Positions 1-64,000 of a stretch of DNA of 64,000 nt are shown here, piece by piece. Source of the stretch: Leucoraja ocellata. Lineage: Eukaryota. How positions within the stretch are numbered: position 1 is the first letter of the stretch; each line of letters begins with the position of its first letter. Location: positions 1,364,001 through 1,428,000 of the forward strand of contig JAWMAR010000392.1 of the NCBI GenBank assembly GCA_036785375.1. Direction: 5' to 3'. Position numbers and translations under genes: made by a program. A model generated the notes under the pieces. The model was given only the letters and a program-made list of their open reading frames with translations, did no database searches and had not been told where the DNA came from.

Positions 1-100
1 GACTACTGGGACAAGGAGACCCAGAGATTGATCAATCGACACAAGTTGTACATGGCCAATGTCCAGATCGCAATGCAACGATCTAACCACAGCAAGATGG
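1..100 (+). CDS. MHC class I alpha1 exon, 3' part (DYWDKETQRLINRHKLYMANVQIAMQRSNHSKM)
   Basis: Frame-1 translation aligns ungapped to class I residues 58-90: Y59, W60, R84 (non-mammalian type), N86 sequon NHS. Donor G|GTGCGT at 101. Confidence 0.92.
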
Positions 101-132
101 GTGCGTGCATTCCCAGTGCTTGATTCACACGG

Positions 133-808
133 CATTCAGATTCAGATTCAATCTTTATTGCCATTGTGCAGTGTACAGTACAGAGACCACAAAATGCAGT
201 TAGCATCTCACCCAGAAGAGCGAACATAGAATAATGAGCAATAAGTATATATATGTACATACAGTAGTGGTAGTGTAATTTTTTCTGGGGGAAGGAGTGT
301 CCGTGGGGGTGGGTGAGTGGCAGTCACCGAGGTACAGTGTTGAGCAGTGTAACAGCCACTGGGAAGAAGCTGTTCCTGGACCTACTGGTTCGGCAACGGT
401 GAGACCTGTAGCGCCTCCCAGATGGTAAACAGTCTATGGCTGGGGTGAGAGCAGTCCTTGGCAATGCTGCACGCCCTTCGCAGACAACGCTTGCTTTGGA
501 CAGACCCAATGGAGGGGAGTGAGGAACCGGTGATGCGTTGGGCAGTTTTCACCACCCTCTGCAATGCTTTCCGGTCGGAGACAGAGCAGTTGCCATACCA
601 TACTGTGATAGAGTTGCTAAGGATGCTCTCGATGGTGCAGCGGTGGTAGTTCACCAGAATCTGAGGAGGCAGATGGACCTTCTTCAGTCTCCTCAGGAAG
701 AAGAGACGCTGGTGAGCCTTCTTGACCAGAGTTGAGGTATTGTGGGTCCAAGAGAGGTCATCGGAGATGTTGACCCCCAGAAACCTGAAGCTGGAAACAC
801 GTTCCACT
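133..808 (-). mobile_element. Rex1/Babar non-LTR retrotransposon 3' fragment
   Basis: ORF 382-807 ERVSSFRFLGVNISDDLSW...HQRLFFLRRL...CTIESIL; (TGAATC)n tail after a 3' hairpin and AATAAA. Confidence 0.85.
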
Positions 809-1644
809 CATGCCATGGGCAATGGTGTGCACAGACATGTTAGCAGTTCAGTGTAGTTTAGAGATACAGCGTGAAAACAGGCCCTTCGGCCCAGCAAGTC
901 CGCAACGCCTATTGACCCATACACCTGTACTTCTTTGGGGTGTGGGAGGAAACCGAACATCGCGTAGAAAATCCACACAGGTCACGGGGAGAACGTAAAC
1001 CTTCTCTGACCTCTTCATCAGTTTTTCTCTTCCTTCCAAGAGCAGGGTGACCAAAACTCCAAATCAGTCATTCGAGGAATGCCAGCATAATGAAGGATGA
1101 GTCTCACCCCAGTCATTCCCTCTTCTCCCCTTTCCCGTTTGGCAAGAGGCACGGAAGTGTGAAAATGCACACCGCCTGAATCAGGGACAGTTTCTTCAAA
1201 GGCTGTTTAGAGAGAATTGAGCCATTCTAACACCAACTAGATAGCAGGCCGGAGTCACCACCTATCTCATTGGAGACCTTCGGACTATCTTTAATTGAAC
1301 TAAACATTATTCCCTTTATCTGTACACTATCGCCTTTTTGCTGATTGGATAGCATGCAAGAAAAAGCGTCTTAATATACCTCAGTATTCTTGAGGTGTAT
1401 AAAATCGTGAGGGAAATAGGTCGGGTATACTAACAGAGTCTCTTGCTCAGAGCAGGGGAATCGAGAACCAGAGGACATAGGTTTAAGCTAAAGGGGGGAA
1501 AGATTCAATAGGAATCTGAGGGGTAACTTTTTCACTCATGGGTGTATGGAATGAGCTGTCAGAGGAGGTTGTTGATGTCAGGATGATTGCAACGTTTAAG
1601 AAACAATGAGATGGACCGATGGATAGGTCAGGTTTAGAGTGATA

Positions 1645-2135
1645 TAATAATAATAATTGTTTATAGGGACAGTGCATATTAATTAACATTTGCATGTAAA
1701 TATGCAAGATTGTAGCCAATCAGTAGCTAATTTCCGTCTCTAGTCCCAGGCAAAGGTAGGTGGAAGTGTCTTGCCCAAGGACACAACGACAGTACACACT
1801 CCAAGCAGGATTCGAACCAGCCGAACACTTAACCATATAATAACCATATAATAATTACAGCACGGAAACAGGCCATCTCGGCCCTACAAGTCCGTGCCGA
1901 ACAAATTTTTTTCCCCTTAGTCCCACCTGCCTGCACTCATACCATAACCCTCCATTCCCTTCTCATCCATATGCCTATCCAATTTATTTTTAAATGATAC
2001 CAATGAACCTGCCTCCACCACTTCCACTGGGAGCTCATTCCACACCGCCACCACTCTCTGAGTAAAGAAGTCCCCCCTCATATTACCCCTAAACTTCTGT
2101 CCCTTAACTTAGCCCATTGCGCCATCTGTCGTCCT
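1645..2135 (-). mobile_element. tRNA-derived CORE-like SINE with (TTA)n tail, interrupted by a CR1 fragment (1829-2106)
   Basis: Minus strand has A box TGGCGCAATGG, B box GGTTCGAATCC and CORE-like TGTGTCCTTGGGCAAGACACTT. Confidence 0.65.
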
Positions 2136-2435
2136 AACGCAGGCAGGTGGGGCTAGTGCAGAGGGGAATATTGGTCGGTGTGGTCAAGTTGGGCCAAAGG
2201 GCCTGTTTCCATGCTGTATGAGTCTATGACTTGACAATAATTGTAAATAAAACTAATATGTGGCCTCACCAACATTTTGTACAACTGTTGATAGTGTAAC
2301 AGGATGTTGGGTTCCGTGCTGAATTGGGCAGGTAATGGTGGGTAATATCCATCTTGTAGATGCCACCCCTGGGTTGGTGGATGTAGAGGATACGTGTGAG
2401 TTTCGGACGGCTATTGACACTCTCTCCATGTCCAG

Positions 2436-2711
2436 GGGTGAACTACCTGCAGTATACATCGGGCTGCAGTGTCACGGACAACGGGTTAGTGAGCGGGGTG
2501 CGCCAGTACGCCTTCAACGGCCAGGACCTGATCAGTTTCGACTTCGAGCAGTCCATCTGGGTGACCGCCTCCCCCTTGGCCTTGAGCACGCGGGACAAGT
2601 GGAACAGCGACACAGCCAACAACATCTACAAGAAGCATTACACCCAGACGATCTGCGTGGAATGGTTGCAGAAATACCTCAAGTACGGGCACTCCATGCT
2701 ATCTCGCAAAG
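2436..2711 (+). CDS. MHC class I alpha2 exon (276 nt)
   Basis: Acceptor tctctccatgtccag and donor G|GTAGGT. Translation GVNYLQYTSGC...QYAFNGQDLISFD...TRDKW...HYTQTICVEWLQKYLKYG has C101/C164, T143, K146, W147, Y159, W167 and Y171. Confidence 0.96.
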
Positions 2712-2773
2712 GTAGGTCAACCTGTCCCTCCGCCCGCCAATCCTACCCCCCTCTTGTTCCGCCACCTCCTCCA

Positions 2774-2870
2774 TCAGTCTGAAGAAGGGTCTCGACCCGA
2801 AACGTCACCCATTCCTTCTCTCCAGAGATGCAGCCGGTCCCACTGAGTTACTCCAGCATTTGTCTTACCT
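2774..2870 (+). ncRNA. Penelope-derived short repeat with minimal hammerhead-ribozyme motif (core 2779-2806)
   Basis: CTGAAGA-A-GGGT-CTCG-ACCC-GAAA-CGTC: core boxes, 4-bp stem II, palindromic ACGT stem III and a GUC triplet. Confidence 0.65.
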
Positions 2871-2995
2871 CCTCCATCACCCTTGGTTTGGTCACCAGGA
2901 TGGGAAGTCACACCTATTTCTGGTTGACCAAAGGCCACACTTGCTGTGTGGACCTGCATTATCTACCCCCCTTGCCGCTTGGCGTGTAGACCCTT

Positions 2996-3604
2996 ATAAC
3001 CATAAAACCATATAACAATTACAGCACGGAAACAGGCCATCTCGGCCCTACAAGTCCGTGCCGAACAACTTTTTTTTCCCCTTAGTCCCACCTGCCTGCA
3101 CTCATACCATAACCCTCCATTCCCTTCTCATCCATATGCCTATCCAATTTATTTTTAAATGATACCAATGAACCTGCCTCCACCACTTCCACTGGAAGCT
3201 CATTCCACACCGCTACCACTCTCTGCATAAAGAAGTTCCCCCTCATATTACCCCTAAACTTCTGTCCCTTAATTCTGAAGTCATGTCCTCTTGTTTGAAT
3301 CTTCCCTATTCTCAAAGGGAAAAGCTTGTCCACATCAACTCTGTCTATCCCTCTCATCATTTTAAAACCTCTATCAGGTCCCCCCTTAACCTTCTGCGCT
3401 CCAGAGAATAAAGACTTAACTTATTCAACCTATCTCTGTAACTTAGTTGTTGAAACCCAGGCAACATTCTAGTAAATCTCCTCTGTACTCTCTCTATTTT
3501 GTTGACATCCTTCCTATAATTGGGCGACCAAAATTGTACACCATACTCCAGATTTGGTCTCACCAATGCCTTGTACAATTTTAACATTACATCCCAGCTT
3601 CTAT
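2996..3604 (-). mobile_element. CR1 LINE family A (A1) 5'-truncated copy
   Basis: ORF2 C-terminus RSWDVMLKLYKALVRPNLEYGVQFWSP...GMSAGRWD; (GGTTATAT)n tail. Confidence 0.95.
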
Positions 3605-3844
3605 AGCGAGGAAGGGTCCTTATGAGGAAGGGTCCCGACGTTGCTGATCTATTTCCTCCACAGTTGCTGCCTGACCTGTTGAGTTGCTCCAACACTTTGG
3701 GTTTTGCGTCAAACCCCAAACTGCCTTCATGGGTGACTCCACGCCCTCTCGCTGTCTCCCCCATAGTATGGGAACCACTTCCCCACCCGCACACGCGCTG
3801 GGTGATGGGACCCCCCTTCCCTAATGCTAGCCCACTGAGTTATA

Positions 3845-4546
3845 ATTTCCCTTGTCAATTCTTCCCTTCCCTCTCGGTCCACCCCCTCCCCGGGCACTTT
3901 CCCTTGCAACCGCAAGAGATGCAACACTTGTCCCTTTACCTCCCCCCTTGACTCCGTTCAAGGACCCAAGCAATCGTTCCAGGTACGACAGAGGTTTACC
4001 TGCATCTCTTCCAACCTCATCTATTGCGTCCGCTGCTCTAGATGTCAGCAGATCTATATCGGTGAGACCAAGCGGAGGTTGGGCGATCGTTTCGCCGAAC
4101 ACCTCCGCTCGGTCCGCAATAACCAAGCTGACCTCCCGGTGGCTCAGCACTTCAACTCCCCCTCCCACTCCGTCTCCGACCTCTCTGTCCTGGGTCTCCT
4201 CCATGGCCACAGCGAGCAGCACCGGAAATTGGAGGAACAGCACCTCATATTCCGTTTGGGGAGTCTGCACCCTGGGGGCATGAACATCGAATTCTCCCAA
4301 TTTTGTTAGTCCTTGCTGTCTCCTCCCCTTCCTCAACCCCCCTGCTGTCTCCTCCCATCCCCCAGCCTTCAGGCTACTCCCCCTTTTCCCTTTCTTGTCC
4401 CCGCCCCCGATCAGTCTGAAGAAGGGTTTCGGCCCGAAACGTTGCCTATTTCCTTCGCTCCATAGATGCTGCTGCACCCGCTGAGTTTCTCCAGCTTTTT
4501 TGTGTAACCTTCGATTCTCCAGCTTCTGCAGTTCCCTCTTAAACAC
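3845..4546 (+). mobile_element. Penelope-like element 3' fragment: GIY-YIG endonuclease, 3' UTR and hammerhead motif (4416-4443)
   Basis: In-frame TFPCNRKRCNTC...NLIYCVRCSRCQQIYIGETKRRLGDRFAEH...VAQHFN...HPGGMN, followed by CTGAAGAAGGGTTTCGGCCCGAAACGTT. Confidence 0.92.
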
Positions 4547-4750
4547 GAGTTATAATGTGTGTTCAGCCTTCATCAGTCAGGGCATTGGGCTGAAGAGTCA
4601 GGAGGTCGTGACGAAGCTTTGTAAAACGTTGGTTACGCCACATTAGAGCATAGTGTGCTGTTCTCGTCGCCCCATTACAGGGAGGATGTGGAGGCTTTGC
4701 AGAGAGTGCAGAAGGGGTTTACCAGAATGTTGGCTGGATTAGGGGTATTA

Positions 4751-4959
4751 TGCCCCTCTCCCACTTAGGAAACCTGAACGGAAACCTCTGGAGATTTTGC
4801 CCCCCACCCACCCAGGAGGTTGCAGGTGGTTGCCAGAGGTTGCAGGTAGTGGAAGCAGGTGGGGAGACTGACAAAAACCTCCGGGAACCTCCTGGAACCG
4901 CACGGACACCTTGGGTCTCCAGAGGTTTCCGTTCAGGTTTCCTAAGTGGGACAGGGGCA
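4751..4959. mobile_element. PIF/Harbinger-type MITE (209 bp)
   Basis: About 44-bp near-perfect TIRs and a TTA duplication (4748-4750, 4960-4962). Removing it restores an old CR1 fragment. Confidence 0.85.
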
Positions 4960-5138
4960 TTAGCTATAGGGAGAGGTTGGACAAAATTGGATTGTTTTCT
5001 CTGGAGCTCTGGTGGTTGAGGGAAGATGTGATCGAAGAATATAAAGTGATGAGGGACATAGATAGAGTTGAAAATCAGAATCCTTTTTCCAATGTGAATG
5101 TCAAAGACTGATGAAGGGTCCTGACTTTAAAAGTCTCC

Positions 5139-5139
5139 C

Positions 5140-5184
<45 letters not shown>
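5139..5184. repeat. (TAA)n microsatellite, probably the tail of a minus-strand retroelement
   Basis: Direct inspection; abuts CTTTATTGTCATT. Confidence 0.9.
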
Positions 5185-5185
<1 letters not shown>

Positions 5186-6114
5186 GCCTTTATTGTCATT
5201 GTACTTAGAAATACATTTAAATTAGACCTACTCCTGCTCAGTGCAACCAAAACAAGTCCAAACATGACAAAAACACATTCAATGGACAAGGACTTTAAGG
5301 CTTTTGCCTTCCATCACAGTGACGTAGACTCACAGTGGTGGATGTTAAACTGTGTTCATTGTGTGTTCTGTTATTTTATTCTCTGTCATGACCGCAAGGC
5401 ATGTAATTTCGTTCAAGCCAAAGGTTTGAATGACAATAAAGGATACTTTATAATACGTTATATAACTGCTTGAAATAGTAGATACATTATAATTATCACA
5501 CCTAGGTAGAACATTGCACTGGGAGAATATTACACTTTAAAATTTAATGAATACTTTAAAAGAATTTAAAATATATATATATTTTCTGAGTGATCTGTTT
5601 TATAGTGGAATGGATGACAGCATTAATAGAAACATAGAAGCATAGAAAATAGGTGCAGGAGGAGGCTATACGGCCCTTCGAGCCAGCACTGCCATTCATT
5701 GTGATCATGGCTGATCGTCCCCTATCAATAGCAGTAGCGGTGTGGAATGAGCTTCCAGTGGAAGTGGTGGAGGCAGGTTCATTGGTATCATTTAAAAATA
5801 AATTGGATAGGCATATGGATGAGAAGGGAATGGAGGGTTATGGTATGAGTGCAGGCAGGTGGGACTAAGGGGAAAAAAAATTTGTTCGGCACGGACTTGT
5901 AGGGCCGAGATGGCCTGTTTCCGTGCTGTAATTGTTATATGTTATATATATGTTAATAACCCATGCCTGCCTTCTCCCCATATCACTAGCCCCGAGAGCT
6001 CTATCTAATTCTCTCTTAAATCCATCCATTCTCACGTCGTGTGGATCTTTGAGGAATTTAGAGTTCTGATGGCCCAGGGAAAGAAACTGTCCTTGAGTCT
6101 GTTGGTCGGGCTTT

Positions 6115-7073
6115 TAGAAACATAGAAACATAGAAAATAAGTGCAGGAGTAGGCCATTTGACCCTTCGAGCCTGCACCGCCATTCAATATGATCATGGCT
6201 GATCATCCAACTCAGTATCCTGTACCTGCCTTCTCTCCATACCCCCTGATCCCTTTAGCCACAAGGGCCACATCTAACTCCCTCTTAAATATAGCCAATG
6301 AACTGGCCTTAACTACCTTCTGTGGCAGAGAATTCCAGAGATTCACCACTCTCTGTGTGAAAAATGTTTTTCTCATCTCGGTCCTAAAAGATTTCCCCCT
6401 TATCCTTAAACTGTGACCCCTTGTTCTGGACTTCCCCAACATCGGGAACAATCTTCCTGCATCTAGCCTGTCCAACCCCTTAAGAATTTTGTAAGTTTCT
6501 ATAAGATCCCCTCTCAACCTTCTAAATTCTAGCGAGTACAAGCCGAGTCTATCCAGTCTTTCTTCATATGAAAGTCCTGACATCCCAGGAATCCGTCTGG
6601 TGAACCGTCTCTGCACTCCCTCTATGGCAAGAATAATAGCGTTCATCAGTCAGAATGATGAATATAAAAGATGGGAAGTCATATTGCAGTTGGAAAAGTT
6701 TGATTGGGTCTCATTTGGAGTATTGTGTGCCATTGTTCCCGATGTTGGGGAAGTCCAGAACAAGGGGTCACAGTTTAAGGATAAGGGGGAAATCTTTTAG
6801 GACCGAGATGAGGAAAACATTTTTCACACTGAGAGTGGTGAATCTCTGGAATTCTCTGCCACAGAAGGTAGTTGAGGCCGCAGTTCATTGGCTATATTTA
6901 AGAGGGAGTTAGATGTGGCCCTTGTGGCTAAAGGGATCAGGGGGTATGGAGAGAAGGCAGGTACGGGATACTGAGTTGGATGATCAGCCATGATCATATT
7001 GAATGGGGGTGCAGGCTCGAAGGGCCGAATGGCCTAGTCCTGCACCTATTTTCTATGTTTCTATGTCTATGTC
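6115..7073. mobile_element. Two CR1 family B copies in opposite orientation (6115-6629 minus, 6733-7073 plus)
   Basis: RLFPMLGKSRTRGHSLRIRGKSF...EKAGTGY; (TTTCTATG)n tails at both outer ends. Confidence 0.92.
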
Positions 7074-7106
7074 TATTCTAGTCGCCTTGTTAAAGAAAGG
7101 ATGTGG

Positions 7107-7977
7107 TGAGGAGGTTCACATGTTGTATAAACATTCAGTTTAATATTTACACACTCATATTAGTACAAAAGTGCAAAGTGTGTAAACACATTCACTGCCA
7201 AGGGAAGACTAGCGCCATCGTCTGTTGCAACCCATCACCTGACCACCCAGATCGGCGTTGATTTGTCCACCCAGATCACGCGAGTTCACGCTTGTGCTTG
7301 AGCTCGACGAATCTTCTATTGAGTATAGAAGTTGGGATGTAATGTTAAAATTGTACAAGGCATTGGTGAGGCCAATTCTGGAGTATGGTGTACAATTTTG
7401 GTCGCCTAATTATAGGAAGGATGTCAACAAAATAGAGAGAGTACAGAGGAGATTTACTAGAATGTTGCCTGGGTTTCAGCAACTAAGTTACAGAGAAAGG
7501 TTGAACAAGTTAGGGCTTTATTCTTTGGAGCGCAGAAGGTTAAGGGGGGACTTGATAGAGGTTTTTAAAATGGCGAGAGGGATAGACAGAGTTGACGTGG
7601 AAAAGCTTTTCCCACTGAGAGTAGGGAAGATTCAAACAAGGGGACATGACATGAGAATTAAGGGACTGAAGTTTAGGGGTAACATGAGGGGGAACTTCTT
7701 TACTCAGAGAGTGGCAGCTGTGTGGAATGAGCTTCCAGTGAAGGTGGTGGAGGCAGGTTCGTTTTTATCATTTAAAAATAAATTGGATAGTTTTATGGAT
7801 GGGAAGGGAATGGAGGGTTATGGTCTGAGCGCAGGTATATGGGACTAGGGGAGATTATGTGTTCGGCACGGACTAGAAGGGTCGAGATGGCCTGTTTCCG
7901 TGCTGTAATTGTTATATGGTTATTATATGGAATCACGGTTCGACACCAACGTGGCTCGGCCACAAGATGGCGCCACA
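7107..7977 (-). mobile_element. Solo LTR (Gypsy-like), about 260 bp net, interrupted by CR1-A2 (7317-7929, +)
   Basis: TG...CA ends and a 4-bp duplication GTGG (7103-7106, 7978-7981). Removal restores the host CR1 sequence GGATGTGGAGGCTTTGG. Confidence 0.72.
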
Positions 7978-9887
7978 GTGGAGGCTTTGGGCAGGATGCA
8001 GCAGAGATAGACCAGAAAGATATATGGATTAGAGGGTGTCAGCAAAAAGGAGATTTGCAAGACAAGTGATTGGTCCCTAGAGTGTGCTGCCTGGAGAAAT
8101 GGTGGAGATAAACATGATGGCAATGTTTAAAATACATTTAGACAGGCACAGAAGGAACAGAGGAATGGAGGGATTCAAACCCTGTGCTGGCAGGTGTTAT
8201 TAGTTAAAATTGGCATCATGATCAGCACAGACATGACGGGCCGAAGGGCCTGTTTCTATGCTGTATTGTCCTATATTCTACACCAACCCCATATTTCCAT
8301 CTTGTTCCTCCAGATTGCCCCACTCATCTTAACACTTGAGACTATTTGGTCACTTAATTTTAGGATAAGGGAAGAAACCCATATCAGAAGGTTAAGGGGG
8401 CACTTGATAGAGGTTTTAAAATGATGAGAGGGATAGACAGAGTTGACGTGGAAAAGCTTTTCCCACTGAGAGTAGGGAAGATTCAAACAAGGGGGCATGA
8501 CATGAGAATTAAGGGACTGAAGTTTAGGGGTAACATGAGGGGGAACTTCTTTACTCAGAGAGTGGTAGCTGTGTGGAATGAGCTTCCAGTGAAGGTGGTG
8601 GAGGCAGGTTCGTTTTTATCATTTAAAAATAAATTGGATAGTTATATGGATGGGAAGGGAATGGAGGGTTATGGTCTGAGCGCAGGTATATGGGACTAGG
8701 GGAGATTATGTGTTCGGCACGGACTAAAAGGGTCGAGATGGCCTGTTTCCGTGCTGTAATTGTTATATGGTAAAATGGTTAAACCGGAGTACCTGGTGGC
8801 AAGCCATGGACTCCCAGGGAGAATTTGCAAACTCCGTGCAGACAGCAATGGGGTCTGGATCCAACCTGGGTGTCAGGAGCTCTCAATCTGTTGCGCTGTT
8901 GACCTCCACATATTGTGCACTCGAGACCCCCTCCATGATTATCCTCCACAGTTATTATTAGAGATACAGCGTGGAAACGGACCAGTTCGGTCAACTGAGT
9001 CCATGCCGCCCGACGATCCCTGTACACTAATACTATCCCATGCACAAGGACAATTTACTATTTTACCAAGCCAATTAACCTGCAAACCTATAACCATATA
9101 ACCATATAACAATTACAGCACGGAAGCAGGCCATCTCGGCTCTACAAGTCCGTGCCGAATAAATTTTTTTTCCCCTTAGTCACACCTGCCTGCACTCATA
9201 CCATAACCCTCCATTCCCTTCTCATCCATATGCCTATCCAATTTATTTTTAAATGATACCAATGAACCTGCCTCCACCACTTCCACTGGAAGCTCATTCC
9301 ACACCGCCACCACTCTCTGCTTAAAGAAGTTCCCCCTCATATTACCCCTAAACTTCTGTCCCTTAATTCTGAAGTCATGTCCTCTTGTTTGAATCTTCCC
9401 TATTCTCAAAGGGAAAAGCTTGTCCACATCAACTCTGTCTATCCCTCTCATCATTTTTTAAAGACCTCTATCAGGTCCCCCCTTAACCTTCTGCGCTCCA
9501 GAGAATAAAGACCTAACTTATTCAACCTATCTCTGTAACTTAGTTGTTGAAACCCAGGCAACATTCTAGTAAATCTCCTCTGTGCTCTCTTATTTTGTTG
9601 ACATCCTTCCTATAATTGGGCGACCAAAATTGTACACCATACTGCAGATTTGGTCTCACCAATGCCTTGTACAATTTTAACATTACATCCCAGCCTGTAC
9701 AAACCTGTACATCTTTGGAGTGCGGGAAGAAACTGTAGCTCTTGGGGGGGAGGGGGGGGGAACCCACGCAGGTTACGGGGAAAACGTACAAACTCCATAC
9801 ATACAGCACCTGTAGTCGGGGTCAAACCCGGGTCTGTGGCGCTGTAAGGCAGTAAACGGTGCTAGAGGAACTCGGTGGGACAGGCAG

Positions 9888-10697
9888 TATAATGGCAGTT
9901 TTTACAACATTCTCAAAGTCCAACTTCGATAGCCGTTAATTATCGGAGGTATAGCCTAACGCACTCACGACACACATAAGACAGCAAAGATTAATCTCCC
10001 AGACGTCGTTTCTTGATTAATTGCTATTTATTGAAGTAATACAAAACAAAGAAATAACTCATAAACATAGAAACATAGAAATTAGGTGCAGGAGTAGGCC
10101 ATTCGGCCCTTCGAGCCTGCACCGCCATTCAATATGATCATGGCTGATCATCCAACTCAGTATCCCGTACCAGCCTTCTCTCCATACCCCCTGATCCCCT
10201 TAGCCACAAGGGCCACATCTAACTCCCTCTTAAATATAGCCAATGAACTGGCCTCAACTACCCCCTGTGGCAGAGAGTTCCAAAGATTCACCACTCTCTG
10301 TGTGAAAAAAGTTCTTCTCATCTCGGTTTTAAAGGATTTCCCCCTTATCCTTAAGCTGTGACCCCTTGTCCTGGACTTCCCCAACATCGGGAACAATAAC
10401 TATAACTTTCTGTTCTTTATCACTGTTCCATTCACATCATCTAAATCACATAAAAGCTTCTTATAAAGGTATGTCGTCTCGTAACGTGTGTGTGATCGTG
10501 GGAGAAAACTGGTTGCCCCTCATTCTCCGACACCAAACTGAAACTTCTAATCCGAGAGTCTGCGCCAGACGCCTCTAACAAAAGGACACACCCCTACTAT
10601 GTATCAAATCCCACCTACAAAAGTACAGGCCGATTCAAAACTAAAACTGAAAATATTAGACATGATGATAATACTAACAAACTTAATGGCTCCGACA
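9888..10697 (-). mobile_element. Solo LTR with 5-bp TSD, interrupted by CR1-B (10063-10396)
   Basis: GGCAG duplicated at 9883-9887 and 10698-10702. Minus strand runs TGTCGGAG...ATTATA with an internal AATAAA. Inserted into a Penelope-derived repeat. Confidence 0.68.
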
Positions 10698-10797
10698 GGC
10701 AGCATCGGTGGTGGGAATGGGCAGACGGAGTTGTGGTTCAGAGAGTGTTCCTGCCCATTGTCCTCCACAGATGCTGCCTGACCCTCTGGGTTTGTCC

Positions 10798-11089
10798 AGC
10801 ACAGTGGCGCAGTGGTGGAGTTGCTGCCTTACAGCACCAGAGACCCAGGTTTGATCCTGACTATGGGCGCTGAATGTACGGAGTTTGTACCGTCTCTCTG
10901 TGACCGAGTAGGTTTCCACCAGGTGCTCAAGTGTCCTCCCACACTACAAAGACGTACAGGTTAATTGGCTCGGTAAAAATCGTAACTTGTCCCTAATGTG
11001 TGTGTAGCATAATGCTAGTGCTGATCGCTGGTTGATGCAGACTCAGTGGGCCAAAGGGCCTGTTTCCGCGCTGTATCTCTAAAGTCTAA
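10798..11089 (+). mobile_element. tRNA-derived V-SINE (HE1-like); other copies near 15490-15770, 21940-22232, 33787-34090, 40455-40760
   Basis: A/B boxes (TGGCGCAGTGG, GTTTGATCC), V-domain-like GGAGTTTGTAC...GGTTTCC...CTCCCACA and a CR1-like 3' tail. Confidence 0.8.
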
Positions 11090-11149
11090 TGAGCCTCTCC
11101 AATATTAACTCAAGATTCCAGTGCCTATGGCTCCCTGTATCTCCATGTC

Positions 11150-11774
11150 TGAGTATAGGAGCAGAGAGGTTCTACTGCAGTTGTACAAGGTCTTGGTGAG
11201 ACCACACCTGGAGTATTGCGTACAGTTTTGGTCTCCAAATCTGAGGAAGGACATTATTGCCATAGAGGGAGTGCAGAGACGGTTCACCAGACTGATTCCT
11301 GGGATGTCAGGACTGTCTTATGAAGAAAGACTGGATAGACTTGGTTTATACTCTCTAGAATTTAGAAGATTGAGAGGGGATCTTATAGAAACTTACAAAA
11401 TTCTTAAGGGGTTGGACAGGCTAGATGCAGGAAGATTGTTCCCGATGTTGGGGAAGTCCAGGACAAGGGGTCACAGCTTAAGGATAAAGGGGAAATCCTT
11501 TAAAACCGAGATGAGAAGAACTTTTTTCACGCAGAGAGTGGTGAATCTCTGGAACTCTCTGCCACAGAGGGTAGTTGAGGCCAGTTCATTGGCTATATTT
11601 AAGAGGGAGTTAGATGTGGCCCTTGTGGCTAAGGGGATCAGGGGGTATGGAGAGAAGGCAGGTACGGGATACTGAGTTGGATGATCAGCCATGATCATAT
11701 TGAATGGCGGTGCAGGCTCGAAGGGCCGAATGGCCTACTCCTGCACCTAATTTCTATGTTTCTATGTTTCTATG
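11150..11774 (+). mobile_element. CR1 family B copy ending 23 nt upstream of the alpha3 exon
   Basis: ORF 11121-11675; (TTTCTATG)n tail; ATGTCT at both junctions. Confidence 0.95.
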
Positions 11775-11797
11775 TCTCTCTTGCTCTTTTCTCTCAG

Positions 11798-12074
11798 CTG
11801 TTCCAGATGTGTTGGTCTACTCCAGGAGGTCTCCCGACGGTCAGAAACGGGCTCTCCACTGCCTGGCCACTGGCTTTTTCCCGCAGACCATCAACATGAG
11901 TTGGTTCAGGGACGGGCAGCCTGTCCCCGCCAACAAAAACTCTGGCGTTCTACCCAACCACGACGGCACCTATCAGATGAGGGTAACTCTGCTGATGGAG
12001 CCTGCAGAGAGACGGGAGCACATCTGCCGCGTGTGGCACGGCAGCAGGCCCAGAAGGAATGGTCGTTGTCTGGG
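11798..12074 (+). CDS. MHC class I alpha3 (Ig C1) exon, 277 nt, with apparent +1 frameshift near 12049-12051
   Basis: Acceptor ttgctcttttctctcag and donor G|GTAAGT. LHCLATGFFPQTINMSWFRDG...VLPNHDGTYQ...ICRVWH is a C1-set signature. Deleting one C in AGGCCCAGAA gives ...RPEGMVVVW and a 276-nt phase-1 exon. Confidence 0.93.
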
Positions 12075-13244
12075 GTAAGTGATTGTAGATCAGCGCATGT
12101 TCCCTTAACCATGAAGAATGACTTGTACAACCGTAGCTATGCATCCCAACTTCCATACTCAATGAAAGACGCAAAGTGCTAAAGCAACTCAGCTGCTCAG
12201 GCAGCATCTCCGTAGAACATGGATAGGTCACATTGTGGGTCGGGACCCATTTCCACACTGAGAAGCCCGACCCACAATGTCACACATTCTTTTTCTCCTG
12301 AGTTAGTCCAGCACGTTGTGTCTATTTTTGATATAACCCAGCTCTTTGTTTTTTCACATTAAGTGTTGGAATAATTCAGCGGGTCAGGCAGCATCTCCCG
12401 GGGAACATGGATATGATCAGCCATGATCATATTGAATGGCGGTGCTGGCTCGAAGGGCCAAATGGCCTCCTCCTGCACCTATTGCCTATTGTCTATTGAC
12501 GTTTTGGATAGGGGCACCTTTTCAGTCTGATGGCCTACTCCTGCACCTATTTTTCTATGTTTATATGTTTCTATGATAGGCGACATGGAATTCTCTGCCT
12601 CAGAGGGCGGTGGAGGCAGGTTCTCTGGATGCTTTCAAGAGAGAGCTAGATAGGGCTCTTAAAAATAGTGGAGTCAGGGGATATGGGGAGGATGCAGGAA
12701 CGGGGTACTGATTGGGGATGATCAGCCATGATCACATTAAATGGCGGTGCTGGCTCGAAGGGCCAAATGGCCTCCTCCTGCACCTATTGCCTATTGTCTA
12801 TTGACGTTTTGGATAGGGGCACCTTTTCAGTCTGAGGATGGATCCCAACCATGAACTTCGTCTAGCGTCTGAAGAAGGGACTCAACATAAAACATTGTCT
12901 TTCCTTGTTCTCCAGAGATGCTGCCTGACCCATTCAGTTATCCAATACTTTGTGTCATTTTTTTTTGGAAACCAGAATCTGCAGTTCTTTTTTTGTAAAC
13001 CAGCATGCGCAGTTCCTCCGTAGTAAATGCCCCTACAGATGAAAGTCAAAAGCCTTCTTCACCACCGTGAAAACAGTGGTAACTCAGTGGGGCAGGCAGC
13101 ATCTCTGTAGAGAAGGAATGGGTGACCTTTTGGGTCTAGACCCATCTTCAGACGAGTCCCTGGAAAGGGAAATGAGAGATCTAGACAATGATGTAGAGAG
13201 ATATGGAACAAATGAACAAAAGATACGCGACAAAGTAACAATCA

Positions 13245-13910
13245 TGTACAATTTTAACATTACATCCCAGCTTCTATACTTTATAAATCAGAGCATTGAG
13301 TATAGAAGCTGGGATGTAATGTTAAAATTGTACAAGGCATTGGTGAGACCAAATCTGGAGTATGGTGTACAATTTTGGTCGCCCAATTATAGGAAGGATG
13401 TCAACAAAATAGAGAGAGTACAGAGGAGATTTACTAGAATGTTGCCTGGGTTTCAACAACTAAGTTACAGAGATAGGTTGAATAAGTTAGGTCTTTATTC
13501 TCTGGAGCGCAGAAGGTTAAGGGGGGACCTGATAGAGGTCTTTAAAATGATGAGAGGGATAGACAGAGTTGATGTGGACAAGCTTTTCCCTTTGAGAATA
13601 GGGAAGATTCAAACAAGAGGACATGACTTCAGAATTAAGGGACAGAAGTTTAGGGGTAATGTGAGGGGGAACTTCTTTACGCAGAGAGTGGTGGCGGTGT
13701 GGAATGAGCTTCCAGTGGAAGTGGTGGAGGCAGGTTCATTGGTATCATTTAAAAATAAATTGGATAGGCATATGGATGAGAAGGGAATGGAGGGTTATGG
13801 TATGAGTGCAGGCAGGTGGGACTAAGGGGAAACAAAAATTTGTTCGGCATGGACTTGTAGGGCCGAGATGGCCTGTTTCCGTGCTGTAATGGTTATATGG
13901 TTATATGGTT
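13245..13910 (+). mobile_element. CR1-A1 copy with 36-bp 5' inversion
   Basis: CR1 part of ORF 13067-13825; 13245-13280 is the reverse complement of 13299-13334. Confidence 0.93.
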
Positions 13911-15771
13911 AATCATAAAGGACACAGGCCATTGTTAGCTCTTTGCTGGGTGAAAACGAGAAGCTGGTGCAACTTGGGTGGGGGAGGGATGAGAGAGAGG
14001 GAATGCCGGGGTTACTTGCAGTTATATAAATCAATATTCATACTAGGGTATGAATGTCACCCGATCCTTCTCTCCAGAGATCCTGCCTGTCTCGCTGAGT
14101 TACTCCAGCTTTTTGTGTCTATCTTCGGTTTAAACGAGCACCTACAGTTCCGTCCTACATGTGACAACCTCTGATGCCACTTTCAGGGAACTGTATATCC
14201 GTTCTCTTAGTTCCCTATGCTCTACCACTCTCCTCAGGGTCCTACCGTGTGAAAGTGCTGCCCTTGTTCGACTTCTCAAAATACAAGTCTGCGGACTTGT
14301 CTGAATTAAACTCCATTTGCCAATCCTCGGCCCATCTGCCCAGCTGATTAGGATCACACTGTAATTCTTGATAACCAAAAGATTATTTTTTAAAAATGCA
14401 ATAGGAAACTGAGGGGCAACTTTTTTACACAAGGGGTGGTTGGCATATGGTACGAGCTGCTGGTGGAGGTAGTTGAGGCAGGTACTATCACAACATTTAA
14501 CAAGCATTTAGACAGGCACATGACTAGGACAGGTTTAGAGGGATATGGGCCAAATGCAGACAGGTGGGACTAGTGTGATGGGGTGGGTTGGTCTGCATAG
14601 GGAAAATTCGGCTGATGGGCCTGTTTCCACATTGTATGAGTCTCTGACTCTAATCATCTTCCCTCTCTACAATACAACTACTTTAGTGTCATCTGCAAAC
14701 TTACTAGCCATGACTTGTACATTCTCATCCAATTTATAGGAAGGAACTGCAGATGCTGGTTTAAACTGAAGATAGACACAAAATGCTGCTCGGCTGGACA
14801 GGCAACATCTCTGGATAGACAATAAACAAAAAAAATAGACAATAGACAATAGACTTTCGGCCCTTCGAGGCTATACCGCCATTCAATGTGATTATGGCTG
14901 ATCATCCCCAATCAGTACCCCATTCCTGCCTTCTCCCCATATCCCCTGACTCCGCTATTTTAAGAGCCCTATCTAGCTCTCTCTTGAAAGCATGCAGAGA
15001 ACCGGCCTCCACCGCCTTCTGAGGCAGAGAATTCCACAGACTCACCACTCTCTGTGAGAAAAAGTGTTTCTTCATCTCCGTTCTAAATGGCTTACCGTTA
15101 TTCCTAAACCATGGCCCCTGGTTCTGGACTCCCCCTAACATCGGGAACATGCTTCCAGCATCTAACGTGTCCAAACCCTTAACAATAGAAGGAATGTGTG
15201 ATGTTTCGAGTCGAGATCCTTCTTCAGACTCAACCCAAAACGTCACCCATTCCTTCTCTCCAGAGATGCTGCCTGTCCCGCTGGGTTACTCCACCATTAT
15301 ATGTCTACATTTTCATCCAAGTCGTTAATAGAGATCAACATCGGCAATGGGTTCAGCGCGGATCCCTGATGCATACCACTGGTCACGGGCTCCAGTCCAA
15401 ACAACCCAACCTTACATCATCTTCAGATGCTTCCTACCATCAAGTTTATTGTGTATCCAGAGAGAGGGAGAGAGGCCAGGAGGGTGGGATTTAGTTTAGT
15501 GTAGAGATACAGCACGGAAACAGACCCAGGCTGACCATCTATTCACATATTCACAGTAGTTTCTATGTTATGTCATATTCTCATTCACTCGCTACATACC
15601 AGGGACAATTTACAGAGGGGTAATTGACCTACAAACCCGCACGTTTTTCTTGGGATGTGGTGAAAAGCGGGAGCACCGGAGGAAAGCCACGCGGTCACAT
15701 GGAGAATGTTCCACTCCACACACAGACAGGCACCAGAGGTCGGGATTGAACCTGTGTCTCTGGCGCTGTGT

Positions 15772-16481
15772 TAACCATATAACCATATAACAATTACAGC
15801 ACGGAAACAGGCCATCTCGACCCTTCTAGTCCGTGCCGAACACATAATCTTCCCTAGTCCCATATACCTGCGCTCAGACCATAACCCTCCATTCCCTTCC
15901 CATCCATATAACTATCCAATTTATTTTTAAATGATAAAAACGAACCTGCCTCCACCACCTTCACTGGAAGCTCATTCCACACAGCTACCACTCTCTGAGT
16001 AAAGAAGTTCCCCCTCATGTTACCTCTAAACTTCAGTCCCTTAATTCTCATGTCATGTCCCCTTGTTTGAATCTTCCCTACTCTCAGTGGGAAAAGCTTT
16101 TCCACGTCAACTCTGTCTATCCCTCTCATCATTTTAAAAACCTCTATCAAGTCCCCCCTTAACCTTCTGCGCTCCAAAGAATAAAGCCCTAACTTGTTCA
16201 ACCTTTCTCTGTAACTTAGTTGCTGAAACCCAGGCAACATTCTAGTAAATCTCCTCTGTACTCTCTCTATTTTGTTGACATCCTTCCTATAATTAGGCGA
16301 CCAAAATTGTACACCATACTCCAGAATTGGCCTCACCAATGCCTTGTACAATTTTAACATTACATCCCAAGTTCTATACTCAATGCTCTGATTTATAAAG
16401 GCCAGCACACCAAAAGCTTTCTTTACCACCCTATCTACATGAGATTCCACTTTCAGGGAACTGTGCACAGTTATTCCCAGA
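15772..16481 (-). mobile_element. CR1-A2 copy
   Basis: ORF 15854-16555 ending DGKGMEGYGLSAGIWD; family A tail. Confidence 0.95.
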
Positions 16482-16706
16482 TGCAGCAGCTCGACTCGCT
16501 GCGCCACTGTGGCGCCACTGCAGCCTTTGCCCACCCATCCGCCAACCAACCCCACTACCCCGTTTCACCTGTATCCACCCATCACTTGCTCGGCTTTGTC
16601 CCGAAGGCGGGATTGAACCTAGGTCTCTGGTGCTGTGGGGCAGCAACTCTACCAGTTTCGCCACTGTGCCACCTCTGGGTAAGAGACGCTGGGTAAGGGT
16701 TGGGTA

Positions 16707-17300
16707 CATAGAAACATAGAAATTAGGTGCAGGAGTAGGCCATTCGGCCCTTCGAGCCTGCACCGCCATTCAATATGATCATGGCTGATCATCCAACTCA
16801 GTATCCCGTACCTGCCTTCTCTCCATACCCCCTGATCCCCTTAGCCACAAGGGCCACATCTAACTCCCTCTTATATATAGCCAATGAACTGGCCTCAACT
16901 ACCCTCTGTGGCAGAGAGTTCCAGAGATTCACCACTCTCTGTGTGAAAAAAGTTCTTCTCATCTCGGTTTTAAAGGATTTCCCCCTTATTCTTAAGCTGT
17001 GACCCCTGGTCCTGGACTTCCCTAACATCGGGAACAATCTTCCTGCATCTAGCCTGTCCAACCCCTTAAGAATTTTGTAAGTTTCTATAAGATCCCCTCT
17101 CAATCTTCTAAATTCTAGAGAGTATAAACCAAGTCTATCCAGTCTTTCTTCATAAGACAGTCCTGACATCCCAGGAATCAGTCTGGTGAACCGTCTCTGC
17201 ACTCCCTCTATGGCAATAATGTCCTTCCTCAGATTTGGAGACCAAAACTGTACGCAATACTCCAGGTGTGGTCTCACCAAGACCCTGTACAACTGCAGTA
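16707..17300 (-). mobile_element. CR1-B copy
   Basis: ORF 16798-17292; family B tail. Confidence 0.95.
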
Positions 17301-17356
17301 GGCGCTGACTGATAGTTCCTGTCTGCTGATATTACAATGACTTCTTGTTTAACCAG

Positions 17357-17488
17357 ACCAAGGTGGCCGTGTTCCCATATGGCTAGTGATCCCGGCTATC
17401 CTGCTGCTTCTGTGCACACTGGGGGTTGTTTTCTACTTGTGGAAGAATGGTTCGGGAGTGGTGAAAGGCTGCTGCTCGTTTGGCAAGG
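17357..17488 (+). CDS. MHC class I connecting peptide/transmembrane exon (DQGGRVPIWLVIPAILLLLCTLGVVFYLWKNGSGVVKGCCSFGK)
   Basis: Acceptor cttcttgtttaaccag, donor G|GTAAGA, 132 nt, phase 1-1. About 22 hydrophobic residues followed by K. Lies in a unique island between repeats and is absent from the ORF track. Confidence 0.9.
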
Positions 17489-17682
17489 GTAAGACCGCAT
17501 TGCACCATCTGTTTTGCATGCAACAGCCGCTCGCATTTGTTAACCTCAAGCACTTGGTTTAGTTTAGACATACACCAATGTAACAGGCCCTTCGGCCCAC
17601 CAAGTCCATGCTGACCATCGATCACCCATTCATACTAGGTGTATGTTATCCCATTTCTCATCTACTCCCTACACACTAGGGA

Positions 17683-18547
17683 TAGGTATGTTACAAAACC
17701 TACCTGAATCGTCATTGGGAATCTGCCCTCAGCCAGGTCCGCGATTTTGGCGCTGTTTGGAGGGGGCGGGTTTAAAACGCGATTTTTACTAGGCTGTACT
17801 AATCGCAGATGTTCAGCCTAGTAAATCATTAACGAAAAATCGCTGCAAGACCCGGTCGCAAAAGGTATTATTAGTTTTATAGGCCTCGATAATATAGTTA
17901 TAATAATTTTAAAATTACTGTCTCATTCCGCAACCTCTCGCAGCCCCAGGGTTTTATAAAGCAAACAATTAAAGGTATGTACCTTATTTTTACATTAAAT
18001 GGGGCATATATATAACCCTGTATATCAAGTTATCTATAGCGAGTAGTTCATTTTGGGCTTTTTATATCCCGCAGTATTTTTCTCGGCATTTGAGGGCACT
18101 AATCCAGCGCGATGTCAACGTTCTAAACCAGCGCGTTCCACATGAACCCACTAGAAAGCCGATTTAAAATGGGCATTTATTTACAGCAATTGAACACTAA
18201 ATTCCTTCCATTTGGCCTATAAATTAATGTAAATTAGATATAAAAATCATGTTATATTGTGAATTATTTGTGAATAATCTTTGGACACTTGGGCTATTTA
18301 AAAATGTTAATCTTTCCTTAAGAAATGGGCTTTTGACTATCCAAGATCACAGCTTTTTTGTAATGTCCATTGAAAATCAATAGAGAAACAAGATGCTAAT
18401 TTCCGAGTATGAAAATGGCCATAACTTTTTTAATACTTGAGATATGAAAGTGAATTTGGTGTCAAATTAAACTTATTGTTATGCTTTATCTGATGGGATA
18501 AATTGCAGACTTGATTTTTAAAATCTCAAAATTTTGTAACATTGCTA
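17683..18547. mobile_element. Non-autonomous TIR DNA transposon, 865 bp (copy 1)
   Basis: TIRs TAGGTATGTTACAAAA / TTTTGTAACATTGCTA; flanks CTAGGGA/CTAGGGG; near-identical copy at 44722-45580. Confidence 0.88.
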
Positions 18548-18844
18548 CTAGGGGGGGGGGGGGGGGGGGAATTTACAGAGGGACAGTTAACCTGCAGATC
18601 CGCACATCTTTGGGAAGTTGGAGGAAACCGGAGCACACAGAGCAAACCCACGCGGTCATAGGGAGAACATGCAAACTCTGCACACGCAGACTGCACCCGT
18701 GGTCAGGATCGAACCCGTGTCTCTGGCACTGTGAGACAGCAGCTCTACCCGCTGCACCACTGTGCTGCCCCAGCACAAAGTAAAACAAATATTCTTAAAT
18801 ACACTGAAAATTAAACGACTATATTACAATCCTTGTCAAGGATG

Positions 18845-19180
18845 CATTAACCCCACCCGGGCACGGACGTAACTCCGTAAAAGGGGCGGGCAGCCGGCTC
18901 GGGCAGAGTCCTCCACCGCCTGGCACCGTGACTGGCGGATGGATGCCCAGCCAACACAACCAGGACATCGTCAGCCGACCCTCTCCCCTATACACAGGGT
19001 GCCCAAAGATGAGGGTGGTGGGTGTGGAGTGCAGCCAGAAGGCAAAGGAGCAGCCCCTTTAGATATTGGAACAGGGGCTGCAACCTCACACACTGCACAG
19101 ACATGTGGAACTTAGACTCATCCAGCTGTTGTATGGGACTCCTTGGTTCACTCAGTTCTCCGTGCAGTCGTGTAGTGCTC
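18845..19180 (-). mobile_element. Degenerate Tx1-like (L1 clade) ORF2 C-terminal fragment
   Basis: Minus translation LDESKFHMSVQCVRLQPLFQYLKGLL, then after a frameshift FWLHSTPTTLIFGHPV, resembling the Tx1 zinc-knuckle region. Confidence 0.65.
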
Positions 19181-19243
19181 TCTTGGTTCTCTGTGCAACA
19201 ATTCAGCACTTGATCAGTTCCCTCATTCCATCAGTGCAGCACT

Positions 19244-20046
19244 ATATAATATAACCATATAACAATTACAGCACGGAAACAGGCCATCTCGACCCTTCTA
19301 GTCCGTGCCAAACACATAATCTCCCCTAGTCCCATATACCTGCGCTCAGACCATAACCCTCCATTCCCTTCCCATCCATATAACTATCCAATTTATTTTT
19401 AAATGATAAAAACGAACCTGCCTCCACCACCTTCACCGGAAGCTCATTCCACACAGCTACCACTCTCTGAGTAAAGAAGTTCCCCCTCATGTTACCCCTA
19501 AACTTCAGTCCCTTAATTCTCATGTCATGTCCCCTTGTTTGAATCTTCCCTACTCTCAGTGGGAAAAGCTTTTCCACGTCAACTCTGTCTATCCCTCTCA
19601 TCATTTAAAAAACCTCTATCAAGTCCCCCCTTAACCTTCTGCACTCCAAAGAATAAAGCCCTAACTTGTTCAACCTTTCTCTGTAACTTAGTTGCTGAAA
19701 CCCAGGCAACATTCTAGTAAATCTCCTCTGTACTCTCTCTATTTTGTTGACATCGTTCTTATAATTAGGCGACCAAAACTGTACACCATACTCCAGAATT
19801 GACCTCACCAATGCCTTGTACAATTTTAACATTACATCCCAACTTCTATACTCAATGCCCTGATTTATAAAGGCCAGCATACCAAAAGCTTTCTTTACCA
19901 CCCTATCTACATGAGATTCCACTTTCAGGGAACTGTGCACAGTTATTCCCAGATCCCTCTGTTCACCTACATTCTTCAATTCCCTACCATTTACCATGTA
20001 CGTCCTATTTTGATTTGTCCTGCCAAGATGTAGCACCTCACACTTA
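19244..20046 (-). mobile_element. CR1-A2 copy
   Basis: ORFs 19326-19604 and 19605-20036, split by a 1-nt indel. Confidence 0.95.
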
Positions 20047-20048
20047 CA

Positions 20049-20180
20049 CTCCCTCTGTTCCCTATGCTACAGTGCAGCGCTCCCTCTGTTCCCTATGCAT
20101 CAGTGCAGCACTCCCTCCGTTCCCTATGCTACAGTGCAGCGCTCCCCCTGTTCCCTATGCATCAGTGCAGTGTTCCCTCT
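20049..20180. repeat. 31-bp minisatellite, about 4.2 units, alternating variants
   Basis: CTCCCTCTGTTCCCTATGC(TA/AT)CAGTGCAGCR. Confidence 0.9.
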
Positions 20181-20866
20181 CTCCAATATCTCCAGCTGCG
20201 GTCTAATCTCAAGGAAGAATTGTCCCAGAATATGATAGAAATTTAGAAATTAGGTGCAGGAGTAGGCCATTCGGCCCTTCGAGCCTGCACCGCCACTCAA
20301 TATGATCATGGCTGATCATCCAACTCAGTATCCCTGTACCTGCCTTCTCTCCATCCCCTTAGCCACAAGGGCCACATCCAACTCCCTCTTAAATATAGCC
20401 AATGAACTGGCCTCGACTACCCTCTGTGGCAGAGAGTTCCAGAGATTCACCACTCTCTGTGTGCAAAAAGTTCTTCTCATCTCGGTTTTAAAGGATTTCC
20501 CCCTTATCCTTAAGCTGTGACCCCTTGTCCTGGACTTCCCCAACATCGGGAACAATCTTCCTGCATCTAGCCTGTCCTACCCCTTAAGAATTTTGTACGT
20601 TTCTATAAGATCCCCCCTCAATCTCCTAAATTCTAGAGAGTATAAACCAAGTCTATCCAGTCTTTCTTCATAAGACAGTCCTGCCATCCCAGGGATCAGT
20701 CTGGTGAACCTTCTCTGCGCTCCCTCTATGGCAATAATGTCCTTCCTCAGATTTGGAGACCAAAACTGTACGCAATGTGTTTGTGTTCAGTTTGATGCGG
20801 AGCCGATGGCAGTGTTTCCGCAGTGACATTTCTCAGCAGCTGACTTGTGCCTTTTCATTTGTTTAG

Positions 20867-20896
20867 GATCCAGTGAGATTAACTCTTCCTCATCAG
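20867..20896 (+). CDS. Short cytoplasmic exon (GSSEINSSSS)
   Basis: Acceptor cttttcatttgtttag, donor CAG|GTAAGT, 30 nt, phase 1-1, Ser-rich like class I tail exons. Confidence 0.82.
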
Positions 20897-21058
20897 GTAA
20901 GTAACATTGTACGGGCTTGTTGGACTAGGGCAGTTGCTAAATTCAGCTCCTGGCATGGATCACAATAATGGAACAGAGCACATGAATGTGCCCTTCAACC
21001 CACAGTGTCTGTGCCCGAACATGATGCCATGACCATCACTTATCTGCCTGCCCATAAT

Positions 21059-21745
21059 CCATATAACCATATAACCATATAACAATTACAGCACGGAAAC
21101 AGGCCATCTCGGCCCTACAAGTCCATGCCGAACAAATTTTTTTCCCCTTAGTCCCACCTGCCTGCACTCGTACCATAACCCTCCATTCCCTTCTCATCCA
21201 TATGCCTATCCAATTTATTTTTAAATGATACCAATGAACCTGCCTCCACCACTTCCACTGGGAGCTCATTCACACCGCCACCACTCTCTGCGTAAAGAAG
21301 TTCCCCCTCATATTACCCCTAAACTTCTGTCCCTTAATTCTCAAGTCATGTCCTCTTGTTTGAATCTTCCCTATTCTCAAAGGGAAAAGCTTGTCCACAT
21401 CAACTCTGTCTATCCCTCTCATCATTTTAAAGACCTCTATCAGGTCCCCCCTTAACCTTCTGCGCTCCAGAGAATAAAGACCTAACTTATTCAACCTATC
21501 TCTGTAACTTAGTTGTTGAAACCCAGGCAACATTCTAGTAAATCTCCTCTGTACTCTCTCTATTTTGTTGACATCCTTCCTATAATTGGGCGACCAAAAT
21601 TGTACACCATACTCCAGATTTGGTCTCACCAATGCCTTGTACAATTTTAACATTACATCCCAGCTTCTATAGCGAGGAAGGGTCCTTATGAGGAAGGGTC
21701 CCGACGTTGCTGATCTATTTCCCAGGCAACATTCTAGTAAATCTA
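21059..21745 (-). mobile_element. CR1-A1 copy with composite 5' junction
   Basis: CR1 body to 21670, then about 50 nt identical to 3605-3653, then a CR1-internal piece. Confidence 0.9.
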
Positions 21746-22289
21746 CATATCCATAATCCATATCCCTCCATTCCTATTGTATCCATATACCTATCCAAAA
21801 ACCTTTGAAATGCCACTTTCCTATCTGCTTTAACCACCTTGGCCGTTTGTTCTAGGCAGTCACCCCCCCTTGTGTGAGGTGGGTTGAGGGGAGGGTGGGG
21901 AATGTGGTGGTGGGGAGAGAGAAGGACGTGGGACGGTGTTTAGTTTTGGGATACAGCATGGAAACTGACTCTTCAGCCCACCGGGTCCACACCAGCCATC
22001 GTGCACATGTTCACTAGTTCAACGTCACCCCACTTTTGCACCCACCCCCTGACACCAGGGTCAATTAGCCTACAAACCTTCGGGATGTGGGAGGAAACCA
22101 GGACAGCCAGAGGAAACCCACCTGGTCGCAGGGAGAACGTGCAAACTCCACACACGCAGCACCCGAGGTCAGGATGGAACCTGGGTCTCTGTCACTGTGA
22201 GGGAGCAGGTCCACCCACTGCGCCAACTGTGCTGTCTGATCATACATCTTCCCTGGAATTTCCACTCACCTTGTTACTCTCCATCTTAG

Positions 22290-22411
22290 GTTCCACCAGC
22301 AGTCAGTCTTTGCAGAAGGATGTAACAGCAGGAGGAGTTGACACGAACGACAAAGAGAAAATGCTTCCCAAGTCAGACTCCCCAATCATGAAGTCTGACT
22401 GCCCAGTCTGA
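22290..22411 (+). CDS. Terminal cytoplasmic exon (GSTSSQSLQKDVTAGGVDTNDKEKMLPKSDSPIMKSDCPV*)
   Basis: Acceptor ttactctccatcttag, in phase with the previous exon, open to TGA at 22409-22411. Confidence 0.75.
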
Positions 22412-22500
22412 AGAAGGGTCTCGACCCCGAAACGTCATCCATTCCTTCTCTCCAGCGATGCTGCCTGCCCCACTGAGTTACTCCAGCATTTTGTGTCTGT
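22404..22500 (+). ncRNA. Penelope-derived repeat with hammerhead motif overlapping the class I stop codon
   Basis: CTGAAGA at 22408-22414 contains the TGA at 22409-22411; GGGT-CTCG-ACCC-C-GAAACGTC runs to 22436. Confidence 0.7.
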
Positions 22501-22528
22501 CCCCAATCATGGACCCTGTTCGAGTGGA

Positions 22529-23376
22529 CAAGATACAAGATACAAGATACAATTTAATTGTCATTTGGACCCCTTGAGGTCCAAACGAAATGCCGTTTCT
22601 GCAGCCATACATTACATTACAACAAATAGACCCAAGACACAACATAATTTACATAAACATCCATCACATCGCTGTGATGGAAGGCCAAAAAAACCTATCT
22701 CTCCACTACACTCCCCCCCGCCCCCCCCCCCCATCTCAGAGTCAAAGTCAAAGCCCCCGGCTGGCGATGGCGATTGTCCCGCGGCCATTAAAGCCACGCC
22801 GGGTGGTGCGAGGTCGCACACCGGGTCTTGGTGTTAGAGCCCCCGGCGTGTGCTCGCAGAGTCCCGCAGCCATTCCAAGCCGCGCGGGGCGGTGCTGTCA
22901 GGCCCCGCTCCAGGAGCTCTTCAACCCCGCAACTCGGGCGGGGGAAGTCGCCGTTGCGAGAGCCCTGAAAAGCGGTCTCCCTCCAGGGACCCGCGGGCTC
23001 CCGGTGCCGCCGTCCACCAGACCCGCAGTTGAAGCCACCGACTCTCCGGAGGTCGGGCCGCAGCAGCAGCAGCGCTCCTCCACCGCTCCACCCGCTCCGG
23101 ACTCGGCCAGCTCCGTGACGGTGAGTCGTCGGCACCAGAGTCCCCGGTCTCTTCCTGTTGGAGGCCGCTCCTCGTTGCAGCCCCAACGATAACGGAGACA
23201 GACAAGAAAAGGTCGGGTCTCCCGTGCAGGGAGAGATTTAAAAAGTTTCCCCCTCCCTCCCACACACACATCCCAACAAAAAATAACAAAAACTACATAG
23301 AAACATAGACAGAAAATAATAAAAACGCGGACGGGCTGCAGAGGCCGCTGCTGACGAGAGTCGCGCCGCCTACCGG
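22529..23376 (-). mobile_element. GC/CpG-rich non-coding retroelement with (TATCTTG)n tail; second copy at 50856-51482 (+)
   Basis: Two highly similar copies; 3' hairpin plus GACAATTAAA plus microsatellite as in Rex1/Babar ends; no recognisable protein. Confidence 0.8.
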
Positions 23377-24655
23377 ACTGGTGCCCTCTTATTGGAAAGG
23401 ATGTTTCTTTAGACTCTAGAGATACAGTGTGGAAACAGACCCCTCAGCCCACTGAGTCCGCACCAACCAGCGATCACCCTGAACACTAGCACGATCCTAA
23501 GTAAGTAAGTAAGTTTATTGGCCAAGTATTCACATACAAGGAATTTGTCTTGGTGCTCCGCCCACAAGTAACAACATGACACAGTGACAGTTACGAATGA
23601 CTCAGAAAACATGAAACATTAATAATAATAAAACATGAATGATAAAACACCATTGATCAAGCATGTGAACCAACAAAATACCTGATCAAAGGGAGGCTAC
23701 AGATTTTTGGCTGTTGAGTAGAGCAACTACTCGTGGATAAAAACTGTTTTTATGTCTGGCTGTGGCAGCTTTGACAGTCCGGAGTTGCCTTCCAGAGGGA
23801 AGTGATTCAAAGAGTTTGTGCTACGCGCTAGGGGCAATTTATAATTTTGACTGAAGCCATTTAACCTACAAGTCCGCACATCTTTGGAGTGTGGGAGGAA
23901 TTTGGAGCACCCTAAGAAAATGCACACAGTCCCAGTGAGAACGTGCAAACTCCGTACAGAGAGCACTCCGAAATAAAAACGTGGGACCACTCAGCAGGTC
24001 AGGCAGCATCCATGGATATTGTAGATAGATAGCCCCCGAAACATATAGTAGACCAGTGATCACTGCTGCGCTGTGGACTGCAAGCTTTGTGCCAGGCCTG
24101 AGGTTTTCACCAGATCATGAGTCATTGGAGCAGAATTAGGCCATTGAGTCCATTTAGTCTGCTCTGCCATATATCTCCATTCTAATGGCATGGCCTTTAA
24201 TTCTGAGGCTGTGCCCTCTGGTCCTAGAATCTTCTCCACAATCACTCTGTCCAGGCCTTTTGACCTGAGATATCACATTTACGTTTCATATCCCTAAGTT
24301 TCCCTCCCTCCTGACTCTCGGTCTCAAGAAGAGTATGAGCAAAAGCATCAGCTATTCCTTTCCCCCAGAGATGCTGCCTGACCAGCTGAGTAACTCCAGC
24401 ATTAGTGATGAATGTTTTTTCTCAGTTCCCCAACACAGTTAAATACCGATTTGACCACTATCTAATTATTTGGAAATCTTGGTAGTTCGATGTGAGGCAG
24501 ATGCTGACTCCCACCCTCCCTCTCACACACTGGAGTCCTGTTGTCTTTTAAAGATTATCTATTTTTGCTGTGAAATGTATCATACATTGAATAATATCTT
24601 CAATACAAATATATTAAATGGATGCCAAAATACTATTTTCTATTGTCCAATGGGT

Positions 24656-24667
24656 AATAAAAATAAA
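24656..24667 (+). terminator. Candidate poly(A) signals (tandem AATAAA) of the class I gene
   Basis: AATAAA at 24656 and 24662 in an AT-rich unique island (about 24400-24740) downstream of the last exon. Position-based inference only. Confidence 0.35.
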
Positions 24668-25512
24668 CTATAATACAAATCGATTGAAAGGACATCAGAA
24701 TATTATTTGCTTCTCATCTTCAGTTTCGAAGAGTGATCTGGTTAGCGTACAGAGAAGATTTACGAGGATGTTGCCAGGACTTGAGTGGCTGGGCTATCGG
24801 GTAGAGGTTGAGCAGGCTGGGACTCAATTCCTTGGAGAGCAGGTGGATGAAGGGATATGGGTGTATAAAATCATGAGAGGAATAGATCGGGTAGATGCAC
24901 CGAGTCTCTCGCCCAGAGTCGGGGAATCGAGGTCCAGAGGATATTGGTTTGAGGTGAACAGAGGAACAGGAATCTGATGGGTAACTTTTCCCACACAAAG
25001 GGTGGTGAGTGTATGGAATGAGGTGCCAGAGGAGGTAGTTGAGGCAGGGACTATCCCAACATTTAAGAAACAGTTAGACTGGTAACCATATAACAATTAC
25101 AGCACGGAAACAGGCCATCTCGGCCCTACAAGTCCGTGCCGAACAAATTTTTTTCCCCTTAGTCCCACCTGCCTGCACTCATACCATAACCCTCCATTCC
25201 CTTCTCATCCATATGCCTATCCAATTTATTTTTAAATGATACCAATGAACCTGCCTCCACCACTTCCACTGGAAGCTCATTCCACACCGCTACCACTCTC
25301 TGAGTAAAGAAGTTCCCCCTCATATTACCCCTCATATTACCCCTAAACTTCTGTCCCTTAATTCTGAAGTCATGTCCTCTTGTTTGAATCTTCCTATTCT
25401 CAAAGGGAAAAGCTTGTCCACATCAAACTCGGTCTATCCCTCTCATCATTTTAAAGACCTCTATCAAGTCCCCCCATGGTACATCGATAGGACATGTTTG
25501 GAGGGATATGGA

Positions 25513-25779
25513 CAGGGGCGGATTAACCATTAAGCAGACTAAGCACGTGCTTAGGGCACCAGGGCCAAAGGGGGCACCACAAAGTTGGGAAAAGGGTGAA
25601 AAGAAAAAACCAAATGAAGATTTGTAAAAAAAAAAAGAAATGTTTGTACTGCTGCAACCTGCATTGTATATCTGGTCAGACAGGTCAACAACTAAAATGG
25701 ACTGGATCAGTGTGGAAAGGAGGGGGGCACCAAGATTTGTCAGTGCTTAGGGCACCAGCGAGCCTTTATTCCGCCCCTG
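25513..25779. mobile_element. hAT MITE (267 bp)
   Basis: TIR CAGGGGCGGA/TCCGCCCCTG; 8-bp TSD GATATGGA. Confidence 0.9.
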
Positions 25780-28337
25780 GATATGGACCAAACACAGGTA
25801 GATGGGACTAGTGTAGCTGGGACATGTTGGGCGAAGGGCCTGTTTCCACTCTGTAAGACTCTAAAACAGACTAGACTTACAGAGACACAAGGCAGGGCAG
25901 ATGCTGGAATCTTGAGCAAAAGCACAAAGTGGGTGTGGAACTCAGTGGCATCTACGGGGGTGGGGGGAAATGAACAGGCAATGGTTCAGATTGTGGCCTT
26001 CTTTGGTATAGAGTATGGCAAGTTAAACCATATAACCATATAACAATTACAGTACGGAAACAGGCCATCTCGACCCTTCTAGTCCGTGCCGAACACATAA
26101 TCTCCCTAGTCCCATATACCTGCGCTCACACCATAACCCTCCATTCCCTTCCCATCCATATAACTATCCAATTTATTTTTAATTGATAAACGAACCTGCC
26201 TCCACCACCTTCACTGGAAGCTCATTCCACACAGCTACCACTCTCTGAGTAAAGAAGTTCCCCCTCATGTTACCCCTAAACTTCAGTCCCTTAATTCTCA
26301 TGTCATGTCCCCTTGTTTGAATCTTCCCTACTCTCAGTGGGAAAAGCTTTTCCACGTCAACTCTGTCTATCCCTCTCATCATTTTAAAAACCTCTATCAA
26401 GTCCCCCCTTAACCTTCTGCGCTCCAAAGAATAAAGCCCTAACTTGTTCAACCTTTCTCTGTAACTTAGTTGCTGAAACCCAGGCAACATTCTAGTAAAT
26501 CTCCTCTGTACTCTCACTATTTTGTTGACATCCTTCCTATAATTAGGCGACCAAAACTGTACACCATACTCCAGAATTGGCCTCACCAATGCCTTGTACA
26601 ATTTTAACATTACATCCCAACTTCTATACTCAATGCTCTGGGGCAAGTGTGACTTTCACAAGCTGGACAGCTTGCACCTGGACAATCTCCAGTCATTCGA
26701 CTCTTGCCTCTCCTCCATAGTTCCCCTTTTATTCCCCTGCTCCCCTTCCCGCTCCATCCCCTTCCACCTGCATCCCTCCCTCCAGCTTACAATTCACCTC
26801 TCCTTTCAGAGCATCGCAGTGGCGCATCTGGTAGAGGCCTTGCTTCCTTGTGTCATGGACACAGTTTTGATCCTGATTTTGGGTGCTGTCTGTGCAGAGT
26901 TTGCACGTTCTCTGTCTGACCATGTGGGATTTCCCTCCGTGCCTCGGTTTCCTCCCACATTCCAAAGACAGGCGAGTTTGTAGGTAGACAAAAAAGCTGG
27001 AGAAACTCAGCGGGTGCGGCAGCATCTATGGAGCGAATGAAATATAACCATATAACCATATAACAATTACAGCACGGAAACAGGCCATCTCGGCCCTACA
27101 AGTCCATGCCGAACAAAAATTTTTTCCCCTTAGTCCCACCTGCCTGCACTCATACCATAACCCTCCATTCTCTTCTCATCCATATGCCTATCCAAATTTA
27201 TTTTTAAATGATACCAATGAACCTGCCTCCACCACTTCCACTGGGAGCTCATTCCACACCGCCACCACTCTCTGAGTAAAGAAGTTCCCCCTCATATTAC
27301 CCCTAAACTTCTGTCCCTTAATTCTGAAGTCATGTCCTCTTGTTTGAATCTTCCCTATTCTCAAAGGGAAAAGCTTGTCCACATCAACTCTGTCTATCCC
27401 TCTCATCATTTTAAGACCTCTATCAGGTCCCCCCTTAACCTTCTGCGCTCCAGAGAATAAAGGTAAATAGGCAATGTTTCGGGCCAAAACGTTTCTTCTG
27501 ACTGAGTCTGAAGAAGGGTTTCGGCCCGAAACGTTGCCTATTTCCTTCGCTCCATAGATGCTGCCGCACCCGCTGAGTTCTCCAGCACTTTTGTCTACCT
27601 TCGACTTTCCAGCATCTGCAGTTCCTTCTTGAACAGTTTGTAGGTCAATTACCCCGAGTGGGATAGGATAGAACTTGTGTGAACTGGTGATCAGTGGTTG
27701 GCGTGAACTTGTTGGGCCGAAGGGCAGTTTTCCACGCTAATCTCGTAAATCTTTTTCTGTCATCTCACAACTTGTCTATTACGTTTCACCTCTAGCCTTT
27801 GCCACTTGCTCCACCCATCTCCCCCTCACCTGTATCCACCTATTCACTTTTCATGTTTTGTTCCACCCCATCTGTCTTTTCCAGCTTTCTCCCCCCTACT
27901 CCTATCAGGCTGAAGAAGGATCCTGACTCGAAACGTTGTCCACCATTCCTTCCACAGTTGCTGCCTGAATCATGCAGTTCCTCCAGCACTTTGTGCTTTG
28001 CTCGGGATTCCAGCATCTGCAGTTCCTTGTGTCTACAACTGAACTGAAATTGAACCAACATCCTTACCGAAATTTCCCCTGTGCTGCTTGGGGAGGTGTA
28101 AGCTATTTTGACCATAACACCATAAGATATAGGAGCAGAATGAGGCCATTCAGCCCATCGAGTATTTTCCCGCCATTCTCCTCCATCATGGCTGATCTTT
28201 CCCTCTATATTCTACTTCCATCTCCCTGTAACCATTCATGCCCTGTCTGAATAAGAACCTATCATTTCCGCTTTAAAAATATCCAATAACGGCCGCCTCA
28301 GCCACCTATGATAATTAATTCCTCAGATTCTGAGATT

Positions 28338-28953
28338 TTGAGTATAGAAGTTGGGATGTAATGTTAAAATTGTACAAGGCATTGGTGAGGCCAATTCTGG
28401 AGTATGGTGTACAATTTTGGTCGCCTAATTATAGGAAGGATGTCAACAAAATAGAGAGAGTACAGAGGAGATTTACTAGAATGTTGCCTGGGTTTCAGCA
28501 ACTAAGTTATAGAGAAAGGTTAAACAAGTTAGGGCTTTATTCTTTGGAGCGCAGAAGGTTAAGGGGGGACTTGATAGAGGTTTTTAAAATGATGAGAGGG
28601 ATAGACAGAGTTGACGTGGAAAAGCTTTTCCCACTGAGAGTAGGGAAGATTCAAACAAGGGGACATGACATGAGAATTAAGGGACTGAAGCTTAGGGGTA
28701 ACATGAGGGGGAACTTCTTTACTCAGAGAGTGGTAGCTGTGTGGAATGAGCTTCCAGTGAAGGTGGTGGAGGCAGGTTCGTTTTTATCATTTAAAAATAA
28801 ATTGGATAGTTATATGGATGGGAAGGGAATGGAGGGTTATGGTCTGAGCGCAGGTATATGGGACTAGGGGAGATTATGTGTTCGGCACGGACTAGAAGGG
28901 TCGAGATGGCCTGTTTCCGTGCTGTAATTGTTATATGGTTATATGGTTATATG
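28338..28953 (+). mobile_element. CR1-A2 copy
   Basis: ORF 28361-28867; TGAGTAT at both junctions. Confidence 0.95.
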
Positions 28954-29340
28954 AGTATGACTGTCCTCTCGTGGAGGATGTCTGTGCGTGACTTTGTTTA
29001 ACGTGGGGAGACTGGTGCACAGACAGCCAACACATGGTCCTTGACAGATCTGGGTCAGGATCCAGTGGCGTGGAGTCCAGACGACCGGAGACCCTTTTCA
29101 GCTGCAGCCTTCATCTGCCTTCCCAGCTGTTATGACGTTAGCTCCACTAAGGTCAGCCATCGTCCTCCGCCTGTTCCACCGTTGAGGTCTTGGTTGGATT
29201 GCTCTATGTCAGAGACCACCCCCCTCGACCTTACCGCCATGGGTGACCCTACCAGGAGCATAGCTCCAGACGGCATCGCTCTCAGGATCCCAGGACCACA
29301 CAAGCATCTCCACCACGCCAAGGTGACAATCCACAGAGAT
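28954..29340 (-). mobile_element. Short non-autonomous RTE (Expander/Rex3-like 5' end)
   Basis: Minus strand GTCACCTTGGCGTGGTGGAGA...GATCCTGAGAGC...GCTCCTGGTAGGGTCACCCATGGC resembles Expander-type RTE 5' UTRs (recalled similarity, not searched). Confidence 0.6.
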
Positions 29341-29649
29341 ATATTCCTAATATACCCCCACCAGCGTCTGATAAAACCTCAGCATTTGCTCCTTACTTTT
29401 ATATTCTAGTCCCCTTGAAATAAATTTGCCTTTCCTACCACTATCTCAACCTGGAAAGTAGTCTAAAGAAGGGTTTTGGCCTGAAACGTTGCCTATTTCC
29501 TTCGCTCCATAGATGCTGCTGCACCCGCTGAGTTTCTCCAGCATTTTTGTCTATCTTCGATTTTCCAGCATCTGCAGTTCCTTCTTAAACACCGGAAATT
29601 AATCTTTCAGGAACCCTGCACCAGCACTCTCAAGTCCCTTTGCCTCTCT

Positions 29650-30130
29650 GATTTATTTATTAATAACTTTATTTTTGGTTTTCAAGTTATAAACACAAAT
29701 TTACGCAGAACATCAACAAACAGTACAGAACAGTACAAAACGTATATACCCCCCTCCCCATCCTCGTCCCAAAAACTAGAAAGAGATACTTTTTTTTTAA
29801 GTCAGAGTCTTGTGTTCAACAGCAGCATACACATATGAATAAATGATTATGTTTGCGCAGACAATATTTTCAGTTAAAGGAAAAATCTGTAATAAGATCT
29901 ATAAAAGGGTTCCAGGTCAGAGCAAGGTTTCTGCGGGCGTTGCACAGTTTCTACCTGATCTTTTCCCAAGGGTTAAAAGGAGAGCACCTCCTTTAACCAC
30001 TGCAAAAATGATCTAGCTTGTTTTGACTTCCAGTTGAAAAGAATACAAGCAATGCTTGTAAATTTGTAAGCTTACAGTTTGGGGGTGATATTCCAAAGAT
30101 AGCTGTTAAAACAGTTTGGTACAACAGGAA
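29650..30130 (-). mobile_element. Degenerate L1 3' fragment
   Basis: Minus-strand remnants LTAIFGIS...CILFNWKS...LGKIR...TWNPFI, then a GT-rich UTR and an A-rich end. Confidence 0.6.
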
Positions 30131-30425
30131 ACAAAGAGAGAAGAATGGATTTCTTGTACAAATTATATGGTAAGTAAATTTCTTTGAGCTGTATGTTTTT
30201 TTATACTTTATTAAGAGATAGGACGATTGAAGACAAATTTCTTGATAAAATTGGAGATAACAATCTGCGCATGCGCGGTTTGCAAGATTTTTAAAAGCCA
30301 CTGCCTACCCTGACTAACTACTCTCGCTACGTGCCTGATCTTGCTGTACTGCAATGCATTTGCCACTTCTTTGGCCACTCTCCCACTTTGTCCAAGTCCT
30401 TCTGCAGCCTCCCTGCTTCCTCATC

Positions 30426-31563
30426 TCATTGGGGGTTCAGTATTGATGTGGATAGAGAACTGGCTGGCAAACAGGAAGCAAAGAGTAGGAGTAAACGGGT
30501 CCTTTTCACAATGGCAGGCAGTGACTAGTGGGGTACCGCAAGGCTCAGTGCTGGGACCCCAGCTATTTACAATATATATTAATGATCTGGATGAGGGAAT
30601 TGAAGGCAATATCTCCAAGTTTGCGGATGACACTAAGCTGGCGGGCAGTGTTAGCTGTGAGGAGGATGCTAGGAGACTGCAAGGTGACTTGGATAGGCTG
30701 GGTGAGTGGGCAAATGTTTGGCAGATGCAGTATAATGTGGATAAATGTGAGGTTATCCATTTTGGTGGCAAAAACGGGAAAGCAGACTATTATCTAAATG
30801 GTGGCCGATTGGGAAAGGGGTAGATGCAGCGAGACCTGGGTGTCATGGTACACCAGTCATTGAAGGTAGGCATGCAGGTGCAGCAGGCAGTAAAGAAAGC
30901 GAATGGTATGTTGGCTTTCATAGCAAGAGGATTTGAGTATAGGAGCAGGGAGGTTCTAGTGCAGTTGTACAGGGTCTTGGTGAGACCACACCTGGAGTAT
31001 TGCGTGCAGTTTTGGTCTCCAAATCTGAGGAAGGACATTATTGCCATAGAGGGAGTGCAGAGAAGGTTCACCAGACTGATTCCTGGGATGTCAGGACTGT
31101 CTTATGAAGAAAGACTGGATAGACTTGGTTTATACTCTCTAGAATTTAGGAGATTGAGAGGGGATCTTATAGAAACTTACAAAATTCTTAAGGGGTTGGA
31201 CAGGCTAGATGCAGGAAGATTGTTCCCGATGTTGGGAAAGTCCAGGACAAGGGGTCACAGCTTAAGGATAAGGGGGAAATCCTTTAGAACTGAGATGAGG
31301 AAAACTTTTTTCACACAGAGAGTGGTGAATCTCTGGAACTCTCTGCCACAGAGGGTAGTTGAGGCCAGTTCATTGGCTATATTTAAGAGGGAGTTAGATG
31401 TGGCCCTTGTGGCCAAGGGGATCAGAGGGTATGGAGAGAAGGCAGGTACGGGATACTGAGTTGGATGATCAGCCATGATCATATTGAATGGCGGTGCAGG
31501 CTCGAAGGGCCGAATGGCCTACTCCTGCACCTAATTTCTATGTTCTATGTTTCTATGTTTCTA
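30426..31563 (+). mobile_element. Long CR1-B copy including RT core (in-frame stop at 30821)
   Basis: SGVPQGSVLGPQLFTIYINDL...FADDTKL; ORFs 30341-30823 and 30824-31459 are in the same frame. Confidence 0.96.
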
Positions 31564-31671
31564 TACCAAGTGCTGGAGTAACTCAGCAGCATCAATGGAG
31601 GGAATGGCTCCATGTTCGACAGAGATGCTGCCTAAATAGTGAGTTATTCCAGCACTTTGTCTGTAAACTAA

Positions 31672-32030
31672 GGTAGACAAAATAGCTGGAGAAACTCAGC
31701 GGGTGCAGCAGCATCTATGGAGCGAAGGAAATAGGCAACGTTTCGGGTCGAAACCCTTCTTCAGACCGGTACCACAAATGTCTTTAAACTATTCAGTGTT
31801 CAAGAAGGAACTGCAGATGCTGGAAGATCGAAGGTACACAAAAATGCTGGAGAAACTCAGCGGGTGCAGCAGCATCTATGGAGTGAAGGAAATAGGTGAC
31901 ATTTCGGGCCAAAACCCTTCTTCAGACTGATCAGTCTGAAGAAGGGTTTCGGCCCGAAACATCGCCTATTTCCTTCGCTCCATAGATGCTGCTGCACCCG
32001 CTGAGATTCTCCAGCATTTTTGTGTACCTT
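31672..32030. repeat. Cluster of Penelope 3'-end repeats with a palindrome of about 195 bp centred on TGATCA (31928-31933)
   Basis: Arms 31835-31930 and 31931-32030 are reverse complements with few mismatches; each carries the hammerhead motif. Confidence 0.88.
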
Positions 32031-32269
32031 GTCTTTAAACTAATTTGGCAAGGGAATGGGGCACAGAGTGCTGGAGGGGTAGAGGGGGAGGGGTTAACAG
32101 GAAGCACAGTCAGTAATTGCAGGGACACTAATTCAGTCCAGTCAGCAGAGCGAACATGGGTGTGGTGAAGCAAGGGGGTGGGGAATGTAAGGCTAAATCC
32201 CAGTCATTTTAATGCAAGGTGTCTAACAGGTAAGGTAGATTAATTTGGGCCTCGATCAACACAAAGGAC

Positions 32270-33040
32270 TAGTCAAGTCAAGTCAAGTCAAGTCACATTT
32301 ATTTATATAGCACATTTAAAAAACAACCCTCGTTGACCAAAGTGCTTCACATTTGTTATAAGAACAGTATAAACAAGCAAACTACGTACATATATACGAA
32401 TAGCCCTCAGAGGACGTCAGGAAAGGCTTGGGAGTACAGATGAGTTTTAAGTCTAGACTTAAAGGAGTTGATGGAGGGGGCAGTTCAGATGGGAAGGGGG
32501 GATGCTGTTCCACAGTCTAGGGGCTGCAACCGCAAAGGCAGGGTCTCCCCTGAGTTTATGCCTAGACCGCGGGATATTCAGCAACCCAGAGTCGGCCGAT
32601 CTGAGGGACCTGGAGGTGGTGTAGTGGGTGAGAAGACTTTTAATATAGGTGGGTGCAAGCCCATTGAGGGCTTTGTAGTCAAAGAGGAGGGTCTTGAAAT
32701 GTATTCTGAACCGCACAGGGAACCAGTAGAGAGGCCAGGGTCGGGGTGATGTGGTCCCTTTTTCGGGTGCCCGTCAGGAGTCTCACTGCGGCGTTTTGGA
32801 CCAGTTGCAGGCGTGACGGGGAAGATTGGCTGATGCCAGTGTAGAGGGAGTTGCAGTAATCTAGGCGGGAGGAGATAAATGTGTGGATGATCTTTTCCAG
32901 GTCATCAGACTGGAGGAATTGTTATATTTTAGCTATTGTCTGAAGCTGAAAGAAGCTAGCTTTTACCACGGCATTGACTTGTTTGTCAAATTTCAATGCC
33001 GAGTCAAATATCACAGCAAGGTTTTTGACGTGAGGTTTGA
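32270..33040 (-). mobile_element. L2 LINE 3' fragment with (TGACT)n tail
   Basis: RIHFKTLLF.YKALNGLAPTYI...RSLRS...AFAVAAPRLWNSIP and VKNLAVIFDSAL.FDKQV. Confidence 0.88.
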
Positions 33041-34182
33041 CTATGACGTCGTTGCTATCAAGGAGACATGGCTGGGTGTTGGGCAGGACTGGCAGCTCGA
33101 CATTCCACTCTTCAGGCATGTTGAGAGTGCTGGTGGAGGCAGATAATGACATTTAAGAGGCTTTTAGACAACTGCCTGAAAATGCAGTGAACATGGAGAG
33201 ATATAACCATATAACCATATAACAATTACAGCACGGAAACAGGCCATCTCGACCCTTCTAGTCCGTGCCGAACACATAATCTCCCCTAGTCCCATATACC
33301 TGCGCTCAGACCATAACCCTCCATTCCCTTCCCATCCATATAACTATCCAATTTATTTTTAAAAGATAAAAACGGACCTGCCTCCACCACCTTCACTGGA
33401 AGCTCATTCCACACAGCTACCACTCTCTGAGTAAAGAAGTTCCCCCTCATGTTACCCCTAAACTTCAGTCCCTTAATTCTCATGTCATGTCCCCTTGTTT
33501 GAATCTTCCCTACTCTCAATGGGAAAAGCTTTTCCACGTCAACTCTGTCTATCCCTCTCATCATTTTAAAAACCTCTATCAAGTCCCCCCTTAACCTTCT
33601 GCGCTCCAAAGAATAAAGCCCTAACTTGTTCAACCTTCAACCTTTCTCTGTAACTACGGACATAAGGTCATATGGAGCACTTGCCGCCAGAGGGAGAAGG
33701 GACATGATAAAATAAGGAAGTATTGATGTTTTTGTAGGTTTACAGATGAATAGTCCCCCATACCTTTTAAGATTTATCACCGGCTGCTTTAGATTTTAGA
33801 CTTTAGAGATACCACACGGAAACAGGCCCTTTGGCCAACCGAGTCCATGCCGACCAGCAATCGTACTCTAGCACTATTGCACACACTAGGGACAATTTAC
33901 AATTTTACCGAAGCCCATTAACCTACAAACTTGTGCGTCTTTGGTTTGTGGGAGGAAACCAGAGCACCCAGAGAAAACCCACTCGGTCACAGGGAGAAGG
34001 TACAAACTCCATATGGACAGAACCCGTAGTTAGAATCGCATGCGGGTTTCTGCCGGTGCAAAGCATCAACTCTACCACTGAGCCACTTGGCCGACTCTTG
34101 CCTCTAATGTCCTGCTATGGGAGGCAAGGGAAGAGACAGTAATTTATGAGTCTTTAAGAAACAAGGTATTGCAGTCCTTGCA

Positions 34183-34615
34183 GACCAAGCTGACCTCCCG
34201 GTGGCTCAGCACCTCAACTCCCCCTCCCACTCCGTCTCCGACCTCTCTGTCCTGGGTCTCCTCCATGGCCACAGCGAGCAGCACCGGAAATTGGATGAAC
34301 AGCACCTCATATTCCGTTTGGGGAGTCTGCATCCCGGGGGCATGAACATCGAATTCTCCCAATTTTGTTAGTCCTTGCTGTCTCCTCCCCTTCCTCAGCC
34401 CCCCTGCTGTCTCCTCCCATCCCCCAGCCTTCGGGCTCCTCCTTTTTCCTTTCTTGTCCCCGCCCACCCCCACCCCCCGATCAGTCTGAAGAAGGGTTTC
34501 GGCCCGAAACGTTGCCTATTTCCTTCGCTCCATAGATGCTGCTGCACCCGCTGAGTTTCTCCAGCTTTTTTGTGTACCTTCGATTCTCCAGCATCTGCAG
34601 TTCCTTCTTAAACAC
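34183..34615 (+). mobile_element. Penelope GIY-YIG C-terminal fragment plus hammerhead-bearing 3' end; related copy at 46225-46655 (-)
   Basis: Near-identical to 4121-4546. Confidence 0.9.
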
Positions 34616-35581
34616 AAGAGGGATTGTGTCGCTGGATTACAATAAAAGAACTACAAAGCACTGGAGTAAATCAGCAGGTCTGGACACATCTGTCGAGAAC
34701 ACCTTTGTTGGCAAAGGTACCAGAGATTGGAAGATGCCTCTCTCACCTTAAAGCCATGTCATAAGGTCTTAACTTGTAGGAGTAGAAGTAGTTCTGTGGC
34801 AATGAATTCCACAGATTCACCAACCTCCGACTGCAGAAATTGCTCTTCATCTCCTTCCTAAAAGAACGTACTTTAATTCTGAGGCCTTGACCCTCTGGTC
34901 CTAGACTCTCCCACTAGTGGAAACTTCCTCTCCACATCCACTCTATCCAAGCCTTTCACTATTCTGTACATTCTTCTCATCATATGGATAGATAGCCTTT
35001 TATTGTCATTCAGACCGAAGTCTGAACGAAATTGCAGCAGTCATACATATAATACAATACAATAAAACAACAATAAACACATATTAACATCCACCACAGT
35101 GAGTCCACCCAGCATCTCCTCGCTGTGATGGAGGCAAAAGTCTTAGGTCTGCAGTCTCTTCCCTCCTCTTCTCCTTCTACCCCAGCGCAGAGGGAGAAGA
35201 GGAGGGAAGAGACTGCAGACCTAAGACTTTTGCCTCCATCACAGTGAGGAGATTCCTTCTAAACTCCAGCGAATACAGGCCCAGTGCCGACAAACGCTCA
35301 CCATAGGTTAACCTACTAATTCCTGGGATCATTCTTGTAAACCTCCTCTGGACCCACTCCAGAGCCAGCACATCCTTCCTCAGATATGGTGCCCAAAATT
35401 GCTCACAATATTGCAAATGCAGCCTGGCCAGTGCCTTATAGAGGATCAGCATTACATCCCTGATTTTGTAAACAAGCCCTCCTGAAATAAATGCTAGCGT
35501 TGAGTTTGCTTTCTGTACAGCTGATGTCCTCTAGTGTTTGAAATTTCACACTGGGGAAAAGGTTTAGACTGTCTCCCTTAT

Positions 35582-36200
35582 GGAGCAGAGAGGTTCTACT
35601 GCAGTTGTACAGGGTCTTGGTGAGACCACACCTGGAGTATTGCGTACAGTTTTGGTCTCCAAATCTGAGGAAGGACATTATTGCCATAGAGGGAGTGCAG
35701 AGACGGTTCACCAGACTGATTCCTGGGATGTCAGGACTGTCTTATGAAGAAACACTGGATAGACTTGGTTTATACTCTCTAGAATTTAGGAGATTGAGAG
35801 GGGATCTTATAGAAACTTACAAAATTCTTAAGGGGTTGGACAGGCTAGATGCAGGAAGATTGTTCCCGATGTTGGGGAAGTCCAGGACAAGGGGTCACAG
35901 CTTAAGGATAAAGGGGAAATCCTTTAAAACCGAGATGAGAAGAACTTTTTTCACGCAGAGAGTGGTGAATCTCTGGAACTCTCTGCCACAGAGGGTAGTT
36001 GAGGCCAGTTCATTGGCTATATTTAAGAGGGAGTTAGATGTGGCCCTTGTGGCTAAGGGGATCAGGGGGTATGGAGAGAAGGCAGGTACGGGATACTGAG
36101 TTGGATGATCAGCCATGATCATATTGAATGGCGGTGCAGGCTAGAAGGGCCGAATGGCCTACTCCTGCACCTAATTTCTATGTTTCTATGTTTCTATGTT
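35582..36200 (+). mobile_element. CR1-B copy
   Basis: ORF 35605-36099; family B tail. Confidence 0.95.
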
Positions 36201-36634
36201 ATCTAGAACATAGTATAATACAGCAAAGTAACAGGCCCTTTGGCCCACAATGTCTGTGCTCAGCATGATACTGGGGGTGGGAGATTGCAACCTTCACATG
36301 GTCCGCCCTGTTTCGATGAAAACGGTGTGCACAATCAAATTAGATCAAGTAGAACAAACCTGCACGTCTTTGGAGTGTGGGAGGAAACTGAAGATCTCAG
36401 AGAAACCCCACGCAGGTCACGGGGAGAACGTACAAACTGCGTACAGACCGCATCACGATGGAACCCGGGTCTGTGGCCGCGACGCCACCGTGCCGCCCAG
36501 AACAATCCAGCATTTTGTGGGTTATTTTTGGCATAAACAGCATCTGCATTTCCTTGTTCCTGGTCTCTGGTGCTGTGTGACAGTGGCTCTACCAGCTGCG
36601 CCTGTTGAAATTGTTGAGTGTGTTCTTGCATCTT

Positions 36635-37789
36635 ACCACATAACCATATAACCATATAACAATTACAGCACGGAAACAGGCCATCTCGGCCCTACAAGTC
36701 CGTGCCGAACAAATGTTCTTCCCCTTAGTCCCACCTGCCTGCACTCATACCACAACCCTCCATTCCCTTCTCATCCATATACCTATCCAATTTATTTTTA
36801 AATGATACCAATGAACCTGCCTCCACCAATTCCAATGGAAGCTCATTCCACACCGCTACCACTCTCTGAGTAAAGAAGTTCCCCCTCATATTACCCCTAA
36901 ACTTCTGTCCCTTAATTCTGAAGTCATGTCCTCTTGTTTGAATCTTCCCTGTTCTCAAAGGGAAAAGCTTGTCCACATCAACTCGGTCTATCCCTCTCAT
37001 CATTTTAAAGACCTCTATCAAGTCCCCCCTTAACCTTCTGCGCTCCAGAGAATAAAGACCTAACTTATTCAACCTATCTCTGTAACTTAGTTGTTGAAAC
37101 CCAGGCAACATTCTAGTAAATCTCCTCTGTACTCTCTCTATTTTGTTGACATCCTTCCTATAATTGGGCGACCAAAATTGTACACCATACTCCAGATTTG
37201 GTCTCACCAATGCCTTGTACAATTTTAACATTACATCCCAGCTTCTATACTCAATGCTCTGATTTATAAAGGCTAGCATACCAAAAGCTTTCTTTACCAC
37301 CCTATCTATATGAGATTCCACCTTCAAGGAGCTATGCACGGTTATACCCAGATCCCACTGTTCAACTGTATTCTTCAATTCCCTACAATTTACCATGTAC
37401 GTCCTATTTTGATTTGTCCTGCCAAGGTGTAGCACCTCACATTTATCAGCATTAAACTCCATCTGCCATCTTTCAGCCCATTTTTCCAAATGGCCTAAAT
37501 CACCCTGTAGACTTTGGAAATCCTCTTCATTATCCACAACACCCCCTATCTTGGTATCATCTGCATACTTACTAATCCAATTTACCACACCTTCATCCAG
37601 GTCATTGATGTACATGACAAACAACAAAGGACCCAACACAGATCCCTGAGGCACCCCACTAGTCACCTGCCTCCAACCCGATAAACAGCCATCCACCATT
37701 ACCCTCTGGCTTCTCCCATTCAGCCACTGTTGAATCCATCTTGCTATTCCTGCATTTATACCCAACAGTTGAACCTTCTTAACCAACCT
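36635..37789 (-). mobile_element. Longest CR1-A1 copy, uninterrupted 353-aa RT/C-terminal frame, 5'-truncated
   Basis: SGVPQGSVLGPLLF...YADDTKIGG; family A tail. Confidence 0.97.
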
Positions 37790-37795
37790 TCTTTA

Positions 37796-37994
37796 AGGGC
37801 CAGTGCCACTTGGGCGTCACTTGCGCAGATGGGCACGCACTTGGGCACGCAGATTGCGCGCAAAGAGTTTGTACATCCCAAAACCCTGGGGCCCTGCGCA
37901 CAACCTCGCGTCACTGCGTACATCACCATGCGCGCATCACGTAAATGATGTAGTGTAAATGACGTGCAACTGACCCCCAAGTGGGACACCCCCT
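37796..37994. mobile_element. Harbinger-type MITE (199 bp)
   Basis: Imperfect TIRs AGGGCCAGTGCCACTTGGG / CCCAAGTGGGACACCCCCT; TTA on both sides. Confidence 0.72.
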
Positions 37995-38082
37995 TTAGTT
38001 AACGACATCATGTTTTGTTTGGCCATTGACTCCTATCCCTTTGGTCACTTGACAGTAAGTCACATTCTCGACTACCTCCCAC

Positions 38083-39122
38083 CAAAGATCCTATAGCAGA
38101 GCAAGATGGGTTACTCTCACGCAAACGTGTAGTCCGCTCATGGGCGGATTCATGGGTGATTATAGGACCCATTTTAGCAACCAGTCCCCGCCATCTTGTT
38201 CAGGGCCAAAGATCGTATCTTTGTTTCCGCAGCGGGGAGAGGGAGTGTGGGGTCCGGGACAGCGAGGAGAGGGAGTGCGGGACAGCGGGGAGAGGCGCAT
38301 AGGAGGGGGGGAGACATTGTAGTGTGGGGGGTAGGCGAGGGAGTGCCGGGGAGGGGAGGGGATAAGGCCTAGTGTGTGTGAAGTTGCGGGGAGGTTTACA
38401 ATGTTTCTTATTTAATGTCCCTTGTCTAGTCTGAAATAAAGTTCATCATTGGATCAGAAGAAATATAATTGTGTGTGTTATATGATTATATACATTTATA
38501 TCACATTCATGTATGTGTGTTTATAAACATTTTATACTTTAACAAGAATTAACAGAATTATGAACTAACAGAATTATGAATCTAACCCTATATCACACAC
38601 AAAAAGTTCCCCCCCCTGTCAATTACCCTGCGAGCCGGGTCGGTTCCGGTTACTACAAAATCAACTCAAACACTGCTTGTGAACCATTTAAAAAGAAATG
38701 ATTTAAAAAACATTAAAATAGACAATTACCAGAGTAAAATTTTATTCTTGACAAGAAGTTTGAACTGACAGAATTATGGTGACTGCCAATCACCACCCCC
38801 CCCCCCGGACACTTATTATTATTTATTCAAATCGTTTGCTATGTCGCTCTTCCAGGGAGATGCTAAATGCATTTCGTTGTCTCTGTACTGTACACTGACA
38901 ATGACAGTTAAAATTGAATCTGAATCTGAATCTGATAATCACACACACAAACTGTTGCCCCGCAACATTGATTACAGTGCGAGTTGGGTCGGGGCGGGTC
39001 AGGTAGGCTCCGGTTACTAAAATGGGCGTGGAAAAATGCCCAGGATCCCCTCCGTAGCTACTACACGTCAGCCCATTGCATTTCGTAGGAGTAGCCCATC
39101 TTGCTCTGCTCTAAGATCTTTG
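38083..39122. mobile_element. Non-autonomous DNA transposon (P-element or hAT type), 1040 bp
   Basis: About 34-bp TIRs beginning CAAAGATC; perfect 8-bp TSD CCTCCCAC. Confidence 0.85.
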
Positions 39123-42009
39123 CCTCCCACTAGTTTAACAGGTTTAGTCAGATTCCAGTGGTTGGTGAGAGTGAATTTGAGAGCAGGACGCAGAGCAAGC
39201 AGACGCAATAAATGAGGCAGGTACTTGTTTCAGTCTGAAACAAACATGACTCTGCGTATCTGTGAAGAGGGAGGCGTAGATGGGAGTTCGCATGGTGGCG
39301 CCTTTGATTTGTAGAAATGACAAAGGAAATTGTCCTTCAGGCTGCCCTGCTGTGGGACGGGGAAGGTGTGGATGAATCAAACGGCACCAGGTGACTGTGA
39401 TAACAGATATTCACAAGTCAGAAGTTTATTGCCATTGGCACAAGTACAGCAGGACACAAAAAAGAACACAAAGTTGTGGAGGGAGCAACTACACATATCT
39501 GGAGAACATGTGTAGGAAGGAACTGCAGATGCTGGTTGAAACTGAAGCTGGAGTAACTCAGCGGGACAGGCAGCATCTCTGGAGAGAAGGAACGGGTGAC
39601 ATTTCGGGTCGAGACCCCTTGTTCAGACTCTTTCGTGACTCACTTTCGTGTCTGAAGAAAGGTCTCAACCAAAAAACGTCACCTATCTGACGTGAGTCTG
39701 AGGAAGGGGTTTTGGCCCGAAACGTTGCCTATTTCTTTCGCTCCATAGATGCTGCCTCACCTGTTCAGTTTCTCCAAGTCAAGTCAAGTCAAGTCAAGTT
39801 TATTTGTCACATACACATACGAGATGTTTGAGAAACAAGGGGACATGACTTGAGAATTAAGGGACTGAAGTTTAGGGGTAACATGAGGGGGAACTTCTTT
39901 ACTCAGAGAGTGGTGGCTGTGTGGAATGAGCTTCCAGTGAAGGTGGTGGAGGCAGGTTCGTTTTTATCATTTAAAAATAAATTGGATAGTTATATGGACG
40001 GGAAAGGTATGGAGGGTTATGGTCTGAGCGCAGGTGTATGGGACTAGGGGAGAATATGTGTTCGGCACGGACTAGAAGGGTCGAGATGGCCTGTTTTCGT
40101 GCTGTAATTGTTATATGGAGATGTGCAGTGAAATGAAAGTGGCAATGTTTGCGGACTTTTGTGCAAAAGACAAACAACAAAACAACCAAACAAATTATAA
40201 ACACAATCATAACACACATATTCTTTTTTGCAGCATTTTTGTCTACCTATCCATGTTCTTCAGAGATGCTGCCAGTGCTGTCTCTGTGGAGTTTGGTGAC
40301 TGAGTGACCATGCAAACTCAACACAGATAGCATTGAATCCTGGTCTCTGGTTCTGCGTTGTAGCAGCTCAACCAGCTGTGCCACCTTGCCGCCTGTTTGG
40401 ACAAGCGTGACTTCAATGCCAGGCGACAATACCTTCTGTAGAATTGGGCAGCTCACTATGGCGTAGCAGTAGAGTTGCTACCTTACAGCGCCAGTCACCC
40501 AGGTTCCATCCTGACTATTGGTGCTGTCTGTACGGAGTTTGCACATACCCCCTGTGACCGCGTGGGCTTTCTCCAGGTGCTACAGCTTCCTCCCACACTG
40601 TAAAGATGTGCGGGTTTGTAAGTTAATTGGCTTCGGTAAAACAAATTGTAGATTGTCCCTAGTGTGTAGGACAGTGCTGGTGTACGGGGTGATCGCTGGT
40701 CGGTGCAGACTCAATGGGCCGAAGGGCCTGTTTACGCACTGTATCTCTAAAGTCTAAACTAGTCCCAAACCTATACAGCACATTTCCCCACAGGACCTTG
40801 AGGCAGGGACAATCCCATTAGACCACTGCTGCCACTATTCTCATTATCTACAATTGACTTTTCTCCACAGTTCTTCCGTCCCACTTACATAGAAACATAG
40901 AAATTAGGTGCAGGAGTAGAGGCTATTCTGCCCTTCGAGCCTGCACCGCCATTCGATATGATCATGGCTGATCATCCAACTCAGTATCCCATCCCTGCCT
41001 TCTCTCCATACCCCCTGATCCCTTTAGCCACAAGGTCCACATCTAACTCCCTCTTAAATATAGCCAATGGACTGTGGCCTCAACTACCTTCTGTGGCAGA
41101 GAATTCCACAGATTCACCACTCTCTGCGTGAAACCATCTCGACCATCTCACCTTGGTACCACAGAGAGATAGAAACATAGAAACATAGAAATTAGGTGCA
41201 GGAGTAGGCCATTCGGCCCTTCGAGCCTGCACCGCCATTCAATATGATCACGGCTGATCATCCAACTCAGTATCCCGTACCTGCCTTCTCTCCATACCCT
41301 CTGATCCCCTTAGCCACAAGGGCCACATCTAACTCCCTCTTAAATATAGCCAATGAACTGGCCTCAACTACCCTCTGTGGCAGAGAGTTTCAGAGATTCA
41401 CCACTCTCTGTGTGAAAAAAGTTCTTCTCATCTCAGTTTTAAAGGATTTCCCCCTTATCCTTAAGCTGTGACCCCTTGTCCTGGACTTCCCTAACATCGG
41501 GAACAATCTTCCTGCATCTAGCCTGTCCAACCCCTTAAGAATTTTGTAAGTTTCTATAAGATCCCCTCTCAATCTTCTAAATTCTAGAGAGTATAAACCA
41601 AGTCTATCCAGTCTTTCTTCATAAGACAGTCCTGACATCCCAGGAATCAGTCTGGTGAACCGTCTCTGCACTCCCTCTATGGCAATAATGTCCTTCCTCA
41701 GATTTGGAGACCAAAACCGCACAGATACCGCACAGAAACAGGCCCTTCAGCCCACTGTGTTTGTGCTGACAATCAATCATCCACATGCACTAATCAATAA
41801 TAATCCTACTTTATTCTGCGTACAGTTCTGGACGCTGCATCAGGAGCAGGATGTGGAGTCTTTGGAGAGGGTGCAGAAGGCCACAACCCTCCCTCACCCA
41901 AGATACACCAGCTTCTCGTTCACACCTGCAAACACCTGACAATGGCCTGTTTACTTTCACTGTTACTTTTTTGCATATCTTTTATTCAATCGTTCTCTAT
42001 CTATCTATT

Positions 42010-42490
42010 AGATTTACTAGAATGTTGCCTGGGTTTCAGCAACTAAGTTACAGAGAAAGGTTGAACAAGTTAGGGCTTTATTCTTTGGAGCGCAGAAGGT
42101 TAAGGGGGGACTTGATAGAGGTTTTTAAAATGATGAGAGGGATAGACAGAGTTGACGTGGAAAAGCTTTTCCCACTGAGAGTAGGGAAGATTCAAACAAG
42201 GGGACATGACATGAGAATTAAGGGACTGAAGTTTAGGGGTAACATGAGGGGGAACTTCTTTACTCAGAGAGTGGTAGCTGTGTGGAATGAGCTTCCAGTG
42301 AAGGTGGTGGAGGCAGGTTCGTTTTTATCATTTAAAAATAAATTGGATAGTTATATGGATGGGAAGGGAATGGAGGGTTATGGTCTGAGCGCAGGTATAT
42401 GGGACTAGGGGAGATTATGTGTTCGGCACGGACTAGAAGGGTCGAGATGGCCTGTTTCCGTGCTGTAATTGTTATATGGTTATATGGTTA
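42010..42490 (+). mobile_element. CR1-A2 copy flanked by a direct duplication of about 105 bp
   Basis: 41904-42007 repeated at 42491-42596. Confidence 0.9.
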
Positions 42491-43585
42491 TACACCAGCT
42501 TCTCGTTCACACCTGCAAACACCTGACAATGGCATGTTTACTTTAACTTTGTTACTTTTTTGCATATCTTTTATTCAATCGTTCTCTATCTCTCTACATC
42601 ACCGTCTATATCTCTCGTTTCCTTTTACTCTCTGACGTCTGAAGAAGGGTCTCGACCTAAACATAGAAACATAGAAAATAGGTGCAGGAGGTGGCCATTC
42701 GGCCCTTCGAGCCTGCACCGCCATTCACTGTGATCATGGCTGATCATGGCTGAAACGTCACCCATTCCTTCTCCCCAGAGACAGCGCTGCATGTCCCGCT
42801 GAGTTACTCCAGCATTTTGTGTCTATCTTCGGTTTACACCACCACTTGCAGTTCCTTCTCTTATAGAAACTTACAAAATTATTACAAAATTCTTAAGGGG
42901 TTGGACAGGCTAGATGCAGGAAGATTGTTCCCGATGTTGGGGAAGTCCAGGACAAGGGGTCACAGCTTAAGAATAAAGGGGAAATCCTTTAAAACCGAGA
43001 TGAGAAGAACTTTTTTCACGCAGAGAGTGGTGAATCTCTGGAACTCTCTGCCGCAGAGGGTAGTTGAGGCCAGTTCATTGGCTATATTTAATAGGGAGTT
43101 AGATGTGGCCCTTGTGGCTAAGGGGATCAGGGGGTATGGAGAGAAGGCAGGTACGGGATACTGAGTTGGATGATCAGCCATGATCATATTGAATGGCGGT
43201 GCAGGCTCGAAGGGCCGAATGGCCTACTCCTGCACCTAATTTCTATGTTTCTATGTTTCCCACACACCTAGCTAGGATAAACATCCTAACACCAAGTCAG
43301 GAAACCTTGGATTGTTTTCTCTGGAATGCCAGAGAATGAGGGGGAGACCTGATAGCAGTATATCTAGTAATGAGAGGCATAGATAGGGTAGAGAGTCAGA
43401 ACCTTTCTCCTGGAGCGGAGATGTCAAAGACTAGAGGGAATAGCTGTAAGTGAGAGGAGCAAAGTTTAAAGGAGAGGAGCAAATTTTTAGGGAAAGTTTA
43501 AATTTAAAATTTTTTTTGCACAGAGAGTGGTGGGTGCCTGAAACATGCTTCCAGGAGCGGCAGTGGGGCAGTTACAATAGTAATA

Positions 43586-44511
43586 TATAACCATATAACA
43601 ATAACAGCACGGAAACAGGCCATCTCGGCCCTACAAGTCCGTGCAGAACAAATCTTTTTCCCCCTTAGTCCCACCTGCCTGCACTCATACCATAACCCTC
43701 CATTCCCTTCTCATCCATATGCCTATCCAATTTATTTTTAAATGATACCAATGAACCTGCCTCCACCACTTCCACTGGAAGCTCATTCCACACCGCTACC
43801 ACTCTCTGAGTAAAGAAGTTCCCCCTCATATTGCCCCTAAACTTCTGTCCCTTAATTCTGAAGTCAAGTCATTTTACTAGAATGTTGCCTGGGTTTCAAC
43901 AACTAAGTTACAGAGATAGGTTGAATAAGTTAGGTCTTTATTCTCTGGAGCGCAGAAGGTTAAGGGGGGACCTGATATAGGTCTTTAAAATGATGAGAGG
44001 GATAGACAGAGTTGATGTGGACAAGTTTTTCCCTTTGAGAATAGGGAAGATTCAAACAAGAGGACATGACTTTAGAATTAAGGGACAGAAGTTTAGGGGT
44101 AATATGAGGGGGAACATCTTTACGCAGAGAGTGGTGGCGGTGTGGAATGAGCTTCCAGTGGAAGTGGTGGAGGCAGGTTCATTGGTATAATTTAAAAATA
44201 AATTGGATAGGCGTATGGATGAGAAGGGAATGGAGGGTTATGTTACGAGTGCAGGCAGGTGGGACTAAGGGGAGAAAAATCTGTTTGGCATGGACTTGTA
44301 GGGCCGAGATGGCCTGTTTCCATGCTGTAATTGTTATATGGTTATATGGTTATATATGGTTATGTCCTCTTGTTTGAATCTTCCCTATTCTCAAAGGGAA
44401 AAGCTTGTCCACATCAACTCTGTCTATCCCTCTCATCATTTTAAAGACCTCTATCAGGTCCCCCCTTAACCTTCTGCGCTCCAGAGAATAAAGACCTAAC
44501 TTATTCAACCT
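43586..44511. mobile_element. CR1-A1 (+, 43872-44361) nested in CR1-A1 (-)
   Basis: The minus copy breaks at ...CTGAAGTCA and resumes at ATGTCCTCTTGTTTG. Confidence 0.88.
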
Positions 44512-44721
44512 GTTAGGTTGTTTAAGAGACTTTTTGAAAGGCATTTTAGATGAACCTGGCTTCATGTACAACACAGACGTTGCGGGCCAAAAGGCCTCAT
44601 CCTGTGCTGTACTGTTCTATGTTCCCTAAATTTTCATCAACTCTGGCCAAATTGCCCCGCCCACTGACTCACTAGATGCAACAGTTTACAACAATTAATT
44701 AACCTTCAAAATCACATGGTT

Positions 44722-45580
44722 TAGGTATGTTACAAAACCTACCTGAATCGTCATTGGGAATCTGCCCACAGCCAGGTCCGCGATTTTGGCGCTGTTTGGA
44801 GGGGGCGGGTTTAAAACGCGATTTTTACTAGGCTGTACTAATCGCAGATGTTCAGCCTAGTAAATCATTAACGAAAAATCACTGCAAGACCCGGTCGCAA
44901 AAGGTATTATTAGTTTTATAGGCCTCGATAATATAGTTATAATAGTTTAAAATTACTGTCTCATTCCGCAACCTCTCGCAGCCCCAGGGTTTTATAAAGC
45001 AAACAATTAAAGGTATGTACCTTATTTTGACATTAAATGGGGCAAATAATATAACCCTGTAATTAAAGTTATCTATAGCGAATAGTTCATTTTGGGCTTT
45101 TTATATCCCGCAGTATTTTTCTCGGTATTGAGGGCACTAATCCAGCGCGATGTCAACGTTTCTAAACCAGCGCGTTCCACATGAACCCACTAGAAAGCCG
45201 ATTTAAATGGGCATTTATTTACAGCAATTGAACACTAAATTCCTTCCATTTGGCCTATAAATTAATGTAAATTAGATATAAAAATCATGTTATATTGTGA
45301 ATTATTTGTGAATAATCTTTGGATACTTAGGCTATTTAAAAATGTTACTCTTTCCTTAAGAATGGGCTTTTGACTATCCAAGATCACAGCTTTTTTGTAA
45401 TGTCCATTGAAAATCAATAGGAACAAGATGCTAATTTCCGAGTATGAAAATGGCCATAACTTTTTTAATACTTGAGATATGAAAGTGAATTTGGTGTCAA
45501 ATTAAACTTATTGTTATGCTTTATCTGATGGGATAAATTGCAGACTTGATTTTAAAATCTCAAAATTTGTAACATTGCTA
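44722..45580. mobile_element. Non-autonomous TIR DNA transposon (copy 2)
   Basis: Same TIRs as 17683-18547; CATGGTT duplicated at 44715-44721 and 45581-45587. Confidence 0.9.
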
Positions 45581-45724
45581 CATGGTTAGGATTCTGAAGG
45601 AAATGATGTGATTAGGCAGCAAGGTGGCCGAGCAGTAGAGCTACTGCCTTACAGCATCAGAGACCCGGGTTCGATCCCGACAACGGGTGCTTGTCTGTAC
45701 AGAGTTCTCCCCGTGACCTGTGCG

Positions 45725-45868
45725 CAGTGGCGGACTGCCCAGGGAGTCAGCTTGCCCGATGGCAAGTGGGCCCGTGGTGAAGTGGGCTCCCTATATCATG
45801 TGGGCCCCTGATGAAGTGGGCCCCCTTTGTCTCTGGCTACCAATATCTTTAGACCCAGTCCGTCACTG
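45725..45868. mobile_element. hAT MITE (144 bp) inside a SINE
   Basis: TIR CAGTGGCGGACTG/CAGTCCGTCACTG; TSD CCTGTGCG. Confidence 0.88.
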
Positions 45869-48800
45869 CCTGTGCGGGATTTAACCTTATAACCATATAA
45901 CAATTACAGCACGGAAACAGGCCATCTCGGCCCTACAAGGTCCATGCCGAACAAATTTTTTTCCCCTTAGTCCCACCTGCCTGCACTCATACCATAACCC
46001 TCCATTCCCTTCTCACCCATATGCCTATCCAATTTATTTTAAATGATACCAATGAACCTGCCTCCACCACTCCCACTGGAAGCTCATTCCACACCGCTAC
46101 CACTCTCTGCGTAAAGAAGTTCCCCCTCATATTACCCTAAACTTCTGTCCCTTAATTCTGAAGTCAGAATCTCCGAGATTTCATGTTTTCTCCCACACTC
46201 CAAAGACAGACAGGTTTGTAAGTGAGACAAAAAAGCTGGAGAAACTCAGCGGGTGCAGCAGCATCTATGGAGCGAAGGAAATAGGCGACGTTTTGGGCCG
46301 AAACCCTTCTTCAGACTGATGTAGGGTGGGGGGGGGTGCGGGGAGAAGAATGGAGAAAGGAAAAGGGAGGAGCCAGAGGGCTGAGGGAGAGCTGAGAAGG
46401 GGGAGGAGACAGCAAGGTGCTACCGGAAATTGGCAAAGTCAATGCTTATGCCACTAGGGTGCAGACTGCCCAAGCGGAATAATGAGGTGCTGCTCCTCCA
46501 ATTTCCGGTGGTGCTCACTCTGGCCATGGAGAAGGCCCAGGACAGAAAGGTTGGATTCGGAATGGGAGGGGAGTTGAAGTGCTGAGCCACCGGGAGGTCA
46601 GGTTGGTTATTGCGAACCGAGCGGAGGTGTTCGGCGAAACGATGCCAAGCCTACGCTATTTTCCAGCATTTGTAGTCCTTGTTCTAAGTTAATTGGATTG
46701 GTATAAATGTAAAAAGTAAACATTTGGCCCTGGCTGGTGTGAACTCAGTGGGCTGAAGGCCTGTTCCAGTGTTGTATTTCTAACATAAACTAAAATAAAA
46801 CAGGAAATGCAACCAAGCCATGGGTAAGGATGCAGGAAGTATCAGGTCACCTGCAAGGTTCTGCTTTCAAAGCCATAATCCCCAACCAAATGCATCTCGA
46901 AACTTGGAGTCAGCACTTCCCCGCTGCCTCTGCATCCTTCCCATCCTGACCAACAGACCGCAGAGGAGAGCTGACAAATCATCCTCTTCATCCTTGTGCG
47001 GGATGCATATAGTGCATATAGATAGGTTGGTAAAGAAAGCTTTTGGTATGCTAGCCTTTATAAATCAGAGCATTGAGTATACAAGCAGGGAATGCAATGT
47101 TAAAATTGTACAAGGCATTGGTGAGACCAAATCTGGAGTATGGTGTACAATTTTGGTCGCCCAATTATAGGAAGGATGTCAACAAATAGAGAGAGTACAG
47201 AGGAGATTTACTAGAATGTTGCCTGGGTTTTAAACAACTAAGTTACAGAGATAGGTTGAATAAGTTAGGTCTTTATTCTCTGGAGCGCAGAAGGTTAAGG
47301 GGGGACCTGATAGAGGTCTTTAAAATGATGAGAGGGATAGACAGAGTTGATGTGGACAAGCTTTTCCCTTTGAGAATAGGGAAGATTCAAACAAGAGGAC
47401 ATGACTTCAGAATTAAGGGACAGAAGTTTAGGGGTAATATGAGGGGGAACTTCTTTACGCAGAGAGTGGTGGCGGTGTGGAAGAGCTCCCAGTGGAAGTG
47501 GTGGAGGCAGGTTTATTGGTATCATTTAAAAAATTAAATTGGATAGGCATATGGATGAGAAGGGAATGGAGGGTTATGGTATGAGTGCAGGCAGGTGGGA
47601 CTAAGGGGAAAACAAAATTGTTCGGCACGGACTTGTAGGGCCGAGATGGCCTGTTTCCGTGCTGTAATTGTTACATGGTTATATGGTTATACATATGATA
47701 AACTTCACCACTTCTGCCCCTCAAGGATGCATTCTCAGCCCCCTTCTTCTCTCCTTATACACTCATGACTCAGAGCTGTCTTTACTGCATTGTAGGCTCC
47801 CGGCAAAGCAGAGTACTGGGCCCCAACCCACACATCCACTCACAGGAATCAAAATGTAAATGCTGGATACAATTCAACATTTCATGCTACGTACTTCCAA
47901 CAAAATCAGTGTTTAATCATTAAAAAAACATGCTGTACAGTAAAGATTAATCATCACAAACATAGAAAACATAGAAACATAGACAATAGGTGCAGGAGTA
48001 GAGGCCATTCTGCCCTTCGAGCCTGCACCATTCGCCATTCAATATGATCATGGCTGATCATCCAACTCAGTATCCCATCCCTGCCTTCTCTCCATACCCC
48101 CTGATCCCTTTAGCACAAGGGCCACATCTAACTCCCTCTTAAATATAGCCAATGAACTGGCTTCAACTACCTTCTGTGGCAGTGAATTCCACAGGTTCAC
48201 CACTCTCTGTGTGAAAAAATGTTTTTCTCATCTGGTTGCTAAAACATAGAAACATAGAAATTAGGTGGCAGGAGTAGGCCATTCGGCCCTTCGAGCCTGC
48301 ACCGCCATTCAATATGATCATGGCTGATCATCCAACTCAGTGTCCCGTACCTGCCTTCTCTCCATACCCCCTGATGCCCTTAGCCACAAGAGCCACATCT
48401 AACTCCCTCTTAAATATAGCCAATGAACTGGCCTCAACTAGCCTCTGTGCAGAGAGTTCCAGAAATTCACCACTCTCTGTGTGAAAAAAGTTCTTCTCAT
48501 CTCAGTTTTAAAGGATTTCCCTTATCCTTAAGCTGTGACCCCTTGTCCTGGACTTCCCTAACATCGGGAACAATCTTCCTGCATCTAGCCTGTCCAACCC
48601 CTTAAGAATTTTGTAAGTTTCTATAAGATCCCCTCTCAATCTCCTAAATTCTAGAGAGTATAAACCAAGTCTATCCAGTCTTTCTTCATAAGACAGTCCT
48701 GACATCCCAGGAATCAGTCTGGTGAACCGTCTCTGCACTCCCTCTATGGCAAAAGACTTCCCCTTATCCTTAAACTGTGACCCCTTGTTCTGGACTTCCC

Positions 48801-49383
48801 CAACATCGGGAATAATCTTCCTGCATCTAGCCTGTCCAACCCCTTAAGAATTTTGTAAGTTTCTATCTGTTGCCCTCCCTCGCGGCCTAACAGCTTGGAT
48901 TGTGCGGCCTTTCCCGGAGTCGGGTCCAGAGCTCCAGCAGCGGGCACAGCGCGGACTTTCCATCGCGAGGCCGGGCGATCCCTGCCGGGAGGGTCACTGG
49001 AAGAAGTGCTCCGACTGCTGCCCGCGGACTACGACATCCTGAAGACCGTGGTCTGCAGAGCTTCCAGCGGGCCTTGCGTTACCACGGCCCTGTCATGACT
49101 CTGCAGTCTAATACCAATGCAACTCAATATACAATATACAATATAGTGGGCCGGGTATCAAAATAATGACAAAACAGAGTACATGAATGAGATTGAGGAC
49201 CCCCATACAAAAATGATCACAAAATGAGTAGGTCAACCTATGATGAGCGTTTGTCGGCACTGGGCCTGTACTCGCTGGTTTTTAGAAGAATGAGGGGGGA
49301 TTTCATTGAAACGTACAGAATAGCAAAAGGCTTGGATAGAATGGATGTGTAGAGGATGTTTCCACTAGTGCAAGAGTCTAGGA

Positions 49384-49561
49384 CAGTGGTTCTTAACCTG
49401 GGGTCGTGACCCCTCTTTGAGGTCATTTGGGGCTTTGCCGGGGGTCATGAAGGGAACACAAATAACATATCAATTTGTTGAGCCCATGTTTAGGAATCTA
49501 ACAAAAGTACATACCACATACAGTATGCGCGTACTGGTGCCAAATAGGTTAAGAACCACTG
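49384..49561. mobile_element. hAT-Charlie-type MITE (178 bp)
   Basis: TIR CAGTGGTTCTTAACCT; TSD GTCTAGGA, close to the NTCTAGAN preference. Confidence 0.92.
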
Positions 49562-50519
49562 GTCTAGGACTAGAGGTCACACCCTCAGAATTAAAGGACG
49601 TTCTTTTAAGAAGAGATGAGGAGAAATTTCTATAGTCAGAGATTGGTGAATCTGTGGAATCTTTGCCACAGACGGCTGTGGAGGCCAATCAGTTGATATT
49701 TTTAAGGCAGAGATAGATAGATTTTTGATTAGTGCGGGTGTCAGAGGTTATGGGGAGAAGGCAGGCGAATGGGGTTAGAAGGGAGAGATAGATCAGCCAT
49801 GATTGATGGTGAGTAGACTTGATGGCCTAATGGCCTAATTCTGCTCATATCACTTATGACATAAAACCATATAACAATTACAGCACGGAAACAGGCCATC
49901 TCGACCTTCTAGTCGTGCCGAACACATATCTCCCTAGTCCCATATACTGCGCTCAGACCATAACCCTCCATTCCCTTCCCATCCATATAACTATCCAATT
50001 TATTATTAAATGATAAAAACGAACCTGCCTCCACCACCTTCACTGGAAGCTCATTCCACACAGCTACCACTCTGAGTAAAGAAGTTCCCCCTCATGTTAC
50101 CCCTAAACTTCAGTCCCTTAATTCTCATGTCATGTCCCCTTGTTTGAATCTTCCCTACTCTCAGTGGGAAAAGCTTTTCCACGTCAACTCTGTCTATCCC
50201 TCTCATCATTTTAAAGACCTCTATCAAGTCCCCCCTTAACCTTCTGCGCTCCAGAGAATAAAGCCCTAACCTGTTCAACCTTTCTCTGTAACTTAGTTGC
50301 TGAAAACCCAGGCAACATTCTAGTAAATCTCCTCTGTACTCTCTCTATTTTGTTGACATCCTTCCTATAATTAGGCGACCAAAATTGTACACCATACTCC
50401 AGAATTGGCCTCACCAATGCCTTGTACAATTTTAACATTACATCCCAGCTTCTATACTCAATGCTCTGATTTATAAAGGCCAGCACACCAAAAGCTTTCT
50501 TTACCTATATCGCAAGACA

Positions 50520-50855
50520 AAGGAGATAATGATTGAGCAGTACACACACCAGTGTACATTACTGCAATGAACTAGAGAGGGTCGAAAGCTTCAAGTTCGT
50601 AGAAATAATTATCACGAGAAATTTGACATGGATCAGCCACATCGAGCAACGATTAAGAAAGTACACCAACGCCTTTACTTCTTTAGAAGGCTTAGGAAAT
50701 TGGGCTTGTCCCCAACAATCCTCACCAACTTCTACAGATGCCTCATGGAAAGCATTTTCTCAGGATGCATTGCTGGTTGTGAGCAACTCTATCCAAGATG
50801 GCAAGAAATGATAGAGAGTTGTGGACGTAGCTCAGAGCATCGCACTAACTAACCT
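50520..50855 (+). mobile_element. Old Rex1/Babar fragment (continues at about 51483-51790)
   Basis: ERVESFKF...HQRLYFFRRLRKLGLSPTILTNFYRC. Confidence 0.8.
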
Positions 50856-52343
50856 CCGGTGCTACAACTCACCGTCGCCGTCGCGGGGCTGGCCGAGTCC
50901 GGAGCGGGTGGAGCGGTGGAGGAGCGCTGCTGCTGCTGCTGCTGCTGCTGCTGCGGCCCGACCGGAGAGTCAGAGGCTGCAACTGCGGGTCTGCGGACGG
51001 CGGCACCGGGAGCCCGCGGGTCCCTGGAGGGAGACCGCTTTTCAGGGCTCTCGCAACGGCGACTTCTCCCGCCCGAGTTGCGGGGTCGAAGAGCTCCTGG
51101 AGCGGGGCCTGACATCATCGCCCCGCGCGGCTTGGAATGGCCGCGGGACTCTGCGAGCGCACGCTGGGGGCTCTAACACCAAGACCCGGTGTGCGACCTC
51201 GCACCACCCGGCGTGGCTTTAATGGCCGCGGGACAATCGCTATCGCCAGCCGGGGGCTTTGACTTTGACTCTGACATCGGGGGGGGGGGGGGGGGGGGGG
51301 GGGGGAGAGTGCAGTGGAGAGATAAGCTTTTTTGGCCTTCCATCACAGCAATGTGATGGATGTTTATGTAAATTATGTTGTGTCTTGGGTCTATGTGTTT
51401 GTAATGTATGGCTGCAGAAACGGCATTTCGTTTGGACCTCAAGGGGTCCAAATGACAATTAAATGTATCTTGTATCTTGTATCCCTCCGTTGACTCCATC
51501 TACACTTCATGCTGCCTCGGCAAGGCCGCAAACACAATAAAAAAAACAGTCTCACCCCGGACACTCCCTCTTCTCATCTCTCCCATCACGCAAGACGTAC
51601 AGAATTCTGAAAATACACACCTTCAGCTTCAGAGACGGTTTCTTCCCAGTTGTTAGCAGGCAATTGGACCGTCCTCTCACTGACTCGAGAGGGTCCTGAC
51701 CTCCCATCTACCACATTGGAGACCATTGGACTATGTTTAATGGACTTTGTCAGTCTTTACCGTGCGCTTAAACGTTATTCCCGTTATCCTGCTGCGGGCG
51801 CAGCGTGTACTCTCGGTGTGGAGCGGGCGAACCCTCGCTGGGGCTCGCCGGAGGGGAGCGCTCCATTTCGCTGGCCCACGGCAGCCGGCAGCCTGAAGCC
51901 GCGGTCTGTAGATCTCAGCTGGCGTGGCGTCTGCAGCCCGGGATCTCACGTTGGGAACCTGGGGAGTAGAAGAAGCTTCCACCGCCGGCCCGCGGCCAAC
52001 TTCTACCGCGGACCCGGCGTGGACTTACCATCAGCCCTGGAGGGGATCTTCAACCGCCGGCCCTGCGGTCTGCGGTGCTTCTGGCTGCGGCATGGCGGGA
52101 CTTGAAATCTTCGACCGCTGGCCTGCGGCCTACACCAACCTGAAGCCCGGTCTACGGTGTGGAGGCACTAATTCAGGACTTACCTGGACTTACTTGTCTA
52201 CACATCTGGACACCCGCAGCAGCGGCTGTGGAGGGTTGAGGTCGCGACCACGGGGGAAAAGGAGGAGGACTGGCCAGTTTTGTGCCTTCCTCCAACAGTG
52301 ATGAATGCTGTGGTGGATGTTTGTGTTACGTTTTTATTGTGTA

Positions 52344-53342
52344 CTAGACTAAGTGGGACCCGTTGGGTCCCAGCATCACATAGAAACATAGAAACATAGG
52401 TGCAGGAGTAGGCCATTCGGCCCTTCGAGCCTGCACCGCCATTCATATGATCATGGCTGATCATCCAACTCAGTATCCCGTACCTGCCTTCTCTCCATAC
52501 CCCCTGATCCCCTTAGCCACAAGGGCCACATCTAACTCCCTCTTAAATATAGCCAATGAACTGGCCTCAACTACCCTCTGTGGCAGAGAGTTCCAGAGAT
52601 TCACCACTCTCTGTGTGAAAAAAGTTCTTCTCATCTCGGTTTTAAAGGATTTCCCCTTTATCCTTAAGCTGTGACCCCTTGTCCTGGACTTCCCTAACAT
52701 CGGGAACAATCTTCCTGCATCTAGCCTGTCCAAACCCCTTAAGAATTTTGTAAGTTTCTATAAGATCCCCTCTCATTCTTCTAAATTCTAGAGAGTATCA
52801 ACCAAGTCTATCCAGTCTTTCTTCATAAGACAGTCCTGACATCCCAGGAATCAGTCTGGTGAACCGTCTCTGCACTCCCTCTATGGCAATAATGTCCTTA
52901 ATCACACAGGAGGGCTGGTCACCAACGTAATATTCCACCTCTCCACCAATTCCAATACTGCTCGCCAGTGGGGTGGGGGTGGGGGGGCTGTCTGTTGCGC
53001 TAGTATGGGTGTTGCGGGCTGAAGGTACTGGTTTCCAGAGGGCTAGTATAGACATTGTGGCCGTTTCAACGATTCTAAAAGCCAAGCCTAGGCGAACAAT
53101 TAGGCTGCAGCCACCCGACAACCAAAATTCATTTTGTGAACACAAACTTGTAAAAAAAGGCGAGGGCAAAAATTGGGCTAAAAACATTAACATCTCTCCT
53201 CATTTTTCATCGACGGAAAAAATCCTCTGCACTCATATGGCGGAGGGGGGCTCTGAGCGAGGTGGCCAAAAATGACGGCGTTCTCTTGGAAATCGCAGCA
53301 CAGTCGGCCAAAGCGGTCAAGATCAGCGATTTATAATATAGA
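52344..53342 (-). mobile_element. Non-autonomous Helitron (about 480 bp net), interrupted by CR1-B (52378-52898)
   Basis: Minus strand starts TC and ends CTAG, hairpin GGGACCC-AAC-GGGTCCC 11 nt from the end, inserted between A and T without TSD; host sequence is continuous. Confidence 0.85.
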
Positions 53343-53934
53343 TTGTGTGTTCTTTATCTTTGTAGCTCTGCTGGTAAAATAATTTCACTTGCACTTTATG
53401 TGCAATGTGACGAATAAAACCGTATTTTATTGTATTGTACACTGTGGTCGGCTTGATTGCAATATGTTAACCATATAACCATATAACCATATAACAATTA
53501 CAGCACGGAAACAGGCCATCTCGGCCCTACAAGTCCGTGCCGAACAATTTTTTTTTCCCTAGTCCCACCTGCCTGCACTCATACCATAACCCTCCATTCC
53601 CTTCTCATCCATATGCCTATCCAATTTATTTTTAAATTATACCAATGTACCTGCCTCCACCACTTCCACTGGGAGCTCATTCCACACCGCCACCAGTCTC
53701 TGCATAAAGAAGTTCCCCCTCATATTACCCCTAAACTTCTGTCCCCTTAATTCTGAAGTCATGTCCTCTCGTTTGATTCTTCCCTATTCTCAAAGGGAAA
53801 GCTTGTCCACATCAACTCTGTTTCCCAGCTACTTCCTGGTGAGGATGTGACTATTCTCCGAGTCGTGTACTCGCCCTATCCCCCCCCCCCCCCCCCCCCC
53901 CACAACTGGATTGGCACGGCTTTTCCTGCCGGAG

Positions 53935-54552
53935 ACGAACCAGTTCTTCAGTGGCGGTGCAGCGCTGTATTTATTGCGCAGCGGCAATGCCTAACCTGGG
54001 ATCACCGTTTGAAGCTCCGAGTGTTGGGCCTGCTGCTTCAACATCGTGGAGCTGTGGTTTTGTGGAGCTTCCAGCCACGGGCGGCGCTGACTTCAACATT
54101 GTGGAGTCCTGGTGATCCTTTGCCGAGAGCCGCCAGTGTGAATCTCCGCCCAGCGCAGCCTGTGGACTTCTGGGGAGCCGCGGTCTCCGGTAGGACGTGG
54201 TCGATTGGGAAGTCCATGCTGCTGAGGATGTTCGTCCGTTCTGACGTCGGAGTTCCATCATCCCGGCGAGAGGGCCTGAACATCGGGCCGTCGGTAGCGG
54301 CGACTGAGGAGGGCTCGGGAGGCCCCAACCACGGATGAACAACAAAGAACATCGGAGGAAGATGACTGAACTTTGGTGCCTTCCCTCACAGTGGGAAACT
54401 TGATTCCACTGTGTGGGGATGTTTATGTTAAAGACTATCGTGTGTTGTGTTCTCTTTTTATTCGTGTGGCTGTATGGTAACCACAAATTTCACTGTACCA
54501 ATTGGTGTATGTGACAATAAATGTCTCCTGTCTTGTCTTGTCTTGTCTTGTC
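53935..54552 (+). mobile_element. GC-rich non-coding retroelement with (TCTTG)n tail; related element at about 51790-53440
   Basis: 3' ATTTCACTG...GTGACAATAAA hairpin plus microsatellite; shared GCCTTCC..CACAG hairpin. Confidence 0.65.
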
Positions 54553-55795
54553 AGTCTTCCCTTAAACTATCCAGCTGGCGTTGGAGAGAGTCCAAAGGAG
54601 GTTTACGAGAATGACCTGGGTGGGATGATTAGGTTATGGGATGTTTGTTCTGAAGAGCATTTGACAGCTCTGGGCCTCTACTCGCTGGAGTTCAGAAGGA
54701 TAAGGAGGAAACTGATTGAACTTACCAAATGGTGGCAAAAACGGGAAAGCAGACTATTATCTAAATGGTGGCCGATTGGGAAAGGGGGAGATGCAGCGAG
54801 ACCTGAGTGTCATGGTACACCTGTCATTGAAGGTAGCATGCAGGTGCAGCAGGCAGTAAAAAAAGGGAATGGTATGTTGGCTTTCATTGCAAAAGGATTT
54901 GAGTATAGGAGCAGGGAGGTTCTACTGCAGTTGTACAGGGTCTTGGTGAGACCACACCTGGAGTATTGCGTGCAGTTTTGGTCTCCAAATCTGAGGAAGG
55001 ACATTATTGCCATAGACGGAGTGAAGAAAGACTGGATAGACTTGGTTTATACTCTCTAGAATTTAGGAGATTGAGAGGGGATCTTATAGAAACTTACAAA
55101 ATTCTTAAGGGGTTGACAGGCTAGATGCAGGAAGATTGTTCCCGATGTTGGGGAAGTCCAGGACAAGGGGTCACAGCTTAAGGATAAGGGGAAATCCTTT
55201 AAAACCGAGATGAGAAGAATTGTTTTCACACAGAGAGTGGTGAATCTCTGGAACTCTCCTGCCACAGAGGGTAGTTGAGGCCAGTTCATTGGCTATATTT
55301 AAGAGGAGTTAGATGTGGCCCTTGTGGCTAAGGGGATCAGGGGGTATGAGAGAAGGCAGGTACGGGATACTGAGTTGATGATCAGCCATGATCATATTGA
55401 ATGGCGGTGCAGGATCGAAGGCCGAATGGCCTACTCCTGCACCTAATTTCTATGTTTCTAAATAATGAAAGGCCTGGATAGAGTGGACGTGCAGATGATG
55501 TTTCCACTGGTGGTGAGTTCAGAAACAAACGGCACGGCCTCAGAATCAAAGGATACCTTTAGAATGGAGATGAGGAGGAATTTCTTTAGCCAGAGGGTGT
55601 GAATCCATGGAATTGATTGCCATGGACGGATGTGGAGCCCATTATTGGGCATTTAAAAGCAGAGAGTGATAGGTTCTCGATTAGTAAGGCCATCAAAGGT
55701 TACGGGGAGAATGGGATTAAGTGGGCAAGGTAGATCAGTTATGAATGAATGGCCGAGCAGAATCGATGGGCCGAATTGCCTAATTCTACTTCTAT

Positions 55796-56418
55796 ACCAT
55801 ATAACCATATAACCATATAACCATATAACAATATACAGCACGGAAACAGGCCATCTCGACCCTTCTAGTCCGTGCCGAACACATAATCTCCCCTAGTCCC
55901 ATATACCTGCGCTCAGACCATAACCCTCCATTCCCTTCCCATCCATATAACTATCCAATTTATTTTTAAATGGTAAAAACGAACCTGCCTCCACCACCTT
56001 CACTGGAAGCTCATTCCACACAGCTACCACTCTCTGAGTAAAGAAGTTCCCCCTCATGTTACCCCTAAACTTCAGTCCCTTAATTCTCATGTCATGTCCC
56101 CTTGTTTGAATCTTCCCTACTCTCAGTGGGAAAAGCTTTTCCACGTCAACTCTGTCTATCCCTCTCATCATTTTAAAAACCTCTATCAAGTCCCCCTTAA
56201 CCTTCTGCGCTCCAAAGAATAAAGCCCTAACTTGTTCAACCCTTTCTCTGTAACTTAGTTGCTGAAACCCAGGCAACATTCTAGTAAATCTCCTCTGTAC
56301 TCTCTCTATTTTGTTGACATCCTTCCTATAATTAGGCGACCAAAATTGTACACCATACTCCAGAATTGGCCTCACCAATGCCTTGTACAATTTTAACATT
56401 ACATCCCAACTTCTATAC
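55796..56418 (-). mobile_element. CR1-A2 copy
   Basis: ORF 55893-56399 with compensating indels. Confidence 0.93.
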
Positions 56419-59400
56419 CTTATGAACTTATCTACAAAAATCCACTTCTACCAGCTCCTGTTGGGGGGCAGTTCCAAACCCTCACTGCGCTTGCAGATAG
56501 TGAAGATGGATGTGAAAGATTGCAGCAGGATCTTGATAGATTGGCCAGGGGCTGAAGAATGGTTGATGGAATTTAATACAGAGAAATGTTGAGATGTTGC
56601 ATTTTGGGACGTCGAACAAGGGCAGTGAACGTTAGGCCTCTGGGGAAGTGTTGTGGAGCAGAGGGATCTAGGAGCACAGGTGCATGGTTCCTTCAAGGTA
56701 GAGTCGCAGGTAGATAAGTTGTCAAAAGGCGTTTGGCACTTTGGCCTTCATCAGTCAGAGTATTGAGTAGCGAAGTTGGGAGGTCATGTTGCAGTTGTAT
56801 AAGATGTTGGTGAGACCGCATTTAGAATATTGTGTTCAAGAAGGAACTGCAGATGCTGGAAATTCGAAGGGACACAAAAATGCTGGAGAAACTCAGCGGG
56901 TGCAGCAGCATCTATGGAGCGAAGGAAATAGGTGACGTTTCGGGCCGAAACCCTTCTTCAGACTGATATTGATATTAGAATATTGTGTTCTGGGCACCAC
57001 GTTATAGGAAAGGTATTGTCAAGCTTGAAAGGGTTCAGAGATGATTTACGAGGATGTTGCCAGGAATAGAGGGTGTGAGCTATAGGGAGAGGTTGAGTAG
57101 GCTGGGTCTCTATTCTTTGGAGCGCAGGAGGATGAGGGGTGATCTTATTGAGTTGCATAAAATCATGAGAGGAATAGATCGGGTAGATGCACAGAGTCTC
57201 TTGCCCAGAGTGGGGGAATCAAGGACCAGAGGACATAGGTTCAAGATGAAGGGGAAAGGATTCAATAGGAATCTGCGGGGTAACTTTTTCACACTGTGGG
57301 TGGTGGGTGTATGGAACAAGCTGCCAGAGGAGGTAGTTGAGGCTGGGAATATCCCAACGTTTAAGAAATAGTTATACAGGTACATGGATAGGACAGGTTT
57401 GGAGGCATATAGAAACATAGAAACATAGAAATTAGGTGCAGGAGTAGGCCATTCGGCCCTTCGAGCCTGCACCGCCATTCAATATGATCATGGCTGATCA
57501 TCCAACTCAGTATCCCGTACCTGCCTTCTCTCCATACCCCTGATCCCCTTAGCCACAAGGGCCACATCTAACTCCCTCTTAAATATAGCCAATGAACTGG
57601 CCTCAACTACCCTCTGTGGCAGAGAGTTCCAGAGATTCACCACTCTCTGTGTGAAAAAAGTTCTCCTCATCTCGGTTTTAAGGATTTCCCCCTTATCCTT
57701 AAGCTGTGACCCTTATCCTGGACTTCCCTAACATCGGGAACAATCTTCCTGCATCTAGCCTGTCCAACCCCTTAAGAATTTTGTAAGTTTCTATAAGATC
57801 CCCTCTCAATCTTCTAAATTCTAGAGAGTATAACCCAAGGATGGACCAAGCACAGGCAGGTGGGACTAGTGTAGCTGGGACATGTTGGCTGGTGTGGGCT
57901 AGTTGGGCCGAAGGGCCTGTTTCCACACTGTATCACTCTGTGACTTTGATTCTTGTGGGTTATGGATTTCTGCTAAATTTGCAACCGCATTTGCTGCTGC
58001 ACGCGATTCAGTGACGGCTTCTATTTATACACTTCTCACATTTGGAAATCACACTGTCAAAGCATTTAATTTTAATTTAGGTTAGAGATACAGTGTGGAA
58101 GCAGGCCTTTCCTCACCTCAATACTAAATGGCCTACCCCCAATTCTTAAACTGTGACCCCTGGTTCTGGACTCCCCCAACATCAGGAACATGTTTCAACG
58201 CATCTAGCCTGTCCAATCCTTTAAGAACGTTATATGTTTCTATAAGATACCCTCTCATCCTTTCTAAATTCCACTGAATACAAGCCCAGTCGACTCATTC
58301 TTTCATCATATGTCAGTGCCGTAATCGCGGGAATTAACCTGGTGAACATGCGCTGTACTTCCTCAATAGCAATAATGTTCTTCCTCAAATTACGAGACCA
58401 AAATTGCACACAATACTCCAGGTGCAGTCTCACCAGGGCCCTGTACAACTACAGTAGGACCTCCTTGCTCCTAAACTCAAAACCTCTTGCAATGAAGGCC
58501 AACATTGAATGAGCTTTCTTCACTGCCTGCTGCGACTTACTTTCAGTGACTGGTGTAAAAGGACACGCAGGTCTCGTGCACTTCCCCTTTTCTTATATCT
58601 GACATCATTCAGATAATAATCTGCCTTGTTCTTACCACCTCACAATTATCCACATTAAACTGCATCTGCCATGCATCTTCCCCCCTCACCCAACCTATCC
58701 AAGTCACCCTGCAGCCTCATAGCATCCTCCTCACAGCTCACACTACCCCCCAGCTTTGTTTCATCCACAAACTTGAGATGTTACATTTAATTCCTTCGTC
58801 TAAATAACCATATAACCATATAACAATTACAGCACGGAAACAGGCCATCTCGACCCTTCTAGTCCATGCCGAACACATAATCTCCCCTAGTCCCATATAC
58901 CTGCGCTCAGACCATACCCTCCATTCCCTTCCCATCCATATAACTATCCAATTTATTTTTAAATGATAAAAACGAACCTGCCTTCACCACCTTCACTGGA
59001 AGCTCATTCCACACCGCTACCACTCTCTGAGTAAAGAAGTTCCCCTCATGTTACCCTAAACGTCAGTCCCTTAATTCTCAAGTCATGTCCCCTTGTTGAA
59101 TCTTCCCTACTCTCAGTGGGAAAAGCTTTTCCACGTCAACTCTGTCTATCCTCTCATCATTTTAAAAACCTCTATCAAGTCCCCCCTTAACCTTCTGCGC
59201 TCCAAAGAATAAAGCCCTAACTTGTTCAACCTTTCTCTGTAACGTTCAACCTTTCTCTGTAACTATAAATCGTTAATATATATTGTAAATAACTGGGGTC
59301 CCAGCACTGCTCCTTGCGACACCCCACTAGTCACTGCCTGCGATCCCGTATAGGACCCGTTAATTCCTACTCTTTACTTCCTGTCTGCCAACCAGTTCTC

Positions 59401-59532
59401 TATTCATGTCAATACCCAACCGCCAATAACATGTGCTCTAATTTTGCACACTAATCTCTTTGTGTGGGACCTTGCCAAAGGGTTTTTGAAAGTCCAGATA
59501 CACCACATCCACTGGTTCTCACTTATCCATTC

Positions 59533-60620
59533 TGGCAAACAGGAAGCAAAGAGTAGGAGTAAACGGGTCCTTTTCACAATGGCAGGCAGTGACTAGTGGG
59601 GTACCGCAAGGCTCAGTGCTGGGACCCCAGCTATTTACAATATATATTAATGATCTGGATGAGGGAATTGAAGGCAATATCTCCAAGTTTGCGGATGACA
59701 CGAAGCTGGGGGGCAGTGTTAGCTATGAGGAGGATGCTAGGAGACTGCAAGGTGACTTGGATAGGCTGGGTGAGTGGGCAAATGTTTGGCAGATGCAGTA
59801 TAATGTGGATAAATGTGAGGTTATCCATTTTGGTGGCAAAAACAGGAAAGCAGACTATTATCTAAATGTGGCTGAGTGGGAAAGGGGGAGATGCAGCGAG
59901 ACCTGGGTGTCATGGTACACCAGTCATTGAAGGTAGGCATGCAGGTGCAGTAGGCAGTAAAGAAAGCGAATGGTATGTTTAGCTTTCATTGCAAAAGGAT
60001 TGAGTATAGGAGCAGAGGTTCTACTGCAGTTGTACAGGGTCTTGGTGAGACCACACCTGGAGTATTGCGTACAGTTTTGGTCTCCAAATCTGAGGAAGGA
60101 CATTATTGCCATAGAGGAGTGCAGAGACGGTTCACCAGACTGATTCCTGGGATGTCAGGACTGTCTTATGAAGAAAGACTGGACAGACTTGGTTTATACT
60201 CTCTAGAATTTAGAAGATTGAGAGGGGATCTTATAGAAACTTACAAAATTCTTAGGGGTTGGACAGGCTAGATGCAGGTAGATTGTTCCCGATGTTAGGG
60301 AAGTCCAGGACAAGGGGTCACGGCTTAAGGATAAAGGGGACATCCTTTAAAACCGAGATGAGAAGAACTTTTCTCACGCAGAGAGTGGTGAATCTCCTGG
60401 AATTCTCTGCCACAGAGGGTAATTGAGGCCAGTTCATTGGCTATATTTAAGAGGGAGTTAGATGTGGCCCTTGTGGCTAAGGGGATCAGAGGGTATGGAG
60501 AGAAGGCAGGTACGGGATACTGAGTTGGATGATCAGCCATGATCATATTGAATGGCGGTGCAGGCTCGAAGGGCCGAATGGCCTACTCCTGCACCTAATT
60601 TCTATGTTTCTATGTTTCTA
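59533..60620 (+). mobile_element. Long CR1-B copy with several indels
   Basis: RT core ORF 59589-59930; family B tail. Confidence 0.93.
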
Positions 60621-60824
60621 TTAAACTGCAGGGCCGTCTCTGGATTGGCGGGTGACTTTTGCCCTCTAACCCATGCTGTCTTTCACTGGCAAAGGTCCTT
60701 TAGTAACTTGTCAGTTTCTTTGTTGAACTAAATTACGGCGTATGCTGCAATCAAAAGCGTTGAACAATGGTTGGGAAGAAAGCCAAACTGTAAGAAAGAC
60801 ACTGCGCCTCCTTTGCCAGTGAAA

Positions 60825-61024
60825 NNNNNNNNNNNNNNNNNNNNNNNNNNNNNNNNNNNNNNNNNNNNNNNNNNNNNNNNNNNNNNNNNNNNNNNNNNNN
60901 NNNNNNNNNNNNNNNNNNNNNNNNNNNNNNNNNNNNNNNNNNNNNNNNNNNNNNNNNNNNNNNNNNNNNNNNNNNNNNNNNNNNNNNNNNNNNNNNNNNN
61001 NNNNNNNNNNNNNNNNNNNNNNNN
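60825..61024. other. Assembly gap (200 N)
   Basis: Run of N. Confidence 1.
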
Positions 61025-62202
61025 GACACATAGAAACATAGAAATTAAGTGCAGGAGTAGGACATTCGGCCCTTCGAGCCTGCACCGCCATTCAATATGA
61101 TCATGGCTGATCATCCAGCTCAGTATCCTGTACCCGCCTTCTCTCCATACCCCCTCATCCCTTTAGCCACAAGGGCCACATCTAACTCCCTCTTAAATAT
61201 AGCCAATGAACTGGCCTCAACTACCATATAACAATTACAGCACGGAAACAGGCCATCTCGACCCTTCTAGTCCGTGCCGAACACATAATCTCCCCTAGTC
61301 CCATATACCTGCGCTCAGACCATAACCCTCCATTCCCTTCCCATCCATATAACTATCCAATTTATTTTTAAATGATAAAAACGAACCTGCCTCCACCACC
61401 TTCAATGGAAGCTCATTCCACACAGCTACCTTCTGTGGCAGAGAGTTCCAGAGACTCACCACTATCTGTGTGAAAAATGTTTCCCTCATCTCAGTACTAA
61501 AGGATTTCCCCTTTATCCTTAAACTGTGTCCCGCTTGTCCTGGACTTCCACAACATCGGGAACAATCTGCCTGCATCAGACAAATGCAATTCAGGACTTT
61601 TCTCTTCACAAGCAAAGTCAGAATGACGGTTAGTGAAGAATTCGAATAATTTCTGATATGGCAACAATGTATTTGAGCATTGGGTATTGTGACATCACAC
61701 GATGGAATGTTCACCAAGGGCTGGGGTCCTGCAAAGGCATATGTAAATGCATCCATTCCGATTGGACATCTGTGAGCATCAGGCATTGTGACATCACACG
61801 ATGGAACGTTCACTGAGGGGCTGGGGCTGGTGCTGCTTCTGTGGGTGAGAAGCCAGTTTATTTTTGAAATGAAAATACCCTTTGGGGTGAATGTTGAACT
61901 GGTGGCAATTTTCCTATTATGAATTGTATTTTGTATCCACTAATGCCATTGAGTATATAGAAACATAGAAATTAGGTGCAGGAGTAGGCCATTCGGCCCT
62001 TCGAGCCTGCACCGCCATTCAATATGATCATGGCTGATCATCCAACTCAGTATCCCGTACCTGCCTTCTCTCCATACCCCCTGATCCCCTTAGCCACAAG
62101 GGCCACATCTAACTCCCTCTTAAATATAGCCAATGAACTGGCCTCAACTACCCTCTGTGGCAGAGAGTTCCAGAGATTCACCACTCTCTGTGTGAAAAAA
62201 GA

Positions 62203-63766
62203 GATATACTGATCACTCGTGATAGACTCCCATGCTTCTTTAAACTGGTGTAATCTCCCCCCTGTTAGTATTAAGCCCCTACTTTCTATATGCTGGTAGG
62301 AACCATGGTTATGGGTATTTCCTCTGGTTCCCGCCGGTCCAACGAGGCTTGCGCTTGTCTGACGTGGCATTGACGTTGGGGGGTGGCGCATTTTCCATGG
62401 GGTCCGCTCTGGGCCCTGGTCTAAAAAAGACTTACGGTGATAGAATGCGGACCCCGAGCTTTCACCAGTCCCATATGGTAGACGTCGACTGGTGGACGCG
62501 ACGGGGTGCTGCCACTTGGTGTTTATTGTTCTTGGTTTGCTCGTCCCGGGCCCTGCCTTCATGAGACCGAAAGTTTTTGAGGCCTCTTCCATATCCTTCA
62601 TTCGCTTAGTGAGGTCATTGCCAAAGAGCAGTATGGCTGGCTCAGTGGCTGGGGTTTTGCACAACCCCGCAAATTTAGGATTGATGGCAGGTCTTATTAT
62701 TTCTTTACGCAGGTTGTTGATTTCAAATTGTGTATTGCACAACAGCGCGAGAGTATCTTGTTGATTGGTGGTCATGTCGGTGTTGTCCATGGAACGAGCA
62801 AACAAAGTGATGGCTGACGTCAAGAGCCTGAGGATCCGCTGCAGTTTTAGCTCCTGATGTTGGATGTTTGCCCCAACGTGCCCCCAGATTTGCAGTAGGC
62901 ACTTTGAGGGACTTACAGTTCTCTGGAGCTGTATATGTTTCTAAAGTCTCATTGACCACCTGCTTTTGTAGGGCACTGTTGGAGAGGTGGTTGATGCTGG
63001 CCGCTAGTTTGGCCTCTAACGGTCTTCCTGCACGTGGGGTTGCCACGTAGCGGTTCACCACACCCAGCAGCTCTTCCTGTTCCTGCACACCTTGCATACT
63101 CCCGAGATCTTCAGCCATCGTCCCCTCTTCTTGACCAGCCCAGTCCTGGTCACCAAAGCTACCCTCGGGTAAGGAGGAAGCAATGGACAGTGCACAAGGC
63201 ACTGTGGAGGGAGTGTGCCTGACCTCCCCCTGCGAGAGCGCCCCTCACGAGGCGCATCTCACAGGAGCACCTGCTCCAGGAGCCGCTCCAGCGGCTCAGG
63301 CGGCTGTCTCTCCCCCGCCCGGGTGGAGAGACGTCCCCGTCCGATGTGTCGGAAACCACCGGCCGGACCCTTTTCCTGGTAGCTTTACATCCAGCCCGCT
63401 GCTCAGGCGCTAGCGTGGCTGGGCTCGGCAAGGTGTCGGGAATAGCGGAGCGCTCGGTAAGCGGTCCTACCGCCTGTTGCTGCCCCCCCCCCCCCCCCCG
63501 ATGGAACGCTCTTCTGGTGGAGTCGAACGGGGGACAGATTTCTTTGAGAGCCTTTTCTTGGATATACTCATTCTGAAAGCAAAATCAGACGGCTCTCCTT
63601 TCGCAAGTAAAGCCGACCTCAGTTTAACTTACCTGACGGTCCGTCTTTTAAATTGCAGCGGGAGCGCCTGACTCCCGCTGTAGCCGCTGTTGCACTGCTG
63701 GCGTAATGTCGCGCATGCGTGCTGAGTGGGTTCTTCACGTAGTCACTCACGTGACTCCGAAGTAAA
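62203..63766 (-). mobile_element. DIRS1-like tyrosine-recombinase retrotransposon, 5' half (gag-like ORF1 and start of RT), truncated at a CR1-B
   Basis: ...QFEINNLRKEIIRPAINPKFAGLC...LLFGNDL (DIRS ORF1 pattern) and GGRLHQFKEAWESITSDQY (DIRS pol N-terminus); frameshifted. Confidence 0.78.
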
Positions 63767-64000
63767 ATTCATAACTCGTCAGTGCAAAAAGTTGCACACT
63801 AATTAATTAAGCTAATTAACAGATCTTCTATCTATACTGATGTAAAAGCTCAGTGGTATCAAATAAAATAATATTCATGACAAAGTTAATATGTCAAGGA
63901 ACCATCTACTCTTCATCTGAATCTTCTTCATCAGATTCCAACTCTTTTGTAGTGAGTGAGTTTCTGCTGTCAACAAACTTACATAATTCAGTACATGGCA

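Follow-up and report, generated by a model that had tools for sequence, protein, structure and literature searches.

The window analyzed here is a 64,000-nucleotide stretch of Leucoraja ocellata DNA, and it opens with six exons of an MHC class I gene, all on the forward strand, with GT at the five internal donors and AG at the five acceptors. The leader and most of the alpha1 domain lie upstream of the window. Residue numbers are those of HLA, taken from a published HLA-A2 alignment. The features are as follows.

1..100, +: 3' part of the alpha1 exon (HLA positions 58-90), cut by the window edge; Pfam match to this stub only at E 0.009; Y59, E63, R66, R70, N77, R84 and a glycan site at N86
2436..2711, +: alpha2 exon, 276 nt; Pfam MHC_I, E 7e-18; N93, Q96, C101, R114, N119, D122, L123, T143, K146, W147, K156, K157, Y159, C164, W167 and Y171
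11798..12074, +: alpha3 exon, Ig C1-set (Pfam E 4e-16); 277 nt as assembled (3n+1), one base in excess
12052, +: surplus, frame-shifting base, likely an assembly error; omitted in contigs of runs X1, X4 and X2 and absent from a contig loose end of X18
17357..17488, +: connecting peptide and transmembrane exon, 132 nt; matches the relative protein P0002; junction found in X4 and X18
20867..20896, +: Ser-rich cytoplasmic exon, 30 nt
22290..22411, +: last coding exon; [DE]xxxML motif at 22349-22366, stop TGA at 22409-22411
22404..22497, +: 5' end of a dispersed repeat, overlapping the last codon and the stop codon

The transmembrane helix spans about 17377-17442, with Cys-Cys directly on the inner side of the membrane. 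A sequence-only reading of this DNA had recognized six spliceable exons, and the exons and their splice sites stand; the single frame does not hold as assembled, the 277-nt length of alpha3 having gone unmentioned. The alpha2-alpha3 and alpha3-transmembrane junctions, which were to be checked in RNA, are present in contig loose ends of X18 and X4, two runs that are not recorded as RNA. Each differs from the window by 7-8 letters, so the spliced forms belong to relatives or other alleles and not to this exact copy; no RNA run covering the alpha3 stretch is listed. One RefSeq isoform from Leucoraja erinacea omits the 30-nt exon (absent from P0040, present in P0041). Queried with five relatives, tblastn detected no additional class I exon in the window, and no neighbor gene was found there. 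Among the 27 other matches in the window to the repeat at 22404, 19 begin at or before 22406. Judged by eye, the unique-sequence ORFs beyond 22.4 kb resemble mobile-element or chance frames.

Assignment to the UDA lineage

Sequence comparison identifies the gene as UDA, a nonclassical MHC class I gene already described from sharks, rays and chimaeras, of which it is the orthologue in skate. Counted by eye, it is identical to the published little-skate UDA (Leer_UDA) at 90/92 residues of alpha2, 32/33 of the alpha1 part and 83/92 of alpha3, the reference domains being those of PMC10751288 Suppl. File 10. P0016, a nurse-shark protein in GenBank, is identical to Gici_UDA over the published domains, and in a tree of 30 rows, constructed without a shark classical UAA row and with long branches meeting among the outgroups, the window sequence lies within an 18-row clade that includes P0016 (support 98/99) and within a five-row skate clade (100/100). 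It is 53-98% identical to the 17 other members of the large clade, against 26-37% for the 12 class I rows outside it. The searches returned one UDA match per named species (matches being 90% clusters) and the window holds one copy; UDA is given as single copy in section 9 of PMC10751288 and in a part of PMC12562908.

The residues that had been picked out from the sequence are all present: the anchors Y59, R84, T143, K146, W147, Y159 and Y171, the substitutions N93, N119 and L123, and the basic groove positions R66, R70, R114 and the Lys pair K156/K157. In the UDA orthologues and the other class I rows, respectively, N93 and R114 occur in 17/17 and 0/12, N119, K156 and R66 in 17/17 and 1/12, R70 in 17/17 and 2/12, and L123 in 16/17 and 3/12. 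The substitutions are therefore already those of a described lineage, found in the UDA of skate and nurse shark, and the elephant-shark protein shares N93, R70, R114, N119, L123 and K156/K157. The gene is atypical when set against classical class I and not when set against its own lineage. The proposal that it encodes a peptide-binding nonclassical class I molecule of cartilaginous fish is supported; the further suggestion of an unassigned, divergent lineage is not, since the sequence nests in a described lineage that shares the substitutions, the refutation that the sequence-only reading itself had named.

The UDA lineage was reportedly described by Almeida et al. in 2020, and is said to keep eight of the nine classical peptide-end anchors, the exception being position 123. 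In the window seven anchors are kept alongside L123, and Y7, which lies outside it, is present in P0041. Low, tissue-biased expression would be expected of a UDA gene.

All 17 orthologues agree at positions 63, 66, 67, 70, 73, 77, 80, 84, 93, 95, 97, 99, 114, 119, 147, 155, 156, 159, 167 and 171; Y59 is absent in two. Among 15 skate sequences, whose species and individuals are not given, only six of 125 alpha1/alpha2 positions vary (87, 105, 106, 109, 151 and 161); the 38 groove and interface positions that were tabulated are all constant. Classical class I polymorphism lies in the groove, whereas skate UDA varies outside it.

With Leer-UDA, Gici-UDA and Cami-UDA the skate gene has in common N93, N119, L123, R70, R114, K156, the anchors and a single orthologue per species in the searches; its domains are near-identical to little-skate UDA, and it departs from the UDA of its skate relatives by about 3-4% substitutions outside the groove and by the one extra alpha3 base of the assembly. 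Classical shark class Ia UAA (nurse shark AF220063, Suppl. File 10; PDB 6LUP) is of the same fold family and has the same peptide-end anchors, including R84, but carries H93, D119 and F123. The teleost Z lineage (Teni_Z, Suppl. File 10) likewise keeps H93, D119 and F123 and by these residues is not orthologous. Passages of PMC9586880 and PMC8236899 hold nothing on H93/D119 or UDA. CD1-like UFA and UGA are marked by anchor loss; the window keeps its anchors and is 26-30% identical to UFA-like rows. In concept the Z lineage resembles UDA, being an old nonclassical class I lineage with anchors kept and a conserved groove.

Groove, ligand and routing

Beta2-microglobulin is the likely partner of the skate UDA heavy chain. 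Their contact is probably maintained by the paired replacement of H93 by N93 and of D119 by N119, Q96 and D122 being unchanged. The end anchors Y59, Y159, Y171 and W167, together with R84, T143, K146 and W147, would close the groove around a peptide in a classical-like manner. In the center, R66, R70, R114 and K156 would favor acidic side chains, and the peptides presented by a near-invariant basic groove of this kind would be narrow in range and probably acidic. The idea of acidic ligands, put forward in the sequence-only reading, is a reasonable inference and would apply to all UDA. Taken as a whole, we have considerable confidence in an explanation in which the gene is a UDA orthologue, likely beta2-microglobulin-paired, that would present such a narrow, probably acidic peptide set, and in which the extra base is likely an assembly error.

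A dileucine-like tail motif, [DE]xxxML, is present in 8/8 ray and skate sequences. It may route UDA through endosomes in rays and skates. An alpha3-skipped isoform occurs in skate and shark. The isoforms concerned, of alpha1-alpha2-transmembrane make-up (P0001 from skate, and P0018), have the domain composition of HLA-G4, a class I isoform without alpha3 according to part of PMC7677236; HLA-G belongs to mammals, and the likeness to the UDA isoform is one of analogy. A literature search on alpha3 skipping and dileucine motifs in shark class I gave nothing on UDA among the matches listed. UDA could be a monomorphic molecule that travels through endosomes and presents peptides that are acidic or phosphorylated, with an invariant-chain-like [DE]xxxML sorting signal in the tail of the ray and skate proteins and, in sharks as well as skates, an alpha3-less, probably beta2-microglobulin-free isoform. 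We rate this combined proposal as unlikely; if true, it would give a class I molecule of the oldest adaptive immune system a class-II-like route.

The UDA ligand is described as still unknown in section 9 of PMC10751288. An alternative is that the groove holds not ordinary peptides but, like MR1 or CD1, a non-peptide anion, for example a lipid head group or a phosphorylated metabolite. Sharks and rays share an invariant, basic groove, L stands in place of F/Y at 123, and the sibling lineages UFA and UGA are reported as lipid binders in a part of PMC12562908. However, 15-17 of the 17 orthologues retain the classical anchors in the pockets for both peptide ends, unlike two UFA-like rows in which most anchors are missing, and we consider a non-peptide ligand improbable. 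An invariant groove rich in basic residues, a tail motif and an isoform without alpha3 offer concrete starting points for work on UDA.

The surplus base and the annotation of the gene

Splicing of the assembled sequence at the GT-AG sites gives a change of reading frame near 12052; the transmembrane helix is then missing from the translation, which ends at a TGA at 20874-20876. The extra base in the alpha3 exon is most likely an assembly error, because contigs from three runs lack it and one of these is otherwise identical to the window. Over 12010-12170 the X1 contig, the sole one of that run over 12052, omits the single base, has no other letter different from the window and carries the G at 12040 that is specific to the window; cover by X1 is missing over 11780-12003, and such holes are uninformative. 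Read past the base, the product is identical to P0002 at 300/311 residues and to the RefSeq Leucoraja erinacea protein XP_055521806.1 at 298/311. Rescue of the frame by splicing was rejected: the next AG in the transmembrane exon is 6 nt further on and leaves the phase unchanged, and by eye the GT sites that precede the alpha3 donor are poor matches to the consensus.

It is formally possible that the gene is UDA and that the frameshift is a real allele of the source animal, either null or encoding a secreted heavy chain without the last alpha3 strand and the membrane anchor; the alpha3-skipped isoform would then remain in frame. The base does stand in the assembly, an alpha3-less form exists in skate (P0001), and a heterozygous allele can be hidden in contigs, which are the evidence on 12052 and lose rare variants. 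The premature stop lies 20 nt ahead of the last junction, and a stop so near to it likely escapes nonsense-mediated decay. Against a real allele, the base is missing from the X1 contig that shares even the G at 12040 and likewise from X4, X2 and X18, all 15 listed members of the 32-member P0002 cluster are in frame, and no other disabling change is present in the 311 codons of the window gene. We therefore regard a real allele as very unlikely and retain the assembly error, with the consequence that the assembly copy will resemble a pseudogene owing to a single, probably spurious, base.

The notion of a new or unassigned class I lineage apart from those described drew on the low identity (26-37%) to the 12 non-UDA rows, on merely generic database names and on a best solved relative, 9CH4 (E 2e-54), that belongs to a different shark lineage, its sequence matching published nurse-shark UGA by eye; agreement with the UDA references, nesting with Gici-UDA and shared diagnostic residues refute it and leave it with virtually no probability. 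No UDA structure was among the best 60 of 178 PDB matches. The gene is real, and since its lineage is already published and a skate reference sequence exists, it carries little weight as a discovery; the skate gene should be annotated as UDA. A UDA gene would be expected to lie beside UEA and UFA within the class Ib cluster of the MHC. Some gene models of relatives are fused, joining UDA to a UFA-like sequence (P0003, P0013) or to one labeled UCA (P0005).

The skate UDA gene in the window

The window, about 66% of which matches itself elsewhere as dispersed repeats, contains on its + strand a gene for an MHC class I heavy chain, represented by its 3′ two thirds. All five introns (5/5) are of the GT-AG type, and the exons are the following.

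Exons of the class I gene in the window
1–100, + strand, alpha1 end exon
2436–2711, + strand, alpha2 exon (Pfam MHC_I, E 7e-18)
11798–12074, + strand, alpha3 exon of 277 nt (Pfam C1-set, E 4e-16)
17357–17488, + strand, transmembrane exon
20867–20896, + strand, 30-nt exon
22290–22411, + strand, last exon, ending with the stop codon TGA

The assembly has a gap (an N run of 200 bases) at 60825–61024. At 62050–62940 (− strand) and nearby, non-repeated sequence carries a 297-aa open frame that by eye has the look of a gag-like retrotransposon protein.

The gene is skate UDA, which is already known. An alpha2 protein search found 13 matches among 47 candidates, with one match per named shark or ray species, and a full-length search gave 35 out of 1851, falling off clearly after 14 elasmobranch-type matches. 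Reference domains for each lineage came from PMC10751288 Supplementary File 10. By-eye counts against little-skate UDA gave 90/92 identical residues in alpha2, 32/33 in the alpha1 part and 83/92 in alpha3, and the nurse-shark protein P0016 is identical to the published UDA domains. A 30-row tree, which was built without classical shark UAA and in which long branches meet among the outgroups, placed the window and P0016 in an 18-row clade with support 98/99, separate from the UBA-like, UCA-labelled and UFA-like rows and from those of bony fish and mammals. The sequence-only reading was right to propose a peptide-binding nonclassical class I molecule; its suggestion of an unassigned lineage is contradicted by the alpha2 match and the tree. 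UDA is described as a single-copy nonclassical gene of the MHC class Ib cluster in PMC10751288 and PMC12562908. Database models fuse UDA with a downstream UFA-like gene in Rhinoraja and Scyliorhinus (P0003, P0013) and with an upstream UCA-labelled gene in Carcharodon (P0005).

An extra base and alternative forms

As assembled, the reading frame is shifted near 12052, leaves the transmembrane helix unread and stops at 20874–20876. The sequence-only reading, which had noted six spliceable exons, overlooked the shift in the 277-nt alpha3 exon; this shift is probably not biological. Contigs of four of the 23 listed sequencing runs (X1, X2, X4 and X18) were compared over 11780–12185. The X1 contig, the best holder, has every letter of the window across 12010–12170 except for one base omitted at 12052; that base is also missing from the X4 and X2 contigs, and the X18 loose end continues without it. 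In the nearest protein cluster (n = 32), all 15 listed members are in frame. Since the contigs and in-frame relatives lack the extra base, it is very likely an assembly error. A heterozygous allele of the source animal could be hidden, because rare variants get dropped from contigs, but this is not the reading we favor. A G at 12040 is common to the window and X1 and is lacking in the other three runs. X1 and X18 are both labelled organism A, yet X18 disagrees with X1 at this position and has five letters in common with the organism B runs, which may reflect two alleles or copies, or else an error in the labels.

Loose ends from X18 and X4 join the alpha3 exon to the alpha2 exon end before it and to the transmembrane exon start after it. 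Each run is 7–8 letters off the window and neither is recorded as RNA, so these junctions show spliced forms of close relatives or other alleles. All six exon products are present in the skate UDA sequence P0002 (contig of 1272 nt) and in Leucoraja erinacea RefSeq XP_055521806.1; read past the extra base, the window product is identical to them at 300/311 and 298/311 positions, respectively, whereas 38 positions separate it from the Amblyraja protein. The source is thus a skate of the Leucoraja type.

The alpha2 exon is joined directly to the transmembrane exon in P0001 (skate, five contigs) and P0018 (Hemiscyllium ocellatum RefSeq isoform X2), giving in-frame alpha3-skipped UDA forms in one skate and one shark. 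Such a form would bypass the frameshift. Its domain make-up is like that of HLA-G4, as described in PMC7677236. Alpha3 skipping can also be splicing noise, since a single phase is common to all exon borders. Our literature search, whose scope did not take in the key UDA papers, found no published description of alpha3 skipping in UDA. The 30-nt cytoplasmic exon is skipped in L. erinacea RefSeq isoform X2 (P0040, compared with P0041).

Groove residues and proposed ligands

Numbered through a published alignment to HLA-A2, all the residues named in the earlier reading are present. Those seen there as atypical are, by comparison of 17 orthologues with 12 other class I rows, the signature of the UDA lineage. 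N93 and R114 occur in 17/17 orthologues and 0/12 others, N119, K156 and R66 in 17/17 and 1/12, R70 in 17/17 and 2/12, L123 in 16/17 and 3/12, and K157 in 12/17 and 6/12. Both members of the basic lysine pair are there, but we take K156 to face the groove and K157 to point away, as in the HLA structure, and only the former should count. According to the PMC10751288 supplement, elephant-shark UDA also has N93, R70, R114, N119, L123 and K156/K157, and nurse-shark UAA has H93, D119 and F123 where UDA has N93, N119 and L123.

Variable sites among skate sequences, some of which may be chimeric contigs, number 6/125 in alpha1/alpha2 (15 sequences) and 12/84 in alpha3 (14 sequences), and none of the 38 positions tabulated for the groove and the interface varies among the 15. 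P0002 and P0043–P0053 each differ from the window at 9–14 positions, in alpha3, loops and tail and never in the groove.

The protein is a type I membrane heavy chain in which the disulfide cysteines, the N86 glycan site, Q96 and D122 are kept, as are the anchors for the two peptide ends. By established class I structure, UDA would bind beta2m, with N93 and N119 jointly replacing the H93/D119 pair, and would grip a peptide at both ends; four basic residues, invariant and central in the groove, may pick acidic side chains. The fixed state of the groove across sharks and rays suggests a narrow and conserved range of ligands, which receptors of the innate-like T or NK type may recognize, rather than allele-specific presentation. 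Almeida et al. (2020) reportedly found eight of the nine anchors in UDA, with both the groove and the set of peptides conserved.

Cytoplasmic tail

The tail is Ser-rich with cysteines near the membrane. None of the eight ray and skate tails has a YxxPhi motif, and all eight have a dileucine-like [DE]xxxML motif (22349–22366 in the window, with D where the others have E). The strict motif occurs in 0/9 shark tails, seven of which have VxxP[LF][LVI] near the tail end. Given shuffle rates of 0.02–0.09 per tail and the relatedness of the sequences, we rank the motif as a candidate sorting signal and a lead only. Dileucine signals are known in cod class I tails (PMC3760826). A dispersed repeat has its 5′ end at 22404–22497, where it overlaps the final codon of the gene and its stop codon, and skate tails extend 4–12 residues beyond the ray tail end point.

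Follow-up and report, generated by a model that had tools for sequence, protein, structure and literature searches.

A repeat fragment of putative Penelope-type origin at the stop codon of a skate MHC class I gene

The MHC class I heavy-chain gene analyzed here, from the skate Leucoraja ocellata, very probably owes its stop codon to a fragment of a putative Penelope-type element that is likely to have arrived by ordinary retrotransposition, and the hammerhead motif carried by the fragment is predicted to be an inactive relic. The fragment, a 12-nt duplication around it and an in-frame TGA are present in the 64,000-nucleotide stretch of DNA analyzed (hereafter the window, to which all coordinates refer); the proteins of relatives end at this TGA (22409-22411), and contigs of spliced type run through it. 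A target-primed insertion would have generated the duplication together with a short host-templated filler, and six residues would have taken the place of the end of a skate tail that had been lengthened before. The overlap of the stop with the hammerhead core may follow simply from the 5' edge of the repeat family, which lies a few letters before CUGA, and from the reading frame: read in sense, the insert meets a stop within the core in one frame and ahead of it in another, and the third frame is open. The motif itself is predicted not to cleave, as it would need a second copy, its helix I has 2 bp, its helix II has gained a C and another fold is preferred. The locus offers a small example of an immune protein in skates whose C-terminal six residues and stop were rewritten by a repeat, and the insertion is a possible lineage marker. 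A literature search, in which subscription journals were thinly covered, found no paper on this insertion locus in skate class I.

The class I gene and the insertion in its last exon

The plus strand of the window holds most of the gene, from the end of alpha-1 through the last exon, and the alpha-1/alpha-2, C1-set alpha-3, transmembrane and cytoplasmic exons that make up class I heavy-chain architecture were all found:

1..100, plus strand: alpha-1 exon, 3' part, the gene being cut by the window start (tblastn with P0015, 94%; GT donor after it)
2436..2711, plus strand: alpha-2 exon, 276 nt (Pfam MHC_I, E 7e-18; 97% to P0015)
11798..12074, plus strand: alpha-3 exon, 277 nt as assembled (Pfam C1-set; length and translation)
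17357..17488, plus strand: transmembrane exon, 132 nt (hydropathy scan; tblastn 88%)
20867..20896, plus strand: cytoplasmic exon, 30 nt, serine-rich (AG/GT ends, translation)
22290..22411, plus strand: last exon, coding part, with the end KSDCPV-stop (sequence and translation; contigs start at 22288)

The 30-nt cytoplasmic exon is present in isoform X1 and missing from X2 of the Leucoraja models (P0014 versus P0015), and the nearest named relatives of the gene are XP_055521806/7 of Leucoraja erinacea and XP_032903621 of Amblyraja radiata. UDA is described, in the available part of PMC10751288, as a single-copy nonclassical class I gene of elasmobranchs. As in that lineage, the protein search returned a single close match in each shark or ray species, and only 9 of 169 alpha-1/alpha-2 positions are variable among the 12 proteins compared, a set with no labelled UDA reference. 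Because of the single match per species and this low variation, the gene appears compatible with a nonclassical gene such as UDA (PMC10751288, same part). PMC6523485, which deals with trout genes that bear the same names, was left aside as a reference. Database models from three species (P0003, P0005 and P0013) merge it with a neighbouring class I gene, and class I genes therefore form a tandem cluster. LINE-like fragments fill the introns, and the minus-strand ORF pieces at 62047-63584 (62047-62940 and nearby) presumably resemble a retroelement protein other than these fragments.

The last exon (22290-22411) ends in KMLPKSDSPIMKSDCPV-stop, as read from the sequence by script, and the following features surround this end:

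22379..22390, plus strand: left copy of the 12-nt target-site duplication
22391..22402, plus strand: junction filler, codons K-S-D-C, absent from other repeat copies
22403..22499, plus strand: putative Penelope-type terminal-repeat fragment, about 97 nt (repeat-family BLAST match, to 22499/22500)
22409..22411, plus strand: stop TGA, positions U4-G5-A6 of the hammerhead core
22500..22511, plus strand: right copy of the 12-nt target-site duplication
22512..22528, plus strand: unique right flank, sole remnant of the pre-insertion continuation, without self-BLAST match
22532..23124, minus strand: second, separate dispersed repeat (91% identical to 50875-51483 across 618 letters), breaking into the right flank and preceded, after 22528, by a short tandem run

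A previous sequence-only reading had proposed that the last exon runs into a Penelope-derived repeat at ...TGC CCA GTC TGA, and that the class I stop is the UGA of its hammerhead core; both points stand, since the junction is seen in the sequence, the repeat is matched to its family and the TGA (22409-22411) lies inside CTGAAGA (22408-22414). The same reading had reported a duplication at 22380-22390 and 22501-22511, which is indeed present on both sides but extends over 12 nt, from 22379 and from 22500. A duplication of at least 12 nt at the same spacing occurs in 3 of 1269 control window pairs, and its position bordering a family-shared segment is as expected of a retroposed insertion. The inserted stretch spans 22391-22499 and, given this start, all six C-terminal residues are new. 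Family similarity begins at 22403, so the fragment supplies P-V-stop and opens the 3' UTR. The preceding K-S-D-C is likely to be host-templated filler, because 22391-22402 is not common to the other copies and a host match lies 21 nt upstream: 22391-22408 agrees with 22370-22387 at 15 of 18 letters, a score equalled at 20 of 63,722 control positions, and the other 17 repeat copies match 22391-22405 at only 2-9 of 15 letters. The proposal that a retroelement redefined the C-terminus is accordingly upheld, with six new residues and a stop that are used by the proteins of relatives and by spliced-type contigs.

A BLAST comparison of 22403-22499 against the window yields 31 matches, itself included, 19 of them on the plus strand, or about one match per 2 kb. 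With 31 matches in 64 kb, landings in last exons are to be expected, and the insertion in the class I gene is likely to be ordinary and neutral. The origin of the family can be approached through one reference piece:

3839..4505, plus strand: end of an endonuclease-type ORF (3839-4309), followed by the same repeat (4412-4505, 82% to the 22403-22499 fragment)

The ORF has a sub-threshold Pfam match to GIY-YIG (E 6.5e-4), and among its 19 homologues one carries RVT_1 (P0045) and one GIY-YIG (P0047). Since the copy at 4412-4505 follows an ORF with a GIY-YIG match and with homologues that carry RVT_1 or GIY-YIG, these data lend indirect support to a Penelope-type origin of the repeat, as the terminal repeat of an element with reverse transcriptase and GIY-YIG domains. 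No full Penelope-like element was found in the 64-kb window. Between 507 and 17,715 contigs per run fit the repeat stretch. Repeat copies on opposite strands lie side by side at 31836-32025 and near 39547-39776 and 15187-15306, those at 31836-32025 making a head-to-head palindrome. The endonuclease-type ORF is also matched by two proteins annotated as 'receptor-transporting protein 3-like', P0029 (the skate Rhinoraja, 71%) and P0040 (the shark Heptranchias, 63%), which could reflect either an annotation artefact or exonisation.

Use of the new end by related genes and by contigs is consistent. The pattern [RK]S[DG]CP[VA] terminates 14 of the 15 listed members of a 32-member protein cluster, as well as P0001, and the Leucoraja erinacea RefSeq models are among the cluster members that share the six-residue end; a protein search with the tail alone returned just two skate clusters, both already known. 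Contigs were taken from four of 23 listed runs (X1, X4, X13 and X18), which are RNA by guess or of unrecorded kind, X18 being marked 'probably DNA', and each of which has a contig leaving the genome at a splice site. A contig start at 22288 was seen in 4/4 of these runs and fits splicing from the 30-nt exon, because this exon and the acceptor share their final AG. Contig depth was zero in three intron bins in the four runs. Splicing out of the exon before 22404 was looked for; the contigs with the splice signature enter the repeat in all four runs, and in all four the insertion is present. Their ungapped ends fall at 22416 (X1), 22427 (X18), 22447 (X4) and 22459 (X13). The X18 contig differs at 12 of 140 letters and still has the insertion, which must hence predate this divergence and be old and kept. 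X1 and X18 have depth in the bin 22509-22520 and X4 and X13 have none there; contig depth is uninformative on RNA ends or levels.

The hammerhead motif at the stop codon

The motif that overlaps the stop can be laid out as a degraded minimal hammerhead:

22406..22438, plus strand: degraded minimal hammerhead
22406-22407 with 22437-22438, plus strand: helix I, U-A and G-U (2 bp)
22408-22414, plus strand: CUGAAGA box, followed by bulged A 22415
22416-22428, plus strand: helix II, 3 bp, with a 7-nt loop
22429-22432, plus strand: GAAA, overlapped by the ACGU palindrome (22432-22435); predicted cut after C22436

The core boxes CUGANGA, GAAA and UH (22435-22436) are all present, and GAAACGTC occupies 22429-22436 on the sense strand. 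An unpaired A (A22415) lies between positions 9 and 10.1, G22416 may pair with C22428 as G10.1-C11.1, and ACGU forms the palindromic 15.2-16.2 segment used for helix III in a dimer. A script reproduced the coordinates of the cut that had been predicted after 22436, in sense orientation and 25 nt past the stop. Also confirmed were the extra C in stem II (CCCC at 22425-22428, where the copy at 2779 has CCC) and the weakness of stem I. A stable helix II is lacking, with 3 bp here against 4 bp in six sibling copies, and helix I has 2 bp, one of them G-U, against 2-3 bp in the siblings and 4-5 bp in the published motif. A Drosophila virilis element is given a 2-bp helix I in the accessible portion of PMC4209133, and since siblings and this element share a short helix I, that trait is by itself no proof of loss.

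The pair probability of the hammerhead helices does not exceed 0.03 in three folding contexts, the ribozyme-compatible fold lies 12.1 kcal/mol above the minimum (4.4-10.0 in the six siblings) and the intermolecular dimer helix III is worth about -3.1 kcal/mol, energies that leave out tertiary contacts, proteins and ribosomes. The three helices of a canonical or Clec2-type hammerhead are not all formed in cis, helix III being absent. A search with the Rfam hammerhead models gave 0 matches at the gathering threshold, and there was no hammerhead among the 5 matches at E up to 10. No second hammerhead core occurs in the mapped spliced exons, a set that stops short of the mRNA 3' end, and the closest cores in sense that carry the palindrome lie in introns (2779 and 4416) or 5 kb downstream (27508).

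The extra C is found ungapped in X4 and X13 and is hence real and no assembly slip; an assembly error, considered as its source, was rejected, as X13 spans the site without gaps and with 31 letters to its right. X18 appears to lack it, judging from five unmatched letters after 22427, and the end CPA of a listed protein, P0020, would imply a change at helix I position 2.1. Contigs extend beyond 22436 by 11 letters in X4 and 23 in X13, none by at least 31, the number of letters past the site required to count as bridging. Taken together, the predictions indicate that the hammerhead at 22406-22438, which is more damaged than the six siblings in the window, is probably an inactive relic in which self-cleavage is unlikely. 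Of the possible self-cleaving motif put forward earlier, then, the intact core boxes stand, but cleavage is made unlikely by the 3-bp helix II, the 2-bp helix I and the gap of 12 kcal/mol.

Two further observations concern the motif in other copies. The copy at 2775-2861, in sense orientation about 65 nt past the alpha-2 donor and 93% identical to the 22403-22499 fragment, is nearer to the consensus, with an intact 4-bp helix II and a GUC site. In most of the long copies (18 copies listed) a common 5' edge falls directly ahead of the hammerhead core; this edge is not at the predicted cleavage site, and would be unexplained if cleavage set the end of the element.

Alternative readings of the locus

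At 277 nt, the assembled alpha-3 exon carries a +1 frameshift relative to the listed relatives, and the full-length splice of the assembled copy is thus out of frame before the TGA at 22409-22411: the frame shifts near 12049-12051 and meets a stop at 20874-20876, or at 22339-22341 when the 30-nt exon is left out. The reading frame of this copy is hence not intact, and only a splice that skips alpha-3 reaches the TGA. It is conceivable, if rather doubtful, that this copy in the genome represents a pseudogene or null allele, in which case the TGA would, in this individual, end alpha-3-skipping transcripts alone. Such a reading can appeal to the good splice sites of the 277-nt exon and to a real isoform of this kind, P0001 (a Logan protein, 5 contigs), in which alpha-2 is joined straight to the transmembrane exon, alpha-3 is skipped in frame and the end is KSDCPV. 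The surplus base, on the other hand, is likely to sit in or by the C run at 12049-12051, and C runs are the usual place of assembly errors; the remaining exons keep open frames and share 88-97% identity with P0015. Because alpha-3 is in frame in all 15 listed members of the 32-member cluster, an assembly error seems the likelier cause of the frameshift than a null allele. As to the tail, the idea that the insertion truncated a longer cytoplasmic tail, the remains of which would follow the right duplicate, is one that we deem unlikely. The right duplicate does continue as IMDPVRVD, with no stop for six unique codons (DPVRVD), but only about 17 letters of it are unique (22512-22528); the second repeat follows after those six codons and makes the length of any former tail unreadable. 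The longer reading IMDPVRVDKIQ... was rejected as the old tail on the grounds that it enters this repeat. The empty-site reading gives six codons, equal to the six residues added by the insertion. Orthologue tails are shorter: that of Amblyraja ends SPIMV-stop, those of Pristis, Hypanus and Hemitrygon end KMLV-stop, 13 residues before the Leucoraja end, and two shark orthologues stop at the KMLV column, with the qualification that two other sharks (P0005 and P0011) extend about 10 residues more. A Rhinoraja model shares MLPKSVSPVM and goes on beyond SPVM, although this model fuses two genes. Given these ends and the stretch shared by the Rhinoraja model, skates seem to have lengthened the tail before the insertion. 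The first 21 inserted letters hold two occurrences of GTC-TGA, and the Amblyraja V-stop, which equals the GTC-TGA of the insert, may be repeat-derived too.

A reading of greater consequence would see in the motif an active ribozyme, co-opted to cut the mRNA 25 nt past the stop and so to tune class I expression, either in trans with transcripts that bear the repeat or under the control of the terminating ribosome. Its core, bulge and palindrome are intact, the insertion is common to the diverged X18 contig, a hammerhead in the 3' UTR of Clec2 provides a precedent (PMC6155905, in the portion available) and the abundance of the repeat among contigs implies that partner motifs exist. We nevertheless hold it to be very improbable. 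Helix II of 3 bp, a helix I reduced to U-A and G-U, and the fold gap of 12.1 kcal/mol all weigh against it, as does an intermolecular helix III of merely -3.1 kcal/mol. In a published assay of one motif, a single minimal hammerhead gave no detectable cleavage and dimers cleaved at a low level (PMC4209133, accessible portion). The apparent lack of the extra C in X18 would further suggest that the motif has drifted, and the CPA end of P0020 would add a change in helix I, as judged from the protein. Exceedingly unlikely is the particular arrangement in which the core doubles as the stop, so that a ribosome shields it and the cut 25 nt downstream takes place only if the mRNA is untranslated and paired with a repeat transcript; were it true, the shielded core would give a skate class I mRNA a switch that is gated by translation and senses repeats. 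More generally, if the motif did cleave RNA, a ribozyme core that is also a stop codon would tie mRNA cleavage to translation; the evidence points against this. The reading that we retain, that of a repeat fragment supplying the class I stop with an inactive relic of the hammerhead, is compared below with related systems.

Relation to known systems

Transposons can donate stop codons and C-termini to host genes by exonisation, as in Alu exons. The skate insertion is similar to such cases in that the final codons of a host gene, with its stop, come from a repeat, and differs from them in that a putative Penelope-type terminal repeat was inserted straight into an exon, with no new splice site involved.

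The minimal hammerheads of Penelope-like elements were defined by Cervera and De la Pena in 2014 (PMC4209133), the accessible portion of which puts the solitary copies in the thousands for some vertebrate genomes. With the motifs described there, the skate copy shares the CUGANGA and GAAA..UH boxes, the extra base between 9 and 10.1, the G10.1-C11.1 pair, the palindromic 15.2-16.2 segment, the lack of helix III and a link to a GIY-YIG ORF. It departs from them in overlapping a host stop codon, in its 3-bp helix II and 2-bp helix I, and in having no partner in the spliced exons (PMC4209133, same portion).

Another comparison is afforded by the Clec2 genes of mammals, which have a discontinuous hammerhead in their 3' UTR; according to the available portion of PMC6155905, this type III ribozyme has a very long helix I and occurs in several mammals. 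In both cases an immune-related mRNA contains a hammerhead motif in its 3' UTR; unlike that of Clec2 (PMC6155905), the skate motif is a minimal relic of type I, in which neither helix I nor helix III is stable and activity is predicted to be absent. Finally, Penelope-derived hammerhead repeats and retrozymes that overlap exons are reported, in the available part of bioRxiv 10.64898/2026.07.22.740005, to tend towards the last exon and the 3' UTR. The non-LTR retrozymes described in the same part are tandem arrays, whereas the skate copy is single and extends into coding sequence.
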